From: a virus
Lineage: Duplodnaviria > Heunggongvirae > Uroviricota > Caudoviricetes
Reading direction: 5' to 3' (one strand)
Length of the DNA stretch: 64,000 nt
IMG/VR virus record: IMGVR_UViG_3300028797_000096
Coordinates: 141,860 to 205,859 of that record
Positions 1 to 64,000 of the stretch are shown here, piece by piece (the first letter of the stretch is position 1; every line of letters begins with the position of its first letter). The notes below the pieces were generated by a model. The model worked only from the letters and a program-made list of their open reading frames with translations. It was not told where the DNA came from and made no database searches. The translations under genes and the position numbers were made by a program.

Positions 1-107
1 ATTTTCCAAGTAATTTACAAAGTGTATTAAGCTCATGGTCAGATGTAAGTAGTGGATTTGGTGGAACAAGTACAACCGTATTATATGATTTACCAGTAAC
101 CGCATAA
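1..107 (+). CDS. 3' end of a BspA-type LRR protein paralog (partial; starts upstream of the window)
   Basis: The frame from nt 3 reads FPSNLQSVLSSWSDVSSGFGGTSTTVLYDLPVTA* (TAA 105-107). This is the same C-terminal cap (HFP...WS.V..GFGGT.TTVL[FY]DL) as the four downstream LRR proteins. Not in the ORF track. Confidence 0.85.
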   Translation, partial: FPSNLQSVLSSWSDVSSGFGGTSTTVLYDLPVTA

Positions 108-123
108 TAAGGGAGTATAAATT

Positions 124-1410
124 ATGGGAAAAGTAATGTTAGGAACTTCAGCAATAGCACCTTCGTCAATTCAAATTTATGAAATGACTAGAATGCCAGC
201 ATATATTCCTGTAAAGATTGGATATGAGTTAGATGAAAATGATAAATTAATAGAAAGCCCAGATGCTGAAATTAATTATAATTGTGCACCTGCTACTGAT
301 TTAGGCGCAAATGTATTATCAAAAGCCTTTGGATTAGGAAATGTATATGTAACCGAATATGACTATTATAAAAAAGGTAATCCATATGTAAAAAGTGCTA
401 ATTTTAGTACTTTGACTCAAATAACCGGGCAAGCCGCTTTATATGAGGCTTTTTATGCATGCGAAAACTTAGAAAGTGTAGATTTTAGTAATTTAGTTAC
501 AATTAATGCTGATTCTGCTATGGGTTATGCTTTCCAAGGTAGAAATGCACAAAGTTATGATGATGGTTATGGTAATACAATTGTAGTTCCAGCTGAAATA
601 CCTGCATTTACATCAATATCTTTTCCTAAATTAAAAACGATTCGTGGTAATTCTGCAATGAGTAGTACTTTTAGTAATTGCTCAAATTTACAAGTTTTAA
701 ATTTAAGTGAATTAGAAGTAATAGAAGGAAATTATGCATTATTTGATATTTGTGGCGGATCTCATGCTTGTGTAATTCCAAATTTAGATAAATTAACTAC
801 ACTTAGTGGTCAATATCTATTTGGGTATGGACATAGTGCAGATTATGTAAACTATGGTTCATTTATTGATTGTTATTTTCGTACAGGTACTACTTTTAGT
901 TTACCTAATTTAACAACAATATCAGGAATTGGTTGTTTTCAATATGGATTTGCACAGTATTGTCCAAATCTTCCTAATATGACAACGTTTAGTTTACCTA
1001 AATTAACAAGTATAACAGGAAATCAAGGCTTTTATTATTGTTTTTATAAAAATGCAACAGCTTTGACTACTGTAGATTTACCTTTATTAGCAACATTAAA
1101 TGGTACTTATATATTTAGTCATACTTTTGATAAATGTACAGCTTTAACTACTTTAACTTTTCCTTCACTTAGTAGTATAACTGGAACAAATGCGTTGGCT
1201 AATATGTGTCAAGATTGTACGAATTTACAATCATTATCATTTCCAGCTTTAACTACTTTAAGTGAAAATACAATCTTTAATGATATGCTAAAAAATGTGA
1301 CTGGATGTACAGTACATTTCCCTGCTTCTTTGGCATATACGATAAGTAATTGGTCATCTGTAAAAAACGGTTTTGGAGGTACTTCAACAACTGTTTTATT
1401 TGATCTTTAA
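124..1410 (+). CDS. BspA/TpLRR-type leucine-rich repeat protein (putative virion adhesin)
   Basis: Repeats of the form F..CxxLxxxxFPxLxxIxG (e.g. FSNCSNLQVLNLSEL, FDKCTALTTLTFPSL). C-terminal cap VHFPASL...WSSVKNGFGGTSTTVLFDL. Confidence 0.85.
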   Translation: MGKVMLGTSAIAPSSIQIYEMTRMPAYIPVKIGYELDENDKLIESPDAEINYNCAPATDLGANVLSKAFGLGNVYVTEYDYYKKGNPYVKSANFSTLTQITGQAALYEAFYACENLESVDFSNLVTINADSAMGYAFQGRNAQSYDDGYGNTIVVPAEIPAFTSISFPKLKTIRGNSAMSSTFSNCSNLQVLNLSELEVIEGNYALFDICGGSHACVIPNLDKLTTLSGQYLFGYGHSADYVNYGSFIDCYFRTGTTFSLPNLTTISGIGCFQYGFAQYCPNLPNMTTFSLPKLTSITGNQGFYYCFYKNATALTTVDLPLLATLNGTYIFSHTFDKCTALTTLTFPSLSSITGTNALANMCQDCTNLQSLSFPALTTLSENTIFNDMLKNVTGCTVHFPASLAYTISNWSSVKNGFGGTSTTVLFDL

Positions 1411-1437
1411 GCTACCGTTTAAATAAGGAAAAAACAA

Positions 1438-1443
1438 GTTCTA
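1438..1443 (+). promoter_or_regulatory. RTTCTA phage-specific promoter motif upstream of the 1473 gene
   Basis: GTTCTA 29 nt before the ATG, in the intergenic gap. One of about 20 similarly placed copies (see findings). Confidence 0.5.
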
Positions 1444-1472
1444 ATACATAAAGAAAAGTAAGGAATAGGAAT

Positions 1473-2591
1473 ATGACAGCAACTTATACAGACGTTCAAT
1501 TAGATAATTTGGTCATTAATAAAATGACCAAACAACAATATGACTCTTTACCACAAAAAAGTGATGAGCAATTATATATTATTACAGATGATGATAGTTA
1601 TGAAGTACAAGTAAGTACTATGCCAACAGCTAATGCATCTAATGAAGGTAGATTAGTCCAATATATTGGTACTACTACATCAAGTTATACAAGCGGTTAT
1701 TGGTATAAATGTATAGGTGCAGGTAGTCCAATTGTATATTCTTGGGTACAAACAAATGTACAACCAGCCGGCTCTTCTCTTCCTGATATGACTGGTCAAA
1801 GTGGCAAATTCCTTACAACAGATGGTACGGATGCTAGTTGGGCAACAATAAATGCTTTACAAAATACTGCTACTGGAACAGACGCTTTATGTATTTTAGG
1901 AAGTCAGGGTTCATATGAAGGTGTTAGTGTTGGTGTATCTAGTAAAGCAGGACAGTGGGCAGTTGCTGTTGGTAAAGGTTCGGTTGCCCACGATAATGGT
2001 ATTGCAATAGGTAACGGTGCATCTGCTGCTAATAATTTTTGGGGTGCTATTGCTATTGGTAAAACTGCACAGACAACAAGGACTGGTATAGCCATAGGTT
2101 ATCAAGCAAAGATTACGGCGAGTGGTGCAATTCAGTTAGGTAGTAAATATAATAATTTAGGCTATACAAACAGTGACGAAGATACGTTTAAGGTTGGTAA
2201 TGGTTATGGTAACTATGAGATTATGAGTGCAAATGGCACGATTCCAACTGACAGATTCACTACTACACCATCAGCAGATGGAACATATGTACCCACATTG
2301 ACGATTAGTTCGGGTACTGCAACTCGTTCTTGGACTACACCTGGAGGTGGTGGTGGTGCAACTTCTGCTACTGCGACATTGGCAGTAAATGATTGGAGTT
2401 CTAACACACAGACAGTAAATGTAACAGGTGTAACTGCAAGTAATAACGTGATTGTTGCTGCTGCACCTGCAAGTCAAGCAGATTATACTAGTGCTGGCAT
2501 ACTTTGTACTGCACAAGGTGCTGGAACATTAACATTCACTTGCACAATGACACCAAGTAGTGCTATAACTGTAAATGTATTGATAATATAG
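1473..2591 (+). CDS. Tail-fibre/adhesin-like protein with YadA-type (Hep/Hag) head repeats
   Basis: Repeats AVGKGSVA, GIAIGNGASA, AIAIGKTAQT, GIAIGYQAKI, GAIQLG match trimeric-autotransporter head motifs. Thr/Ser-rich flanks; SD AGGA before the ATG. Confidence 0.7.
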   Translation: MTATYTDVQLDNLVINKMTKQQYDSLPQKSDEQLYIITDDDSYEVQVSTMPTANASNEGRLVQYIGTTTSSYTSGYWYKCIGAGSPIVYSWVQTNVQPAGSSLPDMTGQSGKFLTTDGTDASWATINALQNTATGTDALCILGSQGSYEGVSVGVSSKAGQWAVAVGKGSVAHDNGIAIGNGASAANNFWGAIAIGKTAQTTRTGIAIGYQAKITASGAIQLGSKYNNLGYTNSDEDTFKVGNGYGNYEIMSANGTIPTDRFTTTPSADGTYVPTLTISSGTATRSWTTPGGGGGATSATATLAVNDWSSNTQTVNVTGVTASNNVIVAAAPASQADYTSAGILCTAQGAGTLTFTCTMTPSSAITVNVLII

Positions 2592-2601
2592 GAGTAACCC
2601 T

Positions 2602-3243
2602 ATGATTATAAACCAAACTGTTAGTGGGGGTTCATCCCCTGCCCCTACCAAAAAATATCAGTTATTAGACCGTGTTGTTGATGATAATAATAATGAGATT
2701 GGAACTGTTGCTGGTTTCTTTTATGATGCGAATAATATTGAATATGCACTTGTTTTATTAGATGCACAGCATCGTGCAACTGATAAAAAATTTTTTAGTA
2801 GCAAAACATTTATCCCGGGTTTAACTGGTTTTACTACTAGTAATAATGAAGGTTCTATGTATTATGATTTTGGTACAGCAACAAATGCTTGTGATTTAAT
2901 TGTTTCTGCTGGAACATCAACTGCTGTAAATCATTGTCGTAGCAAATCGTTTGTTATTGGTGGGGTAACTTATTATGGACAGTTACCAACTATTAAACAA
3001 TGGGGAATTTTGTGTGCAATAGATGGAACACGTTTGAATAACTTAGACCCAACTAGTAGTTCATATGCTTCTGTTACAATATCAACATCTTCTGTTGATA
3101 GAAAATTTTGGTCGTCTTCACAGTATCCAGAAGGTGATATGAGCAGCTATGCTTGGTGGTGGAATGCTGGTTATATGCGTGGAACTAATAAAACAGATAA
3201 TGCTATTGCTGCACCAATTCTAGAAATACCAAACGCAATTTAA
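2602..3243 (+). CDS. Putative receptor-binding protein with C-terminal C-type-lectin-like (DUF1566-like) fold
   Basis: C-terminus FWSSSQY...AWWWNAGY....K......PILEI resembles the WSSxQY..AW..G..K...VRP(V/I) CLec consensus. N-terminus MIINQTVSGGSS is shared with the 3255 gene. Confidence 0.55.
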   Translation: MIINQTVSGGSSPAPTKKYQLLDRVVDDNNNEIGTVAGFFYDANNIEYALVLLDAQHRATDKKFFSSKTFIPGLTGFTTSNNEGSMYYDFGTATNACDLIVSAGTSTAVNHCRSKSFVIGGVTYYGQLPTIKQWGILCAIDGTRLNNLDPTSSSYASVTISTSSVDRKFWSSSQYPEGDMSSYAWWWNAGYMRGTNKTDNAIAAPILEIPNAI

Positions 3244-3254
3244 GGAGTAACACT

Positions 3255-5069
3255 GTGATTATAAATCAGACAGTTAGTGGTGGAAGCAGTTCTACAGGAC
3301 CAAACATTCCATATAGTAGAGACTCTCAGACTGGTGCACTTAAACTTGGTTCTACCGGAATTGATATTGGTGGAGCTACTAATATTGATGTTCCATATTT
3401 TGGCTATCGAATTCATTACAATGACACAGATTTTTCTGGAACAGCATTTGTAAACGCACAAAATTTGACAGATATAAATGTAACAAATGACTCAATATTA
3501 TATTGTGCATTTACTGGGTGCACAAATTTAACATCTACTGGGTTAGATAATGTAGAAACTATAACTATTGGTTCTTCTTTATTATCTAATGGTTTTCAAG
3601 ATTGCACATCTTTAACAAGAACAGGTCTTGGAAGCTTAACTACAGTAACTGGTAGTTCTTCTCTTCTAAGTAATTTATTTAAGGGGTGCACAAGTTTGAC
3701 TGATACAGAATTGGGAAATTTAACAGATTTTGTACTTATACCGGGTAGTAGTTATTCTTCTATATACCCAAGTAGTTGGTTTGAAGGTTGCACAAGTTTA
3801 ACTTCTACGGGTATAAACTGGGCTGGAATTATCAACTTACCTTCTAGTTTTTCAAGTATGTTCAAAAGTTGCACATCTTTAACAAGCACCGGATTAAATC
3901 GTAGTGTTTCTACTTATTCATTCTTAAAAAGACTAAGCTCTACGTTCATGGGATGTACAAGCTTGACTTCTACAGGTATAGATTTTGCTCCCGATACAGA
4001 AATATATCTTGGAACAAGTAATAATTCTGATGCATCTATGCTTGTAAGTGCGTTTAGAGATTGCACATCTTTAACAAGCACTGGGCTAGATAATTTAAAG
4101 AAACTAAGCGGAGGAACATCTTATAATGGTACTTATGGATTAGCTCATGCTTTTGAAGGTTGCACATCTTTAACAAGAACAGGTCTTGGAAATTTGGTAG
4201 AACAAACGGCTATACATGGATTAGATTATGCATTTAAGGATTGCACAAGCTTGACTTCTACCGAATTGGGAAATTGTAAAAAATTTCATTATCTGGAAGC
4301 TCTTTATTATACTTTCCAAGGTTGTACGAGTTTGACTTCTACTGGTATAGATTTTTCACAAGTTACATTTACTTTCAATCCAAGCCAGAGTAGTTTGCGA
4401 CCTTTTGAATATACATTTGATGGTTGCACAAGCTTGACAGACACGGGATTGAGTAATTTAGAGATTGTTACACAGAATAACATGTTTTATTATACATTCC
4501 AGAATTGCACTGGCTTAACAAATTATGGTATTGGAAAATTATTAGCTGTAACTGGGTCTTATGCTTTTTCAAGTGCATTTAGCAGATGTGGTGCAACAAG
4601 TATTGAGTTTACAAATTTATGTATTGCATCAGGAAGTTCATGCTTTTCATTCTGTTTTTCTAGTTCACCAAATTTAACAACTATTTCATTTCCAGCATTA
4701 CATCCAGAAGGATTACCAGCTTCAAATCCGTTTACTTATTTGGTAAGTTCTGTAACAGGTTGCACAATCCACTTCCCAAGTAACCTTGAAACACAAATAA
4801 GTGGTTGGACATTTAGTGGAACAAATACTGTAGTACTATTCGATTTACCAGCAGTTCCAGTAATCAAATACATGCCAACAGGTCAAAGCACAGCTGTTAC
4901 ATTATTTAGAGCTGCTACACATGATACAGGTTCAAATATGGGTTGGTATTTACAATCTAGTCCAACGTGGGCATTCACTAGTGGAACAACTCAACCATCG
5001 GTTGGAGACAATGTATATAGTGATTCTGCTTGCACAACAGTAATTGGAACAATAGATTCTATTGCATAA
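3255..5069 (+). CDS. BspA-type LRR protein with about 12 CTSLTxTG repeats
   Basis: GTG start after AGGAG. Repeats FxxCTSLTxTG[LI], the HFP...FSGTNTVVLFDL cap, and an extra C-terminal module ending YSDSACTTVIGTIDSIA. Confidence 0.85.
   Translation: MIINQTVSGGSSSTGPNIPYSRDSQTGALKLGSTGIDIGGATNIDVPYFGYRIHYNDTDFSGTAFVNAQNLTDINVTNDSILYCAFTGCTNLTSTGLDNVETITIGSSLLSNGFQDCTSLTRTGLGSLTTVTGSSSLLSNLFKGCTSLTDTELGNLTDFVLIPGSSYSSIYPSSWFEGCTSLTSTGINWAGIINLPSSFSSMFKSCTSLTSTGLNRSVSTYSFLKRLSSTFMGCTSLTSTGIDFAPDTEIYLGTSNNSDASMLVSAFRDCTSLTSTGLDNLKKLSGGTSYNGTYGLAHAFEGCTSLTRTGLGNLVEQTAIHGLDYAFKDCTSLTSTELGNCKKFHYLEALYYTFQGCTSLTSTGIDFSQVTFTFNPSQSSLRPFEYTFDGCTSLTDTGLSNLEIVTQNNMFYYTFQNCTGLTNYGIGKLLAVTGSYAFSSAFSRCGATSIEFTNLCIASGSSCFSFCFSSSPNLTTISFPALHPEGLPASNPFTYLVSSVTGCTIHFPSNLETQISGWTFSGTNTVVLFDLPAVPVIKYMPTGQSTAVTLFRAATHDTGSNMGWYLQSSPTWAFTSGTTQPSVGDNVYSDSACTTVIGTIDSIA
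3602..4191 (+). repeat. 32-bp exact direct repeat inside the LRR gene (3602-3633 and 4160-4191)
   Basis: ttgcacatctttaacaagaacaggtcttggaa occurs at both positions. Related shorter copies (ttgcacatctttaacaagcac) occur near 3870 and 4060. Confidence 0.9.
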
Positions 5070-5098
5070 ATTTATATGATAGAATAAAGGAAAACTAA

Positions 5099-6664
5099 AT
5101 GAGTATAAGCCCTTCTATGATTAAATTAACTCCAAAAATCGAAGAATTAAATATTATTCCTACTACTTCTATGCAAACCATCGGAGTAGAAACAGGTATT
5201 GATGGTTATGGTCCAGTTAAAGTTTCTGCAGTTACTTCTGAAATAGATAATAACATACAATCAGAAAACATTAAAGAAGGAATTAGTATACTTGGGGTTA
5301 ACGGATCAGCTGTAGAATTAAAAGGTGAAACAAGAACAGTTACTCCTACTACAAGTCAACAAACTATAACTCCAACTAGTGGTAAAAATGGTATTACTGA
5401 GGTTACAGTTAATGCAGTTACAAGTAGTATAGATAGTAATATTATACCTGGAAACATTAAAAAAGATGTAACTATATTAGGTGTTACAGGTACGCATGAA
5501 GGAGGTGGATCAACTAGTTTAAGTATACAATATACAAAAACTAATACTACACTTCAACTTCCTACTACTTTTATTGATTTGACAGGAATTACAAACATAG
5601 GTAATTTTGTACTTTATAATGCATATACTGCAAATTCAAGTATTTCTGGAAATATTGATTTAAGTGGCTTAACTTTAATTTCTGGACAATCTGCTTGTGA
5701 GAATATGTTTTCTGCACAAATAGGAGATGAATGGGAAGGTGGATATGAAGCAGAGAGTTATATTACTGGTATAGATTTACGCAATTTAACTGAGATTTCT
5801 GGAAACAATGCTTGTAAAAAGATGTTTAATTGTTGTAAACGCTTAACAAGTATCAATTTAGATTCTTTAACTACTTTATCTGGTGATAATGCAGCATATG
5901 GAATGTTTCAGAATTGTACAGCACTTACAACTGCGGATCTAAGCAGTTTAACTACCCTATCTGGGCAATCTGCTGGTTCTAGTATGTTTTCTGGTTGTAC
6001 TAATTTAACTTCTCTTGATTTAAGTGGATTAACTACAATTTCTGGTAATTCTGCAGCAAGTAGTATGTTTTATCAATGTACTGGCTTAACTGGACCATTA
6101 GATTTGAGCAATTTAACTAATGTAACAGGTAATTATGTAGGAAGCTCAATGTTTTATGGGTGTACTGGTATTACTTCTGTAGATTTATCTGGTTTAACTA
6201 ATATAGATAATAAATTTTCATATGGTTTTGCAAGTTGTACGAATTTAGCTTCATTAAATTTAAGCGGAGTAACAGCTATAAATGCTAGATTTGGTCTTTT
6301 AAATAGTTGTACTGGCTTAACTTCTGTAGATTTAAGTAATGTAACTACGATTAGTGGAAGTTATGCAATGGAAAATGCATTTTATAGATGCACGAGTTTA
6401 CCTAGCTTAGAATTTCCAAAATTACAATCCATTCAAGGATCTAGAGCATGTTGTATAATGTGTCAAGCATGTTCTAGCCTAAGAACATTGTCATTTCCAG
6501 CTTTAACTTCTGTAGGATATTCTGATACATTTAATCAAATGTTAAACGGATGTTCCAATGTAACAGTTCATTTCCCAGCAGCTTTACAAAGTACTATAGG
6601 ATATTGGTCAGATGTAGTAAGTGGTTTTTATGGAAGTGGTACTACAGTTTTATTTGATTTATAA
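5099..6664 (+). CDS. BspA-type LRR protein with duplicated N-terminal NIxxxNIKxxVxILGVxG module
   Basis: Repeats MFxxCTxLTSxDLSxLTTISG. N-terminus MSISPSMIKLTPKIEEL...GIDGYGPVKV is shared with the 6690 gene. Cap VHFPAAL...WSDVVSGFYGSGTTVLFDL. Confidence 0.88.
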   Translation: MSISPSMIKLTPKIEELNIIPTTSMQTIGVETGIDGYGPVKVSAVTSEIDNNIQSENIKEGISILGVNGSAVELKGETRTVTPTTSQQTITPTSGKNGITEVTVNAVTSSIDSNIIPGNIKKDVTILGVTGTHEGGGSTSLSIQYTKTNTTLQLPTTFIDLTGITNIGNFVLYNAYTANSSISGNIDLSGLTLISGQSACENMFSAQIGDEWEGGYEAESYITGIDLRNLTEISGNNACKKMFNCCKRLTSINLDSLTTLSGDNAAYGMFQNCTALTTADLSSLTTLSGQSAGSSMFSGCTNLTSLDLSGLTTISGNSAASSMFYQCTGLTGPLDLSNLTNVTGNYVGSSMFYGCTGITSVDLSGLTNIDNKFSYGFASCTNLASLNLSGVTAINARFGLLNSCTGLTSVDLSNVTTISGSYAMENAFYRCTSLPSLEFPKLQSIQGSRACCIMCQACSSLRTLSFPALTSVGYSDTFNQMLNGCSNVTVHFPAALQSTIGYWSDVVSGFYGSGTTVLFDL

Positions 6665-6689
6665 TTAAAAACTTTTAGAGGAGTAAAGA

Positions 6690-8108
6690 ATGAGCATAAG
6701 TCCAAGTATGATTAAATTAACACCTAAAATAGAAGAATTAACAGTAACTCCTACTACTTCTATACAAACAATAAATGTAGAAACCGGCATTGATGGTTAT
6801 GGTCCGGTAAAAGTAAATGCAGTAACTGCTAATATTGATTCAAATATACAACCCGAAAATATTAAAGAAGGTGTTAATATATTAGGAATTACTGGTACAG
6901 CTGAAGTTGCTCCCGAATATTATTTTGAACTACAAGTAGATATTTCTGGAGTATTACGAAGAAATAATAGTCAAATAGTAAATATGAATGGTGTAAAAGA
7001 TATTTATACAAAAATTTTAGAGACTACGTATAAAGATAATAATAGTATAACTGAAATAAATTGGCCGAGTTTAACTTCTCTTACATATTCTGATTCATTA
7101 CATAATGGTTTTAATAATAGTAGTATTACTAAAGTAAAATGGCCAAATCTAACAGAAATAACAGGAAATAATGCTTTAGATCAGTGCTTTTATAATTGTA
7201 TAAATTTAACAGAGGTGGATTTTTCATCTTTAACAAATGTTATTTCTAGTTGTGGAATGTATCAATGCTTTACTAATTGTAAAAAACTTTCTACGATATC
7301 TTTTCCTAACTTAACAAAAATATCAGGTAAACAGGGTTTATATAGAGCATTTTTTGGTTGTGATGCATTAACTACAGTAGATATGCATTCTTTACGGGAG
7401 CTTTATGGGGAAGATAGTTTACAGTGTGGTTTTGCTGCTACACCTATTCAATCGGTTGATTTGTCTAATTTAACTGTAGTTTCTGGTAATAGAGTAATGG
7501 GTGGATATAATAGTGCAAATGTAGGATGTTTTGAAAATTGTACAAATTTAACAAGCCTTGATTTATCAAAATTAGTATCTATAGATGGTACAGATGCATT
7601 AGATAGAGTATGTTATGGTTGTACTTCTTTGAGCCAAGTAGATTTTTCTAGTTTAAAAAAAGTGGGCGGTAGCTATTCTTTGGAAAATGGCTTTACAAAT
7701 ACAAGTCTTACACAGTTAGCATTTCCTGCTTTAACCATTGGTGATAGTGGCCGTTTTAATAAGTTATTATCAGGAGTAACTAATTGTACTGTACATTTCC
7801 CATTAAATAAACAAGCGGATTTTGGTTCTTGGGCTAGCGTAACAGATGGTTTTGGTGGTACTAATACAACTGTTTTATTTGATTTACCATCAGTTTTAAT
7901 ATTAACGGGTGTAAATGAAACAAATTATGAAAGAAATCCAAAATATGATACAGCAACAGCATTGGCTTGGCGAGTTCAAGATGTTGGAACAACGATAGAT
8001 TGGACACCGTATTATACCTCTAGTACAGCAGATCCTATTGTTGGTGCCACGATATATAGTGATTCTACATGTACAACGGCTATTACAACAATTGATTCGA
8101 TAGCTTAA
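6690..8108 (+). CDS. BspA-type LRR protein
   Basis: Repeats CFxNCxNLTxxDxSxL. N-terminal module shared with the 5099 gene; C-terminal module (YSDSTCTTAITTIDSIA) shared with the 3255 gene. Confidence 0.88.
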   Translation: MSISPSMIKLTPKIEELTVTPTTSIQTINVETGIDGYGPVKVNAVTANIDSNIQPENIKEGVNILGITGTAEVAPEYYFELQVDISGVLRRNNSQIVNMNGVKDIYTKILETTYKDNNSITEINWPSLTSLTYSDSLHNGFNNSSITKVKWPNLTEITGNNALDQCFYNCINLTEVDFSSLTNVISSCGMYQCFTNCKKLSTISFPNLTKISGKQGLYRAFFGCDALTTVDMHSLRELYGEDSLQCGFAATPIQSVDLSNLTVVSGNRVMGGYNSANVGCFENCTNLTSLDLSKLVSIDGTDALDRVCYGCTSLSQVDFSSLKKVGGSYSLENGFTNTSLTQLAFPALTIGDSGRFNKLLSGVTNCTVHFPLNKQADFGSWASVTDGFGGTNTTVLFDLPSVLILTGVNETNYERNPKYDTATALAWRVQDVGTTIDWTPYYTSSTADPIVGATIYSDSTCTTAITTIDSIA

Positions 8109-8185
8109 TAAATTGGAAAAATAAATTACTAAATTATAAAAAATAACAGTTCTTAATAAAGTATATATACAAGGAGTAAAAACAA

Positions 8186-8464
8186 ATGAAAGAACGTAAA
8201 TCATATAAAGGTACTTTAAATGGTATTTTTGGTATTTGGACAGATACAGTTCCTGCTGAAGTAGAAGTTCAAGAAGAAATCACTTTTTATACTGCAGATG
8301 AAGGTAAAACCTTTAAAAAAGGTGATGAAATGACCGATTGTGTGATTATTCGTGATGGTGTAAGTATTGAAGATTATGAAGAAGTAGATGCACCAAAAGA
8401 AGAAGAAACACGCGAAGAAGAAATGCCTAAAAAAGAAGACGAAGAAAAGAAAGATGAAGAATAA
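8186..8464 (+). CDS. Small acidic hypothetical protein, possibly tail-fibre associated
   Basis: 92-aa ORF with AGGAG SD, last gene before a terminator. The TADEGKTF..YEEV motif resembles small proteins that follow phage fibre genes (weak). Confidence 0.5.
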   Translation: MKERKSYKGTLNGIFGIWTDTVPAEVEVQEEITFYTADEGKTFKKGDEMTDCVIIRDGVSIEDYEEVDAPKEEETREEEMPKKEDEEKKDEE

Positions 8465-8487
8465 TTCATCTATTTTTGGATAAATCA

Positions 8488-8513
8488 AAGCACTCTTTTT
8501 AGAGTGCTTTTTT
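8488..8513 (+). terminator. Rho-independent terminator closing the adhesin array
   Basis: aagcactct-tttt-agagtgctt followed by a T run. Confidence 0.85.
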
Positions 8514-8536
8514 AATGGAAATTTTTTAAATTTAAT

Positions 8537-8567
8537 GCTTTATTTTTATAATTCTATATTGTATAAT
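8537..8567 (+). promoter_or_regulatory. Sigma70-type (early) promoter
   Basis: GC-TTTATT-N17-TATAAT; same pattern at six other intergenic sites. Confidence 0.7.
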
Positions 8568-8591
8568 TAATATAGATATATGGAGGTATTT

Positions 8592-8738
8592 ATGAAAGAT
8601 TGGCAATTTTGGGGTATTATGACAGTATTATTCTGTATTTTACTTACTGTTACAGGTATTACATTTATGGCATTTATATATTCTTGCTGTATAGCAGTTT
8701 GTTTATATAAATTAGTACAAACACAAGGCTTAGAATGA
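8592..8738 (+). CDS. Small membrane protein (48 aa; not in ORF track)
   Basis: GGAGG SD. MKDWQFWGIMTVLFCILLTVTGITFMAFIYSCCIAVCLYKLVQTQGLE*. ATGA overlap with the next gene. Confidence 0.7.
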   Translation: MKDWQFWGIMTVLFCILLTVTGITFMAFIYSCCIAVCLYKLVQTQGLE

Positions 8739-9760
8739 AAATACGATTTATATCTGATCTTCATGCTGCTTTAAATATGACTTATGAAGCTACAGATTTT
8801 GTAGAAATTATGAAGTCTAAAACACCTGCAGATGTTACATTAATAGCTGGTGATATGGATGCAGATATTGAAGAAGCTAAAAATTTTTTGGATACATATT
8901 TTAAAGATGAAAAAGTTATTTTCATTGGTGGTAATCATATTACTTATCATTCTAATGCTAAACCTTTTTTAGAATTACTTGAAGATTATAAAAAAGAATT
9001 TAATGGTAAATGGAAATTTCTTGAAAATGACTATATTTGGCTTAATGATGATATAGCAGTTATTGGATGTATTGGTTGGACTGATTTTTTATATGGACAT
9101 CAAACTAAAGCTCAATATATTAAAGAAATAAATACAGAAAAAGCTTATCAGGAAAAAAATAAGTTTATAGACACAGGTAAAGTGTTTGGTAAGGGTACTG
9201 AATTTGATAAAGGTATACAAGAAGTACATTTTTGTGGTCCAAGTTTACCTGATGATCCTGCAAAAGAATATGATGAATTAGATATGGGCAATAAAGATTC
9301 ATATCGTGGTCGTAGAATGAAAAATGCATTAAATTGTATGAATGATTATAGGTATGGTTATTGGCGTGATGAAGATGGTAAAATAACACCTATGTATCCT
9401 AGTTATACACATGAAATGCATAAAGAATCATTAAAAGCAATTAAAAGATGTTATAAAGAAATTATTGCCAAGAATCCTAATGCAACAATTATTCTTATGA
9501 CACATCATCCTTTTACATCTAAATGTGAAAGTCAAAAATATAAAGATGATCCATTAAATGCAGCCTTTATGTCTAATCATGATAATTGGCTTAAACAATT
9601 TAAGAATATTAAATATTATCACTGTGGTCATGTACACAATAGATTTTTTAACAAATTAGGTCATATTCAAGTTATATGTAATCCTATGGGTTATTTAGCT
9701 TGGTATGAGCATATACAAGAAACAAAATTTAATATAAATTGTATTTTAGAGGTAGAATAA
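8735..9760 (+). CDS. Calcineurin-like metallophosphoesterase
   Basis: Motifs SDLH, AGD, GNH, THH and GHVH in canonical order. Confidence 0.9.
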   Translation: MKIRFISDLHAALNMTYEATDFVEIMKSKTPADVTLIAGDMDADIEEAKNFLDTYFKDEKVIFIGGNHITYHSNAKPFLELLEDYKKEFNGKWKFLENDYIWLNDDIAVIGCIGWTDFLYGHQTKAQYIKEINTEKAYQEKNKFIDTGKVFGKGTEFDKGIQEVHFCGPSLPDDPAKEYDELDMGNKDSYRGRRMKNALNCMNDYRYGYWRDEDGKITPMYPSYTHEMHKESLKAIKRCYKEIIAKNPNATIILMTHHPFTSKCESQKYKDDPLNAAFMSNHDNWLKQFKNIKYYHCGHVHNRFFNKLGHIQVICNPMGYLAWYEHIQETKFNINCILEVE

Positions 9761-10602
9761 TGAAATCTGTTTTAGTTATTGGTGATTTAAATGATAAATT
9801 AAAATCTGTTTTAGAAAAGGCTAAAAAACAAGATATTATTTATCACTATGTAAATTATGAAATTTATAATGAAATACATGAAACCGCTAATGAACAATTA
9901 CGCTTGACTACACCAGTATTGTCAAATGAACAGTTTTGTGATATGTTTATTAACACAACTAAAAGAGATGAATTACTTAATGAATGGATTATATTGAAAG
10001 GTAATATTCATACCAAAGATTTTATTAAAATTTTGATTAAATTTGAAAGAACTTTTGATCCTTTAAATAGATATGATTTGTTTTTATCTCATGTTGTAAA
10101 ATTAGTATCTAAAAGAAAGAATATGCCAAGTTTTTATTTATCAGATGCTGCATTAAATGTTAAACAAATGATAGATCATAACGTTTTAGGTAATGTTATA
10201 GAAAATGCTAAAGATTTTGTATCTAAGAAAATAGAAAATCCTAAAACAGTTATTATTTTAGCAGCTGATAACAAAAGTATACCTTATCATGACGTTATTA
10301 CACAAACATTAGATGTTCATTTTTGGAATAATAAAATAGAAATAAAACAATTTGATGAATGTTTTGATTTAGCTTCATATTTGAATAAAAATCCTAATGC
10401 TGATGCTGAATCATTTACATATCCAGATTTATTGATTACAGATATTACAGTAGGTAATTGTATTTGGAAATCATTAACTATTTTAAATGATTATTATGCA
10501 ATAGGACAAGTTATAGGTGGTCAATTAAATACTATTTTATTAAGTAGATCAGATTCAGAAGAATCATATCTTGAATCAATTAAGAATAGTGCAGGAAAAT
10601 AA
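9760..10602 (+). CDS. Phosphate acetyl/butyryltransferase (PTA_PTB) family homolog
   Basis: LKGNIHTKDF, LSHV, SDAALNV, VGNCIWKSL and LLSRSDSEESYLESI align by eye with Ptb motifs (MKG..xT, LSHV, TDAAxN, AGNxLxKSL, TSRADS). Likely start is the ATG at 9760 (TAATG overlap); the track starts at 9739. Confidence 0.7.
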   Translation: MKSVLVIGDLNDKLKSVLEKAKKQDIIYHYVNYEIYNEIHETANEQLRLTTPVLSNEQFCDMFINTTKRDELLNEWIILKGNIHTKDFIKILIKFERTFDPLNRYDLFLSHVVKLVSKRKNMPSFYLSDAALNVKQMIDHNVLGNVIENAKDFVSKKIENPKTVIILAADNKSIPYHDVITQTLDVHFWNNKIEIKQFDECFDLASYLNKNPNADAESFTYPDLLITDITVGNCIWKSLTILNDYYAIGQVIGGQLNTILLSRSDSEESYLESIKNSAGK

Positions 10603-10697
10603 TGGTAAAAGATGAATCGACAATTTTAGACTACATAATAATAGGATTAGGTATAATAGTTTTATTTACTGCAATATTTGTATCACCAGAATTATAA
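10602..10697 (+). CDS. Small single-TM peptide (31 aa; not in ORF track)
   Basis: MVKDESTILDYIIIGLGIIVLFTAIFVSPEL*. TAATG coupling to the upstream stop. Confidence 0.55.
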   Translation: MVKDESTILDYIIIGLGIIVLFTAIFVSPEL

Positions 10698-10706
10698 GGA
10701 TTAGAT

Positions 10707-10871
10707 ATGAAACCAAATGAAGTAAGTAAATTAGAAGATTTAGAGTTACTGACTGAATTTTTAAATATTAAAATAGAATATGAAACAAATTGTAATAAAA
10801 AAGTTAAGAAGTTATATGAAGCATTAAAAAAAGAGATTGAAAAAAGGAGCAATGAAGATGAAAAAGAATAG
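10707..10871 (+). CDS. Hypothetical protein (54 aa; not in ORF track)
   Basis: AAGGA SD. MKPNEVSKLEDLELLTEFLNIKIEYETNCNKKVKKLYEALKKEIEKRSNEDEKE*. Fills the gap in a + strand operon. Confidence 0.6.
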   Translation: MKPNEVSKLEDLELLTEFLNIKIEYETNCNKKVKKLYEALKKEIEKRSNEDEKE

Positions 10872-11523
10872 ATTTAAAGATTTTTTAGAAAATGTAGTAC
10901 ATTACGGGTATTATAAGGGTATTCGTAGATTGATTCCTAAGTATCAAGGTCGTACAATATTTACACATTTTTATTGGCGTACTTTAAAAGATCGCTGGAC
11001 TAAAGGATTTGATGAAACAGAGCTTTGGAGTTTGGATTATAGTTTAACTAAACTTATTGCACCACGTTTAAGAGCTTTTAAAGATGTATATATTGATAAT
11101 CCAGCATATGTTCCAAGTAGCTTTTTATGGGATGAACAACAAAAATCTTTAAAAAAGGGTTATAAATGGGATTCTCATTGGAGTAGATTAGCCGATAAAA
11201 AAGAGGATAAAAGATGTTGGAATCGCGCTATAAAAGAATGGTCAGATATTTTAACTCATATGTGTGATGCTTTTGATGATATGGAATTAGAAAATACTGA
11301 TTGGGATGGATGGAATAAAAAATGGGAACCTATGGTAAAAAAATGCAATAAACAATTAGACAAAGCCAAAACATTAAAAGAAAAGAAAGAAATTTGGGCT
11401 AAATTAGTATCTAATCGTGAATATAGAGAAGGTTATTATTTTTGTACAGAGGATATAGTATATAATATGAGAGAAGTAGGTAAATATTTATTTGTAAAAC
11501 ATTATGGAAATTTATGGAATTAA
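10837..11523 (+). CDS. Hypothetical phage protein (Trp-rich)
   Basis: 228-aa ORF; true start probably 10852 or 10858 after AGGAG. No family confidently recognised. Confidence 0.6.
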   Translation: MKKGAMKMKKNRFKDFLENVVHYGYYKGIRRLIPKYQGRTIFTHFYWRTLKDRWTKGFDETELWSLDYSLTKLIAPRLRAFKDVYIDNPAYVPSSFLWDEQQKSLKKGYKWDSHWSRLADKKEDKRCWNRAIKEWSDILTHMCDAFDDMELENTDWDGWNKKWEPMVKKCNKQLDKAKTLKEKKEIWAKLVSNREYREGYYFCTEDIVYNMREVGKYLFVKHYGNLWN

Positions 11524-11849
11524 TGGAATAAACGGTTAAATGCCATTAAATCATCTTCATAACGAATACGATAATAAATAATTATATTTTTAATCTTAGT
11601 TATATCATCAGTGTCTACAAAAAACCATTCTCCCATACATTTTGTAGACACTTTTTTTAATTCTTTATGTACAATTTTTTCTATCTTTAATAAATGTGCT
11701 CGGGTACATTCAAAAGCTTCTGTATATAATAATGTAAGTTTATGTGCATTACCAGTTTGTAATTGTCTTAAACGGCGATCTGGATTATTAGATACACCTA
11801 CTTTAATATAACCTTTATCATTTGCAATAATATACATATAATCTGACAT
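11520..11849 (-). CDS. GIY-YIG superfamily nuclease (T5orf172/MUG113 type)
   Basis: YMYII...YIKVGVSNNPDRRLRQLQTGN...EKIVH...GEWF. Confidence 0.85.
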   Translation of the reverse strand: MSDYMYIIANDKGYIKVGVSNNPDRRLRQLQTGNAHKLTLLYTEAFECTRAHLLKIEKIVHKELKKVSTKCMGEWFFVDTDDITKIKNIIIYYRIRYEDDLMAFNRLFH

Positions 11850-11893
11850 ATTATATAGAACTATTTAAAATATATAGTTTTTGGAAAAATTTT

Positions 11894-11924
11894 GTTTTAC
11901 AATATAATCTTTTTGGTATATAAT
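11894..11924 (+). promoter_or_regulatory. Sigma70-type (early) promoter
   Basis: GT-TTTACA-N17-TATAAT upstream of the 11952 gene. Confidence 0.7.
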
Positions 11925-11951
11925 TATAATAAATAAAGAGGATTTGAAAAA

Positions 11952-12197
11952 ATGAATGAAAAAGACCTTGTGTTAGATTCGAATGGAGCAGCACCTTGTA
12001 AGATATGTAGGCGTAAAAACATAATAAGTTATCCTACCTATTTTAAGGTAGATAATTTGGTATATGCTAGATGTACTAATTGTGAAAAATATAGTCCATA
12101 TGAATTTGTTGGTGCTAATAAAAAAGGTGCAGTAAATCATTGGAATTTAGTAATGCAAAGTAGAGATACAGATACTTCGACAAACACAGATGAATAA
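11952..12197 (+). CDS. Zn-ribbon protein, Lar (restriction alleviation)-like
   Basis: PCKIC...ARCTNC...AVNHWN pattern (CxxC...CxxC...AxxxWN). Confidence 0.5.
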   Translation: MNEKDLVLDSNGAAPCKICRRKNIISYPTYFKVDNLVYARCTNCEKYSPYEFVGANKKGAVNHWNLVMQSRDTDTSTNTDE

Positions 12198-14079
12198 GAA
12201 AATAAAAGATATTATTAAAGCCGCTAATCTTGCCTATTCAGAAGGTGGGGTATATGTATTAACTCAGGAAGATTTGGTACAAGTTAATAAGATTTTAAAT
12301 TTAGAATTAACTGAAACGCGCTTAGTTGATAGTATATATGATATTATATATACTGAAGCTAAAAAGAAATGGCCTGGCAATAAATTTTTTAAAGAATTAC
12401 AAGCTGAAAATGCGGGTTATGGTAAAGAAGTAATTCATAGTGAACCAATGGGAAGTATGGAAGAGTTAAAAGAAGGAGATTGGGACAAATGGAAAGTAGG
12501 TCATCATTTGTTTTTATTGAGTGAAAAATTAGATGGTTGTTCTATCATTCTTACATATAAAGAAGGTAAATTATATTCAGCTGCAACTAGAGGTAGAGGT
12601 ATAAAAGGAAAAGATATCATGCGTCATATTCCTTTTATATCTAATATACCACAAACCATAACAAATACTGATACGTTAGTAGTTCGTGGTGAATTATTAT
12701 GTCCTAAAGATGAAATATCTACAATGTTACAAGAAGTAGCAGAAATAGAAGGCAAAGAACAAAAGAATGGACGTAATACCATTGCCGGTGCTTTAAATAG
12801 AAAAGAAAGTAATGAAGCTGTATTTAAGCATGCACATTTTGTTGCATATTGGAGTTCAAAAGGCAAAGGATTAGATATAGATGATTATTTAGACGAACTT
12901 GGATTTGAAACGCCTTGGAATTTTGAAATAGATGATACTACTACAGAAAAAGAATTAATTGAACAAGTAAAAGAATTCTTATTTATATCTAAATATGAAA
13001 TAGATGGTATTATTTTAACACAAGTAGATAATCCAGAAGAAGGCTTTATATCTGGTACTATTAATCCTAAATGTAGTCGTAAATTTAAGATTGGTATTTA
13101 TGATAATAAAGCAGAATCTATCGTTAAAGATATTACTTGGCAACCTTCAAAATCAGGTAAATTAACTCCGGTATTAAATATTGAACCAATTGAATTATGT
13201 GGATCTACTATATCTAATGTAACAGGTCATAATTATCAAAATTTAGTAGATAAACAATGTGGTATTGGATCTAAAGTAATAATTAAACGGGCCGGATTAG
13301 TTATTCCATATCTTGAAGAAGTATTAACACCTTCAACTGATTTTAATTTGCCTAATGATATTTATCAAGAGGGTGTAGATTTATATTTAAAAGATAAAAG
13401 TATAAAAGAAGTAACTATTCAACGATTAATGCATTTTGCTGAAACATTAAAATTAGATCAAGCAGGTGAAGCATCTATGAAAAAGCTTCTAGATATGAAT
13501 CCACAGCTTGAAAATCCATTATTTTTGTTATCATTTAATGAAGCAACATTTGTAATTGCATTGGGAGTTAATGGTAGTAAATTATATAATAGTATTCAAA
13601 AAATTAAAGATGAAATTACTGAATCTAAACTTGCAGATGCTTGTGGTGCATTTGGTCCAGGTTTTGGTGAAAGTTTATTATCTCAAATTGAACAAAAATA
13701 TGGTGAACTGGTATCTTTAACTGAAGAAATTGAAAATTTTGGGTCTAATAGAGTAAAGCAATATAACAATAACTATGGTAATTGGTTAAGTATAATTAGT
13801 CTATTTAAATCTTTTGGATATCAATTTAAGAAAATACAGAAAAATTCGACTTTACCTTTTAATAAATATGTGATATGCTTTACAGGTGTTAGAGATAAAG
13901 AATTCGCAAAATATTTAGAAGATAATGGAGCTACAGTAACTGAAACATTTAGTAAAAAAGTAAATGTTCTGATTGCAAAAGATCCAAATAGTACTTCTAG
14001 TAAAATCATGAAAGCAAAGGAGCAAAAATGTTTGATTCTATCCTTAGAAACGGCCAAGCTTCAGTTGATGAAGAAATAA
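12190..14079 (+). CDS. ligA: NAD-dependent DNA ligase
   Basis: EKLDG adenylation motif, ATRGRG, VRGE, RNTIAG, EIDGII, OB-fold KLTPV..VTGHN..RAGLVIP, and a C-terminal BRCT (CFTG..LE..GA..SKK..SSK..KA). No Zn finger seen. Confidence 0.95.
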   Translation: MNKKIKDIIKAANLAYSEGGVYVLTQEDLVQVNKILNLELTETRLVDSIYDIIYTEAKKKWPGNKFFKELQAENAGYGKEVIHSEPMGSMEELKEGDWDKWKVGHHLFLLSEKLDGCSIILTYKEGKLYSAATRGRGIKGKDIMRHIPFISNIPQTITNTDTLVVRGELLCPKDEISTMLQEVAEIEGKEQKNGRNTIAGALNRKESNEAVFKHAHFVAYWSSKGKGLDIDDYLDELGFETPWNFEIDDTTTEKELIEQVKEFLFISKYEIDGIILTQVDNPEEGFISGTINPKCSRKFKIGIYDNKAESIVKDITWQPSKSGKLTPVLNIEPIELCGSTISNVTGHNYQNLVDKQCGIGSKVIIKRAGLVIPYLEEVLTPSTDFNLPNDIYQEGVDLYLKDKSIKEVTIQRLMHFAETLKLDQAGEASMKKLLDMNPQLENPLFLLSFNEATFVIALGVNGSKLYNSIQKIKDEITESKLADACGAFGPGFGESLLSQIEQKYGELVSLTEEIENFGSNRVKQYNNNYGNWLSIISLFKSFGYQFKKIQKNSTLPFNKYVICFTGVRDKEFAKYLEDNGATVTETFSKKVNVLIAKDPNSTSSKIMKAKEQKCLILSLETAKLQLMKK

Positions 14080-14420
14080 AAAAAGAAGATCTTTGTACTA
14101 TACCAGTAGGTACTTCAGCTTGGGTAGATATACATGCTAATAATGGTATTTACGGTACAGTTAATTTAGATCCTCCGCATCTTATAAATACATCTTTTGA
14201 TGGATTTATGATAAATTATATGGAAGCAAAAGAAAGAAATGACTTTGCTAAGATAATACTTCTTGGTTATGAGATAATTTATAATAATTTGTGTAAAGTT
14301 TGTCCAGATAAAAAAGAAAGTTTTGAAGTTTTATTAAAAATGAATGCATATAGTTATGTTAAAACTGTATTAGCCATAGAAGAACAACTGCTTAAAGAAA
14401 CATCAACAGAAATGGAATAA
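14028..14420 (+). CDS. Hypothetical protein
   Basis: ORF in a + strand operon; start uncertain. Confidence 0.5.
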   Translation: MFDSILRNGQASVDEEIKKEDLCTIPVGTSAWVDIHANNGIYGTVNLDPPHLINTSFDGFMINYMEAKERNDFAKIILLGYEIIYNNLCKVCPDKKESFEVLLKMNAYSYVKTVLAIEEQLLKETSTEME

Positions 14421-14479
14421 TTTTTTATATAATCCTCGTTTATATAATGTTCTATATATTATAAATAAAGGAGTTTTAT

Positions 14480-14686
14480 ATGTCAGATGCTGTTAGTACA
14501 TCCGCTCAAGATGCTTCGTTAGCAAAAGCTTTGGGAATGCAATTTAATCCAGATGGTTCACTTTCTAGTGCATCAAATGTTGGTAATACACCCTTATTTA
14601 AAAGAATGAATCGTAAACAACGTCGTGCAAGAGGTATGTATAGCCATAAATTTGCAAAGGTTCTTAAGCATAAATCTCATATTTAA
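14480..14686 (+). CDS. Hypothetical basic protein
   Basis: AAGGAG SD, preceded by GTTCTA (14449-14454). Contains NRKQRRARG. Confidence 0.6.
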   Translation: MSDAVSTSAQDASLAKALGMQFNPDGSLSSASNVGNTPLFKRMNRKQRRARGMYSHKFAKVLKHKSHI

Positions 14687-14697
14687 AGGTTATAATT

Positions 14698-15243
14698 ATG
14701 GATCAATTTGAAGAATTATTAGAAGTTGTAAAAGATGAATTTAAAAAACGTCTAAAATTAAAAAAATTAGACGATTATGATAGTATTCCTTTTGATACAG
14801 CTAAAGAACTACTTGAAGAAGATGATATTTTAGTTTATGGTGAGTTTAAAGATACATTAACTACACCTTGGTCGGTTGCTAGATATATTAAATTGTATTT
14901 AGAAGAAAAGGAATTGATTAAGCAAGTAGAAAATGATCTTAAAAATATTTCAGATAAAGTAGAGTATTGTTTTATTAAACATTTATCTTGTAATATTCAA
15001 TTTACAAGTAAATTTGAAGAAGGTGTTAAACGTCAAACTTTAATTGTAAAATATTATTTAGATGAAGATGATAAAATTCAATATAAATTAACAAATATTG
15101 GTACAAATGCTTGTTGGGATATTACTAAAGCTCAGTTACGAGCATTATTAAGTAATGAAATAATTATTGCTGAAAAAATAATAGATCCAAAAGCAAAAAA
15201 GAAAAGTTGGTTTAGCTATATTAAAAAGAAATTAGGATTATAA
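14698..15243 (+). CDS. Hypothetical protein
   Basis: 181-aa ORF with AAGG SD. Confidence 0.6.
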   Translation: MDQFEELLEVVKDEFKKRLKLKKLDDYDSIPFDTAKELLEEDDILVYGEFKDTLTTPWSVARYIKLYLEEKELIKQVENDLKNISDKVEYCFIKHLSCNIQFTSKFEEGVKRQTLIVKYYLDEDDKIQYKLTNIGTNACWDITKAQLRALLSNEIIIAEKIIDPKAKKKSWFSYIKKKLGL

Positions 15244-15246
15244 AAT

Positions 15247-15627
15247 ATGCTTACTAAAGAACAGTTTGTAAATGCTATGAAATTCTTTGATGAAGAAGAT
15301 CGGCTTCGTTTAGATATTACTGCATTTGCTGAAAAATTCTTTGATGGAAATGGGTTACTGTTTACAGGCTTTGATAAAATGTGTAAACGATATATTACAT
15401 TATTATGTCAAGCGATGGATTTAGACCCAGATGATCCTTATAATCTTATTGAATATTGGTTATATGAAGTTAATAATAATATTTATGGTGAGCCAGATGA
15501 GGCAGGCATTTGTAAAAAAATCGGTGAAGCAGATCATAAGTTTTTTACAATAAAAGAAGGTGATGTAACTTATACTATTAATAATGTAGAAGAGTTATAT
15601 GATTATATATATCATTGTTATGCATAA
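15247..15627 (+). CDS. Hypothetical phage protein
   Basis: 126-aa ORF (IEYWLYE...ELYDYI). Followed by the hairpin agcgaaaaa/tttttcgct at about 15658-15682. Confidence 0.6.
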   Translation: MLTKEQFVNAMKFFDEEDRLRLDITAFAEKFFDGNGLLFTGFDKMCKRYITLLCQAMDLDPDDPYNLIEYWLYEVNNNIYGEPDEAGICKKIGEADHKFFTIKEGDVTYTINNVEELYDYIYHCYA

Positions 15628-15679
15628 ACCGTATTTTATAAACAGTTTGGAAAATTAAGCGAAAAAAATTTTATTTTTC

Positions 15680-15710
15680 GCTTTCTTTTTTTATGAAAAG
15701 GCGTTATAAT
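15680..15710 (+). promoter_or_regulatory. Sigma70-type (early) promoter
   Basis: GC-TTTCTT-N17-TATAAT. Confidence 0.55.
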
Positions 15711-15810
15711 ACAATAGGAAAAAGAAAAAAGAATATACTTTGAAAGAAAGGTTATTCGATTTCGATTTCAAAACCAATGAAAATAAATTTTACTACCAAG
15801 GAGGACGCAC

Positions 15811-16209
15811 ATGGGAATAGTAAAAATAAAACTTCATACATGGCAAAGATGTGGAAATCGTGAAACAAAATTCAAAAGAGGTACAGCAGCACGCGAAGCC
15901 TTTGTTGAATATGATACAGCAACAAATCAAGTAACTCTCAAAGAAGGTTCTAAGAAATGGAAACCTTGGGATACTTCCCTTCCACGCGGCAAAGATATTG
16001 GCTACATAAATGAAAGAAAAGAATTGTATTCTGGATTATGCTTTGAAAGCAAGAAAGATGCAGTAAAATTTATGCAGAAGCATCATGCTGAGTTGGAAGG
16101 ATTCGCAAAAGCGAATCCTTTATTCGATCACTGGAGTGTAATGAATGTGATCAAACGCTTTGAACCAAAAAATAAAAAAGTTTATGGTAAAGATATTAAA
16201 GAAGATTAA
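15811..16209 (+). CDS. Hypothetical protein
   Basis: AGGAGG SD; 132 aa. Confidence 0.65.
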   Translation: MGIVKIKLHTWQRCGNRETKFKRGTAAREAFVEYDTATNQVTLKEGSKKWKPWDTSLPRGKDIGYINERKELYSGLCFESKKDAVKFMQKHHAELEGFAKANPLFDHWSVMNVIKRFEPKNKKVYGKDIKED

Positions 16210-16233
16210 TATAGTTATCGTAGAAAGGAGAGT

Positions 16234-16623
16234 ATGATGAAAAAGGTAGCGTATAAACAAACGATTGAACATATCAATCAAGAGTTTAATATTCCTAAAA
16301 ATTATAAGATAGGTAAAGTTTCGGATATTTGTAAATCTTACTATAATCCAGATTTACCAAAAACAAATAATTTGGAAGAATTTTATAAAAGAGCTCCTAG
16401 ATATAGTTTTACTGTATATTTGCGTGGCTCTATTACGCTACCTTGTCATACATTTTTGTTCAATACAGAACAATCTGCAAAAAATATGCATAAAAAATAT
16501 CTTGCTCGTTATATAGATCAAGAATTAGAAAAATACCGGAAAAGAGTTAATTCCGGTAAAAAATTGAGTATAAGTGAAATAGATAAATGTAAAGAAATTC
16601 AAGCATTACTACCTGAAGATTGA
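16234..16623 (+). CDS. Hypothetical protein
   Basis: AAGGAG SD; 129 aa. Confidence 0.6.
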   Translation: MMKKVAYKQTIEHINQEFNIPKNYKIGKVSDICKSYYNPDLPKTNNLEEFYKRAPRYSFTVYLRGSITLPCHTFLFNTEQSAKNMHKKYLARYIDQELEKYRKRVNSGKKLSISEIDKCKEIQALLPED

Positions 16624-16958
16624 GATATTAATTTTTTCTTATCACGTTTTTGTAATGCTTTTTTAAATTTTTCATAATTTTCAGGGTTTTTATACCAATT
16701 GGCTCTACGTGAAGCAGCCGTTTTATATGCTTCATCATATTTACCCTCTTTACGCTTTTTTAATTTTGTTTCCCGTGCTTTTGCCTTAGCTTCTTCACTG
16801 TTACCTAAACCACCTTCATACATAATACGACGAATTTCTTTATCTTCATCAGGTTTTGACATTTGATATTTATGTTTTTGAAGATCACCAAATGATTTAA
16901 ATTTACCTTCATATTCTAATAATTCTAATGTTTGATCTAATATTTGTCTTAATGTCAT
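16599..16958 (-). CDS. Basic protein with NUMOD3-like segment (putative DNA-binding partner of the adjacent nuclease)
   Basis: SEEAKAKARETKLKKRKEG...RRANWYKNPE resembles NUMOD3-type repeats. AAGGTG SD. Confidence 0.45.
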   Translation of the reverse strand: MTLRQILDQTLELLEYEGKFKSFGDLQKHKYQMSKPDEDKEIRRIMYEGGLGNSEEAKAKARETKLKKRKEGKYDEAYKTAASRRANWYKNPENYEKFKKALQKRDKKKLISQSSGSNA

Positions 16959-16969
16959 AATTACACCTT

Positions 16970-17443
16970 TTAATATAGATTATCACCAGGACCTCTATAA
17001 AAACGCCCATTTGATCTTCTTTTTTTATCGTCATCTTCCCAAACAAAGAAAATTTTACAGCCAATACTTTGAAGAAAATTAAATCTTTCTATCGTTTCAT
17101 TGTATAATTGATTTGGTGATTTTTTAAGGAAAGGTATAATTGCATCTCTATTTCTAGAATAAGTACGATGAGAACCATGCCAACTACAACCTAAATATTC
17201 AAAACATGTATTAGTTTTAGGATCATAACCATCAACTATATAAATCTTTCCATGAAAACCTCTTATTAACTTAGATCTTTCGGGTACACCTAATAAATTA
17301 AGCCAATTTATTTCAGATTGAGATATTCCATGTTTAATATTTGTATTGCCTACTTTAATTAATTGCTGTCTAGGAATAGCTTTTTTCCTGTTTAGTATAG
17401 ATTTAATTTTAGCTCTTGTTTTAAATGAAGTTCTGCTATACAT
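16970..17443 (-). CDS. Vsr/DUF559-like PD-(D/E)xK endonuclease
   Basis: SQSEINWL...YIVDGYDPKTNTCFEYLGCSWHG...FFVWEDD. Confidence 0.75.
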   Translation of the reverse strand: MYSRTSFKTRAKIKSILNRKKAIPRQQLIKVGNTNIKHGISQSEINWLNLLGVPERSKLIRGFHGKIYIVDGYDPKTNTCFEYLGCSWHGSHRTYSRNRDAIIPFLKKSPNQLYNETIERFNFLQSIGCKIFFVWEDDDKKRRSNGRFYRGPGDNLY

Positions 17444-17570
17444 GGGGTTTAAATTTTTAAAATAATTTCTATATATTATATAGAACTGAAAATTTATAGT
17501 TCTAATAAAAGTAAATACAGAATAACCTGGTTTACGTTTTAATAACTTACTATAAAAATAGGAGTATGAT

Positions 17571-18083
17571 ATGACAGAAAAAAATACACTAACATTATCC
17601 CGTCCAGCAAACGCTATTTCAGAATTATTGCGTGATTTTGACGGTTTTTTTAATTTTAATCCCTTTATTAATTGGGATAATGATATTCCAACATTAAGAA
17701 ATACATTAATAGATCGTACCGGATTTCCTCGTGCTAATGTTAAAAACGTATCTACAAAAGATGAAGAACGTTTGTTATTTGAATTGGCTTTACCAGGATG
17801 GAATCATGATAATAGTAAATTAGATATTACTATTGATAAAGGTATTATGAAAATTGAAGGTACTTTTATGGGTGATAAAGAAGAAGAACCTAATACAAAA
17901 AGTGAACATTATGGTAAAGAATATGAACATAATATCTCATCTAAAACACAGTTTACTTGGTCTCATAGTGTAACAGAAGATACAGAATTTGAATCTGCAA
18001 AGCTTAAAGATGGCTTATTACGCGTAATTGTTAAAATACCTCAACCTAATAAGCCCAAACCAAAATCGATTACTGTGGAGTAA
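17571..18083 (+). CDS. Small heat-shock protein (Hsp20/alpha-crystallin)
   Basis: FPRANV...FELALPGW...LDITIDKGIMKIEG...AKLKDGLLRVIV.IP. Confidence 0.9.
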   Translation: MTEKNTLTLSRPANAISELLRDFDGFFNFNPFINWDNDIPTLRNTLIDRTGFPRANVKNVSTKDEERLLFELALPGWNHDNSKLDITIDKGIMKIEGTFMGDKEEEPNTKSEHYGKEYEHNISSKTQFTWSHSVTEDTEFESAKLKDGLLRVIVKIPQPNKPKPKSITVE

Positions 18084-18118
18084 TTATAGAGCTTAAAAGG
18101 AGGCTAAAAAGGAGCATA

Positions 18119-18158
18119 GTTTATACCCCAAACTCTATATTTGGGGTATAAATTTTAT
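18119..18158 (+). terminator. Hairpin terminator after hsp20
   Basis: tttataccccaaa-ctctata-tttggggtataaa followed by tttt. Confidence 0.7.
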
Positions 18159-18159
18159 T

Positions 18160-18190
18160 GCTTTACTTTACCTTTAATTTTGTATATAAT
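18160..18190 (+). promoter_or_regulatory. Sigma70-type (early) promoter
   Basis: GC-TTTACT-N17-TATAAT. Confidence 0.7.
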
Positions 18191-18217
18191 TATAAATATA
18201 AGATAAAGGAATAACCT

Positions 18218-18643
18218 ATGTTTAACTGGCTTAAACGTAAAAAACAAAAAATGTTACTTGATAAGCATTTAAAAAACTTAAAACAATTAATTCTAAATGT
18301 TGATATTTCAGAAAAACCAACAAAAGAAGAATTAGACAAATTTTATAGTCAAATAGAGGCTTGGTCAGATATTCTAATAGAAAGAAGAGAACACGTTGTA
18401 GAAGTAATGAAATGCTTTTCAGTTAAAGATAAATTAGAATTATTTTTACATCTAGATACATGTATTAATAATTATGGTAAAGCTATGATTGAATTAAGTG
18501 AAGCTTTACATACATGTCTTAATAATGAAAAGATTTCTAATGAAACCAAAGTAGAAATAGCTACCTTTGGTAAAGATAATTTAATTAAAGCAGAAGAAAC
18601 TTTGAAAAAAATACAAGCATTAGCTAAAAGTTTAACAGAATAA
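18218..18643 (+). CDS. Hypothetical helical protein
   Basis: 141-aa ORF with AAGGA SD, co-transcribed with the AAA ATPase. Confidence 0.6.
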   Translation: MFNWLKRKKQKMLLDKHLKNLKQLILNVDISEKPTKEELDKFYSQIEAWSDILIERREHVVEVMKCFSVKDKLELFLHLDTCINNYGKAMIELSEALHTCLNNEKISNETKVEIATFGKDNLIKAEETLKKIQALAKSLTE

Positions 18644-18655
18644 CGGAGTATATAA

Positions 18656-19540
18656 ATGGCAAACAATAATAATCCAACAGATCCAAATTTCGTTCGTATT
18701 ATTGTACAGGGTATTGATGATCCTCGTGTATTGGATTTATTACCACCAGAAATTCGGGAAGCTATTCAAAAGGATATTCAAAATGGTGGCTCAGGTAGTA
18801 TGCCAACTAAAGAGCAAGATGAACCAGAAGTACCAAAAGAAAAGATTAAATTTGATTTTGGTATGGTTAATTGTAATACAGATTTAAAAGAATTGACTAA
18901 AAAATTAAAAGCTTCTAAACATACAGATTATGGTATTTTATTATATGGTGAATCTGGGTCTGGAAAGTCATATTATGGACAATATTTAGCACAAGAATTG
19001 GGTATGCCTATTATTAAACGCCGTGCATCTGATCTTATTGATAAATGGGTTGGTGCTACCGAAAAGAATATTCGTATGGCATTTAAGGAAGCAAAAGAAA
19101 AGAAAGCTATTTTATTATTAGATGAAGCAGATACTTTCTTATTTGATAGAAGAAAAGCTGAAAGAGATTTTGAATGCGCAGCTACAAATGAAGTATTAAC
19201 ACAAATGGAAGATCATCCTTATCCATTTATTATGACTACTAATTTAAAATCTAAGCTTGATCCTGCTTCTTTGCGTAGATTCTTATTTAAAATTAAATAT
19301 GATTATATGCAAGAAAAGAATGTGGTATCTGGAATTAAAACTTATTTCGGTAAAGATTTTAGTTTAACTAAAGAACAATTAAAAGAATTAAAGTATATTA
19401 CAGCAGGTGATTTTAAAATCGCTAAGCGTAAAATGGATGTACTTGAAAATGAAGTTTATACAAATGAACTTATTTATGAATATTTAAAGCATGAGCAAGA
19501 TGAAAAAGAAATAAAAGAAAGTACACCTATTGAACTATAA
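18656..19540 (+). CDS. AAA+ ATPase (single module)
   Basis: Walker A YGESGSGKS, Walker B LLLDEAD, sensor-1 MTTN, Arg finger LDPASLRRF. Confidence 0.92.
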   Translation: MANNNNPTDPNFVRIIVQGIDDPRVLDLLPPEIREAIQKDIQNGGSGSMPTKEQDEPEVPKEKIKFDFGMVNCNTDLKELTKKLKASKHTDYGILLYGESGSGKSYYGQYLAQELGMPIIKRRASDLIDKWVGATEKNIRMAFKEAKEKKAILLLDEADTFLFDRRKAERDFECAATNEVLTQMEDHPYPFIMTTNLKSKLDPASLRRFLFKIKYDYMQEKNVVSGIKTYFGKDFSLTKEQLKELKYITAGDFKIAKRKMDVLENEVYTNELIYEYLKHEQDEKEIKESTPIEL

Positions 19541-19548
19541 AGTTCTAT

Positions 19549-19577
19549 AACCTAAGGAGTAATTCTTAGGTTTTTTA
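19549..19577 (+). terminator. Rho-independent terminator
   Basis: aacctaag-gagtaatt-cttaggtt followed by a T run. Confidence 0.7.
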
Positions 19578-19594
19578 TTACCAAAGGTTTTAAG

Positions 19595-20335
19595 ATGGAA
19601 CAACCATTAGTTTCAATAGTTTCTTTATTATATGATATAAAAAAAGAATATGTTAATGAATGTATTGAAAGCATACTAAATCAAACATATCAAAATTTGG
19701 AAATTATTTTTATCGATGATTGTTCTCCTAACATAAAATATAATTATATAAAAAAATTATCTCCAAAGATTAAATTAGTAAGAAACAAAACTAATTTAGG
19801 AATGAATAAAACTGCACAAAAAGTATTTAATTTAGCAACGGGTAAATATGTAGTTAGAATAGATAGTGACGATATAATAGATCCAACTTTGATAGAAAAA
19901 GAAGTAACTTTTTTAGAAAATAATCCTAATTATGGGGCGGTATGTTGTGAATTAAAAAGATTTGGTAAAAGACAACAGTATATACATAGACCAGTGCAGT
20001 GGAATTTAAAATCTGTATTATTTGGAAAGATTAATGGTTACGGATATGCCGGTGGAATGATGTTTAGGACTTCTTTGTTGTCAGAAATAGCTATTAATGA
20101 AAATTATAAAATGTGTGAAGATTTTGATTTTCATTTACAAATATTAGAAAGGATGCCAATAAAAAGTATTCTTGAACCATTATATTATTATAGAGCGCAT
20201 GAAACTAATTTATGTAATACTATCAAAACAGAAGAAAGATTACAAATTAATGCTACAATTTTAGCAGTGCATAGAAAATTATATACAGAAATGCATCTTT
20301 CTAAATTAAAGAAAAAAAGAGATAGGTATTTTTAA
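19595..20335 (+). CDS. Glycosyltransferase family 2 (GT-A)
   Basis: PLVSIV..Y...CIESILNQTYQNLEIIFIDDCS, NLG..N..ATGKYV.RIDSDD (DxD), EDFDFHL. Confidence 0.92.
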   Translation: MEQPLVSIVSLLYDIKKEYVNECIESILNQTYQNLEIIFIDDCSPNIKYNYIKKLSPKIKLVRNKTNLGMNKTAQKVFNLATGKYVVRIDSDDIIDPTLIEKEVTFLENNPNYGAVCCELKRFGKRQQYIHRPVQWNLKSVLFGKINGYGYAGGMMFRTSLLSEIAINENYKMCEDFDFHLQILERMPIKSILEPLYYYRAHETNLCNTIKTEERLQINATILAVHRKLYTEMHLSKLKKKRDRYF

Positions 20336-21123
20336 TGAATACAAATAATATGGATTTTGTATATATAATTAAACCTGGCGAAAAAGGTATAGATTTAAGA
20401 TATTCTCTTAGATCGATTGCTAAATATTATCCTAATAATAAAGTATGGATTATTGGATATAAGCCAGCTTGGGTTACAAATGTGGAATATCTTCCGGTTG
20501 AACAAAAAGGAACAAAATGGGCTAATTCTACTTTAAATGTAATCAAAGCTTGTGAATGCCCAAATATTTCAGATAATTTTATCTTAATGAATGATGATTT
20601 TTTTGCAATTAGTCCAATTTTACCGTTAGAAAAAGTAATTGATTCTAATCTAGGAAAATTAGATGATATTATTATTAGGTATAAATCACATGTTGGTGGT
20701 TGGGCAGATGGATTTGCTCATATAAAGAATTTATTAAATGAATTAGGCATTAGAAAACCTTTATATTCATATGAAGCACATTTACCTATAAAAATTAATA
20801 AACAAAAATTTTTAGAAGTAATTAATTTACCACTTGTTCAAGAATTTATGAAAACTTCAAAAGTATTACATAAACGAACTTTATATAAAAATTACGATAA
20901 ACCAAAAAAACCTTTTATATTATCATTTGATGTTAAAGTTACAGAAAAAAGAGATGATTCTTTAGATTTACTTAAAATATGTGGTTGGTTATCTGTAGCA
21001 GATAATATTGTAAATAATAGCAAGTTTAAAGATCTAAATACTTTATTAAATAATACTTTATCTCAACCTTGTAAATATGAGTTACAAAATATTAAAATAC
21101 ATAAAAAAGAAAAATATTTTTAA
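20335..21123 (+). CDS. Stealth-like / GT-A-fold sugar(-phosphate) transferase
   Basis: DFVYI...DLRYSLRSIAKYYP..KVWIIG...SDNFILMNDDFF resembles Stealth CR1/CR2 (D.VYT, ELRYSLRS, FI..NDD). TAATG-coupled to the GT2 gene. Confidence 0.65.
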   Translation: MNTNNMDFVYIIKPGEKGIDLRYSLRSIAKYYPNNKVWIIGYKPAWVTNVEYLPVEQKGTKWANSTLNVIKACECPNISDNFILMNDDFFAISPILPLEKVIDSNLGKLDDIIIRYKSHVGGWADGFAHIKNLLNELGIRKPLYSYEAHLPIKINKQKFLEVINLPLVQEFMKTSKVLHKRTLYKNYDKPKKPFILSFDVKVTEKRDDSLDLLKICGWLSVADNIVNNSKFKDLNTLLNNTLSQPCKYELQNIKIHKKEKYF

Positions 21124-21127
21124 GATA

Positions 21128-21154
21128 AAAAAACCTCCGAATAAAGGAGGTTTT
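21128..21154. terminator. Bidirectional terminator between convergent genes
   Basis: aaaaaacctcc-gaataaa-ggaggtttt. Confidence 0.8.
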
Positions 21155-21174
21155 AATTTATACTAAACATAAAA

Positions 21175-21432
21175 TTATTCAGTAACTGGTACATAACGTA
21201 GTACAGCACGAACTGCTAATTTACCAGCATCTGCACCGAACAAAATTTTCTTTGCAGATGTACGGAAAGAACGCAATTCTTTAACATCTGGAACAGATTC
21301 ACCAGATTCAACTTCAATGCCTGCAATTACATCAGCCATTGCAACGGGTTCTGTTAATGTTTCTACTACATCAGAATATACTGCATGTACCATTTCATCT
21401 TTATAAATATGAGATTTAACAACTGCTGTCAT
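21175..21432 (-). CDS. Hypothetical protein (85 aa), stand-alone transcription unit
   Basis: GAGGA SD; own GTTCTA motif (21520-21525), 5' hairpin and terminator. Confidence 0.65.
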   Translation of the reverse strand: MTAVVKSHIYKDEMVHAVYSDVVETLTEPVAMADVIAGIEVESGESVPDVKELRSFRTSAKKILFGADAGKLAVRAVLRYVPVTE

Positions 21433-21539
21433 TTTATTTTCCTCTAGTATTTATTAGCGCCTTATCAAATCTGAGGAATATTATTATTACGGCGCGCATA
21501 ATAATAATTCCTTATTTTATAGAACTAAATTCGATTATA

Positions 21540-21570
21540 GCTTTACAAGTTAATAAAATTTGTATATAAT
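21540..21570 (+). promoter_or_regulatory. Sigma70-type (early) promoter
   Basis: GC-TTTACA-N17-TATAAT. Confidence 0.72.
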
Positions 21571-21607
21571 AAATAATGTAATTTAAATAGAAAAAAAGGT
21601 TAAAATA

Positions 21608-22162
21608 ATGAAAACTTGTGATTATATTGAATCTATTGTTGCAATAGTACGCTTACAAAATACTATTACTTTTACACATTATGCAGATTTCTTTCTTAAA
21701 GGAGGAGGTGATGCAAATGGTTGTATACTAAATAAAATTATATATAAAGCTAATGATATATTACCAATATATGTAAGTCAAGCTGCCATAGATGAATTTA
21801 CAAGATTAGGTATATCTAACTATAAAGAAATGATTATACATGAAGTTTTAAATAGAAGTATGAAAAATCGAGCAACTCAGCAACAAACATATGCTATGTT
21901 TCGCAATCCAAAAGCAAAAATTTTTCATTTAGATCATAATGCACCAATGGCTTATATTTGTAAAAAAATAGCAGAAATTGATTATAAACAAGATGAAGAA
22001 TACATCAGAAATGAAATACTTAATTTACTTACAAAAGAAAGTGGGATTGATTGTATTACGGTTGCTGAAAATAAATTACGTAATAAGGGTACAGATGCAA
22101 ATAATAAAAGCCGAAAAGAACGTATTAAAATGAGTAAGTCTATAATGATTCGATTAAAATAA
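21608..22162 (+). CDS. Hypothetical protein, possible His-Me-finger (HNH-like) nuclease
   Basis: FHLDHNAP....CITVAENKLRN loosely fits the xHxxP...N His-Me pattern; weak. Confidence 0.4.
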   Translation: MKTCDYIESIVAIVRLQNTITFTHYADFFLKGGGDANGCILNKIIYKANDILPIYVSQAAIDEFTRLGISNYKEMIIHEVLNRSMKNRATQQQTYAMFRNPKAKIFHLDHNAPMAYICKKIAEIDYKQDEEYIRNEILNLLTKESGIDCITVAENKLRNKGTDANNKSRKERIKMSKSIMIRLK

Positions 22163-22165
22163 AGA

Positions 22166-22828
22166 TTATACTTTTTTTAATACATGAACACGTGAATCTT
22201 TTTCGCACAAACTAGTAGCTCCTACTCTAAAATTTGTAGGAGTTATTATTTTATTCCGTACAAAGTTAGGTTGTGTATCATTTGTAAAAACTGCCCCACA
22301 ACACCATACCATCAAATCATTATTTAAAGTATCAATAAAGGCTATTTTAGAGCGATGATCTTTTTGATTACCTTCAAAATTTTCAAATGTATGCAGCATT
22401 TTTACTTTATCAGATAATTTACCTGTAATAATCTGAGATCCTCCCAAAAAATAGCATTGATCAGTTAAAGACAGTGCTTTTTTTATAAAGGGTTTTAACA
22501 ACGAAAACGGAGGATTGCCTATAATAAAGCAATCTTTTAAGCTAGTACAAGAATCATTTAAAAAGTCTTGCTGTATAACGGTTGAATCTAATGGGCATAA
22601 ATCATAACTTTTACAAGTTATACCTTTACTACGAATATATTTTTCCCATCTACCATCTGCAGCACAAGGATCTACCCAAGTTTTTTCTCTTAATTCAGGA
22701 TATGTATCAAGTAAATCATCTACAATCAATTTTATAATAAAATCGGGAGTAAAATATAACTCACGATTTTTACCGCGTTTACTTGTATTTCTATTTTTAA
22801 AATAATGCTGTTTTGTTGAATCTGACAT
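22166..22828 (-). CDS. N6-adenine DNA methyltransferase (orphan)
   Basis: YFTP, WVDPCAADG (motif I), DFL, IIGNPPF (motif IV). Confidence 0.85.
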   Translation of the reverse strand: MSDSTKQHYFKNRNTSKRGKNRELYFTPDFIIKLIVDDLLDTYPELREKTWVDPCAADGRWEKYIRSKGITCKSYDLCPLDSTVIQQDFLNDSCTSLKDCFIIGNPPFSLLKPFIKKALSLTDQCYFLGGSQIITGKLSDKVKMLHTFENFEGNQKDHRSKIAFIDTLNNDLMVWCCGAVFTNDTQPNFVRNKIITPTNFRVGATSLCEKDSRVHVLKKV

Positions 22829-22878
22829 ATAATATAGAACTCTAAAAAGTATTTTATATAAAATATTATTTTTCCAAT

Positions 22879-23466
22879 TTATCTCTTTTTTCTCATTTCT
22901 CTGTCATAGCACTGACGACATACAGATTTATAAACAACATGTCCATCATCAATATCTATAGTTTTACTTTCTCTAATTAAATAACCAGAAGGATGATATC
23001 GTAAATGATGATTTGCAGTATTCATACAACCTATCATTTGACAAGTAGTCCTTAATTCGTGTAATTTAGCCCCTACTTCAATTAAATGTTTAGAAGCAGG
23101 AAATAACTTTTCGTTTACATCTGTTAATAAACCATAACAAAAAATTAATCTATCATATGTATCTGCAAGTTTGACTAAACTATCTATATCTTTTGGCTTA
23201 AAAAATTGAACTTCATCTACCATATATATTTTAGAATAAAATTCTCGCATTTGGATAATGTCTTCCCATTTAATCTCTTTCATAATAGTTGCTGGGCATT
23301 CTAATCCAATTCTAGAAGTAATTTTTGGTTCTTCTGTCCTGCTATCAGCTTTAGGTTTAATTACCCAAACATCGGCATTTTTTTGTTCAAAGTTATATCT
23401 TTCTTGTATTAAATGAGAACTTTTACCTGCTGCCATTGTTCCATAAAAGAAATGAAGATTTGCCAT
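22879..23466 (-). CDS. tdk: Thymidine kinase (TK1 type)
   Basis: YGTMAAGKS Walker A, VDEVQF, YGLLTD, Zn ligands CQMIGC and CRQC. Likely start is MANLHF at 23466 (track 23502). Confidence 0.93.
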   Translation of the reverse strand: MANLHFFYGTMAAGKSSHLIQERYNFEQKNADVWVIKPKADSRTEEPKITSRIGLECPATIMKEIKWEDIIQMREFYSKIYMVDEVQFFKPKDIDSLVKLADTYDRLIFCYGLLTDVNEKLFPASKHLIEVGAKLHELRTTCQMIGCMNTANHHLRYHPSGYLIRESKTIDIDDGHVVYKSVCRQCYDREMRKKR

Positions 23467-23482
23467 TGTATACCTTTTTATT

Positions 23483-23512
23483 AAAAAAGAGGTATATTTC
23501 AACCTCTTTTTT
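23483..23512. terminator. Hairpin/terminator between nrdD C-part and tdk
   Basis: aaaaaagagg-tatatttcaa-cctctttttt. Confidence 0.65.
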
Positions 23513-23520
23513 TGAGAAGT

Positions 23521-23952
23521 TTAGATTAACTGTTCCTTAAGTTGTTCTGCTTTAATAAACTTACGATTTGGAAAATCTTCTTTTCTACGAGTAGGATTCC
23601 AGTTTTCTACAATTGAAAAATATCCAATTACACGAGAAAAATGATTTAATTTTTTACTAGCACAGTGTGGACATATTTCAAAGTTACCTTTTTCTACTTT
23701 ATGGCATTCACGACATTCTGTATAAACACAATTCAAAGCAAAATGTTCTGCACCTGCATCAATTGCTTTCATAATCATATTTTTAGCTTGTTGTGAAGTT
23801 AATTTACTATCTACTGAATAGTGAACAATAGATCCACCTGTCATAAGTGAATTAATTTCACCATCTCGTTTCATTTTTTCAGAGATTGTAAAATCTTCCC
23901 ATAAACTGCACCATTGATTAGCATATATATCTTCCATTTTTCTTTTACGCAT
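23521..23952 (-). CDS. nrdD: Anaerobic (class III) ribonucleotide reductase, C-terminal glycyl-radical part
   Basis: GGSIVH, Zn ribbon CRECH...CPHC, glycyl-radical motif SRVIGYF. Own AGGAG SD. Confidence 0.9.
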   Translation of the reverse strand: MRKRKMEDIYANQWCSLWEDFTISEKMKRDGEINSLMTGGSIVHYSVDSKLTSQQAKNMIMKAIDAGAEHFALNCVYTECRECHKVEKGNFEICPHCASKKLNHFSRVIGYFSIVENWNPTRRKEDFPNRKFIKAEQLKEQLI

Positions 23953-23961
23953 TTTTTACTC

Positions 23962-25716
23962 CTATTCGTATAAGTAATCACCATTTTCATCAGCAAAAAT
24001 TAGTTTATCTGCTTTAGCAATCTTTGGCGCAGCACCTTCGGCTGGGATTGCTTCAATATTAAAAATAATGTTTTCTTGAGTAGCAATTCTTTGACATTCA
24101 TCATTGAAATACACTAAGAAATCTTTCATGTAATCAAAATCGATATGATCAAATTTAAATTTTAAGATCTTATCAGCTTCTACATATCCGACACAACCAA
24201 AAGTACTAAACATATGAGACATATCAATCCATCCATTAGAAATCCAAGGTTGCTTACCTAATTCTTCTAATTTTAAGATTAAAACTTTATGTGCTTTTAA
24301 AATCTTACCCATTCTAGCAACACGCTCTGCTACAATCTTTTTAAAGTCATCATAAGATTCGGCTTCATAAGCACATCTAGCAAAATTAATAGTTACTACA
24401 CGATGTGAGCCTAAAGAGACCTGTGAACCACCAAATGAATTAACACCACCTGCATATGCTAAAAAGTCAGAATCGCTTAATAAACGACAGCATGAAGCAA
24501 CTTTTGAACCTTCTGAAGCATAAATATTATAACGAGAAATATCTGCATTCTTGGTCAAATAATCAAGCAATTTATTATCTTCATATGTTAACTTATTATT
24601 ACCGCTTTCATCTTTAGTAGTACCAAAGTTACAGGTAGTTACAGGAAATGGAAATTGTAAACCACCACGTAATGGATCACCTTCATCGAAGACATCAATA
24701 TAAATTTCTTGTAATTCTTCAATATAATCTAAAACAAATTCTTTCCAAGCTTCTTTTGTATCTTCTATATTATTATCTTCGCATACTGCTGCTTTTTTAG
24801 GAAAATACCAACCATAATTATCATCTTCGATTAAACCTTCTAATTTGTTTTTATCAAATAACGATACATTGGTAAAAGGTGATTCTACAGCATTACGAGA
24901 ATAATGATTTACTGTATGAATAAATTGCTGGAAATGATTTGCCATAGATTTCCGTACTTTTTTGTCATTTCTAAGGTCATCTAAAGCAATACGTTCACGG
25001 TAAATTGCCAAATGACAAACATCCATAAAGAAAGTACCAATGGCTACAGCACCTGCAATATTAAAGGAAATTTCACGAATTGTATCTCCTAATACTGAAA
25101 TATAAGTAGAAATACGATGAGCAGGTGAAGAATGTACTTGACCAAAATTACGACCTTCTGTTACAATTTTAGAAGCATCGATACAATAACAATATGGAAT
25201 AAGGATTTTAGTAGAATCGTTTAAAAAAAGACTAAAATCATACATATCTGCTGTACATTTTTTAGCCTCTTCTTTACCATATAAATCTTTAATAGTTTGA
25301 TATAAATAATCATATCCTGCTAATTTTTGATATGGTAGAAATGATTCTACACAAACACCTGTCATATTTGAATCTGTTTTATTTGCATTATCATCAATAG
25401 ATACATCATTTACAGACTGAAGATTACCAAATACTTGTTTGGAGATATTAGCTAATGGATCAAAATTTTCAGCAGATAAACCATGTAATTTAAGTAATTC
25501 ATTTACTTTATCTTTTAAAACTTCTTTATCTTTAATATCATACTTAGACCGAAGCGCTTTCGTTAATGTTTCTGTAATATTTTTTAAAGTACGAGTAGTT
25601 GTAGCATCAGACAAATTTGCATCAATAAGCTTATTCATCTCATCCTGATATGGATTTTCCATATTATTATCGAATTCAGGAAACTTAATTTTAATCGCTT
25701 TCTTTTCTTCGGTCAT
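23962..25716 (-). CDS. nrdD: Anaerobic (class III) ribonucleotide reductase, N-terminal catalytic part (no ATP cone)
   Basis: ESPFTNVS, FPFPVTT, ASCCRL finger loop, LGSHRVVTIN, FSTFGCVG, NIEAIPAEG. Ends at TAG. Confidence 0.9.
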   Translation of the reverse strand: MTEEKKAIKIKFPEFDNNMENPYQDEMNKLIDANLSDATTTRTLKNITETLTKALRSKYDIKDKEVLKDKVNELLKLHGLSAENFDPLANISKQVFGNLQSVNDVSIDDNANKTDSNMTGVCVESFLPYQKLAGYDYLYQTIKDLYGKEEAKKCTADMYDFSLFLNDSTKILIPYCYCIDASKIVTEGRNFGQVHSSPAHRISTYISVLGDTIREISFNIAGAVAIGTFFMDVCHLAIYRERIALDDLRNDKKVRKSMANHFQQFIHTVNHYSRNAVESPFTNVSLFDKNKLEGLIEDDNYGWYFPKKAAVCEDNNIEDTKEAWKEFVLDYIEELQEIYIDVFDEGDPLRGGLQFPFPVTTCNFGTTKDESGNNKLTYEDNKLLDYLTKNADISRYNIYASEGSKVASCCRLLSDSDFLAYAGGVNSFGGSQVSLGSHRVVTINFARCAYEAESYDDFKKIVAERVARMGKILKAHKVLILKLEELGKQPWISNGWIDMSHMFSTFGCVGYVEADKILKFKFDHIDFDYMKDFLVYFNDECQRIATQENIIFNIEAIPAEGAAPKIAKADKLIFADENGDYLYE

Positions 25717-25730
25717 TTTTATACTCCATG

Positions 25731-26246
25731 TTATTTAGTAAAATAGTATCTTCCATCTTTAGATATTTGATTATAGTTTTTATCAAATAAGTTTTGTGTT
25801 GTATTTACAAATTGGATATATTCATCTGTTTTTTTAGATTCGCGCATAGAATGAGCATCAAATTTACCACACTTAATAAAAGTAAATCCATTTAAACCCA
25901 TTTCCTTAACTTCCTCTATATCATATCCTGTATAAATACAAATATCATATTTATATTCTGTATTATTACCTAAAAGTTCACAAATATGAATAGTTAAATT
26001 TCTATTACATGGATTTAATGGATCACCACCAGATAAAACTATCTTATTAGTCTCATTTCTTAAACACAACTTTTGAATTTCTAATATAATAGATTGTTCT
26101 TGATCATATGTCCATTCTTCATGTAATTCTTGTAATTTTGGATTTTGACATCCTAAACAGTTATGTGAGCATCCAGACATAATTACTACAACAGCGAGAT
26201 CGTCTGGATTAGGATAATCTAAAAATGTAGTTTCAAAGCTTATCAT
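25731..26246 (-). CDS. nrdG: Anaerobic RNR activating radical-SAM protein
   Basis: GCSHNCLGCQN (CxxxCxxC), VLSGGDP, IYTGY; adjacent to nrdD. Confidence 0.92.
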   Translation of the reverse strand: MISFETTFLDYPNPDDLAVVVIMSGCSHNCLGCQNPKLQELHEEWTYDQEQSIILEIQKLCLRNETNKIVLSGGDPLNPCNRNLTIHICELLGNNTEYKYDICIYTGYDIEEVKEMGLNGFTFIKCGKFDAHSMRESKKTDEYIQFVNTTQNLFDKNYNQISKDGRYYFTK

Positions 26247-26252
26247 ATTAAA

Positions 26253-26507
26253 TTATAAGGATTTTAATGTATCACGTAAAATTTCTTGTTTAACTACTAT
26301 AGTATCTTTACCTTCTTGTTCGATTACAAAAGTGGGTGCAGATTTAATACCATATTTAGTAGCATATTCCATTGCTTCTGGATTTTGACCAAAAATTAAC
26401 ACATCATAAGTATTATTTGGAAATTCTGCTTGTATTTGCTGATATTCTGGCTCAAACTGCTTACATCTTTGACAATTTGGTGTTTTGATCTCTATAATAT
26501 GTGCCAT
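26253..26507 (-). CDS. Thioredoxin/glutaredoxin-like protein
   Basis: TPNCQRCKQFEP (CxxC); YGIKSAPTF (cis-Pro motif). Confidence 0.85.
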   Translation of the reverse strand: MAHIIEIKTPNCQRCKQFEPEYQQIQAEFPNNTYDVLIFGQNPEAMEYATKYGIKSAPTFVIEQEGKDTIVVKQEILRDTLKSL

Positions 26508-26621
26508 TATATTACTCCTTTTATATACTTTGATATATTATAGAACAGCTTAGATATCATTATCTAAGTCATAAAAATTTCCATTTTAATTAATTTTTCC
26601 GGGGATATTTTTTAGAAAATT

Positions 26622-27680
26622 TTACTTATAAAAATCAGTCTCGTGACTAAAAGGCTTTTTATGGCGAGGCTTTTTTTCTAGAGAAGGTTTCTCTATTTTT
26701 TCTTCTTTAGTAGTAACTGGATTAGAGAAAATTTTTTGAAAAGGATTAGATTTTTTTGCTTCAGACTTAGTACTTTCTTCTTTTATAGTAGATTTTTCTT
26801 TTATTTCTGGCTCGATTTTTACTTTTTTCTTTAAAATTTTCTTCTTTTTTGAAGGTTTTTCTTTAATTACTTCTTTTTCTACTATAATTTCTTTAACTAC
26901 TTCTTCTTTTTCTGGATCTTTTTTATTTTTACGAGTATTTACGGCTAAAACAATAGATAATTGAAGATAATCTAATCCACAAATAACTAATAATATAATA
27001 ACAGTTAAAGCAGTTTGTAGTCCATCATAGGTTTTACAATCGGTGTTTGGTAATATACGACAAACAGTGGTTAAAACTCCAGCAATTTCACCTTGATTCT
27101 TTACATTTTTATTAACAGCTTCTTGGGTGGTATCTAAATCTTGGTTTGCAGTTTTCATTGCTTCTTTTAAAGCAGTAGAAGCATTACGATCTAATCTTCT
27201 TTTAGTATTATTACACTTGTTTTCAGCATCTACATTGCCATTAGCACGTTTCATACAATTTTCATAATCTTTTGAATTCCAATCCATACTTTTTTGATAT
27301 TCAGATTGCGCAATAGATGCCAAATCTGTAGATCTAGTTTGTTTAATTTCGGCATTGTCTTGTGCTTTGTTATAAGAAGCAGCTTCAATCATAGCCGTCT
27401 GTATAGATTCTGGTATCATAGAATTAAGTTTATTATATACACCTACTGCAGAATAAACAAATAATAAACTTAGTATTAATGTAATAATCCATTTAATAAA
27501 TCTAAGATTTTTCCATTCATCAACAACAAAATTTAATACAAGGAATCGACCTAAATCGATAATTAAAAATATAATAAATAACCCTTGAAATAATTCTGCC
27601 ATTCCAAGAGCTGTTAAAAGTGATGAAGTTAAAGCTAAGATACCCGCTACGAGTATCATCAATTTATATTTAAAACCCAT
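26622..27680 (-). CDS. Multi-TM membrane protein with coiled coil and Lys/Glu-rich tail
   Basis: Three N-terminal hydrophobic segments, a helical region with paired Cys, a further TM and a charged tail. Confidence 0.65.
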   Translation of the reverse strand: MGFKYKLMILVAGILALTSSLLTALGMAELFQGLFIIFLIIDLGRFLVLNFVVDEWKNLRFIKWIITLILSLLFVYSAVGVYNKLNSMIPESIQTAMIEAASYNKAQDNAEIKQTRSTDLASIAQSEYQKSMDWNSKDYENCMKRANGNVDAENKCNNTKRRLDRNASTALKEAMKTANQDLDTTQEAVNKNVKNQGEIAGVLTTVCRILPNTDCKTYDGLQTALTVIILLVICGLDYLQLSIVLAVNTRKNKKDPEKEEVVKEIIVEKEVIKEKPSKKKKILKKKVKIEPEIKEKSTIKEESTKSEAKKSNPFQKIFSNPVTTKEEKIEKPSLEKKPRHKKPFSHETDFYK

Positions 27681-27707
27681 AGTATTATATTAGAACTATG
27701 GGTTTTG

Positions 27708-27947
27708 TTATGCTAATCTAGTAATAAAAATAACTTTTTCAAAATCTGCTAAGCAAATACTTTCATCAAAAGGTTTTATATGTGTTCGTACAGAAAGCTG
27801 TTTATATTTACGATCAGGAAATCTTTTTTTTACAGTAGCAATGTTATCAGCAACATATCCATTGGATTTTTTAGTCCATATTTCAGATCCAACTGGCATA
27901 TCTTCTAATTTTGTTAGTAAACTGTCTAAAGAACGCTTTTTTACCAT
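27708..27947 (-). CDS. Hypothetical protein
   Basis: AAGGAG SD; early-type promoter upstream. Confidence 0.6.
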   Translation of the reverse strand: MVKKRSLDSLLTKLEDMPVGSEIWTKKSNGYVADNIATVKKRFPDRKYKQLSVRTHIKPFDESICLADFEKVIFITRLA

Positions 27948-27976
27948 AAGTGTCTCCTTATTTATTAACTATATAT

Positions 27977-28007
27977 ATTATACAAGCAATTATTGAAAAA
28001 GTAAAGC
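27977..28007 (-). promoter_or_regulatory. Sigma70-type (early) promoter
   Basis: Minus strand GC-TTTACT-N17-TATAAT. Confidence 0.7.
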
Positions 28008-28078
28008 ATTATATTAACTATTTTTTATATATAGTTAATGGACTAAAATTCAAATAAGCGATTGTTTTTAGATAAAAA

Positions 28079-28243
28079 TTACTTAGAAATACAACCCATT
28101 GGACATACTGTTGCGCATGAACCACAATTTAAACATTTACTTTGATCTATTTCAGATTTACCATTTTTAAACCGAATTGCACCTGCAGGACACATCGCTT
28201 GACATGCACCACAACCAATACAAATATTTTGATCTACTTGCAT
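28079..28243 (-). CDS. 2[4Fe-4S] ferredoxin (54 aa; not in ORF track)
   Basis: MQVDQNICIGCGACQAMCPAGAIRFKNGKSEIDQSKCLNCGSCATVCPMGCISK*. Two CxxCxxCxxxCP motifs; AAGGAG SD. Confidence 0.95.
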   Translation of the reverse strand: MQVDQNICIGCGACQAMCPAGAIRFKNGKSEIDQSKCLNCGSCATVCPMGCISK

Positions 28244-28276
28244 AATTTCACTCCTTAAATATAAATATAGAACAGA

Positions 28277-29152
28277 TTAAACGGCTATTTCAAAACTTAC
28301 TTTTTCTCCATATTGATAATTTTCTAATTTAGCCATATCTGGTAAGAAATTAAATACTGTTGCATTTGGATCTAAGATTAAATTAGGCAAAGGAATTTCA
28401 CATTTTTCCCAAGTATTCATATGCTCAGCAATAATAGGAAGATGATTATCATAAATATGACAATTACAAAACTCTAATGTTAATGTACCAACCTGCATAC
28501 CAACTGTTTGTGCCATTAAATGTAATAATAAAGCACCTTGAACCATATCTGATGGTACACCTAAAATAGTATCTGCACTTCTTTGAATTCCTGTTAGATG
28601 TAATTGATTATTAAGATAATTAAATTGCCATGTATGTAGGCATGGTGGTAAACCCATTGTATCCATATGAGCAGGATCCCACGCTGTCATAATCATACGA
28701 CGATCATATGGATTTGTTTTAAGAGTATCTACAATTTGAGAAAGCTGATCAATACCTTGTCCTTTATAACCTGTATCATAGCTTTCATATTGTGCACCAA
28801 AATAACGATAATTCCAACCATAAATATTACCTAAATCTCTCTCTTCTTTCATTCCTTCTTTATTAAAATATGGAACTTTTTTAGGATTACACCAATAATC
28901 CCAATAATTACAACCACGCTCTTTATATATTTGCTTATCTGTAATCCCTTCTAAAAAGCAAGATAATTCACCTTTTACGCCTTTAAAAGGAATTTGTCTA
29001 AAAGTAAGAATAGGAAAGCCTTCGTTTAAATCCCAGGTAAGACTTTTATTTAATCTTACAAGGACTTCGTTGCCTGTACGGCAAGGCGCATTAAAACCTT
29101 CCTTTAAAATTTCTTTAAGCAAATTTAAATATTGTTGGTTGTAAGCATTCAT
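28277..29152 (-). CDS. thyA: Thymidylate-synthase-family enzyme with Asp at the Asn177 position (possible dCMP methyl-/hydroxymethyl-transferase)
   Basis: RTG, FPILT, KGEL, DRRM, LPPC (catalytic Cys), QRSAD and HIYDNH are present. However it reads GVPSD where ThyA has GxPFN, and PCL where ThyA has PCH. Confidence 0.85.
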   Translation of the reverse strand: MNAYNQQYLNLLKEILKEGFNAPCRTGNEVLVRLNKSLTWDLNEGFPILTFRQIPFKGVKGELSCFLEGITDKQIYKERGCNYWDYWCNPKKVPYFNKEGMKEERDLGNIYGWNYRYFGAQYESYDTGYKGQGIDQLSQIVDTLKTNPYDRRMIMTAWDPAHMDTMGLPPCLHTWQFNYLNNQLHLTGIQRSADTILGVPSDMVQGALLLHLMAQTVGMQVGTLTLEFCNCHIYDNHLPIIAEHMNTWEKCEIPLPNLILDPNATVFNFLPDMAKLENYQYGEKVSFEIAV

Positions 29153-29163
29153 ATATAATCCTT

Positions 29164-29538
29164 TTATTTTTTTGCACGATTACATATATCTAGAACTTCA
29201 TACTCTTCCAAATCTCTTATTAAATTACCATCACTATCTACTTCACATACTGATACACTATGATTTTGACCTTTAGTAATATTATTAATAAATGTATGAT
29301 AAGAACTATTAAAATACTGTAAATCATCTAAATCATTCAAATCAAAAGGGATTACTTCATTAGATATAAAAGAACATTTACTTGAACGTACTTTACCTTT
29401 TTCTATATATAAAATTTTATCATAACGACCTTTACCATAAAATAGAAAACTAGGAGTTTCTGTTCTATGATTCATTTCACTACGCTCTAAAGCATTTTTA
29501 TATGCTTTCTCTGTAATTACTTTGTGTAATACTTTCAT
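29164..29538 (-). CDS. Hypothetical protein
   Basis: 124-aa ORF in the operon; no family recognised. Confidence 0.55.
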   Translation of the reverse strand: MKVLHKVITEKAYKNALERSEMNHRTETPSFLFYGKGRYDKILYIEKGKVRSSKCSFISNEVIPFDLNDLDDLQYFNSSYHTFINNITKGQNHSVSVCEVDSDGNLIRDLEEYEVLDICNRAKK

Positions 29539-29541
29539 TTT

Positions 29542-29913
29542 TTAATCCTTCTTTTCATCATTTTCTTTTTTAATATCTTGTAATTCATAATATACTAAAC
29601 ATATCATATTCCAAAGTGCTGCTTGTAAATGAGTAGATGGATGTTCTTCAAAATTAGGATCTTCATCCCAACGATTACCTCTTTTATATTCCATAAAATG
29701 TCGCATTAAAGCAGACTCATATCTTTCTTTACCATGATCTACTAATGTCCATGACCAAGGTTCATATTTTTTTGCACCAACTGTATATCTATTTACTGCC
29801 GTTTCAATAACTTCCCATGGTAATAAAGACCAATTAAGTTTACCTTGATCATATTTAATTCCACCACCTGGTTCTTTTGCAGTAATTATTTCTTTATATT
29901 CTTTCTTAGCCAT
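29542..29913 (-). CDS. DUF5664 / dATP-dGTP diphosphohydrolase-like all-alpha NTP pyrophosphatase
   Basis: GIKYDQGKLNWSLLP...GAKKY..WSW....RYESALMRH...D.....HL.AALWN. Likely start MAKKEY at 29913 after AGGAG (track 29937). Confidence 0.8.
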   Translation of the reverse strand: MAKKEYKEIITAKEPGGGIKYDQGKLNWSLLPWEVIETAVNRYTVGAKKYEPWSWTLVDHGKERYESALMRHFMEYKRGNRWDEDPNFEEHPSTHLQAALWNMICLVYYELQDIKKENDEKKD

Positions 29914-29930
29914 AGTAATTCTCCTTTCTT

Positions 29931-30083
29931 TTAGCAACCGAATTTTTCAAATTGTTCTACACAAACTGATAAACATTGTTCTGGTGTAATTTCAATATAT
30001 CTAGTACCAATATCAACACCAAGCAAAAATACAACAATAGTAAAACAAATACCTAAAATAATTTTTGAAATTATATCTGTCAT
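29931..30083 (-). CDS. Small membrane protein (50 aa; not in ORF track)
   Basis: AAGGAG SD. MTDIISKIILGICFTIVVFLLGVDIGTRYIEITPEQCLSVCVEQFEKFGC*. Confidence 0.65.
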   Translation of the reverse strand: MTDIISKIILGICFTIVVFLLGVDIGTRYIEITPEQCLSVCVEQFEKFGC

Positions 30084-30153
30084 GTTTTAGCTCCTTTATA
30101 TAATATAGAATTTAAACTAGCCAGATAAAAATCAAACAAAATTTCCATTATAT

Positions 30154-30191
30154 AAAAAAAAATATCCTTAGCCCATGACAACTAAGGATAT
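30154..30191 (-). terminator. Rho-independent terminator after dut
   Basis: Minus strand ATATCCTTAG-loop-CTAAGGATAT followed by a T run. Confidence 0.85.
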
Positions 30192-30209
30192 TCACGCACA
30201 GGAACTTTA

Positions 30210-30719
30210 TTATTTTGAACCAGTACTTCCAAAACCACCTGTTGCTCTTTTTGTTTTTGGACCCTGATCATATACTTTATTAGGTACACCTTTTAAAGCT
30301 TCATTTGAGATGTTAATAATAATACCTTGAATAATCTTATCACCTGGATTAATTACAGTTGCCCATTCTTTAAATCCTAACCAACCTAAAAATCCTTTAC
30401 GACGAACTCGAATATCTTCGGTGCCTTTTACTACTTTAAACATATTCAAATGAATTTCACCACGATAACCTGCATCAATTACACAAGCACCAAATACTAA
30501 ACCTTTCTTTAATGCTACACCAGATTTATTCATCATTTGTAAATATTGATTGCTTTTTAATTTAGTTTTAATACCAGATGGAATATTAACTTGTTCACCT
30601 AATCTCAAAATATAAGATTTACCTTCATTCCAATCATTTGGAACGAAAAAGTCAATACCAGCATCTTCTTGGCGATTACCAATTGGATCTTTAACATCCT
30701 TAATTTTTGTATAAATCAT
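30210..30719 (-). CDS. dut: Trimeric dUTPase
   Basis: AGIDF, NKSG, VIDAGYRGEI, KIIQ, RATGGFGSTG (motifs 1-5). Confidence 0.93.
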   Translation of the reverse strand: MIYTKIKDVKDPIGNRQEDAGIDFFVPNDWNEGKSYILRLGEQVNIPSGIKTKLKSNQYLQMMNKSGVALKKGLVFGACVIDAGYRGEIHLNMFKVVKGTEDIRVRRKGFLGWLGFKEWATVINPGDKIIQGIIINISNEALKGVPNKVYDQGPKTKRATGGFGSTGSK

Positions 30720-30795
30720 AAAAGTACTCCTTTGTTATACATTATATAGAATGTTAAATTTGATAACCTTTTTTAAAATAAATTTCCAAAACAGA

Positions 30796-31002
30796 TTAAA
30801 AACCCCAAACCTGTTTTTGAATACGTTGGCGTTTCATTTCATTACGTACTTGTTCTTTTTTACGTTGAACTTTGCGTACATTTGGTTTAATATATCTACT
30901 ACGGCGTTTTTGTTCAAATGAAAAGCCTTCTTTAAGACCTTTACGTTTAATCTTTTTTAATGCTTTTTCAACATTATTATCTACAACCAATACTTTAACC
31001 AT
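30796..31002 (-). CDS. rpsU: Ribosomal protein bS21
   Basis: VKVLVVDNNVEKALKKIKRK..KEG...EQKRRSRYIKPNVRK fits the bS21 consensus (V.V....V..AL...K.....G...E...R..Y.KP). Confidence 0.85.
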   Translation of the reverse strand: MVKVLVVDNNVEKALKKIKRKGLKEGFSFEQKRRSRYIKPNVRKVQRKKEQVRNEMKRQRIQKQVWGF

Positions 31003-31042
31003 TAAAATTCCTTTTGGTTTTAAATTGAATATTATTAAGAAC

Positions 31043-34000
31043 TTATCCTTCTAACAATTCTTTTTCAATTTCATCTTTATGCTTTTCATAATATTTATAT
31101 TTATTACGAATTACAAACTTATGATCTTTATCTAAACAATCACCATCAGGAATCATCTTTAATAATTCTTCCATAGGTACTTGTGATATTAATCTTGGAG
31201 ATAGTTTTTGACAAGCAGCAAAGCGATTACCTTCACTCCAGTCAAATTTTTTAATATGTCTCTCCAAGGCTTTCATATCAACTTTACCTGTATATTCTTT
31301 AAATGGTTTTATACTTTCTTTAATTCTTGGTAATTCGGCTAAAATAGTATCAACATCTAAGACATTTTTATCATATAAATATAAAGTAGCCATTTCACCA
31401 GTTTTTGGATTCATTTGATCTGGTACTCGGGTATATTTAGATGGTACATTGGCTTGTTCATCACATCCAATAAGCTTATAAGTATACATAATATAATACC
31501 ATATATTCTTATATTGCAAAGCTGTTACAGGATGACTTAATTTAACTACACAATGATATGATTTACTACCCGACCAAACAACACGATACCACAAATCTTT
31601 ATGTTTATTAATTTGTTCTTCTTGTTCTTCTTTAGTCATATCATCACATTCAAATAGTAAATTTTGTGCATATACATTACTATTAGTTGGATATTCGGCT
31701 GTATTATCTTTAAAATTATTTAAAGCTTGTAATACATCTTTTTCTTCGACCTTTTCATAATCTGCTGTATAATATGGACCAAATTCACCACTATTATCAT
31801 CTAATAAATTTCTAGCAAATGCGATATATTGCATAGTATTAATTTCATCCATAGTTAAGGTATTTAAATCATCAACTAATAGCATATGATCATTAAAACC
31901 TGTAATCTTACTTATAGTATGTACTATTTCTGTTTCAGGTTTACCATCTTTATCTAAAACAGGATTACCATTTTCATCTTTCTTAGCAACACTTCTTGCG
32001 TTTTTACTACGACTATAATAAGATTGTGTTCTTGGATCATTAGGAAAACCTACTACAAAAGCTAAACTACGACCATCAACTTTTTTATTAGTTTTACCAT
32101 CATAAATCTCACCAATCGCATGTTTCTTATATAATACAAAATCTCTTGGTTCTACACCATCTAATAACGGCTGATCTGTTACCATATTACATAAAATCTT
32201 AGAAGTAGCTTTACCAAATTTTTCGTTTGATAAATAAAACCCTTTAGACTTTACTTTGCCATTAGTAAACTTACAATAGTAATTATTAACATTATTCTGA
32301 GCTAAAGTATCAATTTCATCAAATTCCAAGACTAATCTCGTTTCTTTTTGCCATTGATCAGCAATAGGCATAAAATCTACCCCTTCTTGGCGTTCAATCA
32401 TAATACCATCAGTGTTGGTTTGAATAATATTAAAACCAGCATCATATAAGCGTTTTACCAAAATAAATAATAGCAATTGTCCATGCACGCAAATTGATGA
32501 ATTAGACCATGTATCATATAATGGATTAAATTCTGATAACATAGCACCAATAGCACCGTTAAGAATCAATTTAAGACCTAAATTAAGAAGTGTTTTTCCT
32601 TCTTTTTTAGCTTGTAAACGTGTATGATATACTTCTTTATATGATTCAGGATTTTTAGCAGCCCCTCTAGACATTAATCCATATTCCACCAATAAAGAAG
32701 GATACAATGAAGCAACGTCCATATTAACTAAATTTTTACTTCTATATCCAATCAAAGCTTGATGTAATCCACCAAATCCAAATTGATATTTATGACCTTC
32801 ATCAAAACCACCAAGTTGTACTTCAAACTTTTCTTTAATATAATCCGGATTATCTTGATTATCTAAATAGAATTGTAAAAGTTTTGTTGGTGTACCATCA
32901 TCATTTACTAATTCTTTCATTGCTAATTCTGGAATAGAATAATATTGTTTCTTGCCATTTACTATTTTATAAGTATTTTGTTTATTAGCTTTAGCATCTT
33001 CACCACACAATAATTTACCTGCAAAAGACGATGATTTATTAATAAGAGTTTTAGCTTTCATCTTATATTCAACAATCATATTCCAGCGAATATCATATGA
33101 TTCTTTTGCAAATGTACGTTTTGGATTATCAGGATCTGGCATAAATAATGCTAAAGTATTATCAACGTCCATTTCGCAATACTTTTCAACATCCAATCTT
33201 TCTTTTGGTGTTAATTTTCTTGGAGTATCAAATGAAACGCTACTATCATAATTACGTTTATTTAATACAGACATAGTAAGCTTTTTTAATGAATTACGAC
33301 GGATATCAAATGGACCATGAAAACTAATATCCCAAGATAAGAAATTAGGATTCCAATTTGATTTTGGCTTCATTTCAGGATATGCAGGTTTAGCTCCATG
33401 TAAAATTAAAGCATCTGAATACTTTTTAACAGTTAGGCTTTGATCAATTAAAAATGGAAAACACATAGCATGACGAATAACTACATCGTCATATGCTGCA
33501 TTATTAAATCCAATTAAAATTTTATTCTTGGCCCAATCATATAATCTTTCTGGATCATTCCAACAGATTAATCTATTTTTACCATCTAAAGTTTTAGCAA
33601 CAAAAAGCCAATCATCATGAAATACTTCAATATCGTATATCCATTCAAATTTTTGTTTAGTATTATAACCTTCTCTTTCGATTTCTTTATCATCTAATCC
33701 TAAAGTTGGTAATACTTCTTTATACCATTTATAATACCATTCTGAAGGTTCAGTACCATTTCTATCACCTGTAATTTCAAATTTACTAGCTTTACCTATA
33801 GTTGTTACTTCTGGTAAATTATTAACATCAGATATAGTTATTTGATCTTTAAATGGAAATAATTGTATTAAATTTTCTACATTATTACCAATTACAGGAA
33901 TAGTAATCAATACTTTTTTTAATATATCATAAAACTTTAACTTTAACTCTTGAGAATCATTTTTACAAATATCATCAGTAGGGCAATACCTTAAAGTAAT

Positions 34001-34714
34001 TTTAGTATATTCATCATAAATACTAAAATATTCAATCTTACGAGTTACTAAATTGGCTTTACCTTCAAAAGTAAAATAGGATAAAATATTGTCTTCATAA
34101 GCTTCTAATAAGAATTGTAGTTTAGTAATAATTTGATTGGTATCGCAATAAGGTGATAAAACTATTTCTTTACTAAATGAAATATTATTTAATTGTTGTA
34201 CAATATTTGTATAATCTTCTGTAATATCAGGTAAAATTACATATGGTACTAATACATCTTTTGGCTTACCTTTTTCGTCTAAAACCAATCTATTTAACCA
34301 TACGGCTGTAATTCTAAGAATCTTTTTATTTTCATTTAGATATAATTCAATTCCACCCATATCCGGTTGTGATAAATAATCTGCTTTAAATGCTTCAAAT
34401 GCTTTTTGACCTACAAATGCAATAACTAACTTATCAGGCTCTAATGTACCTCTTTTAACATAATGCCCTAAAAGATTAAAAAATACATTTCGTGCAAAAG
34501 GTTCATTTGTAGAATCTTTAACATAAGTAATATGTGTTTCTGCTGATTTAAATCTACTTTTAAATACTTCAGTTAAATAATTTATAGCTATAAAAGAATC
34601 AAAGATTTCTTCTTTATCTGTTTCTAAAGGTTGTTCAGCTATTAAAAAAAGCTTAGGTCCTAACTCTGACTCGTATTCTTTCTTACTTCTTTTAATAAAT
34701 GGACAACCCTGCAT
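31043..34714 (-). CDS. Family B DNA polymerase with N-terminal UDG-like domain and C-terminal AEP primase-like domain
   Basis: Exonuclease YDIEVF, GFNNAAYDD, YCEMDV. PolB MDVASLYPS, KLILNG, QTNTDG. C-terminal FECDD, SGSKSYH, D..RVP. N-terminal LFLIAEQP...IAFVGQKA. Likely start is the ATG at 34714 after GGAGG (track TTG 34726). Confidence 0.9.
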   Translation of the reverse strand: MQGCPFIKRSKKEYESELGPKLFLIAEQPLETDKEEIFDSFIAINYLTEVFKSRFKSAETHITYVKDSTNEPFARNVFFNLLGHYVKRGTLEPDKLVIAFVGQKAFEAFKADYLSQPDMGGIELYLNENKKILRITAVWLNRLVLDEKGKPKDVLVPYVILPDITEDYTNIVQQLNNISFSKEIVLSPYCDTNQIITKLQFLLEAYEDNILSYFTFEGKANLVTRKIEYFSIYDEYTKITLRYCPTDDICKNDSQELKLKFYDILKKVLITIPVIGNNVENLIQLFPFKDQITISDVNNLPEVTTIGKASKFEITGDRNGTEPSEWYYKWYKEVLPTLGLDDKEIEREGYNTKQKFEWIYDIEVFHDDWLFVAKTLDGKNRLICWNDPERLYDWAKNKILIGFNNAAYDDVVIRHAMCFPFLIDQSLTVKKYSDALILHGAKPAYPEMKPKSNWNPNFLSWDISFHGPFDIRRNSLKKLTMSVLNKRNYDSSVSFDTPRKLTPKERLDVEKYCEMDVDNTLALFMPDPDNPKRTFAKESYDIRWNMIVEYKMKAKTLINKSSSFAGKLLCGEDAKANKQNTYKIVNGKKQYYSIPELAMKELVNDDGTPTKLLQFYLDNQDNPDYIKEKFEVQLGGFDEGHKYQFGFGGLHQALIGYRSKNLVNMDVASLYPSLLVEYGLMSRGAAKNPESYKEVYHTRLQAKKEGKTLLNLGLKLILNGAIGAMLSEFNPLYDTWSNSSICVHGQLLLFILVKRLYDAGFNIIQTNTDGIMIERQEGVDFMPIADQWQKETRLVLEFDEIDTLAQNNVNNYYCKFTNGKVKSKGFYLSNEKFGKATSKILCNMVTDQPLLDGVEPRDFVLYKKHAIGEIYDGKTNKKVDGRSLAFVVGFPNDPRTQSYYSRSKNARSVAKKDENGNPVLDKDGKPETEIVHTISKITGFNDHMLLVDDLNTLTMDEINTMQYIAFARNLLDDNSGEFGPYYTADYEKVEEKDVLQALNNFKDNTAEYPTNSNVYAQNLLFECDDMTKEEQEEQINKHKDLWYRVVWSGSKSYHCVVKLSHPVTALQYKNIWYYIMYTYKLIGCDEQANVPSKYTRVPDQMNPKTGEMATLYLYDKNVLDVDTILAELPRIKESIKPFKEYTGKVDMKALERHIKKFDWSEGNRFAACQKLSPRLISQVPMEELLKMIPDGDCLDKDHKFVIRNKYKYYEKHKDEIEKELLEG

Positions 34715-34737
34715 TTGTTCCTCCAAATACTTTTAGC

Positions 34738-34790
34738 TAGGATAGAATATAAGGAAAATAATGGATTAAAAAACCTTATACTCTACCCTA
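34738..34790 (-). promoter_or_regulatory. 17-bp stem-loop upstream of the polymerase gene
   Basis: Minus strand TAGGGTAGAGTATAAGG-N19-CCTTATATTCTATCCTA. Both DNA mismatches are G.U pairs in the mRNA sense. Confidence 0.65.
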
Positions 34791-34800
34791 ATCTAACTCT

Positions 34801-35055
34801 CTAGTCTAAGCCTGCTGCTTTAGAATATGCGTTAAACAATTCTTTTTCTTCAGCGATTTGATCACGATCTTTTTTGCGCTGACGAACTACATAATCAATA
34901 CCTTTTTTAGCAAAACCTTCTGCTTTTGCTTCTTCATAAATTGCCTTTTTACTAGCATTAGCATCAGTAATTGTATCGTTATATACTTCAATTCGTTCAA
35001 CATATTGTAATAAGCGAGCTTTATCTACTTCAACTGTCATAATATTTTCCTCCAT
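34801..35055 (-). CDS. gapR: GapR / DUF2312 family nucleoid-associated protein
   Basis: RLLQYVERIE..N......KKAIYEEAKAEGF..K.I..VVRQRKKD.....EE..LF..Y..AAG matches the DUF2312 consensus. Start may be 35040. Confidence 0.85.
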   Translation of the reverse strand: MEENIMTVEVDKARLLQYVERIEVYNDTITDANASKKAIYEEAKAEGFAKKGIDYVVRQRKKDRDQIAEEKELFNAYSKAAGLD

Positions 35056-35294
35056 TAAATCAAATTAGATACATGAAAATCACAAGGATTACCATTTTTA
35101 AAACTAGTAGCACCCATGTATGATTTTAAAGTACCCATATATTTATGATTTTTTGTATTAAACAATTGAACACTGCCTTGATTTGTAATACTTACACTTA
35201 TATTATTTTCTTTTAATTGATTATAAACTTTAGTGGGTAATATAATATCACAACCACGACGATTCAATTTTGTGTATTTAATAGACCATGCCAT
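35055..35294 (-). CDS. Hypothetical protein
   Basis: AAGGAG SD; ATTCTA motif upstream. Confidence 0.6.
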   Translation of the reverse strand: MAWSIKYTKLNRRGCDIILPTKVYNQLKENNISVSITNQGSVQLFNTKNHKYMGTLKSYMGATSFKNGNPCDFHVSNLI

Positions 35295-35341
35295 TTCGTA
35301 CTCCTTTTTTAATGTTACACATAATTATAGAATAACATAAT

Positions 35342-36532
35342 TTATTCATTTTCGGATGAAGAATTTTCCGTTTCTACAATTTGATCTTCCAAACCGAATT
35401 GCTTAACAGCTTCTTTATAAGGATCTTCTGAATTATAAATAGCTTCAAGATCTACACCGTGCTCGTCTGTAGTAACTTCTGTATCATCTTCTACTTCACC
35501 GTTCATTTCTACATTTTTACCAGTTACATATGATAATACGGTTTCTTTAAAATGTTGCATACGATCTGGATCTTCTTTTAACCAAATCATAGCTTTTTCT
35601 TTACCTTGAGCAATGTTTTCACCTTTATAGCGTACCCATGCACCTGCTTTTTCTAAAATACCAAATTTTACAGCAAGATCAAATACTTCTTCTTCTTGAG
35701 ATACACCTTTACCATATCTAATAATAAATTTAGCCGTACGGAAAGGAGGAGCAACTTTATTTTTCACAACTTTAACTGTAGTTTCAACAGATGTAGCGAC
35801 TTCTTCACCATTAATCTTTTCTGTAGTAGGTGATTGCTTTTTCCAGATTTTCATAATAACAGTACTATAGAATTTTAATGCTTCACCACCTGACATAACA
35901 TCAGTATCACCATACATAACACCAATATTCTTACGAGTCTGTGAAATAAAGAAACACATACAACCAGCATCATAAGCCAATGGAGTAATACGTTTTAAAC
36001 CATCAGACATCATTTTAGCTTGTCTACCAATAAAGTTATCACCCATTTCACCTTCACGCTCTTGCATTGAAATCATAGTAGAAACAGAGTCAAATACAAT
36101 AACTTTAACTAACTTTTGTTTTAATAAAGCTTCAGCCATTTGAAAACATTCTACACCATCATTTGGTTGAGCAAATAATAAGTGCTTCAAATCTACACCT
36201 AAAGCTTGAGCATATCCAAGATCAACCGCGTGTTCTGAATCTAAATATGCACATAAATATCCTTGTTTTTGAGCATTTGCTACTAATTGTAATGCAATAG
36301 TAGATTTACCAGATGATGATTCACCATAAATTGTATTAATTCTTCCCATAGGTAAACCACCAACTCCTAAAGCAACATCAAGATTTAATGAACCAGTAGA
36401 AACTGTATCAATTTTCTTAATTGCTGTAGTGTCATCAAAAGTTAACATTGAATCTTCACCAAATTGTTTATGAATCAATGCCAAAGCAGCTGCCATGTCT
36501 TTATCTAATTGAGTTTTTTCAACTTTAGCCAT
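35342..36532 (-). CDS. recA: RecA recombinase
   Basis: STGSLNLDVALGVGGLP.GR, YGESSSGKST, VFDSVS, GGEALKFYS, KNKVAPPFR. Confidence 0.98.
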   Translation of the reverse strand: MAKVEKTQLDKDMAAALALIHKQFGEDSMLTFDDTTAIKKIDTVSTGSLNLDVALGVGGLPMGRINTIYGESSSGKSTIALQLVANAQKQGYLCAYLDSEHAVDLGYAQALGVDLKHLLFAQPNDGVECFQMAEALLKQKLVKVIVFDSVSTMISMQEREGEMGDNFIGRQAKMMSDGLKRITPLAYDAGCMCFFISQTRKNIGVMYGDTDVMSGGEALKFYSTVIMKIWKKQSPTTEKINGEEVATSVETTVKVVKNKVAPPFRTAKFIIRYGKGVSQEEEVFDLAVKFGILEKAGAWVRYKGENIAQGKEKAMIWLKEDPDRMQHFKETVLSYVTGKNVEMNGEVEDDTEVTTDEHGVDLEAIYNSEDPYKEAVKQFGLEDQIVETENSSSENE

Positions 36533-36561
36533 GTATTACTCCTATTTAAATTTCATATATA

Positions 36562-37050
36562 TTAGAATTTAATTATTTTATTAACTTTTTCACGAATTTC
36601 TTCTAAACACTGCCCAATAAACACACTACAATGTGCTTTTATTTTAGGTAAGTCTAAGGTTTCCATAATATTTTTAGTTAATTCTTGTGTATTAATATCA
36701 AATAAATTTTTTCCAATTATTTGTTCACAGCCATAAGAAGTACTTGATAATGAACCATAACAACCCGTAGATAAAAATTTAGCATCTAATATAGTATTAT
36801 GATTAGTATCTAATTTTACCCATAAATTTACAATATCACCACAAGCAGGTCCTCCAAAGGCTCCTTCAAAAACTGATACATTATCTTCTTGTAATATTAA
36901 ATTTAAATTATCATCTCTATTCAAATACTTACCATCTTGTGCGTATTGAATAGCCAAAGATGAATAAGAAATACCATGACCTCTGTTACTTATTTGATCC
37001 AAAGAATGATCAACTGTACAAGTATTACAATTTCCAGAACAACTTTCCAT
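36562..37050 (-). CDS. iscU: IscU/NifU-type Fe-S scaffold with N-terminal extension
   Basis: GPACGD, GCYGS, KAHCS (three scaffold Cys). Extra N-terminal CSGNCNTC. Confidence 0.85.
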   Translation of the reverse strand: MESCSGNCNTCTVDHSLDQISNRGHGISYSSLAIQYAQDGKYLNRDDNLNLILQEDNVSVFEGAFGGPACGDIVNLWVKLDTNHNTILDAKFLSTGCYGSLSSTSYGCEQIIGKNLFDINTQELTKNIMETLDLPKIKAHCSVFIGQCLEEIREKVNKIIKF

Positions 37051-37052
37051 TT

Positions 37053-38288
37053 TTAATCCTTTTTATAAGTACTTGCTTTTGCTAAATTTTTTACCGCTTC
37101 ATCAAAAGTAGGCTGAAAATCTTCTACAATTTGATTTATAGTTAAAGAACTATCATAAGAAATACGAACTGCACTATTTGCATAAGTATCTAAAATATCT
37201 TCACTTTGTACACCTAAATTTTTATAATAATTCTTAATTACTTCACTTCCCGATAAGTTTTCTTCGCTACATGCACTTCCAGTTGAAATACATATTTTAT
37301 TACCTAAAGCACTAACTAAACTTTCACCTTCAATACCTAAAATTGAAAAATTAATAATATAAGGCGAATATTCATCTGTATTTTTAGAAGTAAATAATAA
37401 TTCTACTGCTTTATTATATTTATTTACTATTTCTGGAATAATTTGATAAAAAGCGGTTTTAATAATTTGAGCTTTAGTATAATTATTATTAAGGTTATTC
37501 ATATGATCTTCAATAAGTTTATTTAATAAATATACAAATGTTGGATTTTCTGTACCCGATCTTAATCCATTTTGTTGCATACCACCTTTAATCAATGGAT
37601 TTTTTTGAATATACTTCTCTACTATTCCTTTTTTATAAATTAATCCACCGAAACTTTTAAAAAATCCAATTTTATGAGCAGAAAATGAATAGCAATCAAT
37701 ATCTGTCATATCATAAGGAATTTTACAAAAGCCTTGAGTAAAATCTAAATGTACAACAATTTCAGCATCTGGAAATTTAGAATGAACGTATTCTTTTGCT
37801 GATAGTACTTTATCTACTGGAATAATTAGACCTGTTTCATTATTTACTGCAATAATAGATATTAAAATACGTGTATAAGAAATAAGTATACCATCTAAAT
37901 ATGTTGGTGTATTTGTAATAATATCAAATAAATTAATTTGAATCCAACGAGTAATACCATTACTAACAACACAAGCACTAGAAGCGGCTTTAACTGCATG
38001 ATGTTCAAGATCTGTTGTAATAATTAGTTCAGGATTAAAAGAATAAAAAATGGTATTAATCGATTCTGTTGCACCAGAAGTAAATAAAATATTCCAATCT
38101 TCATTATGATTTAAACATTGTAAAATATTTAATTTACTCTTTTCTATTGCTTGATATGCTTTTTCACCTTCTTTATGAAAAGAAGCAGGATTACCAAAAA
38201 TATTTATAGCATCATAATAATTTCTACTAACAATATTAGAAACAGGTGCAGTTGCTGCATAATCTAGATATAATACTTCATCTTCCAT
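37053..38288 (-). CDS. iscS: Cysteine desulfurase (IscS/NifS)
   Basis: YLDYAAT, GNPAS, FTSGATES, NNETG, HLDFTQ, SAHK (PLP Lys), RSGTEN, STGSACS (catalytic Cys). Confidence 0.95.
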   Translation of the reverse strand: MEDEVLYLDYAATAPVSNIVSRNYYDAINIFGNPASFHKEGEKAYQAIEKSKLNILQCLNHNEDWNILFTSGATESINTIFYSFNPELIITTDLEHHAVKAASSACVVSNGITRWIQINLFDIITNTPTYLDGILISYTRILISIIAVNNETGLIIPVDKVLSAKEYVHSKFPDAEIVVHLDFTQGFCKIPYDMTDIDCYSFSAHKIGFFKSFGGLIYKKGIVEKYIQKNPLIKGGMQQNGLRSGTENPTFVYLLNKLIEDHMNNLNNNYTKAQIIKTAFYQIIPEIVNKYNKAVELLFTSKNTDEYSPYIINFSILGIEGESLVSALGNKICISTGSACSEENLSGSEVIKNYYKNLGVQSEDILDTYANSAVRISYDSSLTINQIVEDFQPTFDEAVKNLAKASTYKKD

Positions 38289-38366
38289 AATACTTTTACT
38301 CCTTCATTAAAAAATTATATAACTTTTTTAATAAAAGATACAGACGTTTTTTTCCAATTCCAAAAT

Positions 38367-38391
38367 AAAAAGAGCCTAATAAATAGGCTCT
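38367..38391 (-). terminator. Terminator after clpP
   Basis: gagccta-ataaa-taggctc with an A run on the left (T run on the minus strand). Confidence 0.7.
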
Positions 38392-38415
38392 CAGACAACA
38401 AGAACAAACAATTTT

Positions 38416-39003
38416 TTATTTTTTAACTTTTTTAACTTCATCACAACCACCATATTTTTTCCATTCAGTGGCAGTTAACCAATAATCTCTATCACAATCC
38501 TTCTTTAATTTATCTATAGGTTGATCTAATCTTTTAGATAAATATTCAAAGATTTCTTCATTGGTTTGTTTAGCTTGATTCATATAAATTTCCATATCTT
38601 GAACTTTACCTTGTGCTTGACTTGCTACTGTATGTAACATAATTTTAGCATGTGGTAAAGCATAACGCATACCTTTTTCTCCAGATACTGCAATTACAGT
38701 AGCCATACTAGCAACATCACCCTGTACAATAGTAGATATTGGACATTTAATATCATTCATTGTATCAATAATTGACCAACCGGCCGAAACTGAACCACCG
38801 GGACTTTGGATTAACATTTTAATTGGTTTTTCTTTATCTTCTGATTCCAAATAACGTAATTGTGCTACTATTTCCATAGCCATCTCATCTTCAATTTCAC
38901 CTTGAAGAATAATAATACGATCTTTAGCCAAACGAGTAGCTAAATTAATAAAACTATCATTACCCTTGGAATCTGTCCAAACAACACCAGGTATACCTAA
39001 CAT
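38416..39003 (-). CDS. clpP: ClpP protease proteolytic subunit
   Basis: RLAKDRII, QSPGGSV, ASMA (Ser), IMLH (His), DRDYWLTA (Asp). Confidence 0.95.
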   Translation of the reverse strand: MLGIPGVVWTDSKGNDSFINLATRLAKDRIIILQGEIEDEMAMEIVAQLRYLESEDKEKPIKMLIQSPGGSVSAGWSIIDTMNDIKCPISTIVQGDVASMATVIAVSGEKGMRYALPHAKIMLHTVASQAQGKVQDMEIYMNQAKQTNEEIFEYLSKRLDQPIDKLKKDCDRDYWLTATEWKKYGGCDEVKKVKK

Positions 39004-39037
39004 ATATAAACTCCTTAATTTAAGTTAATTTATATTA

Positions 39038-39068
39038 ATTATATATGTATTTTAATACAATGTAAAGC
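39038..39068 (-). promoter_or_regulatory. Sigma70-type (early) promoter
   Basis: Minus strand GC-TTTACA-N17-TATAAT upstream of clpP. Confidence 0.72.
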
Positions 39069-39070
39069 AG

Positions 39071-40396
39071 TTATTTATAAAATTCACCGACTTCATTTAA
39101 TAATGATACAATAACAGATGTAATTTCTTGCTGATCACCTTGTTTTAATAAAATACTAGCAATTACTTTACCTAGGGTATTACTCATTTCTTCAGTAAAA
39201 CCACGAGTTGTAATAGCAGGTGTACCTAATCTAATACCTGTACATTCTGAAGGTTTAGTATCTCCGGTAATCATATTTTTATTACAAATAATATGGTTTG
39301 CTGTCAATAAATCTTCAGCTTCTTTACCTGTAATTCCTGCACCTTTAACATCGAGTAATATCATGTGATTTTCAGTATCAGCACCACTAACAAAACGTAA
39401 TTTATGTTCAGTATCTTCTTCTTCAATACCTTTAACTAATGCTTTTATATTAGTATGTACTTGATTAATATAATCTTTAAATTCAGGCTGTAATGCTTCA
39501 ATAAACGCTTGAGCTTTGGCTGCTACTGCTGCTTGATTAGTACCACCTGCATTAGCTGGAAATACGGCTTGATTAATTTTCTTACAATAATCTGGATTAT
39601 TCCATAAAATAATTGCAGAACGCGGGCCTCTTAAAGTTTTATGAGTAGTTGTAGTTACCACATCTGACCATTGTGTTGGATCATATTTATCTTCCCATAC
39701 ATGAGCAGCAATAAATCCACTAAAATGAGCCATGTCAGTCCAAAGAATACATTTTTTAGATTCATACTCTTTTTCTTCTTCTTCTGGTGGAAATCCCATA
39801 CAATGCTTAATGTTTAATAATAATTCTTTATTATATTCATCAACTATTTCACGTACTTTTTGAAAATCAATCTTTTTTGAATATGCAGAATAGCCCATAA
39901 TTAACAATCTTGGGCATACATCATATAATTTAGATTTTATTTCATCATAATCAATTCTTTCATTAATTAATTCATAGTTATGATTTTCATAAAAACGACC
40001 AGAATGTGTAAATTTACTTCCATGAGTTAAATGCGCTAATTCATTAAGATTACCTGATAAGGTACGATCTCCTGGTTTACAAAAAGCATAATATACACAA
40101 GTATTAGCATGTGATCCAGACATTGGTTGTACATTAGCAAATTTAACTCTAAACAATTCACATGCTTTAACAATACAATATTCTTCTAATTCATCAATAA
40201 CTTCACAACCAGCATAATGACGACCTTGTTTAGATACAGATAAAGGATAACCTTCTGTATAAGGTACAGAACAAGCAGAACCCATTAAATCTAATATATC
40301 TTGAGATGGATAATTCTCAGATGCAATAAGTACTAATTCACTATTTAATTTATCTTTTTCTTTATTAACAATTTGATTTAATGTTTTGTCTATCAT
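39071..40396 (-). CDS. glyA: Serine hydroxymethyltransferase
   Basis: LIASEN, EGYP, NVQP.SGS, HLTHG, DMAH, TTTHKTLRGPR (PLP Lys), NKN, RLGTPAITTRG. Confidence 0.97.
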   Translation of the reverse strand: MIDKTLNQIVNKEKDKLNSELVLIASENYPSQDILDLMGSACSVPYTEGYPLSVSKQGRHYAGCEVIDELEEYCIVKACELFRVKFANVQPMSGSHANTCVYYAFCKPGDRTLSGNLNELAHLTHGSKFTHSGRFYENHNYELINERIDYDEIKSKLYDVCPRLLIMGYSAYSKKIDFQKVREIVDEYNKELLLNIKHCMGFPPEEEEKEYESKKCILWTDMAHFSGFIAAHVWEDKYDPTQWSDVVTTTTHKTLRGPRSAIILWNNPDYCKKINQAVFPANAGGTNQAAVAAKAQAFIEALQPEFKDYINQVHTNIKALVKGIEEEDTEHKLRFVSGADTENHMILLDVKGAGITGKEAEDLLTANHIICNKNMITGDTKPSECTGIRLGTPAITTRGFTEEMSNTLGKVIASILLKQGDQQEITSVIVSLLNEVGEFYK

Positions 40397-40418
40397 TAAT
40401 TACTCCTTTTTAGAGAAT

Positions 40419-40495
40419 TGGCACTCCCTGAGGAATTCGAATCCCCAACCTGCAGATTAGAAATCTGATGCTCTATCCGATTGAGCTAAGGGAGC
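40419..40495 (-). tRNA. tRNA-Arg (anticodon UCU) with encoded CCA
   Basis: Minus strand GCTCCCTTAGCTCAATCGGATAGAGCATCAGATTTCTAATCTGCAGGTTGGGGATTCGAATTCCTCAGGGAGTGCCA folds as a cloverleaf; anticodon loop TT-TCT-AA. Confidence 0.95.
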
Positions 40496-40496
40496 A

Positions 40497-40706
40497 TTAT
40501 TTCTGTGTTTGCAATGGTTGACCTAAAAACTTTGCTTTTAATTCATTTAATTTACTATAAAAATAACTCCAAGCATCTTCTTGCAAATTAAAATCGATTG
40601 GTCTCCATTTTCCATTATCATTAAAATTTACTATCCATCCTGCTTTATTTGTTGCTTGTATTGGTAATGCTATATATCCTTTAAGCTGATCTACTACCGT
40701 ATTCAT
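40497..40706 (-). CDS. Hypothetical protein
   Basis: 69-aa ORF with AAGGA SD; stop abuts the tRNA 5' end. Confidence 0.55.
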   Translation of the reverse strand: MNTVVDQLKGYIALPIQATNKAGWIVNFNDNGKWRPIDFNLQEDAWSYFYSKLNELKAKFLGQPLQTQK

Positions 40707-40774
40707 TTTCTTTCCTTATCATACTATAGAATTAAACATTAGTAAAATAAAAATTAGAAAAATTTTCTGTTTAT

Positions 40775-40809
40775 AAAAAAATTCCCCAGAATTAACTGGG
40801 GAAAATTTT
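40775..40809. terminator. Terminator after the CofE-like gene
   Basis: ttccccag-aattaa-ctggggaa flanked by A and T runs. Confidence 0.75.
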
Positions 40810-41906
40810 TAATCATTGGACATATTGTCAAAATAGCCTTGGACATATATAAACGGTGTCCCTTTATCACCCGATCCTGAAGTAAGATCCATTAACGAAC
40901 CTAATAAATCAGTATATCTACGCGGTGTCGTACCTTGACTCATCATATTGCCTTTCAAGTTAGAACTTTTATTTTTAATTTCTTCTTTGATAGCCGTATT
41001 TAATTCTTCACCATGTAAATCTTTATACTTTTCATCAGCAAAGTTTTTAATTTTAATTTCATTTGGAGTACCTTGTAATCCCATAGTTGAGGCAGGACTT
41101 ACTACTGGATCAGCAAATTCCCAAATTCCACCAACAGGATCTTTGAAACAGCCATCTCCATAAATCATAACCTCAATCAGTTTTCCAGTTGCATCTTTAA
41201 TTCTTTGTTGAACTTCTCTAACTAAATTTCTTGAATATTCACCACTTGGAAATAGTTTTAACATTTCTTCAGATGCTTTATTAGAGCCATATAAACCATA
41301 TTCACATTTATTTCTACAAATATATGCTAACGTACAATAACCACCGATATTATTTTTCAATTCTTTTATTTCTTCTTCATTACTCGTTGTAAAATACATT
41401 CTAGCATCTATTACAAATGGATTCTCTTTATAAATAGAAAGTAATTCTTTATTTTTTATATCATCAATAATTTCACACTCTTTACCTTCGCCTTCTACAA
41501 TTGATTTATAATATTCATCATAATTTAATTTAGTAAAAGGATGATTTCTTATTACATTGCCAACTTCATCAACTGGTGGCATAATAATAACTACTTTTTT
41601 ACCAGTTCCTCTAGCAATTGCTTTTAAAATCATAGCAAAACGATTACGGGAATAAATTGGTCTATCTATAATAATAACATCCGCATTATCACTAATTTTT
41701 CTAACTTCTTCTGCTACTTCATCAATAGTAACATAATTACCTTGACATCTAGCAACGATAGATTCTGTAATACCTAATACATCTCTATCTTTAATTTCTA
41801 AACCAGAATTCAAAACCGTATCAACTACAATCTGAATTAAATCATCACCTTGTTTGATAATAGGTGCTCTTAAACCATATGAAGCTGTTCCAATAGTTCT
41901 TACCAT
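40809..41906 (-). CDS. F420-0:gamma-glutamyl ligase (CofE)-like protein
   Basis: LRAPIIKQGDDL..IV, DVLGITESIVARCQGN, SRNRF, DEVGN, GDGCFKDP..GIWEFADP, GTTPRRYTDLLGSLMDLTSGSGDKGTPF resemble the bacterial CofE-like family. Confidence 0.8.
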   Translation of the reverse strand: MVRTIGTASYGLRAPIIKQGDDLIQIVVDTVLNSGLEIKDRDVLGITESIVARCQGNYVTIDEVAEEVRKISDNADVIIIDRPIYSRNRFAMILKAIARGTGKKVVIIMPPVDEVGNVIRNHPFTKLNYDEYYKSIVEGEGKECEIIDDIKNKELLSIYKENPFVIDARMYFTTSNEEEIKELKNNIGGYCTLAYICRNKCEYGLYGSNKASEEMLKLFPSGEYSRNLVREVQQRIKDATGKLIEVMIYGDGCFKDPVGGIWEFADPVVSPASTMGLQGTPNEIKIKNFADEKYKDLHGEELNTAIKEEIKNKSSNLKGNMMSQGTTPRRYTDLLGSLMDLTSGSGDKGTPFIYVQGYFDNMSND

Positions 41907-42415
41907 TTTATTTTACTCCTTTTAAATTTGTTTTTAACTTTCCATTTAAGATTATCTAACTTTATATAGAATCTACCATATAACTTCCATCTACGAATAA
42001 TTTTGTCCATTGCCCAAGTTTCTGCTGCAGAAATAAAATCTGATTCTACATTATTAGATTGTACTTTTTTAAATTTACCATTTTTTTGGCGTTTATAATC
42101 ACAAGTGAAGTCATCATCAAAATTTTCAGGTACAAAATGACTATCTTGATACCAACTCAAAAAACTATTAGGTAACAAATCAGTACCAAAATTCTTAGCT
42201 AATTCAAAGTTACAACGATCTACTATCCATTTGAAATCCATAAAATCTATAGGTAAATAAGTTGTGCGTACAGAACTTTCCCAACCCACAATATCTTCAC
42301 CTAATTTATATGTTTCTCTTACTTTTTTACAGCATCTAAATAAGATGTATCTAGTACAAGCTTTCATATCTCTAATATCATCACGAAGCCAATATGTACT
42401 CATTATACTTGTCAT
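41900..42415 (-). CDS. Hypothetical protein
   Basis: 171-aa ORF overlapping the next start. Confidence 0.55.
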   Translation of the reverse strand: MTSIMSTYWLRDDIRDMKACTRYILFRCCKKVRETYKLGEDIVGWESSVRTTYLPIDFMDFKWIVDRCNFELAKNFGTDLLPNSFLSWYQDSHFVPENFDDDFTCDYKRQKNGKFKKVQSNNVESDFISAAETWAMDKIIRRWKLYGRFYIKLDNLKWKVKNKFKRSKIKW

Positions 42416-42425
42416 TTTTTATCCT

Positions 42426-42719
42426 TTATTTTTTCTTTATAAACAACCATTTAATACCATCGATTAGGTTTTTCCACCATGGTTTTAAAAGCATCATTTC
42501 AAGAATTTCATCTTTTGAATTTTTAACACACAAATGAGAACCATCTTCAAATCTTAATTCAACGTATGAATAGCCTGCTTCTTTATTTGAAATAGGATGA
42601 ATCCAAATAATTTGTGATACATTTATTAAGTAATAATCACCTTCTTCTGGGATATTCCAGAGCATATCTTTTTTATTATATGCTATTTTTATTTCTTTAA
42701 GCATAATAAACTTATTCAT
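42426..42719 (-). CDS. Hypothetical protein
   Basis: 97-aa ORF at the head of the minus-strand block; ATTCTA motif upstream. Confidence 0.55.
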   Translation of the reverse strand: MNKFIMLKEIKIAYNKKDMLWNIPEEGDYYLINVSQIIWIHPISNKEAGYSYVELRFEDGSHLCVKNSKDEILEMMLLKPWWKNLIDGIKWLFIKKK

Positions 42720-42876
42720 GATTTTTTCTCTTTTCTAATATATAGAATAGAAAAAATATCTAAATAAGTAAAATAAATTTTTTAATTTTTTTCTAATCTC
42801 TCTAAAAATAAACTGTTCTAATTAAATAGTATATAAATATTTCTAATTTATTATTTACTTAAAAAGAAGATTAAAA

Positions 42877-43278
42877 ATGGCTATAAAATCCAATCTAGAG
42901 CCAGAAACAAAAGTTGAATTACTTATAAAACTGGCTTTCGGAATTCCATTTGATTTATTAACAGCCGAATATGGATTGTCTAAAAATAAAATAATAAATC
43001 TAAGGAAAAATAACTATAAACTATATAATACTTTTTTTGAACATTGGAAAATTGATAAACAAATTGCAATATTAGGGTTAACACCAAAATATGAAAGAGC
43101 ATTAAATATAGTTAAGAAATTCTATAAAGATAAAGTAACTATTATATCTGAATACAAGATTCTATTTAAAGGAGAATCAAAAGGATTAAATGATATAGTA
43201 GATATGGCAGACGAAATTCTAAGAAAAGATAATATTTGTTGTTTTAAAGAACTAACAGACATTAAAAATTTTTATTAA
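42877..43278 (+). CDS. Putative HTH DNA-binding protein
   Basis: LAFGIPFDLLTAEYGLSKNKIINLRK fits a helix-turn-helix; divergent from the minus block. Confidence 0.5.
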   Translation: MAIKSNLEPETKVELLIKLAFGIPFDLLTAEYGLSKNKIINLRKNNYKLYNTFFEHWKIDKQIAILGLTPKYERALNIVKKFYKDKVTIISEYKILFKGESKGLNDIVDMADEILRKDNICCFKELTDIKNFY

Positions 43279-43289
43279 AAGGAGTAATT

Positions 43290-43460
43290 ATGTCTAATTG
43301 GAAAATTAAAGAGGTTATGGTAGGTTCACTAAATGAATTAAATACCTATATTAAAGAAAATAATATAGCGCCAAGTGATGTATTAAGATACGATACTGTA
43401 TTTGATCATATAAAACAATCTGTACGCTATACTCTTACATATTGGACAATAAAAGATTAA
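43290..43460 (+). CDS. Hypothetical protein (56 aa; not in ORF track)
   Basis: AAGGAG SD. MSNWKIKEVMVGSLNELNTYIKENNIAPSDVLRYDTVFDHIKQSVRYTLTYWTIKD*. Confidence 0.65.
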   Translation: MSNWKIKEVMVGSLNELNTYIKENNIAPSDVLRYDTVFDHIKQSVRYTLTYWTIKD

Positions 43461-43471
43461 AAGGAGTTATA

Positions 43472-43870
43472 ATGATTACTAATACACCAATTGAAATTCC
43501 AGAAGGATTAACTGAACAAGCTTGGGCTGAAAAAACACCTGGTGTATGGATGAATTTAATTGGTCTCGCCGGTAAAAATCCTATTGATAATAAATTTCAC
43601 TTTGCACCAATTAAATATTCTGATACAAATTTAGAAGGTGAAAAAGTTAAATATCCAGATGGGCGTGAAGCTACTGTATTATTTTCTTGTTTGGCTATGG
43701 AATACAAAAATAAGAAAGAAGTACATGATATGTGGTGGGCTAAAGCAAATGAAGCAATTAAATCATTACGCGAACAAGAACAAATTGAAACATATGTTAA
43801 ACAAAATAATATTGATTTGAAAGATTTGCGCAAACAAGGAGCTTTAAACGAAGAAAATGATGCAGAATAA
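43472..43870 (+). CDS. Hypothetical protein
   Basis: Likely ATG at 43472 after AAGGAG (track TTG 43442). Confidence 0.6.
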   Translation: MITNTPIEIPEGLTEQAWAEKTPGVWMNLIGLAGKNPIDNKFHFAPIKYSDTNLEGEKVKYPDGREATVLFSCLAMEYKNKKEVHDMWWAKANEAIKSLREQEQIETYVKQNNIDLKDLRKQGALNEENDAE

Positions 43871-44129
43871 AGTAAAACTCATTTCTGAAGCTTTAAATAT
43901 ACCAGAATCAACAGTATGCTTAGTATTATATTCATATTTAGCCGAAACAGTACAAGAAATTGTTGAAGAAGGTGAAGCAAAGACTTTATTTGGTAAAATA
44001 AAGCTAGATGAAAATAATCAATTGCAATTAGAAAGAAAAAAATTTGGATTAATTGAATTATTAGGTAAAGAAGACATAAAGGAAGTCTATAAAATATGTA
44101 GAGATGGACCAGATTACAGCCTCTTTTAA
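43857..44129 (+). CDS. HU/IHF-like DNA-binding protein (divergent)
   Basis: ISEALNIPESTVCLVL..YLAETVQEIVEEGEAK.LFGKIKL follows the HU helix1-helix2-GxFG pattern; arm truncated. Confidence 0.55.
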   Translation: MMQNKVKLISEALNIPESTVCLVLYSYLAETVQEIVEEGEAKTLFGKIKLDENNQLQLERKKFGLIELLGKEDIKEVYKICRDGPDYSLF

Positions 44130-44397
44130 AGAATTAGATGAATTATATGAAGTAATTGAAGATACTTTTGATACTTGTTCATCTTCTAGAGAAGAATTAT
44201 ATTGGTTAATAGCAATTCTTAAGCTGTTTTTAAATAGTCCAAATAAATATACTAAATTTACATCTGATAATATGCAAATTAACTATTGGATATATTCATT
44301 ATATCCTATAGTAGAAGGATGGAAAACAAAATACCATCATTCTACAGCCAAATATACAAGAATAAAGAGAAAAGTACAAAATGCAGAAAAAGCCTAG
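44104..44397 (+). CDS. Hypothetical protein
   Basis: ORF in the operon. Confidence 0.5.
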   Translation: MDQITASFKELDELYEVIEDTFDTCSSSREELYWLIAILKLFLNSPNKYTKFTSDNMQINYWIYSLYPIVEGWKTKYHHSTAKYTRIKRKVQNAEKA

Positions 44398-44863
44398 AGG
44401 ATATTTTGAAGTTTCAGATGAAGAATATAGCTCTTCTGAGTTTGTATTTACTGCTTTAAGTATGTTAGAATCACGGGGTTATCCAGGTTTCTTTGAATTA
44501 ATGAGCATCGTTCAAGATCCTGCCCTTATAATGAAAATAATTAGACTATTTTATGGTATGACAATTAAAATACCATCAATAAAAGAATTTAAAGAGTGTT
44601 TACAAGCTGCAGAATATACATATCTAGATATGCATAAACATATAAATGTAAATCTTCCTGCTAAAAGTAAAGATATTCGTCAATTTATGAATATTACAGA
44701 AGAAGAAGAGAAGCATTTATTAGAAATTTTTGATGAATGGTGTGTTTTTATGAACAAAAATGGAGCTGATGTAAGAAATTATCTTCATTGTAATAGAAAT
44801 AATACTAAAAAACGAATTGAAATGGCAGTACAAGGTAAAAAATGGACTAGCCGTCATTATTAA
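44381..44863 (+). CDS. Mor-like transcription regulator candidate
   Basis: ELMSIV....IMKIIRLFYGMTIKIPS resembles Mor/C family (L..liG......L...fGG..iYiP). Confidence 0.45.
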   Translation: MQKKPRGYFEVSDEEYSSSEFVFTALSMLESRGYPGFFELMSIVQDPALIMKIIRLFYGMTIKIPSIKEFKECLQAAEYTYLDMHKHINVNLPAKSKDIRQFMNITEEEEKHLLEIFDEWCVFMNKNGADVRNYLHCNRNNTKKRIEMAVQGKKWTSRHY

Positions 44864-44888
44864 TATAATGAAGTAAAGGAAATAAATA

Positions 44889-45581
44889 ATGCCACAAATT
44901 GATGATCAACCAAAAATATGGACTGGTGATGATGTATTTGTAGATGAAATACCTGAAGAAATTCCAGGTACAGATATTGCTACTATTGAAGAACCACCTC
45001 TCCCTTCTTTGGAAGAACAAGAAAGTATCGTTGCGAACAGTAGTTTAAAAGAAGAAAATAAAACTATGCTTGGTGCATTAGTAGAATTGAATAAAACTGC
45101 TGCTATTCTTGCACAAATTCAAAATGATGAAACAATAGAAATGCAGAATAAGGTTATTCAAGCCACTTGTACTAACTTTATTCAATCTCGTATGATGAAT
45201 AATACTACTGCTGAAACTTTAAAAAATAAATTATTATTAAATCTCATTCAAAATATTGATGTATTAGATTTAGAAACTCAAGCTAAGATTTATAATGATT
45301 TAACTGAAGTATCAGCGATCGATGCTCAACAAGCTTTGGCTAAAATGTCAGGTAATTCCGGAAGTATACCTGGAAATAGTGGTCAAGGGGGTATTAATTT
45401 GACTATTAATAATGCTACAGCAGAAGGTGCTTCTATTAATAATCCAAGCCTAAATATTGGTACAGGTTCAGCTCCAGTACAAAATTTAGACACATTAAAC
45501 AATTTAAGTAATGCTATTGATACTTGGAAAAGAGCACCTAAAAAAGTCACACCTATTGATGTAGAAGGCACAAGTAAATAA
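44889..45581 (+). CDS. Possible terminase small subunit
   Basis: Directly upstream of and coupled to terL; helical core with disordered ends. Positional inference only. Confidence 0.35.
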   Translation: MPQIDDQPKIWTGDDVFVDEIPEEIPGTDIATIEEPPLPSLEEQESIVANSSLKEENKTMLGALVELNKTAAILAQIQNDETIEMQNKVIQATCTNFIQSRMMNNTTAETLKNKLLLNLIQNIDVLDLETQAKIYNDLTEVSAIDAQQALAKMSGNSGSIPGNSGQGGINLTINNATAEGASINNPSLNIGTGSAPVQNLDTLNNLSNAIDTWKRAPKKVTPIDVEGTSK

Positions 45582-47614
45582 TGACAATTGAAGAAAAATT
45601 AGCAGCTCTTCCTATTGTTCCATTTGATAACTCTGAAACCTTTCAAGAGGTATTATTTTCACCTTTGTTTGATGAAATTTTTCAATATTATATGGAAAAC
45701 TATTCAAACGATCAAATTAAAAATCAATCTTTATTAAATCAAAGATTATCTTTATATTTATATATTACTAATCAAGATGAAGAATTAGTTAAAAATATTG
45801 ATAATCTTATTTATAGAAGACCTTGCCCTACAATAGAAGAATTTCTAGATAATCCTTTTTATATGGGAAATATATCTGGTACTATATATCCATATTGGCG
45901 TAAGAAATTATGTGAAATATTTAACCCAGATCATCCAATGAAAAAGGTATTATTTGGTGGAGCTACAGGTACTGGTAAATCAAGAACTGCTGAAAAAGCA
46001 TGTGTATATGCTTTATATCGTTTATTATGTTTACGTTATCCAAGACAAATATTAAAAGTTGAAGCACAATCTACACTTGCTATGTTTATTTTATCGGTTA
46101 CACAAAAAACTGCTTATCAAGTATTATTCCAACCATTCATTGAATTATTAAGTAATATGCCTTGCTTCCAAAGAGTAAGACAAGCCCGAGCTTTTGAAAA
46201 CTTTGATCTAACTAATCCCAAAGTCCCTGTACCTTGGTATGTAGATAAAAGTAATATGACTATTATATTTCCAGATAATATCATATTAACACTAGGTTCT
46301 CAAATATCTAATACTGTAGGTTATGACATTCTCATTTCAGAATGCGACGAAATGAATGAAAAAGGTACAGAAGAAGGTATGGAATTGATTAACTCTATAG
46401 ATGGTCGTGTTGATGGTCGTTTTATGGGTTCACCTTTTACATTCCAAGCGGTTATGTCATCTGCTCGTGCTAAAAACTCAGTTACATCTGAATATAATAA
46501 AAAATGGTGTAAAGATCCTAAATTCTTATATCTTAGACCTATGCGATTTGAAGTTAAAACATCAGAAGAATTTATAGGAAATAGTAATGATTATTTCTAT
46601 GTAATGGCAGGAAATGGTAGTATTCCAAGTAAAATTATAACAGATCCAGGTGAATTAGCTCAATTAAAAAATTATGAAGATGAACATGATGATCATAGGT
46701 TAGGGTTATTAGATTATGATTTAGTCTCTGGATGTGAAATTGCTAGAGTACCTGCTATTTATAGACCTTCTTTTGAGGCAGATTTAGATCAGTCTATTCA
46801 AGATATTTTAGGTATTAGTACACAAGATCAAGGAATTGTATTTAGAGATACTACTCAATTAGAAAATATTAATCTTATACCCGAATTAACTATAGAAGCT
46901 AATTTAAAAGATAATGTAAATATATTTGATAGTTTACCTTTAGATAAGATATTCATAAAAGAAGGTATGAAAGATGAATGGCGTTTAAGAAGATGCCCTG
47001 GTGTACCAAGATATATGCATTTTGATTTGTCAAGTACTGGTGAATGTGATACAGGTATTTGTATGTTGCATAAAGAATATAAAATCAATGAAATAACTAG
47101 AGAAAAAGAAACAATGTATGTAGTTGATTTTATTATATATGTAACAGCTAAAAATATGACAGATCTAGATGCAGTACAAAACTTTGCTATGGAATTAGTT
47201 ACAAGAGGACATATACCTATTCATACTATATCTTGCGATCAATTTCAATCTGCTTTAACATTAAATAATTGGGAACAATCTAAGCTCTTTGATAAAGTAG
47301 AAAAAGTATCTGTAGACGTTAAATTAGATCCATATTTAAATGCAGCTGCTTTAATAGAAAATGGAAAAGTTAAAGTAGGTCAATGTGAAAAGCTTAAAAG
47401 AGAACTAGAAGCTTTAATCATTGATAGAGGTAAAGTAACAAGGACTACTCAATTAAAAGATGGAGCAGATGTACTAGTAGGTGCTATATTTAATGCTCAA
47501 ATGAACTATTTAGATGTACCGCAAAATGAATATTATGAAAAAGAAGAAATTCAGAAAGAAATTCAATATGATAAATATATAAATACAGAACAAGAAGAAT
47601 TAATTGATTTGTAA
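45581..47614 (+). CDS. terL: Terminase large subunit
   Basis: Walker A GGATGTGKS, Walker B ILISECDE, coupling motif VMSS, RNase-H acidic residues HFDLS, ISCDQFQS, KDGADV. Confidence 0.85.
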   Translation: MTIEEKLAALPIVPFDNSETFQEVLFSPLFDEIFQYYMENYSNDQIKNQSLLNQRLSLYLYITNQDEELVKNIDNLIYRRPCPTIEEFLDNPFYMGNISGTIYPYWRKKLCEIFNPDHPMKKVLFGGATGTGKSRTAEKACVYALYRLLCLRYPRQILKVEAQSTLAMFILSVTQKTAYQVLFQPFIELLSNMPCFQRVRQARAFENFDLTNPKVPVPWYVDKSNMTIIFPDNIILTLGSQISNTVGYDILISECDEMNEKGTEEGMELINSIDGRVDGRFMGSPFTFQAVMSSARAKNSVTSEYNKKWCKDPKFLYLRPMRFEVKTSEEFIGNSNDYFYVMAGNGSIPSKIITDPGELAQLKNYEDEHDDHRLGLLDYDLVSGCEIARVPAIYRPSFEADLDQSIQDILGISTQDQGIVFRDTTQLENINLIPELTIEANLKDNVNIFDSLPLDKIFIKEGMKDEWRLRRCPGVPRYMHFDLSSTGECDTGICMLHKEYKINEITREKETMYVVDFIIYVTAKNMTDLDAVQNFAMELVTRGHIPIHTISCDQFQSALTLNNWEQSKLFDKVEKVSVDVKLDPYLNAAALIENGKVKVGQCEKLKRELEALIIDRGKVTRTTQLKDGADVLVGAIFNAQMNYLDVPQNEYYEKEEIQKEIQYDKYINTEQEELIDL

Positions 47615-47687
47615 ACAATTATAGTAGTTCTATTATTAAAAGATAATATATTTTTAATACATAAACAATCCCCGGTATATATTTATC

Positions 47688-48323
47688 ATGGCATTACATA
47701 CATTAAATGAAATTCGTAATTTAAATGATCCACTAAGACAGTTTCAGGTTAAATTTACTATATCTGAATGCCCTGCTATGAAATTAGCTAAACTTCAACA
47801 AAAAACATCAGATGCTCTTACAAGTTGGATGAGTGATAATAGAGGTGAAAATAAATCAACAGTACATGCTGAAACCTTAGAATTACGTTGTACATCTTTT
47901 ACTTATCCTGGTACTAAACTAGGTCAAAGTAGTACAACTATCGCTGGATTTCGTCGTAAATTAGGTACTATTCAAAATAAATCAGGCGTTTGGGCTTGCA
48001 AAATTACAGAAGATCAAAACGGAGGAGTACTTAATATAATACAATCATGGTGTGATTTAATTCATAATCCCATGGTAGGTACAAGAATTCCTTCTAGTTA
48101 TTATGTATCTAGTTGTGTAGTAGAATTTTTACCGGCATTAAAGGATATGAAAGATAATCAAAACATTACTAGAAATATTTGGTTAAAAGGTTTTTATCCA
48201 ATAGAATATACAGTAGGTCAAATTGATGCAAGTAGTTCGGCTCCAGTAGAAATAGAAGTTAAATTTAATTATGATTGGTGGACTGAAACAGCTACAAGTA
48301 TATCTGCACTAAGTTTAACATAA
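47688..48323 (+). CDS. Tail tube protein (T4 gp19-like)
   Basis: LNDPLRQFQ..F...C.SF.YPG...W...I.ED...W..L...LKG.YP...FNYDWW tube-fold pattern. Confidence 0.7.
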   Translation: MALHTLNEIRNLNDPLRQFQVKFTISECPAMKLAKLQQKTSDALTSWMSDNRGENKSTVHAETLELRCTSFTYPGTKLGQSSTTIAGFRRKLGTIQNKSGVWACKITEDQNGGVLNIIQSWCDLIHNPMVGTRIPSSYYVSSCVVEFLPALKDMKDNQNITRNIWLKGFYPIEYTVGQIDASSSAPVEIEVKFNYDWWTETATSISALSLT

Positions 48324-48337
48324 AGGTATAAAATAAT

Positions 48338-49093
48338 ATGTCATTAAGATTTACAAGCCAACTTAATATTGATAATTTACCTGATGAACAGCTTAATGAT
48401 CAGTTTGAAGTTATTATGCCTGAATTAGATTTAACTTATGTACCTAGAAATAATACAATCGAAGCAAATTCAGGACGAAGTTTTTGGTCATCTATAACAG
48501 GTATGAAGTATCGTCCAATTGTAGAAGAAATTACATTCGGTTTTAAAAATTTTACTACAGACACACGCCGTATTCGTACAGGTTGGTATAATGTTCCTCG
48601 TGATATTGAAAGCTATCATGATGTTAAGCTTACAATGTTTTGTCCATCTACTATGGAAACACAGCATTACTTAGAAGCCTGGCGTAGATTAATGTTTAAT
48701 GATGCTGGTGAATATTATAATTCATTTAGATTATATAAGAAGAATATTGAAGTAATTGTATATGGTCCAGGAGGTTCAGGTGTAGTTGGTAATGGACTAG
48801 GCTTATTAAATAATTATTTAAACACACAATCTAGATATACTTTACAAGGATGTTTTCCATATAAAGAACAAGATTTTGAATTACAATATACAGATGATCC
48901 AAAAAGAATGCGTATATTAGCTTGGTTTAAAGTAGATAACATTAAAACAGAAACACCAAAATCAAGTGCGGGAAGTCTTATTTCTTCTCCATCAGCTATG
49001 ATAGGTAATGTATTATCTGGTTTAACAAGTGAATCAGAATATGATATATCTGCTACTTATGGTGGAAGAATAAAAAGTACGAGTAAAAATTAA
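48338..49093 (+). CDS. Tail-tube paralog (gp19/gp54-like)
   Basis: D.Q...QFEV..P...VEEITFGF...YLEAWRRL...YTLQGCFP; second tube-fold gene. Confidence 0.55.
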   Translation: MSLRFTSQLNIDNLPDEQLNDQFEVIMPELDLTYVPRNNTIEANSGRSFWSSITGMKYRPIVEEITFGFKNFTTDTRRIRTGWYNVPRDIESYHDVKLTMFCPSTMETQHYLEAWRRLMFNDAGEYYNSFRLYKKNIEVIVYGPGGSGVVGNGLGLLNNYLNTQSRYTLQGCFPYKEQDFELQYTDDPKRMRILAWFKVDNIKTETPKSSAGSLISSPSAMIGNVLSGLTSESEYDISATYGGRIKSTSKN

Positions 49094-49108
49094 AAAAGGA
49101 GTAAATAA

Positions 49109-49831
49109 ATGGCTATAGAATATAAAGCTACGGATCTACCGGGTAAGATTGCTTATGAAAAACAATTTAATGTTTCAATAAGAAGTATTACCCCAATTGA
49201 ACAAAAATACATCTTATCACTATCTCAAAAGGAACAAAAAACTACTAAGGATTATTTTGATTTTTTAAAAAAATTAGTAGTTATTGATAATCCAGAAGTT
49301 ACTTTTGAAGATTTATATTGGTATGACGTTCAATATTTACTTTATAAAATTCGCTATTTAACTTATGCTAAATATCCTATTAAGCTAGGTTTCACTTGTG
49401 ATGATTGTGGAAACGAGATCAAAGTAGATTTAGATATTGGTGCATTAAAAATTGATGAACCGAGTAAACCTGTTTATACTATTAATTTAGACGTATTAGG
49501 TGAAACTAGAATCCGTCATAAAACAGTTAAAGATGATTTAATGATCGAAGCTTTTATGAAACGTCGTAAATTAGATGAAACTGATATACAAGCTAGATTA
49601 TTATTAATTGATTTATGTTTAATTTCTAACGGTAAATCATTAGAAGAAATGTATGCTTTAGCTGAGCAAGGCGATATTACAGCTTCAGATATTGCACAAA
49701 TAGAAGAGTGGATAAGTAAAGAAGTTTGGGGTATTGATGAAAATATCAATATCAAATGTAACCATTGTGGAAAGGAGGTCTCTAGAGGATACATGTTATC
49801 TATAGAGGACTTTTTTTCCGTTGTTTACTGA
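49109..49831 (+). CDS. Baseplate hub assembly protein (T4 gp26-like)
   Basis: Two Zn-ribbon motifs (CDDCG, CNHCG), IRSITP.EQK, DVQYLLYKIR; position before the tape measure gene. Confidence 0.7.
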   Translation: MAIEYKATDLPGKIAYEKQFNVSIRSITPIEQKYILSLSQKEQKTTKDYFDFLKKLVVIDNPEVTFEDLYWYDVQYLLYKIRYLTYAKYPIKLGFTCDDCGNEIKVDLDIGALKIDEPSKPVYTINLDVLGETRIRHKTVKDDLMIEAFMKRRKLDETDIQARLLLIDLCLISNGKSLEEMYALAEQGDITASDIAQIEEWISKEVWGIDENINIKCNHCGKEVSRGYMLSIEDFFSVVY

Positions 49832-50000
49832 GACTGATATAAATGAAAGATTATATTGGTTAGTATATCAATTACATCTTTCCTATGAAGAATTAATGAA
49901 TACTCCATGGGAAGTTATAGAATGGTTATATAACAGGCATTTACAACAGTTAATTGATGAACAAAAGAAACAAGAAGAACGACTTAATAAGTTTATATAA
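49821..50000 (+). CDS. T4 gp51-like small baseplate assembly protein (59 aa, TTG start or frameshift product; not in ORF track)
   Basis: +1 frame relative to the 49109 gene: LFTETDINERLYWLVYQLHLSYEELMNTPWEVIEWLYNRHLQQLIDEQKKQEERLNKFI*. The SY.EL..xPWE motif resembles gp51-like proteins. Confidence 0.7.
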   Translation: MFTETDINERLYWLVYQLHLSYEELMNTPWEVIEWLYNRHLQQLIDEQKKQEERLNKFI

Positions 50001-50011
50001 GAGAAGTAATC

Positions 50012-51844
50012 ATGGTGAAGATAAAAACAACTAATGATGATAGTAGTAAAAATATACTAGTATTAAAATCAAACTTTGAAGAATTGCTTAAAACTTTAAA
50101 GCAAACCAATGAACTTTTATCTTCTAAAACTGCTTCTACTAAAACTACTACAACTACTAAAGATGATACCAATAATAAAAAAGCATTGGCTAAGGAAATT
50201 GCACAAGAATTAAGTAAAAACAAATCAATTAATGAGTTTAGACAAATTGCACTTGGTGGTATAACGGGTATTTCACCTGCTCTTATTGAAAAATTAAGTA
50301 TTGATAAAGTTATTCATACAATTACTAAACATAGTTGGAATAAAGTTACTGGTTTATTTAAAAGTGACAAAGACAATAAAATAGGTTCGGCAATAGAAGC
50401 TAATAAACAAGCTCCTGTTACAAATCGTTTAGATAAAATAATTGGATATTTAGCTTTTTGGAAAAAGAATTCTACTCAACAAATCGGAGACAAAGAAAAA
50501 AGAGAAAGTTTTTTGGCAAAACTAGGTAAATTTATACTATTAAATATAGGTACGCTAGGTAAAATTGCAGCAGGGGTAGTTTTACTTAGAGGAATTTCTA
50601 TGGCCGTACGTAAAATTGCAGAAAGGCTTCATATAGATTTAGACGAAGAACCAGAAACTTTTGCAGGTGCAGTAGGTACTGGAGCAAAAAATGTTGTAGA
50701 AGGAGCAAAAAAAGGAGCCGGAATAGCTAAAAGATCTGCTGTAAATCAAAGAAAATCTATATCTGCAATAGAAAGAAGTATAAATGATACAATTAGATGG
50801 CAAGAAGAAACTGGTAGATTTACTCCTTCTGAAAGAGCTTTTGCATACAAAGCGGATGAAAATATTGATGCTCTAGCTAAGAAAAAAGGTATGTCCACAG
50901 AACAAATTACTAGATTAAAAGAAGCTCGTGCTAATTTAACTGGAACAAATTCATATATAAAAAATAACTTTACTCTTGAAGAACAAGGTAGAATTGGAAA
51001 GGCTGCGGAATCAGGAATACGCAAGGGTAAATACACTTGGGTAGAAAGTCTATTACCTAAAACTAAGAATGGTGTTCCTATTACTAGAATGAAAGGCGGT
51101 TTAAGAGCCTTGTTAGGAACTACAGAGGGTGGAATTATTGCAAGTAGTTTAGTCGGCGCTAGTAAACTATTACAACTTGCTTCAATAGCAGGTATAGCAC
51201 TCGATGCAGGAATTTCAGGATATAACTATTTTAATGCATCAACTCAAAAGGATGAAGATAAAGCACTAGGTGGATTTGCAGCTAGAATGGCAGGAGCTTG
51301 GGGAGGTGCAAAAATAGGTGGTGCAATAGGTGCATTAGGAGGACCTTCTGCATGGTTTACAGTTCCTGCAGGCGCACTTATCGGTGGTATTGGTGGATTA
51401 TTTGGAATGGATTGGCTTGTTAATAAAGGTATAGATGCAAAATATGATAGACTTGCAGCAAAAGGTTTATATTATTCATCTAAAGGTTCTACATTTGATT
51501 TAACTAATCCTGCTATGCAACAATGGGCTAATCAAGGATTTGGTTTTACTACACCTATTAGAAAAGATGAGCAAATTTATGAAATTGACTCTACTATGAA
51601 TAGAACCGATTTAACAGCAGATCAAAAATCACCAATAGAAGATGTAAAAACAGAAGCACATAATACAAACACTATTTTAGACAGAATTTATGATTTACTA
51701 GCTAGAGAATTTAATCCAGATAGCTGGTGGAGTCAATTTAGATCAAATATCGATCCAAAAACTGGTCAAGCTGTCGATATGTCTGGAAACATGAATAATA
51801 TTGGTGTACCTTCCATCAGTTATGTATTAAATAAAGGTAGATAA
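50012..51844 (+). CDS. Tape measure protein (T4 gp29-like)
   Basis: Helical, with Gly/Ala-rich hydrophobic stretches (AGAWGGAKIGGAIGALGG); canonical position. Confidence 0.65.
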   Translation: MVKIKTTNDDSSKNILVLKSNFEELLKTLKQTNELLSSKTASTKTTTTTKDDTNNKKALAKEIAQELSKNKSINEFRQIALGGITGISPALIEKLSIDKVIHTITKHSWNKVTGLFKSDKDNKIGSAIEANKQAPVTNRLDKIIGYLAFWKKNSTQQIGDKEKRESFLAKLGKFILLNIGTLGKIAAGVVLLRGISMAVRKIAERLHIDLDEEPETFAGAVGTGAKNVVEGAKKGAGIAKRSAVNQRKSISAIERSINDTIRWQEETGRFTPSERAFAYKADENIDALAKKKGMSTEQITRLKEARANLTGTNSYIKNNFTLEEQGRIGKAAESGIRKGKYTWVESLLPKTKNGVPITRMKGGLRALLGTTEGGIIASSLVGASKLLQLASIAGIALDAGISGYNYFNASTQKDEDKALGGFAARMAGAWGGAKIGGAIGALGGPSAWFTVPAGALIGGIGGLFGMDWLVNKGIDAKYDRLAAKGLYYSSKGSTFDLTNPAMQQWANQGFGFTTPIRKDEQIYEIDSTMNRTDLTADQKSPIEDVKTEAHNTNTILDRIYDLLAREFNPDSWWSQFRSNIDPKTGQAVDMSGNMNNIGVPSISYVLNKGR

Positions 51845-51847
51845 ACT

Positions 51848-53032
51848 ATGGCAACAATAGGACCAACAGAAGCAAAAACTGCAACAGAAACTAAAACTAA
51901 AAAGCAAAGTATAGATCCACATGCATTAGTTACCGAAATGGATAAGTTTCATAAAACATATCACTCTGGTGTAGTACCTTCTATGTTTAAAGCATTGGAT
52001 TTTTCTGATGTTTCAATTTATGGTCAAGATAAGAGTAATAGCACTGATTATGCTGATGAACGTTTTCGCCATTTCCATCAAATGCGTTTATATATACAAT
52101 ATGGAAAAACTAATCATCATAATAAAGCATTAGATCAACAGGTTATGATTGTATCTAACTTACCAGAAAAAGTTAGTTATGCATTAAATTCTAAATGGGA
52201 AGCCCCTTTAGATTTTGGTGATGCTGCAACTAATTTATTAATACAAATGGGTTCACAAGTACTTGATTCAGATAGAAAAATCATTCCTTCTGGTACATTA
52301 CGTGTTTCAAGTCTTAAAGTATGGCAAAAAACAGAACCATTATCTTTAGAATTAACTATTCCTGTATTAGACGATACAAATAGTAATTCTGGCACAAATT
52401 TAGTCGAAGCTTTAGAAATTCTTGGTTCATTATGTTTACCAAGATATAGCAGTGAAGATAGTATGGGATTTTATACACCTCCTCCTTCTTCACTATCTTA
52501 TAAATTACACTATACTAGATTCTGGGAAGGTTCAAATAGACCTGAAGACTTTGAAATGAGTGTTGCAAATAAAGCAAGGATTATATTACAATTAGGAGGT
52601 ATTTTATTAGTTGATAATTGTATTATTGAAAGTGTAGCAGTAAATTATCCTAATACAAAAGCTCAAATTATGCATAAATATGATGTAAATGAAGGTGATG
52701 AAATATTTGGTGAAACAGGTCATAAATATTTACATCCTTTATTAGCTGAAGTACGTTTAAAAATAAGTACTTTAGAAGCGCTTACTTCTGATGTATATAG
52801 TGAAATGTTGTGGGCTAGATCAGATAAGCAAGCAGGTCAAGGTACAGTACAATCAGATTTATCTACAATTACAAATCCATTAAATTCATTAAGAAATTAT
52901 ATGCTAGCTGAACCAAAAGCCAGTGATGGTAAACCAATACAATTACCAGAATCATCCCCAGATGGATATCAAACACCCCTTGTTCCAAATCAAATAGGTG
53001 AAGTTCCATTTGATCCACCATTAGGAGGTTAA
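51848..53032 (+). CDS. Baseplate/tail-tube initiator-like protein
   Basis: Follows the tape measure; NCIIESVAVNY...EVRLKISTLEALT resembles gp48-like C-termini. Confidence 0.45.
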   Translation: MATIGPTEAKTATETKTKKQSIDPHALVTEMDKFHKTYHSGVVPSMFKALDFSDVSIYGQDKSNSTDYADERFRHFHQMRLYIQYGKTNHHNKALDQQVMIVSNLPEKVSYALNSKWEAPLDFGDAATNLLIQMGSQVLDSDRKIIPSGTLRVSSLKVWQKTEPLSLELTIPVLDDTNSNSGTNLVEALEILGSLCLPRYSSEDSMGFYTPPPSSLSYKLHYTRFWEGSNRPEDFEMSVANKARIILQLGGILLVDNCIIESVAVNYPNTKAQIMHKYDVNEGDEIFGETGHKYLHPLLAEVRLKISTLEALTSDVYSEMLWARSDKQAGQGTVQSDLSTITNPLNSLRNYMLAEPKASDGKPIQLPESSPDGYQTPLVPNQIGEVPFDPPLGG

Positions 53033-53038
53033 ATTTAA

Positions 53039-53440
53039 ATGATAAAAAATAAAAATAATGTTCTTTTTAGCTCTTTCTTTCAAGATAGAATTCTTGATAA
53101 CAATGGTATTTCTGTTACAGATATAAATGCCGGTTTAAAGAATTTATATGTACAGTATAATGACTATAAAAATAAATTTACAGATAGCGAGCGTTATTAT
53201 GTATTAGAGCAAGAGCATGGCTATCCTGATTTAGTTGCTAAGAATAGTATATTAGCAGATCAAGAGTATTGGTGGTGGGTATTACTTATTAACAATTTGG
53301 TAAATCCTATGACAGATATTAAATCTGACTGGGTATATTCAATCGTAGACATTAATCAAATTGGTAATTTTATTAATAATACTAATGAAAATATTAGTTC
53401 AAATAATAATAGATTAGGTAAAGTAGTTGAGCTAAATTAA
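53039..53440 (+). CDS. Baseplate wedge protein (T4 gp53/LysM-like)
   Basis: YYVLEQEHGYPDLVAKNSIL...WWWVLLINNLVNP. Confidence 0.75.
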   Translation: MIKNKNNVLFSSFFQDRILDNNGISVTDINAGLKNLYVQYNDYKNKFTDSERYYVLEQEHGYPDLVAKNSILADQEYWWWVLLINNLVNPMTDIKSDWVYSIVDINQIGNFINNTNENISSNNNRLGKVVELN

Positions 53441-53441
53441 A

Positions 53442-54593
53442 ATGAATATACAAAGTGCTTATACTGTAAATATTTTTATCGATGGTTTAGATATTTTTCA
53501 AGCGCCTGGTACTAGCTTATTGGATGCACGTATTTTTGAATCTATAGAAGATCCTATTCCATATTGTACTCTAACTTTAAGTGTACCAGTAGTATGGATA
53601 AATGAACGTTCAATAGTAGATGGTACAAGTATTAGATTTGATATTAAATCAGAATTATATGAATTAGCTGAAAGTCTATATTTTAGATTATATGATATTA
53701 AAGAAATTAGTATTAATCAACAGTTTTGTAAAATAGAATTAAATGGTATATTAGATTTTCATCCGGGTTATAGATATTACTCGCAATTTAATCTATATGG
53801 ATCAAGTTCTGATGTATTTAAAGAAGTTGCAAGACAATTTAAATTAGCAAGTAATATTGATCAAACAAATGATTATCAGTTGTGGGCATCTGGAACTAAT
53901 AATTTATATAACCATTTAGGGAATATAACAAAGTTTGGTTGGGTTGATGAAACTTCTGCTATGTTCTGGTGTTTTGATAGGCACAAAATCTTAATGTATA
54001 AAAATTTAACAAATATATTAAAAACTAAAAGTAAAAGTAATTGGATGTTTACACAACTTCCACGATTATATAATAAAAAAAATAAAATTTATGGGTATTC
54101 TTCAGCTATAGTTACAATTCCTTCTGGTACAGAAAACTTATTACACGAAGGTTATGGTGGTGATGATAAATATTTTGATACAGTAGCTTATCAATGGAAA
54201 TATCCAGCCGCAAAAAAAGTAGTAGCAGAAAGTAATTTAATTAATATTAGTAAAGAACTATCACAAGGCTTAGCTACAAATTGGTATCCATTTGATGTAG
54301 GCAATTTCCACAAAAATTATTGGTTAGCAAGAAAACAAAATGCTCGTATATTATCTACATATTCTACAAATGTTATTTTACAATGTGAATATTTAATGAA
54401 TTATCAACTAGGACAAGTTATTAGCTTTGCATTAATGGATAGCCAAGATATTGAAAATACTGTAAATATGGCTACTGGTAATTATATTATTACAAATATT
54501 GATATTCGTATAACTACACAAGCTGTTACTTCTACCCTCAAATTAACTATGCAAGGATTAAATGGTCAAGCTCTTACAAGAGAAACATATTAA
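53442..54593 (+). CDS. Baseplate hub protein (gp27/VgrG-like)
   Basis: IFESIEDP...CTL, size and position, GNYII..I motif near the C-terminus. Confidence 0.6.
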   Translation: MNIQSAYTVNIFIDGLDIFQAPGTSLLDARIFESIEDPIPYCTLTLSVPVVWINERSIVDGTSIRFDIKSELYELAESLYFRLYDIKEISINQQFCKIELNGILDFHPGYRYYSQFNLYGSSSDVFKEVARQFKLASNIDQTNDYQLWASGTNNLYNHLGNITKFGWVDETSAMFWCFDRHKILMYKNLTNILKTKSKSNWMFTQLPRLYNKKNKIYGYSSAIVTIPSGTENLLHEGYGGDDKYFDTVAYQWKYPAAKKVVAESNLINISKELSQGLATNWYPFDVGNFHKNYWLARKQNARILSTYSTNVILQCEYLMNYQLGQVISFALMDSQDIENTVNMATGNYIITNIDIRITTQAVTSTLKLTMQGLNGQALTRETY

Positions 54594-54607
54594 AAGGAGT
54601 TAATTAT

Positions 54608-55258
54608 ATGCATCAATTAGATAATACTTTTGAAAAATATGAGAATCCTTTTTTTATTGGTACCGTAGAAGATAATAATGATCCTACGTATAATTATCGA
54701 GTAAAAGTAAGAATAGACCAAATTCATTCTAATACAGTAACTACAGATCAATTACCATGGGCAGCTAAAGTAGATAGTAGTTTTATGGGTATAGATGGAT
54801 CTACAATATTACATTCTATTCCAGAAGTTGGAAGTAAAGTATTAATTTTAGCGGTCGGTAATAATATTAATTCATTAGTTTATTTAGGTTGTTTATATAA
54901 AAAAACGAATAGTACTCCTTCTAGTAATAATTATTTAAATAGTTATGGTATATTTGATCAAAATGGTAATTTTATTAAATTAGATAAAGTACAGCGATTA
55001 TTACAATTAGTTTGGGCAGGTAAAATAGACATAAGTCAAATTGAAGAAATGAATATTATTGTAAATGGTAATGTTAATTTAACTGCTTCTACAACAAATA
55101 TAAAAAGTAATGTAAAAATAAACGGTACTCTAGATGTTACTGGTATGATAAAATCAGAAAGTGATGTAAGAGCAAACAAAGGTTCAATTGGTTTAATGAC
55201 GCATACTCATCCAGGTATCTTCCCAGGTCCGAGTTCAACAATGGTTGGAGAAAATTAA
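54608..55258 (+). CDS. Baseplate central spike (gp5/GpV-like)
   Basis: OB fold GTVEDNNDP..YRVKVRI...LPWA...PEVGSKV, beta-helix repeats, terminal HTH Fe-binding (THTHPG) motif. Confidence 0.85.
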   Translation: MHQLDNTFEKYENPFFIGTVEDNNDPTYNYRVKVRIDQIHSNTVTTDQLPWAAKVDSSFMGIDGSTILHSIPEVGSKVLILAVGNNINSLVYLGCLYKKTNSTPSSNNYLNSYGIFDQNGNFIKLDKVQRLLQLVWAGKIDISQIEEMNIIVNGNVNLTASTTNIKSNVKINGTLDVTGMIKSESDVRANKGSIGLMTHTHPGIFPGPSSTMVGEN

Positions 55259-55261
55259 CAT

Positions 55262-55786
55262 ATGTCTATGGCAGCTGGATTATCGTTAATGCTAAAATTG
55301 GGTAGTAAACTTAATAGTATTTCAGTTAAAGGAATACCATTAGACAATATAAAAAGTGCTTTAAAAACCGCAGCAATGTCATCTAATATTTTTGCGTTAA
55401 AAATAGACAGTGGTGAAAAACAAGGCTGGTTAATAAAAGAAGCAGTGCCAAATAATAACCCAATAATAGTTGATCCAAATGGTACTACTATAAATGATAC
55501 ACCTAAATCTTTTAATTCGGAAAGCGAAGCAAAAGCATACCAAACAGCTAATAATTTATATACTTATACATATAATGAAACTAGATCTTCAACAATATCT
55601 GTTACTGCTTTAATGAAAACAAATCCTGCTGCAAAAACTAATGTAAATATAATGGCAGATAAATTAGGACCAAACTGTAAAATTGAGAATGAAAGAACCT
55701 GGGGATTTGATTCAGGGGCAAGAGCACCTACGGCTACTGAATTTCAAACTGTAATTAAGAATACAATATTAGCTGCAGGAAAATAG
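55262..55786 (+). CDS. Hypothetical structural protein
   Basis: 174-aa ORF between the spike and gp25 genes. Confidence 0.5.
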   Translation: MSMAAGLSLMLKLGSKLNSISVKGIPLDNIKSALKTAAMSSNIFALKIDSGEKQGWLIKEAVPNNNPIIVDPNGTTINDTPKSFNSESEAKAYQTANNLYTYTYNETRSSTISVTALMKTNPAAKTNVNIMADKLGPNCKIENERTWGFDSGARAPTATEFQTVIKNTILAAGK

Positions 55787-55884
55787 ATTATAAATTAGAT
55801 TTTATTTATTAAATATATTATAATTTATAAGTTCTATTTTATAAAGATTTAACAAGAATTCCCTTATAAAATTTTTAACAAATC

Positions 55885-56298
55885 ATGGCTTATAACGATT
55901 TAAATACCCATTTTTTAAATAAAGTTTATACCGATCCACTACTTGGTAAATTATTACCAAAAAGTAGTGTAAATGAATTATATCCTACAGTGGCAAATAT
56001 AGAATCTATAAAGCAAGGTATTGAACGTTTATTAATGACACCAAAAGGTAGTAATCCTTTTAATCGTGAATATGGATCTAGTTTATATTCATTGTTATTT
56101 GAAAATATAGCTAATGTTAGTGAAATTGAAACATTTCTATATATGGATATTACTAATTGGGAACCCCGTATTAGTTTATCTAGAGGTGATATTTCAATTA
56201 TACAAATAGATAAAAATACATATAAAGTAAATTGTGAATTTCGTTTAATCGGATCGAATACAGTAAGTAGTTTAAGTACTACTATAACAAGAGAGTAA
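55885..56298 (+). CDS. Baseplate wedge protein gp25/GpW
   Basis: IKQGIERLLMTPKGSNPFNREYGSSLYSLLFE...WEPRI. Confidence 0.92.
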   Translation: MAYNDLNTHFLNKVYTDPLLGKLLPKSSVNELYPTVANIESIKQGIERLLMTPKGSNPFNREYGSSLYSLLFENIANVSEIETFLYMDITNWEPRISLSRGDISIIQIDKNTYKVNCEFRLIGSNTVSSLSTTITRE

Positions 56299-56303
56299 TC
56301 AGC

Positions 56304-59300
56304 ATGAAATTAGATAGTATAGTTTATGATTATGGTACATTACAAACTGCTATTGCAGATAGTTTAAATGCAGAATCAAGTACATTTAAAGCCATTTATC
56401 CTTCTGATACAGCGACTAGTTTAGTAAATGTATTGGCTAGTTATGGCTCCATGTTACAATATCAATTAGTTTCTAGTATGGCTAATATGTATATGGACTC
56501 TGCGTTTTCAGAAGCAGGTATTTATCAATTAGCTGAAACTCTTGGTAATAGATTACACGGTAATATTTCTTCTCAAGTATATTGTAATATCACACGTACT
56601 AATTTAAAAGGTATTAGTAATATTATTATTCCAGCTGGATCTACTTTTAAAGTTGAAGATTTATTATTCTTTAATCCTGATTCAATTGTTTTTCCATTAG
56701 AAATTAATAGTTTATATAATGTTAAACTAGTACAAGGTACATTACAAACAGTTGAACAATATTCATCTGGTATTTCTGGTGAAAAAATTTATTTCTGTGA
56801 TGATTTTAGATGCAACACAAATATGGTAAAAGTATTTGTGAATGGTGTACAATGGGAAATCACTGATTCATTTTTACCATATGTTGTAACAGATACTTCT
56901 ATTGCAGCAGAAACCCAAGTAGTAATTGTTAAAACAGATGCAGATGGTAGAACATATGTAAAATTTGGTAATAATACCAATGGATTAATTCCACCTACCA
57001 ATTCAACTATTCGCATTGAATATGTAACTAATGAAGGGGCTAATGGTAATTTAAATAATAACGAATTAGATATTCAATTAACCACACCAATTTATTATAC
57101 TAATTCACAAAATACGCGTGAACAATTAACTGTTGATATTACTGCGATTACTACTGCTTCAGGTGGATTTAATACTCAATCTATTGAAACATTACGCGAG
57201 TCTTCTCCTTACACATTTGCTTCTGGACAAAGAGCAATTAGACGTAATGATTATAAAACAATGTTACTAAATCATTGTGGATATTTAACCACTAACGTTT
57301 GGGGCGAATATGAAGAAGCCGCAATTCAAGGTGGTTATGATAAAATCATGATGAACATGGTTTATTATACAGGTATTAAATCTATTCAAAAATATGATTT
57401 ACAACCTGTTAAATTAATTGAAATCAGTCCTACAGAAATCAATTATTCGACTTCTGCAGTATATTCAGTTGAAGGTAATATTAATAGTGCTCGTGGATTC
57501 TTAGGGTCTTATATAATTGATATTTCTTCTTTTGATAGTGATGGTTTACCAATATCTGTAAAATATCGTGATAATGATGGAACAGGTATTTTAGTATGTG
57601 ATCCAAGTGTAAATTCTAATTTGGTTAATTTTGAATCACAAATTTATCCTTTAAATGATTTAATTACAGATACAGTTGCCATTGATACTAATCAAAAATT
57701 GGTAGAATCAAGTAATAACCCTGCATTATTAAATATGGAAGGAAAAGAATTTATTAGTAGTGGTGTAACTGAAGATGAACAACCAAGCTTAATTACTTTT
57801 GATAATCCTTTCCAAATAAAATTAGATTTCCAAAAGAAAATAAGCATTACAGGATTTGCATTTAAATCTCCTTCTACAAGTGAAAATTATCGTAAGTTTA
57901 TGCATCAATTTGCTATTTATGGTACAAATGAAGACAATGCTTCTTATGATAACGTAAAAAACAATACTAAATGGCAAAAATTAACAGGTATGCATATTTT
58001 CGATACTGATATTGCTTTAAACAGTTTCTCTGATTGGGTTACTACAAATGTATATAGTCCTGGTACAGCTATTGAAGAAAATGAAGATTTATCAGAACAA
58101 TGCGCAGATACACCACAATCTGTATTTGTAATTTCTCCTTCTTTATTAGAAGAAGAATACAGTTATTCAGTAAAAGTAAATCAAGAAATGAAGCCTGCAA
58201 ATGAATATTCAATAGATAAAGATGCTGGTACACTTACATTTGCTACACCTGTTCCAATGGGTAGTAATGTAATTTTATATGGTACATTATATGACTGGGC
58301 TAGATATAAACATTATTTAATTGAAGTTTATACTATTAAAGATTCTTCTATTAAATCACCAAGAGTTGTAGCATTAAACCAAATTAAAGCCATTTATAAA
58401 GAATCTAGCTCTACAATTAATTATACAAAAAATAATGCAATTAATTTAAATCTACCTATAGTTTCTGCAAGTAATGTAGTTGAAGCATATACTATTCCTG
58501 GTATACCTCAATTAAGTAGTGGATGGTTAGCAGATAAAAATGGTAATCTAATAACACCAGATATTGGCAAGATATATCATGTTCATGATAGTAATACATT
58601 TAATACTACAGTACGTATAAGAACAGCAGGTAGTGGATTTACAGTAGGCGATAAATTAAACTTACAATATTATTTTTATACTATTCAAAGATATGCTGAA
58701 AATAATGGTAGTAACTATTTAGTTGGTGAAACATTTAAACTTAATGGTAAAGACGCTATTATTACAGAAGTAGATGCTTTTGGTGGAGCTAAATCTGCTG
58801 AATTTATTGGTTTAAATAAATATGGCAGTGATAATATGGCTTCGGCAAGTAATATTTCTATGGATCCAGGTAGTTATATAGGTCATGGTACAGGTGCCAA
58901 ATTTGATGTTTATAGCACTAAAACTCCACAGATTTATGTAGAAGATGGTTCAGCTATTATAGCTAAAGTTAAGACAGTAAATGGTAGTGGTGGTATTACA
59001 GCATTAGATACGACTTCGTATATTACTGCCTATGATGCTACAAACACTACTGCTATTTCTAGCATAAAATCTGATAATACTACAACAAATGCATATTTTA
59101 ATGCTACTTCTGTATTAAACACTACATTATATAATGATAAAGTGTTCTTATTTAGAGATGGAGCATATGTTGAAAACGATACTATCTTGACTAAAGAATT
59201 AGGTTTACCCGAATCTATGCAGTATTATGAATATGATGTTAAGATTAGTGGATTAACAGAAGAAAATCAATATCGCACTGGTAATATTGTTCAATATTCA

Positions 59301-59924
59301 ACAATTATTGATAATACTACATATATATTCCAAATACAAATAATTAATATTACTTCAAAAGATTATTTAATCAGTTTAGCTACAGATACTACTTATCCTA
59401 GTTATATTTTAAGAGGTAAAAGTGGTATTAAAGTATCAGGTGGGGATTTAACAAACATTGTAGGTTCTGGATCTGGTGGTAAAATTACAATTACATCTAC
59501 AAGTACAGTAAATGTATACGGTAGTTATACAGGTAATTTCTATTCAAATACAGATATTCAAGCATTTGATTTACCTATTATAAATAAATATAATCACTTT
59601 ACTACATATCTTGAATTCAAACAACCTCATATTAAAAATATTAAAATTGAATTAAATGTAGAATATGAGAATATTGTAACATATCAAGAAGTTAAAAATA
59701 ATATTATCACTGCAGTTAACCAAATGTTTGATTTAAAACCTTTCTCAATTGGTAGTACACTAAATGTATCAGATATATGGAAAACAGTAAATAATATTAA
59801 AGGAATTAAACGCTTTAATGTTATTACTCCTTCTGATAACATTACCTGCTTGCCATATGAGTTATTAACATTACCTGCAGAAAACTTGATTATTAATGAT
59901 ATTCTTAACAATGAGTATAAATAA
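56304..59924 (+). CDS. Baseplate wedge protein gp6/J-like with large insertion
   Basis: N-terminal DY.TLQ, SAFSEAGIYQLAETLG, YVKFGN..NG..P, GGF..QSIE.LR..SP..F.SGQRA...DY; C-terminal J-like domain. Confidence 0.85.
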   Translation: MKLDSIVYDYGTLQTAIADSLNAESSTFKAIYPSDTATSLVNVLASYGSMLQYQLVSSMANMYMDSAFSEAGIYQLAETLGNRLHGNISSQVYCNITRTNLKGISNIIIPAGSTFKVEDLLFFNPDSIVFPLEINSLYNVKLVQGTLQTVEQYSSGISGEKIYFCDDFRCNTNMVKVFVNGVQWEITDSFLPYVVTDTSIAAETQVVIVKTDADGRTYVKFGNNTNGLIPPTNSTIRIEYVTNEGANGNLNNNELDIQLTTPIYYTNSQNTREQLTVDITAITTASGGFNTQSIETLRESSPYTFASGQRAIRRNDYKTMLLNHCGYLTTNVWGEYEEAAIQGGYDKIMMNMVYYTGIKSIQKYDLQPVKLIEISPTEINYSTSAVYSVEGNINSARGFLGSYIIDISSFDSDGLPISVKYRDNDGTGILVCDPSVNSNLVNFESQIYPLNDLITDTVAIDTNQKLVESSNNPALLNMEGKEFISSGVTEDEQPSLITFDNPFQIKLDFQKKISITGFAFKSPSTSENYRKFMHQFAIYGTNEDNASYDNVKNNTKWQKLTGMHIFDTDIALNSFSDWVTTNVYSPGTAIEENEDLSEQCADTPQSVFVISPSLLEEEYSYSVKVNQEMKPANEYSIDKDAGTLTFATPVPMGSNVILYGTLYDWARYKHYLIEVYTIKDSSIKSPRVVALNQIKAIYKESSSTINYTKNNAINLNLPIVSASNVVEAYTIPGIPQLSSGWLADKNGNLITPDIGKIYHVHDSNTFNTTVRIRTAGSGFTVGDKLNLQYYFYTIQRYAENNGSNYLVGETFKLNGKDAIITEVDAFGGAKSAEFIGLNKYGSDNMASASNISMDPGSYIGHGTGAKFDVYSTKTPQIYVEDGSAIIAKVKTVNGSGGITALDTTSYITAYDATNTTAISSIKSDNTTTNAYFNATSVLNTTLYNDKVFLFRDGAYVENDTILTKELGLPESMQYYEYDVKISGLTEENQYRTGNIVQYSTIIDNTTYIFQIQIINITSKDYLISLATDTTYPSYILRGKSGIKVSGGDLTNIVGSGSGGKITITSTSTVNVYGSYTGNFYSNTDIQAFDLPIINKYNHFTTYLEFKQPHIKNIKIELNVEYENIVTYQEVKNNIITAVNQMFDLKPFSIGSTLNVSDIWKTVNNIKGIKRFNVITPSDNITCLPYELLTLPAENLIINDILNNEYK

Positions 59925-62900
59925 TGTCTGATTTCAATAAAATATCTGTAAATAGTACATTAAGTGTAACACAAGCTAATCAAGCCACTTTGTGTTTTAG
60001 TGACGGTAAAATATTAGCAAATGATAAATATAGTATTGCTAATAGCCAAGTTAATTTAATAGATACTAGTTTAAATACTTTGAGTGTCTATTTTAATAAT
60101 GGTGTAGCAAATACTTACTTATTCAGAACAGGTTTGTATGAACCTAATACTACTTTACCGAATATAGATATTAATGGTACCCCTGTTGAATTAAATCAAG
60201 TATTAGTATTTATTGATGGTGAATTACAGCTATCTTCTGCATATACTATTATACCAAGTAATAATAATAACAATGGTGGTACTATTACATTTACACAACC
60301 ATATAGTGATACCCCAGACAAAACTTTTGAAATAGTAATATATTCAAGTAAAGTTAATTTTATTAGAAATTCATATAATCATGATGAAATTTTTAATTTA
60401 GTTAAAAGAGATCAAAATAATGCATATAGTGTTAGAAATGAGCAAGATTTTTTATTATCTTTACCAGTAGTATATGATAAAGCTAATACATTATTATTTA
60501 TTAATGGTGTACAAGTTCCTTTTAATGCTATTCAAAAAGACATTGCCGAACCAAATGTAATAAAATTAAATATTAAAGAAACTTTAAACGAAATAGAATA
60601 TTTTGAAATTGTAAAATTTGTTAATAATAACACAACTTCTGTTAATTTTACAACAAGTTTTGGATATTTAACTTATGGTCCATATGATGATTTTAATGTA
60701 AAAATACCAAAATTATATAATTTAATTTTAAAATTTAAAGATCAAACTAAATTACTCATTGATGATTTAAGACCTGGCTTTATACTTTATTCTAAACTTT
60801 GTAATGGTATTGCTGTTATAGTTGATACCAATTATGAAAATCAGCAATTAAAAGCAATACAAATACAGCCTTTTTCTTATTATGAATTTACAAAAGATCA
60901 ATACTATATTGAAGTACCTGAAACTACAAGTATATTAAATTATTTATCTGTCTTCGATAAAAGATACACATTTTTACCAGAAATATTATCCTGCTTTCAA
61001 AGAATTCTTTTAGATGAATTACAAGATAGTATTCAAAGATTAAAAAATAGTAGATCAATTCAAAAAGTAGATTCTTCTCAAATTAATAATTTACTAAAGT
61101 TATTAGGTTTTGATGGAAATATTAAAACACTAACACACAAACAGCGTAGAGAATTAATAGAAGAATTAACAGAATTTTATAGAATAGTTGGTACAAGAAA
61201 TTCATATAATCTTGTTAATATTTTACAAAATGATTTAAAATTAATTAATATGAAACAATTATTTACACCATTAGGTAGTGTAAATAAAAGTAAAAGAACT
61301 ATTTGGAGTTATAATACAAAAATAGATACAGGAAACGGTGGTAGTGGTTATAAAGTTGGTGATTATTTACGTGCTATCACAGATCGAGATCCTATCGATA
61401 TTATTGTTACAGATGTAGATGGAAATGGAAGTATTAAAGAAGGAGCTCGAATTGGTTATACACAAGAAACTTTAGATGGTTATACTGAAACTAATGGTGA
61501 TTTTCCATTAGAAAGTGGAATATCTGCCTTCTTTAATATTAGCACTCCAAATACAACTTATGATTATGATTGGTCGATTAGAGATGATGGAAATGTTAAC
61601 TTTTCTGTGGGTCAAAAATTTACTAATCATACTAATAAGTATTCATTAATTGTAGATGAAGTAGATAGTAATGGTAAAATTATTAGATTTACACCAAATC
61701 CAAAAAGTGGTTATAATAGAATTAGTCTTTCTGCATTAGATTTTTATTTAAATCATTCTAATATTTTACAATTAAAAGTTACAGCTAGTCACATTGAAGA
61801 AGATAAATATTTAATTGGAGAATGGACTACAGGTGGGCAAGGTATTAATTTAGTACTAGAACCAGGTACATATTTAATTGAAGTAGCTGGTGCAGGTGGA
61901 GCAGGGGCAGCAGGAGATTCACGCTATGATATAGTAAATGATATAAAAGCCTACAATGGATATAATGGAGAATTAAAAACTATTTATAAATCATTTACTT
62001 CTACAACTACAATTACTGGAAAAGTTGGTCAAGGCGGTGGTAAAGTATTTGCAATGGGACATGGTGGAACAAATGCCGAAACTAAAGGTAGTGGTTATCA
62101 TGATGGTAAAATGGGTATGCTTTACCATGAAATCGGATTCTTTGACTATTATCCAACATATTTTTACGCAGGAGGTCAAGGAGGAGGTTCTTCGGGTATA
62201 GAAGTCGAGGGTGAAACTATTATAGAAGCTCGTGGTGGTAATGGAGGTGACACTGAGGTTTCTATAGTTGCACAATTAAACGCATGGATAGCTCAAGGGG
62301 GAAAATATGATGAGAATTATGTATATGATCGTACCACAGTAAAAAGTGGTTGGGGTGGTGATGGCGGCGGTGGTGGATATAACATAGCCGGTGGTCAAGG
62401 TGGAAAAGGTGGAAAAGGTACACAACCATATGGAAGTTTCTGGTCAGAAGAAGGTAAAGATGGCTGGATCAAAATTTGGAGATTAAAGCATAGTTATAGC
62501 TTCGAAATCACAGGAGATACAAGTGGAGTTATAGACAATGAGCAATTCTTTACTGTTGATACATTACCAAGTGGATATAAAGAAACAATTTCACAATTTA
62601 TAGCTACTGCACATAAAAACGGATCGGCTACTTATTGGGATTATACACCTTCAAAAGGTTGGTATCCATTTAATAATACTTATACAATCCTATCTAAAGC
62701 AAATCCTAAAATTATAGTAGATATAGATTCACACTTTATAAAAAATAATTATAAAATTGAATTATTAGGTGATATTGCATATATGAAGATTGGAGATGTA
62801 TTTAAAAATAATAATACCGATCCATCTAAAAACTTTACCTATACCATAACAGAAATTGATAGATCTATAAATAAAGTTTTCGGTATATTTTCACCGATGA

Positions 62901-64000
62901 GTGGAATAGATTACTTAAATATTACTAATGAACCAGCAAGTGTAGATACTGGAACAAATGGTATATTAACAGTAAATTCTTTAAGGGCTACACAAAAGAA
63001 TGAAGATCGATGCTATATTGATTTTTATACACAAGATGAATTAATTGATCCATCTAAAGGTGAAGGTATTCAAAAAGAATATCGTATTAATCAAACAAAC
63101 TATGGTTATATAAATGAAGGTACACCAAATTCGCCATATTTCTGGCAAGTAGGTTTTCCAGATATAGATTATGGTAATATTTCAGATACCCCAGAAACAG
63201 TTATTGATTATGGTTTAATTACAGATAAAATCGAAGGTACTTGGTTAGAATGGGTTAAATGGGATAGAGGTTCTCAATGGTATCCAACTAATCATGTTAA
63301 TCTAGAAATGAAATTACCAGCAGGTGTTGACTTTAATTCATACATAGATACATTTGTTGAACAATTCTATAATCTTGCTTCTACAGTAGTATTTATTCAA
63401 ACAATCATTGAATCATTCTACTTTGGTAAAGATATAACAGGAAATACCACTGAAAATGCTACTACGGAAAATAACGGTGCATGTTTTGGTATTGTTACAG
63501 GTGCACCAGTATCTGAAGAAGTAATGACGGTATCTTCCGATCCATTATTACAATACGAAGAAGTATTACAACCTTGCCAATTCACAGTTGTTCCTACTCC
63601 TGCAAACGCTACAGTATCTATTTATCAAAATAGACACTTATTAGTTGAAGGTATAGGTTCACAAACTACAGAAGTAGATCCAACCAAACCAGTTGGATAT
63701 AGAGTAAGAGTGGCTGGTAGTTCTGATTATATACCACACATTAATATTGTAAATATTACTACAGATACAACTAAATATGTAATATTAGAAGAAGTAAATC
63801 CAACACCAAATGATTCATCCTATTATGATGTTACAGTAAATGCTTTACCAGAAAATTCTTCTATTATATTACAAATACCAGATTATCCTTTAATTAAGGC
63901 AGTTGATACCGTAACATTAAAAGTTCCTGGTAATACAAAAGTTAAATATACTGTAGAAAAAGAAGGTTATATACCAGAAACAGATATATATTTAATTACG
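59924..64000 (+). CDS. Large baseplate/tail protein (gp7/gpI-like) with glycine-rich domain; partial, runs off the window (not in ORF track)
   Basis: ATG in a TAATG overlap. The frame is consistent at the start and end (4077 nt), and no stop-terminated + ORF is listed here. gpI-like LLKLLGF...ELTEFYRIVGT near 61090-61200; Gly-rich IEVAGAGGAG...GKDGWIKIW at 61870-62480. Confidence 0.85.
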   Translation, partial: MSDFNKISVNSTLSVTQANQATLCFSDGKILANDKYSIANSQVNLIDTSLNTLSVYFNNGVANTYLFRTGLYEPNTTLPNIDINGTPVELNQVLVFIDGELQLSSAYTIIPSNNNNNGGTITFTQPYSDTPDKTFEIVIYSSKVNFIRNSYNHDEIFNLVKRDQNNAYSVRNEQDFLLSLPVVYDKANTLLFINGVQVPFNAIQKDIAEPNVIKLNIKETLNEIEYFEIVKFVNNNTTSVNFTTSFGYLTYGPYDDFNVKIPKLYNLILKFKDQTKLLIDDLRPGFILYSKLCNGIAVIVDTNYENQQLKAIQIQPFSYYEFTKDQYYIEVPETTSILNYLSVFDKRYTFLPEILSCFQRILLDELQDSIQRLKNSRSIQKVDSSQINNLLKLLGFDGNIKTLTHKQRRELIEELTEFYRIVGTRNSYNLVNILQNDLKLINMKQLFTPLGSVNKSKRTIWSYNTKIDTGNGGSGYKVGDYLRAITDRDPIDIIVTDVDGNGSIKEGARIGYTQETLDGYTETNGDFPLESGISAFFNISTPNTTYDYDWSIRDDGNVNFSVGQKFTNHTNKYSLIVDEVDSNGKIIRFTPNPKSGYNRISLSALDFYLNHSNILQLKVTASHIEEDKYLIGEWTTGGQGINLVLEPGTYLIEVAGAGGAGAAGDSRYDIVNDIKAYNGYNGELKTIYKSFTSTTTITGKVGQGGGKVFAMGHGGTNAETKGSGYHDGKMGMLYHEIGFFDYYPTYFYAGGQGGGSSGIEVEGETIIEARGGNGGDTEVSIVAQLNAWIAQGGKYDENYVYDRTTVKSGWGGDGGGGGYNIAGGQGGKGGKGTQPYGSFWSEEGKDGWIKIWRLKHSYSFEITGDTSGVIDNEQFFTVDTLPSGYKETISQFIATAHKNGSATYWDYTPSKGWYPFNNTYTILSKANPKIIVDIDSHFIKNNYKIELLGDIAYMKIGDVFKNNNTDPSKNFTYTITEIDRSINKVFGIFSPMSGIDYLNITNEPASVDTGTNGILTVNSLRATQKNEDRCYIDFYTQDELIDPSKGEGIQKEYRINQTNYGYINEGTPNSPYFWQVGFPDIDYGNISDTPETVIDYGLITDKIEGTWLEWVKWDRGSQWYPTNHVNLEMKLPAGVDFNSYIDTFVEQFYNLASTVVFIQTIIESFYFGKDITGNTTENATTENNGACFGIVTGAPVSEEVMTVSSDPLLQYEEVLQPCQFTVVPTPANATVSIYQNRHLLVEGIGSQTTEVDPTKPVGYRVRVAGSSDYIPHINIVNITTDTTKYVILEEVNPTPNDSSYYDVTVNALPENSSIILQIPDYPLIKAVDTVTLKVPGNTKVKYTVEKEGYIPETDIYLIT

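Follow-up and report, generated by a model that had tools for sequence, protein, structure and literature searches.

In phage Xp12 the genes for a thymidylate synthase (TS) homolog, a deaminase and a dihydrofolate reductase (DHFR) are adjacent, and in both Xp12 and PaMx74 this set of enzymes goes with the complete replacement of cytosine by 5-methylcytosine (5mC) (10.1101/2024.12.05.627091). The proven 5-methyl-dCMP (5mdCMP) synthase of Xp12 has Asp177, Asp169 and a non-acidic residue 143 in E. coli ThyA numbering. An Asn-to-Asp change at position 177 switches the E. coli and L. casei enzymes to dCMP (cited in PMC8670742); N177D gives dCMP specificity, the two positions that best tell modified from unmodified viral contigs are 177 and 147, and there is a statistical association of D177 TS homologs with the modified ones (PMC8670742). 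When seven D177 homologs linked to deaminases were expressed in vivo, five made 5mdC and two, likewise predicted to be 5mdCMP synthases, gave none, and the deaminases associated with such homologs convert 5mdCTP to dTTP (10.1101/2024.12.05.627091).

Two further systems employ the same fold for other products, namely that of T4, with the dCMP hydroxymethylase gp42, the dCTPase gp56, the dNMP kinase gp1 and the alpha- and beta-glucosyltransferases, and that of RB69 and DLP3, whose 5-hydroxy-dCMP synthases are accompanied by arabinosyltransferases (PMC13326640). A hydroxymethylase is marked by an acidic residue (Asp/Glu) at position 143, by Val at position 83 and by a missing C-terminal tail (PMC6400193, PMC13326640), and D169N is the mark of the 5-hydroxy-dCMP synthases (PMC13326640).

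Here we compare these systems with an uncultured 232-kb jumbo phage from the cattle gut (231.6 kb, 29% GC), the sequence of which is present in assembled bovine gut metagenome contigs. The analysis is centered on a stretch of 64,000 nucleotides, hereafter the window, to which all coordinates refer unless marked "genome"; gene calls were checked by Pfam, PHROG and NCBIfam profile searches, and the phage genome (G000) was set beside those of its relatives G001, G002, G003, L040, L051, L052 and L053. On balance, and judging from sequence, we consider it probable that 5mC replaces cytosine in this phage through an Xp12-type pre-replicative pathway, with the window as its core. The most likely arrangement is a retargeted TS fed by folate-recycling enzymes that the phage itself encodes, a strategy with a precedent in Xp12, and this is a likelier reading than the novel sugar-decorated base that had been proposed in a first-pass annotation of the window. 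The profile searches recovered the GT2, thymidine kinase (TK), ThyA homolog, DUF5664, dUTPase, serine hydroxymethyltransferase (SHMT) and CofE-like ligase genes named in that annotation, and failed to recover the UDG-like domain that it had assigned to the DNA polymerase.

The ThyA homolog and its active site

The ThyA homolog (28277..29152, minus strand; PF00303, 238 bits), a predicted 5mdCMP synthase, i.e., a dCMP methyltransferase, is the sole PF00303 match in the genome, and neither ThyX nor a second TS was found anywhere in it. Alignments to E. coli ThyA, T4 gp42 and Xp12 TS place D202 at E. coli N177, L168 at L143, D194 at D169 and L172 at H147, so that the active site reads E58, W80, Y94, L143, C146, L147, D169 and D177 in E. 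coli numbering, with W80, Y94, E58, R21, R126/127, R166 and H207/Y209 all retained. The Asp177 noticed in the first reading is therefore borne out by the alignment and, since it is invariant across 120 relatives, dCMP is the substrate on which the enzyme should act.

As for the product, the earlier proposal of hydroxymethyl- or methyl-dCMP stands insofar as a cytosine-directed C5 enzyme is concerned, and its hydroxymethyl part does not agree with the residues found. The GLPPC motif has Leu at C-3, where T4 gp42 has D145; Asp occupies position 169 in the homolog and in all 26 aligned relatives; and the C-terminal TS tail is intact, ending ...FEIAV, with F287 and A290 invariant. By the published signatures, Leu143, Asp169 and a kept tail, the homolog is predicted to be a methylase, with the L143 rule being a correlation based on few characterised enzymes. 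A T4-type dCMP hydroxymethylase was considered and is ruled against by this Leu and the complete tail, as is an RB69 gp48-type 5-hydroxy-dCMP synthase by the Asp, not Asn, at position 169.

The comparison with gp42 yields a shared ThyA fold with Asp at the 177-equivalent, which in both cases would act on dCMP before replication; however, the phage enzyme has Leu for the water-activating Asp145, retains Trp80 and the tail, and is only 19-20% identical to gp42. With RB69 and DLP3 the phage shares an Asp177 ThyA homolog and glycosyltransferase genes in the genome, whereas D169N and L143E are both absent. Like Xp12 and PaMx74, it has a sole ThyA homolog with D177, D169 and a non-acidic residue 143, yet the TS homologs of the phage and Xp12 are only 25-26% identical and lie on separate branches. 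A tree built with the 150 nearest cluster representatives (50% identity) places the clade of the phage homolog among mostly D177 sequences with L/I143 and D169, and the branch of the homolog is nearer eukaryote-type and DHFR-fused TS than Xp12 TS.

That the enzyme is an ordinary dUMP-methylating TS despite Asp177, and the module routine nucleotide metabolism, appears highly improbable to us, even though its score exceeds the cut-off of the general thymidylate synthase model TIGR03284 (184 bits, cut-off 108), all the other catalytic residues are kept, and DHFR, dCMP deaminase, dUTPase and TK, which classically accompany a true TS, are encoded along with it. Against this, it does not reach the cut-off of any of the six narrower NCBIfam TS equivalog models (NF0024xx series, NF010393), the same Asn-to-Asp exchange is the one that turns the E. 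coli and L. casei enzymes to dCMP, and the invariant Asp is accompanied by the loss of His147.

Folate recycling and the deaminase

The first-pass annotation had found neither a DHFR nor a second TS in the window and had argued from the missing DHFR to hydroxymethylation. Both absences are correct for the window, and that of a second TS extends to the whole genome; the argument fails, however, because a DHFR is encoded elsewhere (genome 18111-18713, minus strand; 83 bits), in the same minus-strand gene row as a dCMP-deaminase-family gene (genome 19777-20352, minus strand; 57 bits). Keeping a DHFR speaks against a hydroxymethylating enzyme, as it is needed only for the methylating TS reaction; the DHFR of T4 is explained by the true TS of T4, whereas the phage studied here has none.

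TS homolog, deaminase and DHFR are the Xp12 trio, and all three are in the phage genome with no second TS, although split over two distant loci instead of forming one cluster. The phage and Xp12 deaminases are 30% identical (E 2e-14), with HAE/PCxxC motifs and a C-terminal PDxxHHRWGxxW motif, which includes the shared HHRWG, common to both. In G001 the deaminase is ComEB-like, a different type that does not have the Xp12-like C-terminal motif, a point against the 5mC pathway. If some of the methylated pool is deaminated to thymidine nucleotides, this would explain the absence of a true TS.

Thymidine supply could also be the main purpose of the TS homolog and the deaminase, which would then serve a genome of 71% A+T as another way of making thymidine nucleotides, and virion DNA would contain little or no 5mC. 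The demand for T at about 2.4 times that for C, the lack of a true TS or ThyX in the genome, the deaminase encoded together with DHFR, and the fact that neither a proven dCTP-excluding enzyme nor a dedicated kinase was found in the phage genome are all consistent with such a route, which we nevertheless hold to be rather unlikely. Phages Xp12 and PaMx74, which have this enzyme set, carry 5mC in place of all their cytosine, and deamination at the triphosphate level, as shown for mSCD-B5, would expose the polymerase to 5mdCTP (10.1101/2024.12.05.627091); the statistical tie of D177 homologs to modified contigs (PMC8670742) points the same way.

Within the window, the folate enzymes are an SHMT (GlyA; 39071..40396, minus strand; PF00464, 353 bits; NF000586, 404 bits with a cut-off of 335), which converts THF to CH2-THF, and a CofE-family glutamate ligase (40809..41906, minus strand; PF01996, 154 bits), a candidate analogue of folylpolyglutamate synthase. 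SHMT is seldom encoded by isolated phages (50 of 50,697 records) and is kept in the relatives G001 and L051. The ligase has a homolog in only one of the 50,697 phage records, shares 61-93% identity with its counterparts in 120 relatives, whose contigs reach 254 kb, and stays near SHMT in G001. Compared with the Pfam model it contains a large insertion, and the cellular proteins most like it are from Bacillota and about 397 aa long. A true CofE, i.e., an F420-0:L-glutamate ligase, was considered and rejected, as the protein scores 33 bits against the 180-bit cut-off of the CofE equivalog model TIGR01916 and belongs to the PF01996 superfamily only.

A precedent comes from Chlamydia, where CT611 (FolC2), of the CofE/COG1478 family, replaces FolC (PMC1971073). 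The phage ligase is likened to it by family and gene neighbourhood: both are PF01996-family ligases with a folate enzyme next door, SHMT in the phage, and no F420 pathway genes seen nearby. The ligase perhaps takes part in folate recycling, and the two genes, conserved neighbours in the clade, plausibly feed the TS homolog, as the first reading had suggested.

The GT2 and Stealth-like genes

At one end of the region are a GT2 glycosyltransferase (19595..20335, plus strand; PF00535, 93 bits), whose best NCBIfam matches, EpsE and TuaG, are all under cut-off, and a putative Stealth-family hexose-1-phosphate-transferase-like protein (20335..21123, plus strand; phrog_7999, 170 bits). The Pfam match of the latter is to CR2 only and below threshold (PF11380, 30 bits, cut-off 39.4), but an AF2 model (pLDDT 94) has the Stealth enzymes CpsY (8j2n, E 6e-11) and GNPTAB, the GlcNAc-1-phosphotransferase, as best Foldseek matches at a TM of about 0.6.

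In the model first proposed, these two transferases add a sugar or sugar-phosphate to a base in DNA, the TS homolog having supplied 5-hydroxymethyl-dCMP; in a variant of it, the base to be decorated would arise by post-replicative oxidation of 5mC. The phage does encode SHMT, as this model would have it, and GT-A-fold, TarP-like DNA glycosyltransferases are known beside ThyA homologs (10.1101/2023.12.21.572611). Moreover, in L040 and L051, the two closest relatives examined, the GT2/Stealth cassette is on the same strand, inside the operon, between polymerase-S21 and dUTPase-DUF5664-TS; this is how a DNA-glycosylation module would be expected to look, and it counts against the 5mC pathway. The gene content, number, sequence and position of the cassette vary among relatives, and variation in gene number and sequence is also seen in sets of DNA glycosyltransferases.

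The position of the cassette in other relatives speaks against this model. In G001 and L053 its neighbours are tail sheath or tail-fibre genes, and in L052 the terminase and head fibre. The Stealth-like homolog of Streptomyces phage TurkishDelight is flanked by the genes for the major tail protein and the head-tail adaptor, and four actinophages have Stealth-like genes and no ThyA-family gene. Because the cassette shifts among relatives and Stealth-like genes are found in phages that do not have a ThyA homolog, a link of these genes to DNA is not supported, and neither is a fixed tie of the cassette to the TS gene. The residues discussed above (Leu143, Asp169 and the conserved TS-type tail) are those of a methyl-type enzyme, and since 5mC offers no hydroxyl there would be no acceptor for the sugars. 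A TET/JBP gene had no match in the phage genome, this being an insensitive test, and T4 gp56, gp1 and the alpha- and beta-glucosyltransferases had no BLASTP match there at E<=0.01. Taken with the retained DHFR, these findings make decoration of hydroxymethylcytosine improbable; the GT2 and Stealth-like genes probably lie outside the DNA pathway, and their most likely targets are non-DNA, for instance proteins of the virion or polymers on the host surface.

Nucleotide supply, replication and the proposed pathway

Besides the trio, the phage adds SHMT, the CofE-like ligase, DUF5664, dUTPase and TK to what is found in Xp12, from which it also differs in being a 232-kb anaerobe-associated jumbo phage. 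The stand-alone DUF5664 protein (29542..29937, minus strand; PF18909, 75 bits; phrog_801), whose gene adjoins the TS homolog in G000, L040, L051 and G003, was rightly annotated as an NTP pyrophosphatase, as stand-alone DUF5664 is a proven dNTP pyrophosphohydrolase family; the only characterised member uses dATP, dGTP and dUTP, with dCTP not among the substrates reported (PMC12884076). This substrate range is a point against the 5mC pathway, as are the two of seven predicted 5mdCMP synthases that gave no product. As DUF5664 is named after dATP/dGTP diphosphohydrolase, a Z-genome (PurZ/MazZ) system was also considered, and is ruled against by the absence of PurZ: PF00709 had no match in G000 or G001, with the control positive in 14 of 14 genomes. 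DUF550 had no match in the phage genome in a search run without a positive control.

A 124-aa protein without assigned function (29164..29538, minus strand) is encoded between DUF5664 and the TS homolog and had no Pfam, PHROG or NCBIfam match and no usable Atlas match; L051 has a 124-aa ORF at the same position, and L040, G001 and G003 have an unrelated protein of 218-223 aa in its place. The trimeric dUTPase (30210..30719, minus strand; PF00692, phrog_135, TIGR00576), with AGIDF, IDAGYRGE and C-terminal GGFGSTG motifs, adjoins the polymerase in all relatives examined. TK (22879..23502, minus strand; PF00265, 119 bits), accessory for dT salvage, is found in L040 and L051 and had no match in G001. 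Further dNTP supply comes from an anaerobic ribonucleotide reductase (23521..26246, minus strand), with NrdD split into 584-aa and 143-aa pieces (PF13597 on both) plus the NrdG activase (PF13353); the split is common to L040 and L051, and G001 has a fused 716-aa form. The polymerase itself (31043..34726, minus strand) is a divergent family-B-type protein of 1227 aa, of which the central part alone matches a polymerase PHROG (phrog_1252, 317 bits, residues 356-978), with a weak match to E. coli Pol II; for the UDG-like domain, residues 1-360 and 960-1227 gave no Pfam match even at E<=1.

No dNMP kinase was seen in the first reading, and this holds for the whole phage genome as tested (PF21448, PF02223, BLAST with T4 gp1). 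The lack of a recognisable 5mdCMP kinase is a further point against the 5mC pathway. The relatives carry a gp1-type kinase (PF21448) by the TS gene, beside it in G001 and near it in G002 and in a 263-kb relative, and this, with the pyrophosphohydrolase and dUTPase genes nearby, is a feature shared with T4. G001 (237 kb; TS 62% identical) retains TS(D), dUTPase, SHMT, the CofE-like ligase, DHFR and a deaminase.

In the pathway that we propose, the ThyA homolog would bind dCMP and, with CH2-THF as both carbon donor and reductant, yield 5mdCMP and dihydrofolate, which the phage DHFR would reduce to THF, for SHMT to reload to CH2-THF; the ligase beside SHMT probably adds glutamates to folate, giving better retention and use. 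The 5mdCMP would be phosphorylated by a host kinase or an unrecognised one, a step for which the relatives would use their gp1-type kinase, and the polymerase would then incorporate the 5-methyl triphosphate, while the deaminase would turn some of the methylated nucleotides into thymidine nucleotides. In support, dUTPase would clear dUTP, DUF5664 may act as a dCTPase that returns dCTP to dCMP, and TK would have an accessory role in salvage.

If the 5mC reading is true, the family-B-type polymerase of this phage would have to accept 5-methyl-dCTP. The 5mC pathway itself is already known, and the freshest element of the system is the conserved pair of CofE-like ligase and SHMT.

The thymidylate synthase homolog and its predicted thymidine and folate supply

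The ThyA homolog encoded at window 28277-29152 (minus strand) carries an aspartate, Asp202, which falls opposite E. coli Asn177 in an alignment with E. coli ThyA, the T4 dCMP hydroxymethylase gp42 and the enzyme of the Xanthomonas phage Xp12, and which shows no variation among 120 relatives with 60-80% identity. At position 147 (E. coli numbering, as for the residues below) His is replaced by Leu or Met. The N177D exchange has been linked to the use of dCMP, and modified viral contigs are best told from unmodified ones by positions 177 and 147 (PMC8670742). Regarding the group transferred to cytosine, hydroxymethylases have Asp or Glu at the third position ahead of the catalytic Cys, and the C-terminal tail of thymidylate synthases (TS) is missing from them (PMC6400193; PMC13326640), while 5-hydroxy-dCMP synthases have Asn169 (PMC13326640). 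The homolog has Leu at the former site and Asp at the latter, and it keeps the conserved tail, ending ...FEIAV. From this combination of D177, Leu143, Asp169 and a retained tail, the enzyme is predicted to methylate dCMP, with dihydrofolate as the released by-product.

The proven 5mdCMP synthase of Xp12 likewise combines D177 and D169 with a non-acidic residue 143, but it is only 25-26% identical to the homolog and is placed elsewhere in the phylogeny. Among library representatives of clusters at 50% identity, the nearest neighbor outside its own clade reaches only 39% identity, and a tree built from the 150 nearest representatives places the clade within a group where 12 of 13 members carry D177. 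In a larger set around this group, the Asn-to-Asp change has arisen several times, and all carry L/I143 and D169. Judged by its residues and its place in the tree, the homolog represents its own lineage, of a putative functional type shared with the Xp12 enzyme.

The first-pass annotation had proposed a folate-fed system in which cytosine is hydroxymethylated and then decorated with a glycan, and it took the lack of a dihydrofolate reductase (DHFR) in the window as a sign that hydroxymethylation was likely. This argument fails, since a DHFR is encoded elsewhere in the genome (18111-18713, minus strand). The gene list behind that proposal is largely right, and the evidence favors its cytosine-directed TS homolog and folate support; its hydroxymethyl and glycan part is unsupported in view of Leu143, Asp169, the tail and the DHFR. 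Two genes upstream of the DHFR gene, on the same strand, lies a gene of the dCMP-deaminase family (genome 19777-20352); in Xp12, the genes for TS, deaminase and DHFR are side by side. The two deaminases are 30% identical and share a C-terminal PDxxHHRWGxxW motif. A 350-aa ORF between DHFR and deaminase was considered as a folate gene and rejected, its language-model neighbors alone giving it a phage sigma/HTH-type look.

The whole genome holds a single ThyA-family gene and no ThyX. Deaminases tied to D177 TS homologs selectively convert 5-methyl-dCTP to dTTP, which makes a second TS unneeded, and 5mdC was formed in vivo by five of seven D177 TS homologs (10.1101/2024.12.05.627091). The gene content of the phage fits this scheme.

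Folate support for the TS homolog would come from the genes for SHMT and for a CofE-family ligase (window 40809-41906, minus strand), which are neighbors here and still lie near each other in G001, a relative from IMG/VR. The ligase is a core gene and among the best conserved of the clade; it fails the CofE equivalog models, has homologs in 1 of 50,697 phage records, and finds its closest cellular look-alikes in Bacillota. In Chlamydia, a CofE-family protein stands in for FolC (PMC1971073), and we consider it about evenly balanced whether the phage protein performs folate polyglutamylation. Taken together, our best reading is that the new phage clade has a predicted Xp12-type pathway for 5-methylcytosine and thymidine, with SHMT and a candidate folate glutamyl ligase as additions.

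Neighboring genes and the slot beside the TS gene

Profile searches bore out most of the gene list drawn up from the window, namely the genes for a GT2 glycosyltransferase and a Stealth-like protein on the plus strand, and, on the minus strand, those for TK, a split NrdD with NrdG, the ThyA homolog, DUF5664, dUTPase, a 1227-aa polymerase, RecA, NifU, NifS, ClpP, SHMT and the PF01996 (CofE-family) ligase. The UDG-like domain assigned to the polymerase could not be confirmed. The center of the protein is a divergent PolB, and residues about 975-1227 (window 31043-31800, minus strand) contain an SGSKSYH motif and give no Pfam match.

The slot that separates the dUTPase gene from the TS gene (window 29164-30083; G001:C1:175678-177815; L040:8966-9984) holds either DUF5664 or a gp1-type dNMP kinase across the six genomes seen, none of which had both. 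DUF5664 occurs in the TS neighborhood of the phage under study and of the relatives L040, L051 and G003; the kinase (PF21448) fills the slot in G001 and is also found near the TS gene in the relative G002 and in a 263-kb contig. No recognizable dNMP kinase is encoded in our genome, where a search for the Walker-A motif, meant to reveal any small kinase that had been overlooked, matched only TK. Stand-alone DUF5664 is a dNTP pyrophosphohydrolase, proven on dATP, dGTP and dUTP (PMC12884076), and we infer that the phage protein could act as a dCTPase. Its AF2 model, built from a 3-sequence alignment, has a pLDDT of 50, too low to be usable; a DUF550 search gave no match, nor did its control, and phmmer searches of PDB sequences with this protein and the CofE-like ligase returned nothing useful. 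A Z-genome was rejected because PurZ is absent.

Several other genes of this block deserve mention. NrdD, the class III ribonucleotide reductase (window 23521-25716, minus strand), is encoded in two parts, a protein of 584 aa and a C-terminal piece of 143 aa; L040 and L051 have this split too, whereas NrdD of G001 is a single 716-aa protein. Among the NrdDG and TS genes are those for a thioredoxin, a 54-aa 2[4Fe-4S] ferredoxin, NifU and a NifS-type desulfurase (window 26253-26507, 28079-28243 and 36562-38288, minus strand), with which the phage seems to bring along Fe-S and redox supplies for its anaerobic reductase. A 68-aa homolog of ribosomal protein S21 (window 30796-31002, minus strand; PF01165, 30 bits) lies between polymerase and dUTPase and recurs in L040, at 97% identity, and in L051; just upstream of the polymerase, a GapR-like DNA-binding protein (window 34801-35055, minus strand; PF10073, 53 bits) is kept in both. 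A 220-aa protein with an IIGNPPF motif (window 22166-22828, minus strand) matches a DNA-methyltransferase PHROG and is distant kin (E 1e-6) of an Eco57I/Dam-like protein of 215 aa whose gene adjoins that for TS in G001, making it a candidate short N6-adenine methyltransferase. The 124-aa ORF adjoining the TS gene has no family and no usable Atlas neighbor, and shows no similarity to the 218-aa protein filling the same site in relatives.

The GT2/Stealth-like cassette

The GT2 (window 19595-20335) and Stealth-like (window 20335-21123) genes follow an AAA ATPase gene, about 7 kb from the TS gene. The Stealth-like call is a sub-threshold Pfam match, and the AF2 model of the protein (pLDDT 94) has its best matches in two Stealth enzymes, CpsY and GlcNAc-1-phosphotransferase. 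In L040 and L051, cassettes of differing content lie between polymerase-S21 and dUTPase-DUF5664-TS: two GT2 genes, one gene without an assigned family and one Stealth-like gene in the former, one GT2 and two Stealth-like genes in the latter. Elsewhere, the Stealth-like gene is directly next to that for the tail sheath (G001), sits amid BppL-like tail genes (contig L053) or lies beside head fiber and terminase genes (contig L052). In the Streptomyces phage TurkishDelight, it is found between the major tail protein and the head-tail adaptor, adjoined by another glycosyltransferase gene, and four actinophages with Stealth-like genes lack a ThyA-family gene. The position of the cassette across genomes is not fixed.

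That the cassette glycosylates DNA is a hypothesis kept alive by its placement inside the polymerase-dUTPase-DUF5664-TS operon of L040 and L051, because GT-A-fold DNA glycosyltransferases exist (10.1101/2023.12.21.572611). We nevertheless consider it quite unlikely, as a 5mC product lacks the acceptor hydroxyl, and no oxidase was found in a TET/JBP search (PF12851), a weak one whose control matched nowhere. In the specific form in which a cytosine derivative receives a sugar or sugar-phosphate from the variable cassette of GT2 and Stealth (sugar-1-phosphate transferase) genes, it would be an unprecedented phosphoglycosyl DNA modification; this is highly improbable, and would require either a hydroxylated base from the Leu143 enzyme or an unrecognized oxidase acting on 5mC.

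L047 (ENA ERZ28653829 scaffold_219808, 1330 bp) encodes a 423-aa protein, P0410, that joins Stealth-like residues 1-190 (73% identical) to an Eco57I-type NPPY methyltransferase segment; being on a lone 1.3-kb scaffold whose locus translation differs from the record, this "fusion" was not accepted as evidence and may be an assembly chimera. The phage of L052 (ENA ERZ28653690 scaffold_141, 205 kb) is more distant; besides its GT2/Stealth-like cassette, it has genes near the terminase for GroEL/GroES, a dCTP-deaminase-like protein and GTP cyclohydrolase I. The cyclohydrolase may be a hint of another kind of DNA modification, of the 7-deazaguanine type.

The clade and its DNA

The genome record, from IMG/VR, spans 231,566 bp with 29% G+C and is rated 93% complete; the window covers its positions 141,860-205,859. 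Public runs holding the window sequence are bovine gut metagenomes only (Logan contigs), and megablast with 14 kb found no isolated phage close at the DNA level. At the protein level, relatives number in the hundreds, and the metagenomic contigs that bear them reach about 260 kb; in IMG/VR, a profile scan retrieved relatives where a single-protein scan gave none. One is G001 (237 kb), whose TS is 62% identical and which retains TS(D), dUTPase, polymerase, RecA, ClpP, SHMT, the CofE-like ligase, NrdDG, DHFR and a deaminase, and is without TK, DUF5664 and NifSU. Palindrome avoidance in C/G-containing 4-mers (O/E of 0.87 here, 0.79 for the hypermodified T4 control and 1.03 for Xp12) proved a non-discriminating statistic.

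Hundreds of variants of the clade are present in public metagenomes. If our prediction is true, fully or heavily 5-methylated DNA, with the methylation preceding replication, would mark a large, abundant clade of phages that have genomes of roughly 230-260 kb and live in ruminant and other guts. The phage would encode a full folate one-carbon loop, consisting of a TS-type methylase, DHFR and SHMT, along with the CofE-family ligase, a candidate virus-encoded analogue of folylpolyglutamate synthase that can be tested cheaply. Such phages would be of value for enzyme discovery (dCMP methylases, 5mC-selective deaminases), and their 5-methylated DNA would bear on methylation-aware metagenomics and on restriction and defense interactions.

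What the first reader, a model, noticed from the sequence alone, without database searches (positions are those of the whole stretch)
28277..29152. ThyA homolog carries the dCMP-specificity signature (Asn177 to Asp; His147 lost)
Seen: QRSADTILGVPSDM aligns without gaps to E. coli ThyA QRSCDVFLGLPFNI, placing Asp (GAT, 28547-28549) at Asn177. LPPCLH has Leu where ThyA has His147. Catalytic Cys, Glu58, the phosphate-binding Args and His207/Tyr209 are kept. Established: Asn177 selects dUMP; the Asn-to-Asp mutants of E. coli (N177D) and L. casei (N229D) TS become dCMP methylases, and T4 dCMP hydroxymethylase has Asp here. Inference: this gene likely makes 5-methyl- or 5-hydroxymethyl-dCMP rather than dTMP and would be mis-annotated as plain thyA.
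Basis: partly seen in the sequence, partly recalled or inferred. Interest (0 to 1): 0.85.

Follow-up and report, generated by a model that had tools for sequence, protein, structure and literature searches.

The report
Jumbo-phage ThyA homologue retuned to dCMP
A 232-kb uncultured cattle-gut phage carries a "thymidylate synthase" whose base-selecting residue is switched from uracil to cytosine while the rest looks like a methyl-adding enzyme, so it most likely makes 5-methyl-dCMP (for 5-methylcytosine DNA and/or thymidine); phages such as Xp12 are already known to do this.

Summary
ORF 28277-29152 (minus strand, 291 aa) is a full-length ThyA-family protein. It has Asp (GAT, 28547-28549) at E. 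coli Asn177 and Leu at His147, and every other catalytic residue is kept. The Asp is invariant in 120 metagenomic relatives (60-100% identity).

- Leu is kept three residues before the catalytic Cys, where hydroxymethylases have Asp/Glu.
- There is no Ser-x-Tyr motif.
- Trp80/Trp83, Asp169 and the TS C-terminal tail are all kept.

It is the only ThyA homologue in the 93%-complete genome, and there is no ThyX. The phage also encodes DHFR, SHMT, thymidine kinase and a deaminase 30% identical to Xp12's.

The best reading is a dCMP C5-methylase (5-methyl-dCMP synthase), as in Xp12/PaMx74, but in a TS background only 25% identical to Xp12's enzyme. A separate origin is likely, but the AU test does not establish it.

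The kind is published (Hardy 1992; MetaGPA 2021; mSCD preprint 2024), and this scan has already reported it on at least 27 other genomes. No biochemical or DNA-modification data exist for this phage. C-containing restriction sites are still avoided, which weakly argues against full protection.

Verdict: a new member of a known kind, of modest interest.

The parts
28277..29152 (-). ThyA-family ORF (291 aa, P0001), predicted dCMP C5-methylase (5-methyl-dCMP synthase)
   Evidence: PF00303 E 1.3e-70 over the full profile. About 45% identity to solved eukaryote-type and WSSV TS. AF2 pLDDT 93.8 with TM 0.9 to human and mouse TS. It is the only PF00303 match in the genome.
28547..28549 (-). GAT codon for Asp202, at E. 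coli Asn177 (T4 dCH Asp179); the cytosine-selecting residue
   Evidence: Sequence read, alignment. Invariant in 120 relatives.
28637..28642 (-). TGC CTA, catalytic Cys171 (E. coli Cys146) followed by Leu172 in place of His147
   Evidence: Position 172 is Leu, Met or Val and never His in 120 relatives.
28649..28651 (-). Codon for Leu168, at E. coli Leu143 (T4 dCH Asp145); the residue three before the catalytic Cys that separates methylases (hydrophobic) from hydroxymethylases (Asp/Glu)
   Evidence: Alignment; invariant L168 in alignment A1. The rule comes from PMC6400193 and PMC13326640.
28571..28573 (-). GAT codon for Asp194, at E. coli Asp169; kept, so this is not the D169N signature of 5-hydroxy-dCMP synthases
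   Evidence: The rule comes from PMC13326640.
28280..28297 (-). C-terminal tail VSFEIAV, aligned to E. coli KAPVAI; the TS tail that seals the active site for hydride transfer and is missing in T4 dCMP hydroxymethylase
   Evidence: Alignment. The role of the tail is described in PMC6400193.
29542..29937 (-). MazZ-like all-alpha NTP pyrophosphohydrolase (PF18909), two genes upstream; candidate dCTP-to-dCMP supplier (inferred only)
   Evidence: Pfam E 4.5e-21; phrog_801. Present next to ThyA in relative L012 but not within the 10-kb flanks of L010 and L011. No detectable similarity to the PaMx74 PRA-PH enzyme.
30210..30719 (-). Trimeric dUTPase-family protein with canonical dUTPase motifs; a conserved neighbour
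   Evidence: PF00692 and phrog_135. PDB dUTPase matches with the motifs aligned. Syntenic in L010, L011 and L012. No similarity to T4 gp56 dCTPase.
39071..40396 (-). Serine hydroxymethyltransferase; regenerates the one-carbon donor 5,10-methylene-THF
   Evidence: PF00464 E 2.8e-105; also listed in the precomputed gene table.
22879..23502 (-). Thymidine kinase (dTMP salvage)
   Evidence: PF00265 E 2.9e-34.

Best explanation
The gene encodes a thymidylate-synthase-fold enzyme that uses dCMP instead of dUMP and transfers and reduces the one-carbon unit of 5,10-methylene-THF, giving 5-methyl-dCMP plus dihydrofolate.

Proposed mechanism (inferred from family chemistry):
- Cys171 attacks C6 of dCMP.
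- Asp202 recognises and protonates N3/N4 of cytosine. The loss of His147 adapts the C4 side of the pocket.
- The exocyclic methylene intermediate stays sealed from water by Leu168, Trp84/Trp87 and the C-terminal tail, so hydride transfer from THF C6 yields a methyl group rather than a hydroxymethyl group.

The phage's own DHFR (genome C1:18111-18713) and SHMT (window 39071-40396) recycle the folate.

5-methyl-dCMP is then phosphorylated by an unidentified kinase, probably the host's. It is then incorporated into phage DNA as 5-methylcytosine, or deaminated to thymidine nucleotides by the phage dCMP-deaminase-family protein (C1:19777-20352), as proposed for Xp12, or both.

Shown here: the sequence signature, its conservation, the fold and the gene inventory. 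Inferred: substrate, product and the fate of the product.
For: (1) Asp at Asn177 and Leu at His147, with all other catalytic and phosphate-binding residues kept. The Asp is invariant in 120 relatives.

(2) Literature. Asn177Asp and Asn229Asp convert TS to dCMP methylases. Positions 177 and 147 are the top discriminators of cytosine-modified viral contigs (PMC8670742). Xp12's enzyme and 5 of 7 natural Asp177 homologues produced 5mdC in vivo (10.1101/2024.12.05.627091).

(3) Methyl rather than hydroxymethyl:
- Leu three residues before Cys (T4 dCH has Asp145, which is essential).
- No Ser/Thr-x-Tyr motif; the sequence is N-I-Y.
- Trp83 equivalent kept.
- TS C-terminal tail kept (rules in PMC6400193, and PMC13326640).
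- Asp169 kept, so it is not a 5-hydroxy-dCMP synthase.

(4) It is the only PF00303 hit in a 93%-complete genome and there is no ThyX, yet the phage encodes DHFR. DHFR is needed only if the folate product is dihydrofolate. The 98%-complete relative G001 likewise has one Asp177 TS and one DHFR.

(5) A dCMP-deaminase-family ORF lies two genes from DHFR. It is 30% identical (E 5e-17) to the Xp12 deaminase, including a shared C-terminal HHRWG motif.

(6) The AF2 model is confident (pLDDT 93.8) with TM 0.9 to solved TS.
Against: No enzymology and no nucleoside or modification data exist for this phage or its clade.

The genomic context (dUTPase, DHFR, SHMT, TK) is equally what a plain dTMP pathway looks like, so the substrate call rests on two residues plus literature precedent.

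The Xp12-type cassette (PPase-TS-deaminase-DHFR side by side) is not reproduced. DHFR and the deaminase lie about 150 kb from the TS gene. The neighbouring MazZ-like PPase is unrelated in sequence to Xp12/PaMx74 PRA-PH and is missing from the immediate neighbourhood in two relatives.

No phage dNMP kinase was found (PF02223, PF21448).

The Leu143 rule is a correlation. In my alignment Xp12 itself has Asn or Val there, depending on gap placement.

C-containing palindromes are under-represented in the genome: GGATCC observed/expected 0.21, GGTACC 0.25, GATATC 0.48, GTTAAC 0.53, GAATTC 0.60, CATG 0.64. This is not expected if cytosine modification gave blanket protection. It bears on the fate of the product, not on the enzyme.
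Confidence: 0.72

Rival explanations
1. It is an ordinary thymidylate synthase (dUMP to dTMP) in which Asp177 and Leu147 are tolerated lineage-specific substitutions. The dUTPase next door supplies dUMP, and DHFR and SHMT recycle the folate.
For: It is closest in sequence and fold to canonical TS (39-45% identity; TM 0.9). It passes the TIGR03284 equivalog cut-off. A canonical dUTPase, DHFR, SHMT and TK are all present. It is the phage's only TS, so the phage would otherwise depend on host ThyA, salvage or deamination for dTMP.
Against: Asn177 is the major determinant of uracil specificity, and the Asp mutants lose dUMP preference (literature summarised). The Asp is invariant over a clade spanning 60-100% identity and co-varies with loss of His147. 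That is what selection for a different substrate looks like. Natural Asp177 enzymes tested so far made 5mdC.
Confidence: 0.1
2. It is a dCMP hydroxymethylase (5hm-dCMP synthase) like T4 gp42. The product is later decorated by the nearby GT2 and Stealth-like transferases (window 19595-21123).
For: It shares Asp177 with T4 gp42. A family-2 glycosyltransferase and a Stealth_CR2-like protein lie about 8 kb away. The methyl versus hydroxymethyl rules are based on few characterised enzymes.
Against: All published hydroxymethylase signatures fail: Leu rather than Asp/Glu three residues before Cys, no Ser/Thr-x-Tyr, Trp83 kept, C-terminal tail present. A hydroxymethylase releases THF, which would leave the phage DHFR without a phage-encoded DHF source. 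Identity to gp42 is very low and gp42 sits on a long branch. The GT2's best phage matches are O-antigen-conversion-type (GtrB-like) families.
Confidence: 0.08
3. The enzyme is a dCMP methylase, but its biological role is only a 'cytosine-first' route to thymidine (dCMP to 5mdCMP, then phosphorylation and deamination to dTTP). Virion DNA carries little or no 5-methylcytosine.
For: There are two dCMP-deaminase-family ORFs, one related to Xp12's. No recognisable dCTPase of the T4 gp56 type was found. C-containing restriction sites are clearly avoided, as if the DNA were still exposed to ordinary type II restriction. The preprint proposes 5mdCTP deamination as a dTTP source.
Against: In every characterised phage with this enzyme (Xp12, PaMx74) 5mC fully replaces C. 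Asp177 TS genes are strongly enriched on contigs that survive selection for modified cytosine. The phage has TK and can use host ThyA, so a costly detour only for dTMP is not obviously needed.
Confidence: 0.2

Closest known systems
Deoxycytidylate C5-methyltransferase (5mdCMP synthase) of Xanthomonas phage Xp12 (QNN97214.1) and Pseudomonas phage PaMx74 (ALH23493.1)
   Same: Both are ThyA-fold enzymes with Asp at Asn177 and no His at 147, and with Asp169 and a C-terminal extension kept. The phage also encodes DHFR and a related dCMP-family deaminase (30% identity to Xp12's). The predicted product is 5-methyl-dCMP.
   Different: Only 25% identical, against 39-45% to Asn177 TS. Position 147 is Leu rather than Pro. 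The Xp12 loop insertion before the catalytic Cys is absent. The genes are scattered over a 232-kb jumbo genome instead of a PPase-TS-deaminase-DHFR cassette. The neighbouring PPase belongs to a different family (PF18909, not PRA-PH). Trees place the two apart, but the AU test cannot reject one clade (p 0.27 and 0.75).
Canonical thymidylate synthase ThyA/TYMS (E. coli b2827; human, mouse and WSSV TS structures)
   Same: Full-length fold (TM about 0.9). All catalytic, phosphate-binding and folate-contacting residues are kept, including Leu143, Trp80/83, Asp169 and the C-terminal tail. The LPPC motif is of the eukaryote/virus type.
   Different: Asn177 is Asp and His147 is Leu. These are the two positions published as discriminating cytosine- from uracil-directed family members.
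Engineered E. coli N177D and L. casei N229D thymidylate synthases (Hardy & Nalivaika 1992; Liu & Santi 1992; cited via PMC8670742 and PMC13326640)
   Same: The same single-residue switch in an otherwise TS-like active site, and those mutants methylate dCMP.
   Different: This is a natural enzyme with the additional His147 change and a long history of purifying selection on the Asp.
T4 gp42 dCMP hydroxymethylase (NP_049659.1; PDB ternary complex described in PMC6400193)
   Same: Asp at the base-selecting position, and the same Cys/Glu/Tyr catalytic core.
   Different: gp42 has Asp145 (Leu here), Ser94-x-Tyr96 (Asn-Ile-Tyr here), Val for Trp83 and no C-terminal tail. It releases THF rather than DHF.
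RB69 gp48 / DLP3 gp80 5-hydroxy-dCMP synthases (PMC13326640)
   Same: A phage ThyA homologue with Asp177.
   Different: Those carry D169N and L143E. Here both positions keep the TS residues (Asp194, Leu168).

Membership tests
Thymidylate synthase superfamily (Pfam PF00303, ThyA fold) | Full-length match to the family profile and the ThyA fold | tested here: met
   PF00303 E 1.3e-70, profile 1-266/266. AF2 pLDDT 93.8 with Foldseek TM 0.87-0.91 to human, mouse and WSSV TS.
Thymidylate synthase superfamily (Pfam PF00303, ThyA fold) | Catalytic Cys146, Glu58, Tyr94, and phosphate-binding Arg21, Arg126'/127' and Arg166 | tested here: met
   All are present in the alignment with E. coli ThyA and invariant in family alignment A1.
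Canonical dTMP synthase (EC 2.1.1.45, dUMP-specific) | Asn at position 177 (uracil O4/N3 recognition) and His147 | tested here: not met
   Asp202 and Leu172. No member of the 120-protein clade has Asn or His at these positions.
Canonical dTMP synthase (EC 2.1.1.45, dUMP-specific) | Catalytic preference for dUMP; complementation of thyA | not testable with these tools
   Needs an enzyme assay or a genetic test.
dCMP C5-methyltransferase (5mdCMP synthase, Xp12/PaMx74 type) | Asp at position 177 in a ThyA-fold enzyme | tested here: met
dCMP C5-methyltransferase (5mdCMP synthase, Xp12/PaMx74 type) | Features for reductive methylation: no acidic residue three before the catalytic Cys, Asp169 kept, C-terminal tail present | tested here: met
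   Leu168, Asp194 and the tail SFEIAV.
dCMP C5-methyltransferase (5mdCMP synthase, Xp12/PaMx74 type) | Orthology or a common clade with the characterised Xp12/PaMx74 enzymes | tested here: inconclusive
   25% identity. Free trees separate them, but a tree holding them together is not rejected (AU p 0.75 and 0.27). The Xp12 branch is very long.
dCMP C5-methyltransferase (5mdCMP synthase, Xp12/PaMx74 type) | Companion genes: DHFR, dCMP-family deaminase, NTP pyrophosphohydrolase | tested here: met
   DHFR and the deaminase are present but lie about 150 kb away. The adjacent PPase is PF18909 rather than PRA-PH. The genes are therefore present but not arranged as a cassette.
dCMP C5-methyltransferase (5mdCMP synthase, Xp12/PaMx74 type) | Production of 5-methyl-dCMP; 5mC in virion DNA | not testable with these tools
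   Only DNA contigs from bovine gut metagenomes hold the sequence, and there are no modification data.
dCMP hydroxymethylase (T4 gp42 type) | [quoted passage not shown] | tested here: not met
   Leu168, Asn109-Ile110-Tyr111 and the tail is present.
5-hydroxy-dCMP synthase (RB69 gp48 type) | D169N (with L143E) (PMC13326640) | tested here: not met
   Asp194 and Leu168 are both invariant in the clade.

The most novel reading that the evidence does not exclude
A widespread family of about 230-260-kb jumbo phages of the anaerobic cattle gut or rumen replaces cytosine with 5-methylcytosine. It does so with a dCMP methylase that arose separately from the Xp12 lineage, out of a eukaryote/virus-type TS. 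The phage draws its thymidine from the same 5-methyl-dC nucleotide pool through a phage deaminase, with a complete phage-encoded folate cycle (SHMT, DHFR).
Probability: 0.35. Interest if true: 0.5.

Novelty: new member of a known kind. Interest (0 to 1): 0.35.

Why it matters
If the prediction holds, a large and so far uncultured family of rumen and gut jumbo phages has 5-methylcytosine DNA. Over 100 distinct 90%-identity protein clusters were found in ENA, Logan and JGI metagenomes, on contigs up to 263 kb.

That would have four consequences:
- It would affect how these phages are seen by restriction and modification-dependent defence systems.
- It would bias bisulfite or enzymatic methylome and nanopore analyses of rumen samples.
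- It would mean that annotation pipelines naming the gene "thymidylate synthase" misdescribe the phage's nucleotide metabolism.
- It would add a second, very divergent TS background carrying the Asn177Asp switch, which is useful for understanding how few changes retarget this enzyme.

The principle itself is textbook since 1992. It is documented for natural phage enzymes, and this scan has already reported it many times.

Tried and rejected
- Close relatives in GenBank phages. Megablast of 24 kb found nothing. tblastn found only TS at 39% identity or less.
- The search for related loci with the single protein found nothing. The family alignment was needed.
- T4-type dCTPase. The dUTPase-family neighbour has no BLAST similarity to T4 gp56 and carries canonical dUTPase motifs, so I do not call it a dCTPase.
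- The MazZ-like protein against the PaMx74 PRA-PH pyrophosphohydrolase: no similarity, and no PDB sequence match. Its role as a dCTP-to-dCMP supplier stays a guess.
- Phage dNMP kinase. No hit for PF02223 or PF21448.
- C5 DNA methyltransferase (PF00145): none.
- Tet/JBP dioxygenase (PF12851): none, but the control rang nowhere, so that search is uninformative.
- The 124-aa ORF between the PPase and ThyA, and the 350-aa ORF between DHFR and the deaminase, had no Pfam or PHROG family. The atlas gave nothing usable for the first and only sigma/HTH-like leads for the second.
- Independent origin from Xp12. I expected to show it, but the AU tests do not reject a common clade. In the quick LG+G4 analysis the constrained tree even had the better likelihood. 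I therefore do not claim it.
- Expression. No RNA holder was listed.
- Restriction-site statistics as a proxy for modification gave an ambiguous result. KpnI-type sites, which are cut even in Xp12 DNA (PMC7653180), are avoided. So are sites that, from my own recollection and not checked here, are blocked or impaired by 5mC (BamHI, EcoRI, EcoRV, HpaI types).

Full report
**What is there**

The window is part of a 231,566-bp IMG/VR virus record estimated 93% complete. It has 29% G+C, and near-identical DNA is held in bovine gut metagenome runs. The ORF at 28277-29152 on the minus strand encodes 291 aa (P0001). It matches Pfam Thymidylat_synt over the whole profile (E 1.3e-70). It is about 45% identical over the aligned core to solved eukaryote-type and WSSV thymidylate synthases. 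An AlphaFold2 model built on 37 relatives is confident (pLDDT 93.8, pTM 0.93) and superposes on human, mouse and WSSV TS with TM 0.87-0.91.

**Checking the observation**

I fetched real reference sequences rather than trusting memory:
- E. coli K-12 ThyA (L001)
- T4 gp42 (L002)
- PaMx74 ThyA (L006)
- Xp12 ThyA (L007)

In an L-INS-i alignment, QRSADTILGVPSDM aligns without gaps to E. coli QRSCDVFLGLPFNI, and MGLPPCLH aligns to MALAPCHA. So Asp202 is Asn177, Leu172 is His147 and Cys171 is Cys146. The minus-strand read confirms GAT at 28547-28549 and TGC-CTA at 28642-28637.

Arg21, Glu58, Trp80, Tyr94, Arg126/127, Arg166, Ser167, Asp169, His207 and Tyr209 are kept. T4 gp42, Xp12 and PaMx74 all have Asp in the Asn177 column.

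The substitution is not private. In 120 proteins of 60-100% identity from ENA, Logan and JGI metagenomes, Asp202 is invariant and position 172 is Leu, Met or Val, never His.

I also tabulated 160 TS homologues: P0001, ten of its closer relatives and the 149 other best 50%-identity representatives of an exhaustive HMMER search.

| Residue at 177 | Total | Lacking His147 |
|---|---|---|
| Asp | 30 (11 from this family) | 22 |
| Asn | 126 | 6 |

This reproduces the published co-variation.

**What the literature says**

The MetaGPA study (PMC8670742) aligned 433 viral TS homologues. Positions 177 and 147 were the two most discriminating between contigs with modified and unmodified cytosine. It cites the N177D and N229D experiments.

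The mSCD preprint (10.1101/2024.12.05.627091) shows that Xp12's TS homologue and 5 of 7 metagenomic Asp177 homologues produce 5mdC in vivo. It proposes that an associated dCMP-family deaminase converts 5mdCTP to dTTP.

Two papers give rules for the product.
- The T4 dCH ternary complex paper (PMC6400193) defines hydroxymethylases by four features: an essential Asp/Glu three residues before the catalytic Cys, a Ser/Thr-x-Tyr motif, replacement of Trp83, and absence of the C-terminal tail that seals the TS active site for hydride transfer.
- The 5-hydroxycytosine paper (PMC13326640) adds D169N as the signature of 5-hydroxy-dCMP synthases. It repeats the Leu143 (methyl) versus Asp/Glu143 (hydroxymethyl) correlation.

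**Applying those rules**

| Feature | P0001 | Meaning |
|---|---|---|
| Residue three before the catalytic Cys | Leu168, invariant | methylase-like |
| Ser/Thr-x-Tyr motif | Asn109-Ile110-Tyr111 | motif absent |
| Trp80/Trp83 equivalents | Trp84, Trp87 | kept |
| Asp169 equivalent | Asp194, invariant | not a 5-hydroxy-dCMP synthase |
| C-terminal tail | ...SFEIAV-COOH, aligned to E. coli ...KAPVAI | present |

Every hydroxymethylase and hydroxylase signature fails and every methylation feature is present.

One caveat applies. The Leu143 rule is correlative, and Xp12 itself shows Asn or Val there depending on gap placement.

**Genome context**

This is the only PF00303 match in the genome and there is no ThyX. 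The phage nevertheless encodes:
- DHFR (C1:18111-18713; PF00186 E 1.8e-24)
- SHMT (window 39071-40396)
- thymidine kinase (22879-23502)
- a canonical-looking dUTPase (30210-30719)
- two dCMP-deaminase-family ORFs

One deaminase sits two genes from DHFR. It is 30% identical (E 5e-17) to the Xp12 deaminase, with a shared HHRWG motif.

A hydroxymethylase releases THF, whereas a methylase releases DHF. A phage DHFR beside a single TS homologue therefore fits methylation. It fits an ordinary dTMP synthase equally well, so context does not settle the substrate question.

Two genes upstream of ThyA lies a MazZ-like NTP pyrophosphohydrolase (PF18909). By analogy with the PRA-PH enzymes next to the Xp12 and PaMx74 TS genes, it could supply dCMP from dCTP. 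It is unrelated to them in sequence and is not a constant neighbour.

No dNMP kinase, C5 DNA methyltransferase or Tet/JBP enzyme was detected.

In three IMG/VR relatives with the same Asp/non-His signature (L010, L011, L012; 58-62% identity), the order DNA polymerase, dUTPase, ThyA, NrdG, NrdD is conserved. The 98%-complete 237-kb relative again has exactly one TS and one DHFR.

**Relationship to the known dCMP methylases**

P0001 is 25% identical to the Xp12 enzyme, against 39-45% to Asn177 enzymes. In both a quick 104-row tree and a careful 65-row mixture-model tree, its clade (support 98-100) nests in a group of mostly viral-looking TS in which Asn177 and Asp177 lineages are interspersed. 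Xp12 and PaMx74 sit on a very long branch elsewhere.

AU tests do not reject a tree that unites the two (p 0.75 and 0.27). In the quick analysis the constrained tree even scored better. A separate origin is plausible but not shown.

**Is the DNA modified?**

This cannot be read from sequence. As a proxy I computed maximal-order Markov expectations for palindromes in the whole genome. The z values below are halved-count estimates that I worked out by hand from the table.

| Site | Observed/expected | Approximate z |
|---|---|---|
| GGATCC | 0.21 | -4 to -5 |
| GGTACC | 0.25 | -4 to -5 |
| GATATC | 0.48 | -4 to -5 |
| GTTAAC | 0.53 | -4 |
| GAATTC | 0.60 | -4 |
| CATG | 0.64 | -9 |

KpnI cuts fully 5mC-substituted Xp12 DNA (PMC7653180), so avoiding GGTACC is compatible with 5mC DNA. 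Avoidance of the other sites suggests the DNA is still exposed to classical restriction. I count this as weak evidence against complete, fully protective replacement. It keeps alive the variant in which 5mdCMP mainly feeds thymidine synthesis.

**Verdict**

The kind is known from three sources: the engineered mutants of 1992, the natural phage enzymes of Xp12 and PaMx74, and metagenome-wide association. This scan has already reported the same signature on at least 27 other genomes, including another jumbo phage.

What is specific here is the lineage (a large family of cattle-gut jumbo phages), the very TS-like background, and the dispersed gene layout with a phage-encoded folate cycle.

It is a new member of a known kind, of modest interest.

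Noticed in passing
L018, L019, L025, L031, L032 (IMG/VR loci, match coordinates); proteins P0137, P0198, P0207: Viral ThyA homologues with Ser or Thr, neither Asn nor Asp, at the Asn177 position while keeping His147, Leu143 and Asp169. I found no statement on their substrate in the papers I read.
   Followed up: no
window 40809-41906 (-), next to SHMT at 39071-40396: A 365-aa protein of the F420-0:gamma-glutamyl ligase family (PF01996, E 5.9e-45) lies directly upstream of the phage SHMT. It may add glutamate tails to a folate-type cofactor, which would extend the phage-encoded folate cycle.
   Followed up: no
window 19595-20335 (+) and 20335-21123 (+): A family-2 glycosyltransferase sits beside a Stealth_CR2-like protein (below the Pfam cut-off; phrog_7999 E 7.7e-50), about 8 kb from ThyA on the other strand. 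They are probably surface-polysaccharide related, but DNA decoration is not excluded.
   Followed up: partly
whole genome G000:C1: GGATCC, GGTACC, GATATC, GTTAAC, GAATTC, CATG and CTAG are markedly under-represented against maximal-order Markov expectation. These are candidate restriction targets of the unknown host.
   Followed up: partly
window 23521-23952 (-) and 23962-25716 (-): The anaerobic ribonucleotide reductase NrdD is called as two adjacent ORFs of 584 and 143 aa, both PF13597. It is either a split gene or an unrecognised interruption.
   Followed up: no
window 30796-31002 (-): A phage-encoded ribosomal protein S21 homologue (PF01165 in the precomputed table) lies between the DNA polymerase and dUTPase genes.
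   Followed up: no
window 22166-22828 (-): A 220-aa ORF next to thymidine kinase has no Pfam hit but partly matches phrog_799, 'DNA methyltransferase' (E 9.7e-16, profile 200-322/458). Which domain this represents is unclear.
   Followed up: no
G000:C1:55290-55751 (-) (L009:3291-3752): A second, more divergent dCMP_cyt_deam_1 family ORF (153 aa, E 9e-8) with no PHROG match.
   Followed up: no
window 34801-40396 (-): The replication and nucleotide block also carries RecA, GapR-like, IscS-like (Aminotran_5), NifU-like and ClpP genes. This is unusual cargo for a phage and was already noted by another reader of this window.
   Followed up: no

Follow-up and report, generated by a model that had tools for sequence, protein, structure and literature searches.

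The 64,000-nt window analysed here contains a reading frame of 1223 amino acids in which parts of two DNA polymerase families appear to be joined to a primase, raising the questions of what this protein does and how it was assembled. The gene occupies positions 31043..34714 of the minus strand, as do all the features below, and runs from an ATG at 34714 to a stop codon at 31043-31045 with no internal stop; a Shine-Dalgarno sequence, GGAGG (34720..34724), lies 5 nt before the ATG, which favours this start over the TTG at 34726. The initial annotation had described a five-domain replicase (UDG-like, degenerate exonuclease, 3'-5' exonuclease, PolB and AEP primase) without an intein signature. Predicted folds and profiles supported all five domains, the terminal ones modelling as UDG and AEP folds, and no intein-sized insert was observed relative to the homologues; however, a helical domain that follows the AEP (residues 1136-1223) and is conserved makes six parts in all. 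A database search for the same architecture recovered 120 full-length homologues (53-84% identity) from many samples, every one of which carried all the parts. The whole protein had no Pfam match and its homologue family only faint AEP matches, while a PDB sequence search yielded only weak matches to PolII and PrimPol/CAPP, and none for the N-terminus. No cultured phage with this architecture was found, no record covering 80% of the query, and no description of a UDG/exo-PolB-AEP arrangement was found in the literature, which was incompletely covered.

The central part of the protein is, judged by its residues, a predicted polymerase and proofreading enzyme of family B. The phrog_1252 profile (crAss-like/HelPrimPolB-type PolB) matched residues 352-974 (E 5e-94), spanning the proofreading exonuclease (residues 353-560; 33035..33658) and the polymerase (residues 561-975; 31790..33034), and D361, E363, D409, D666, K715, N719 and D769 were invariant in 76 representatives. 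The proposed motifs A (D666; 32699-32719), B (K715/N719, with Ile at the usual Tyr in 119/120 homologues) and C (NTDG; 32405-32416) were thus found with their catalytic residues. The second exonuclease, which had been described as active, is intact, with D361, E363 and D409 joined by a conserved ExoIII (Y512-D516), and is predicted to function.

The AEP catalytic domain (residues 976-1135; 31310..31789) showed a RepB'/S-2L-like fold, aligning with S-2L PrimPol (6zp9; Z 13.4, rmsd 3.2, 146 aligned residues) and RepB' (Z 11.5), with a Foldseek E of 6e-7; its top 16 fold matches were all AEPs. Seven positions conserved in 120/120 homologues (E1022, D1024, S1048, K/R1051, H1054, D1085 at 31460-31462, and R1096) were the counterparts, with identical spacing, of the S-2L catalytic set, as taken from PMC8065100. 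The motifs FECDD (31640-31654) and SGSKSYH (31553-31573) lay within 1-2 nt of where they had been placed, but the acids of motif I are E1022-x-D1024, and the last D of FECDD was Tyr in most relatives. The dN/dS of the domain was 0.15-0.18, calculated only against two relatives of 84% identity, since values were saturated against distant ones. The C-terminal helical domain (31046..31309) had G1162, R1164 and Q1169 invariant in the family and conserved also in PolB-AEP proteins of small phages. It had no Pfam match, its atlas neighbour carried PriCT_1 in 22% of members, and full-length RepB' aligned over both the AEP and helical domains, the bundle only at an rmsd of 15 over the two domains; it is likely a helix-bundle/PriCT-type priming accessory.

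The primase complement was examined in the phage's own genome (G000, 93% complete) and in those of two relatives (G003, 95%; G004, 98%), using as controls the nearest cultured relatives, QdP_Psa3 and phiXF1, which encode DnaG and a UDG-PolA. The phrog_47 (DnaG) search found nothing in G003 and G004 and, in G000, no more than a zinc-ribbon ORF of 61 aa, and the DnaG of QdP_Psa3 as query gave none in the three genomes, whereas both searches found DnaG in both control phages. Pfam Toprim models were insensitive here and their negatives carry little weight, because Toprim_3 missed both DnaG-bearing controls. The order helicase-DnaB-DnaG of QdP_Psa3 contrasted with helicase-DnaB-76-aa ORF in the studied phage, whose DnaB gene lies at C1:66293-67702 of the genome and whose gp32-like SSB gene lies at C1:21411-22217. 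Polymerase-encoding viruses have a primase, either AEP or DnaG, in 98% of cases, the pairing of an AEP with an SF4 helicase being a minority one (19%; PMC4889955). As the genomes are 93-98% complete, a primase could sit in a missing part, or could have diverged too far for sequence searches; even so, a separate primase gene seems to have been lost from this phage. PolA (PF00476) was not matched in the three genomes, nor DnaE in G000. A clamp loader was undetected in all five genomes searched, PolA controls included, so that its absence is not specific to this replicase family. The missing phage 5'-3' exonuclease had suggested that the primers are necessarily DNA; as RNase H1 is encoded by G003 and G004, this suggestion was set aside as undecided.

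Taken together, sequence and model comparisons indicate that the protein is the replicative DNA polymerase of the phage and, through its AEP and helical domains, very probably also its primase. The self-priming PolB proposed by the initial annotation is therefore upheld as a prediction, given the full AEP catalytic set, the helical accessory and the lack of a detectable DnaG in three near-complete genomes.

The N-terminus had been read as a UDG-like domain that might inspect bases and sense modified or deaminated cytosine. Residues 1-185 (34160..34714) do form a family 4/5-like UDG fold (model pLDDT 92.7), residues 1-183 matching the Thermotoga maritima UDG (1l9g; Z 9.7, rmsd 3.9, 142 aligned), with Z scores of 9.7, 9.5 and 9.2 to family 4, family 5 and UdgX, and the best Foldseek match was the UDG-PolA of phiLo (E 3.5e-5). 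The CPF motif was no evidence for this, C4 being Cys in only 17/76 representatives; no Cys is conserved in the domain and the four Fe-S cysteines are absent. The hhalign comparison with unrelated intact UDG-PolAs was unsuccessful, so residues were mapped by fold and motif spacing, not atom-level superposition; on this basis the motif-B His (H178 of phiLo) corresponds to Leu161 in 120/120 homologues, and the counterpart of the motif-A Glu (phiLo E53), E27, is present in only 46/120.

These substitutions argue against the proposed base sensing, as does the presence of the same degenerate motif, with its lost His, already in the PolA of QdP_Psa3, and of a separate intact UDG-family gene in G000. 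In the block downstream of the replicase (bS21, dUTPase, a dGTP_diPhyd_N gene and a ThyA homologue; 28277..31002), the ThyA homologue has an Asn-to-Asp change, and this dCMP-type Asp occurs in most group members; at that locus L017/L022, however, encodes a canonical ThyA of the dUMP type, yet it keeps the UDG domain. That the domain continues to read bases or to act as a glycosylase, checking the template ahead of the polymerase for dU or deamination products of modified cytosine, would be compatible with priming by the AEP, and is consistent with the nearly invariant putative pocket positions (D33, F38, S40, T60 and H61), the domain dN/dS of 0.26-0.31 (same two relatives), the dCMP-type ThyA, the lack of a stand-alone UDG match in G003 and G004, and the excision of dU by YerA41, whose UDG domain has non-canonical motifs (PMC13697223). 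Dead domains are nonetheless precedented in N4-like UDG-PolAs (PMC10201439), and we regard a surviving base reader as improbable.

Adjoining it is a dead, truncated PolA-type 3'-5' exonuclease (residues 186-306; 33797..34159), which corresponds to the decayed DEDD-like segment recognised earlier. The DnaQ/PolA-exo fold was retained at residues 188-306 (Z 8.1 to EXD2, 6.6 to Klenow), and the four ExoI-III acids were not: the Asp of ExoI was variable (N/E/D) and its Glu was Lys in 108/120 homologues, a hydrophobic residue or Thr replaced the Asp of ExoII, and the ExoIII segment was absent. A linker with a conserved helix (residues 307-352; 33659..33796) contains the junction between the PolA- and PolB-derived parts.

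A profile of the N-terminal 306 residues scored 16.5-25 bits on QdP_Psa3-type PolAs, with ExoI and ExoII collinear, as against no more than 6.3 bits across 1000 shuffles and no more than 1.5 for other PolAs, showing that this region belongs specifically to the QdP_Psa3-type PolA lineage; near full length, the profile recovered only fragments of the same family. Comparisons of capsid, terminase and DnaB also placed QdP_Psa3 and phiXF1 at or close to the top, at only 28-34% identity in marker proteins. Small phages encode stand-alone proteins (P0007, P0008 and P0009) that consist of PolB and the same AEP but lack the N-terminus. Two of their genes lie next to one for an SF3 helicase, and a PolB-core tree grouped the proteins with the replicase family (100/99), in a tree that joins long branches. 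Upstream of the replicase, recA, a small ORF and a GapR-like DNA-binding gene (34801..36532) are conserved; locus searches based on RecA and DnaB recovered only members of the same group, and no PolA at the recA-GapR-dut slot. The phage itself is a cattle-gut jumbo phage. Probably the polymerase half of a UDG-PolA gene gave way to a PolB-primase cassette, whose AEP became the phage primase, while purifying selection has kept the UDG/exo part as a module without catalysis. The order of events we infer is that the cassette would have come from smaller phages and been inserted into the UDG-PolA gene, with loss of the DnaG gene.

At the fork, the separately encoded DnaB would unwind the DNA and the AEP would lay a short primer on the exposed single strand by two-metal chemistry at E1022, D1024 and D1085, the helical domain holding the first nucleotides; the primer would then pass to the PolB site of the same or a neighbouring molecule for extension and proofreading. 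The UDG and exonuclease folds would be leftovers of the former UDG-PolA, apparently dead and kept by selection, their likeliest role being in template binding/processivity or in helicase docking. We infer the priming activity, the hand-off and the role of the relic, and consider the chances evenly balanced that an SF4 (DnaB) fork is primed wholly by a PolB-tethered AEP, without DnaG, clamp loader or phage 5'-3' exonuclease, and with the UDG/exo part of the displaced PolA reused for processivity, helicase docking or template checking.

Priming might instead be confined to special sites, origin-specific as in RepB' or lesion re-priming as in PrimPol, with host DnaG priming Okazaki fragments or with replication being leading-strand or recombination-driven. 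The closest structures are indeed origin-specific RepB' (PMC8567376) and S-2L PrimPol, and RecA, a UvsW-like helicase and SbcCD, all encoded by the genome, would be available for recombination-dependent replication; but relatives with the same DnaB/UvsW module have their own DnaG, so the lineage did not rely on that of the host, and DnaG loss coincides with AEP gain, leaving this reading unlikely. Still less credible is a non-priming AEP serving as secondary polymerase in gap filling or lesion bypass: S-2L PrimPol, the closest solved AEP, polymerizes with no priming detected on standard templates (PMC8065100), LigD, PrimPolC and CAPP are among the fold matches, and the tail lacks a Pfam match, yet family members and small-phage proteins alike keep the tail with its invariant G, R and Q, and no other primase is detectable. 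An assembly chimera or read-through artefact, suggested by the lack of cultured counterparts, is refuted by the 120 independent homologues with all domains and conserved neighbours, and its probability is negligible.

The preferred reading, a self-priming replicase built on a displaced UDG-PolA, would mean that a phage can switch both the family of its replicative polymerase and the class of its primase in a single step, the gene staying in place and the old N-terminal module being kept. If the fork works wholly in the evenly weighed way outlined above, its replisome design would be one that has yet to be characterised: the polymerase would make the primers for its own Okazaki fragments, and the protein would be a stable chimera of families A and B that preserves the record of a polymerase swap within a single gene. 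It would also offer a single-gene system for the role of dead UDG domains on polymerases (processivity or base checking, as for the N4-like enzymes), and a predicted natural primer-independent proofreading polymerase that might serve in whole-genome amplification.

Neither the fusion of a primase to a polymerase nor the swapping of polymerases is unprecedented; the novelty lies in their combination rather than in a principle. Novelty is limited by GP55 of Lactococcus phage 1706 (HelPrimPolB; PMC12205980, PMC7544198, PMC4889955), a related fusion for which de novo priming and extension were demonstrated (PMC12205980). Both proteins join an AEP, a helical accessory and a proofreading PolB in one chain, with related PolB cores (30.5 bits); GP55, however, is ordered SF3 helicase-AEP-helical-PolB, whereas the studied protein has a C-terminal AEP of RepB'/S-2L type with an ExD motif (0.1 bits to the GP55 AEP, no sequence match), has no helicase in the chain, pairs with a separate SF4 DnaB and carries a PolA-derived N-terminus that GP55 lacks. 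RepB' of RSF1010 and S-2L PrimPol (PrimPol-PV1 supergroup; PMC8567376, PMC8065100) likewise have a catalytic followed by a helical domain, but occur either alone or fused to helicase-type domains and not to PolB, and no clearly invariant residue of the studied protein corresponds to the steric-gate Tyr of S-2L. UDG-PolAs (the SP15-like phiLo and YerA41, SPO1-like and N4-like enzymes, PMC13697223 and PMC10201439, and those of QdP_Psa3 and phiXF1) share the UDG fold at the N-terminus and, after it, a PolA-type exonuclease, the UDG being degenerate also in the N4-like ones and facing the incoming template in phiLo; the studied protein differs in having no PolA polymerase domain, a dead and truncated PolA exonuclease, and a working polymerase of family B. 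Swapping of PolA for PolB within a lineage, sometimes with the primase, has been described in Caudoviricetes by a paper that mentions neither UDG nor fusion nor remnants (PMC11348598); those swaps involved whole genes, whereas the present one appears to be intragenic and to have left a conserved PolA-PolB chimera.

The chimeric replicase is encoded by an intact ORF of 1223 aa (window 31043-34714, minus strand) with a Shine-Dalgarno sequence 5 nt upstream of its ATG; checked on the sequence, the motif positions in the initial annotation were accurate to within 2 nt. The record of its genome, G000 (231,566 bp, 29% GC, estimated 93% complete), carries 15 tRNAs and myovirus-type head and tail genes, and the only sequencing runs with the full sequence were bovine gut metagenomes, possibly its source. 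Both record ends (genome C1:1-1388 and 230,200-231,566) contain a common tail-fibre-like sequence at 85-88% identity, which is not an exact terminal repeat; a variable region may be nearly all that separates the record from closure. A homologue search returned at least 120 full-length homologues among the matches listed (53-84% identity, contigs of up to 250 kb), with every domain present in 120/120; at the sampled loci recA and GapR genes were kept upstream, and dUTPase and ThyA genes downstream. Given these domains and neighbours, the fusion is genuine and fixed in one uncultured jumbo-phage clade, and a sequence search did not find its architecture in any cultured phage. Genes for bS21 (window 30796-31002, minus strand) and a GapR-like protein (window 34801-35055, minus strand) flank the polymerase gene, whose block also contains iscS, iscU, clpP, glyA, a CofE-like gene and a split nrdD; seven tandem genes at genome C1:210937-218010 are radical-SAM-like on motifs only.

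Residues 352-974 matched phrog_1252 (E 5e-94) and had a dN/dS of 0.04-0.12. The exonuclease acids D361, E363 and D409 are invariant, as are D666, K715, N719 and D769 in the polymerase domain. The core matched PolBs of Leuconostoc, Paenibacillus and crAss-like phages, a group to which HelPrimPolB also belongs (PMC7544198). Motif B (window 32549-32572, minus strand) had Ile for the usual Tyr in 119 of 120 members, and motif C had Asn in place of the first Asp. Since a search of G000 found neither a PolA nor a DnaE gene, the chimeric protein is, judging from gene content, the phage replicase.

The AEP-like C-terminal domain proposed in the initial annotation was borne out by the predicted model of residues 975-1223 (pLDDT 89.8), whose best 16 structural matches were all AEPs (Foldseek E 6e-7; Z 13.4 to S-2L PrimPol and 11.5 to RepB'). 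The catalytic residues of S-2L (E85, D87, T112, K115, H118, D146 and R157; PMC8065100) corresponded, at nearly equal spacing, to E1022, D1024, S1048, K/R1051, H1054, D1085 and R1096, all seven kept in 120/120 homologues. The helical domain that follows, with invariant G1162, R1164 and Q1169, is likely a PriCT/helix bundle; such a domain is required for priming by RepB' (PMC8567376) and by GP55 of Lactococcus phage 1706 (PMC12205980).

QdP_Psa3, the first- or second-ranked cultured phage by capsid, terminase and DnaB, has a pair of DnaB and UvsW-like helicase genes followed by DnaG; in G000 the same adjoining pair is followed by a 76-aa ORF, and two relatives likewise lack a primase gene next to DnaB. 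Searches with phrog_47 and the QdP_Psa3 DnaG, both of which detected DnaG in QdP_Psa3 and phiXF1, gave no primase match in any of three genomes of 93-98% completeness, except for a 61-aa zinc-ribbon ORF. Because 98% of polymerase-encoding dsDNA viruses carry a primase, AEP or DnaG (PMC4889955), the fused AEP would be the obvious replacement for DnaG as phage primase, a reading drawn from absence in incomplete genomes. Across the whole genomes of G000 and its relatives G003 and G004, neither a clamp-loader match was found nor the 5'-3' exonuclease that the PolA-bearing phage relatives encode; RNase H1 was present in G003 and G004 and not in G000.

In the model of the N-terminal 306 residues (pLDDT 92.7), residues 1-183 had a UDG fold (Z 9.7 to family 4 and 9.5 to family 5) and residues 188-306 a DnaQ/PolA-exo fold (Z 8.1), in agreement with the UDG-like and decayed DEDD-like segments first described, although the CPF motif read as a UDG signature is not conserved in homologues. 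The best two-domain structural match was the phiLo UDG-PolA, and in the ESM atlas the N-terminus fell with viral clusters that combine UDG and PolA-exo. On the QdP_Psa3 PolA and three metagenomic relatives the family profile scored 16.5-25 bits, whereas 1000 shuffles reached at most 6.3 bits and other PolAs at most 1.5; the hhalign alignment (probability 75, E 2.5e-5) was collinear across ExoI and ExoII and showed loss of the catalytic acids and a deletion of the ExoIII part. The motif-B His (H178 in phiLo; PMC13697223) was Leu in 120/120, a loss already seen in the QdP_Psa3 PolA, and the motif-A Glu was variable. The module nonetheless had a few invariant residues (D33, S40, T60) and a dN/dS of 0.20-0.31, indicating purifying selection; in N4-like enzymes, dead UDG domains have been suggested to serve processivity (PMC10201439). 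At two metagenomic loci (L040:10001-12199 and L041:8842-12291) a QdP_Psa3-type PolA is split, its UDG-exo part being a separate ORF of 732-752 aa; the catalytic part lies downstream in L041, and none is annotated nearby in L040.

It had also been proposed that the UDG-like domain inspects bases. Asp at the dUMP-specifying Asn position of ThyA-type enzymes marks dCMP-acting enzymes, and the neighbouring ThyA homologue (window 28277-29152, minus strand) has this Asp, seen at seven distinct relatives' loci, which makes a dCMP-acting enzyme and modified cytosine plausible. However, a relative with a canonical ThyA in the same slot (L017/L022, contig only 33% complete) retains the same UDG-like domain, a pattern that suggests swapping of the two ThyA types at one slot, and G000 has a separate, intact UDG-family gene of 166 aa (genome C1:123486-123986, L008:15487-15987; PF03167, E 2e-9); its motifs are MUG/family-6-like, and G003 and G004 lack it. 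Because YerA41 excises dU despite odd UDG motifs (PMC13697223), a slim chance is left that the domain is still catalytic or base-sensing.

Three related proteins of 804-838 aa (P0007-P0009) consist of PolB with the same AEP and helical tail, without UDG/exo, and two of their genes adjoin an SF3-helicase gene on small phage contigs. In a PolB-core tree, which is unrooted, covers a subset of matches and carries a long-branch warning, they and the chimeric family formed one side of a branch (100/99). In the simplest history, a PolB-AEP cassette would have entered a UDG-PolA gene directly after ExoII, the PolA polymerase half would have been lost and DnaG would have become dispensable. Such a replacement of the polymerase half, with the AEP as primase and UDG/exo as a non-catalytic module under purifying selection, is the probable course of events; its direction rests on outgroup phages only ~30% identical, since the searches turned up no PolA at this same locus. 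This PolB group fuses readily: P0011, P0016, P0018 and many 820-930-aa matches have other C-terminal fusions, judged by eye to be Erf/recombinase-like in many and DnaE-C-terminus-like in some, and P0041 joins PolB to Prim-Pol and a VirE helicase.

Whole-gene polymerase swaps are already known (PMC11348598), and a literature search found no paper describing a UDG-PolA/PolB-AEP chimera. Like GP55, for which de novo synthesis was demonstrated (PMC12205980), the chimeric replicase holds primase and PolB in one chain, and by analogy it may work in the same way. It is not a HelPrimPolB, however, having another domain order, an AEP unrelated to that of GP55 and no helicase in the chain, nor is it a UDG-PolA, although the UDG-PolAs are its partial ancestor.
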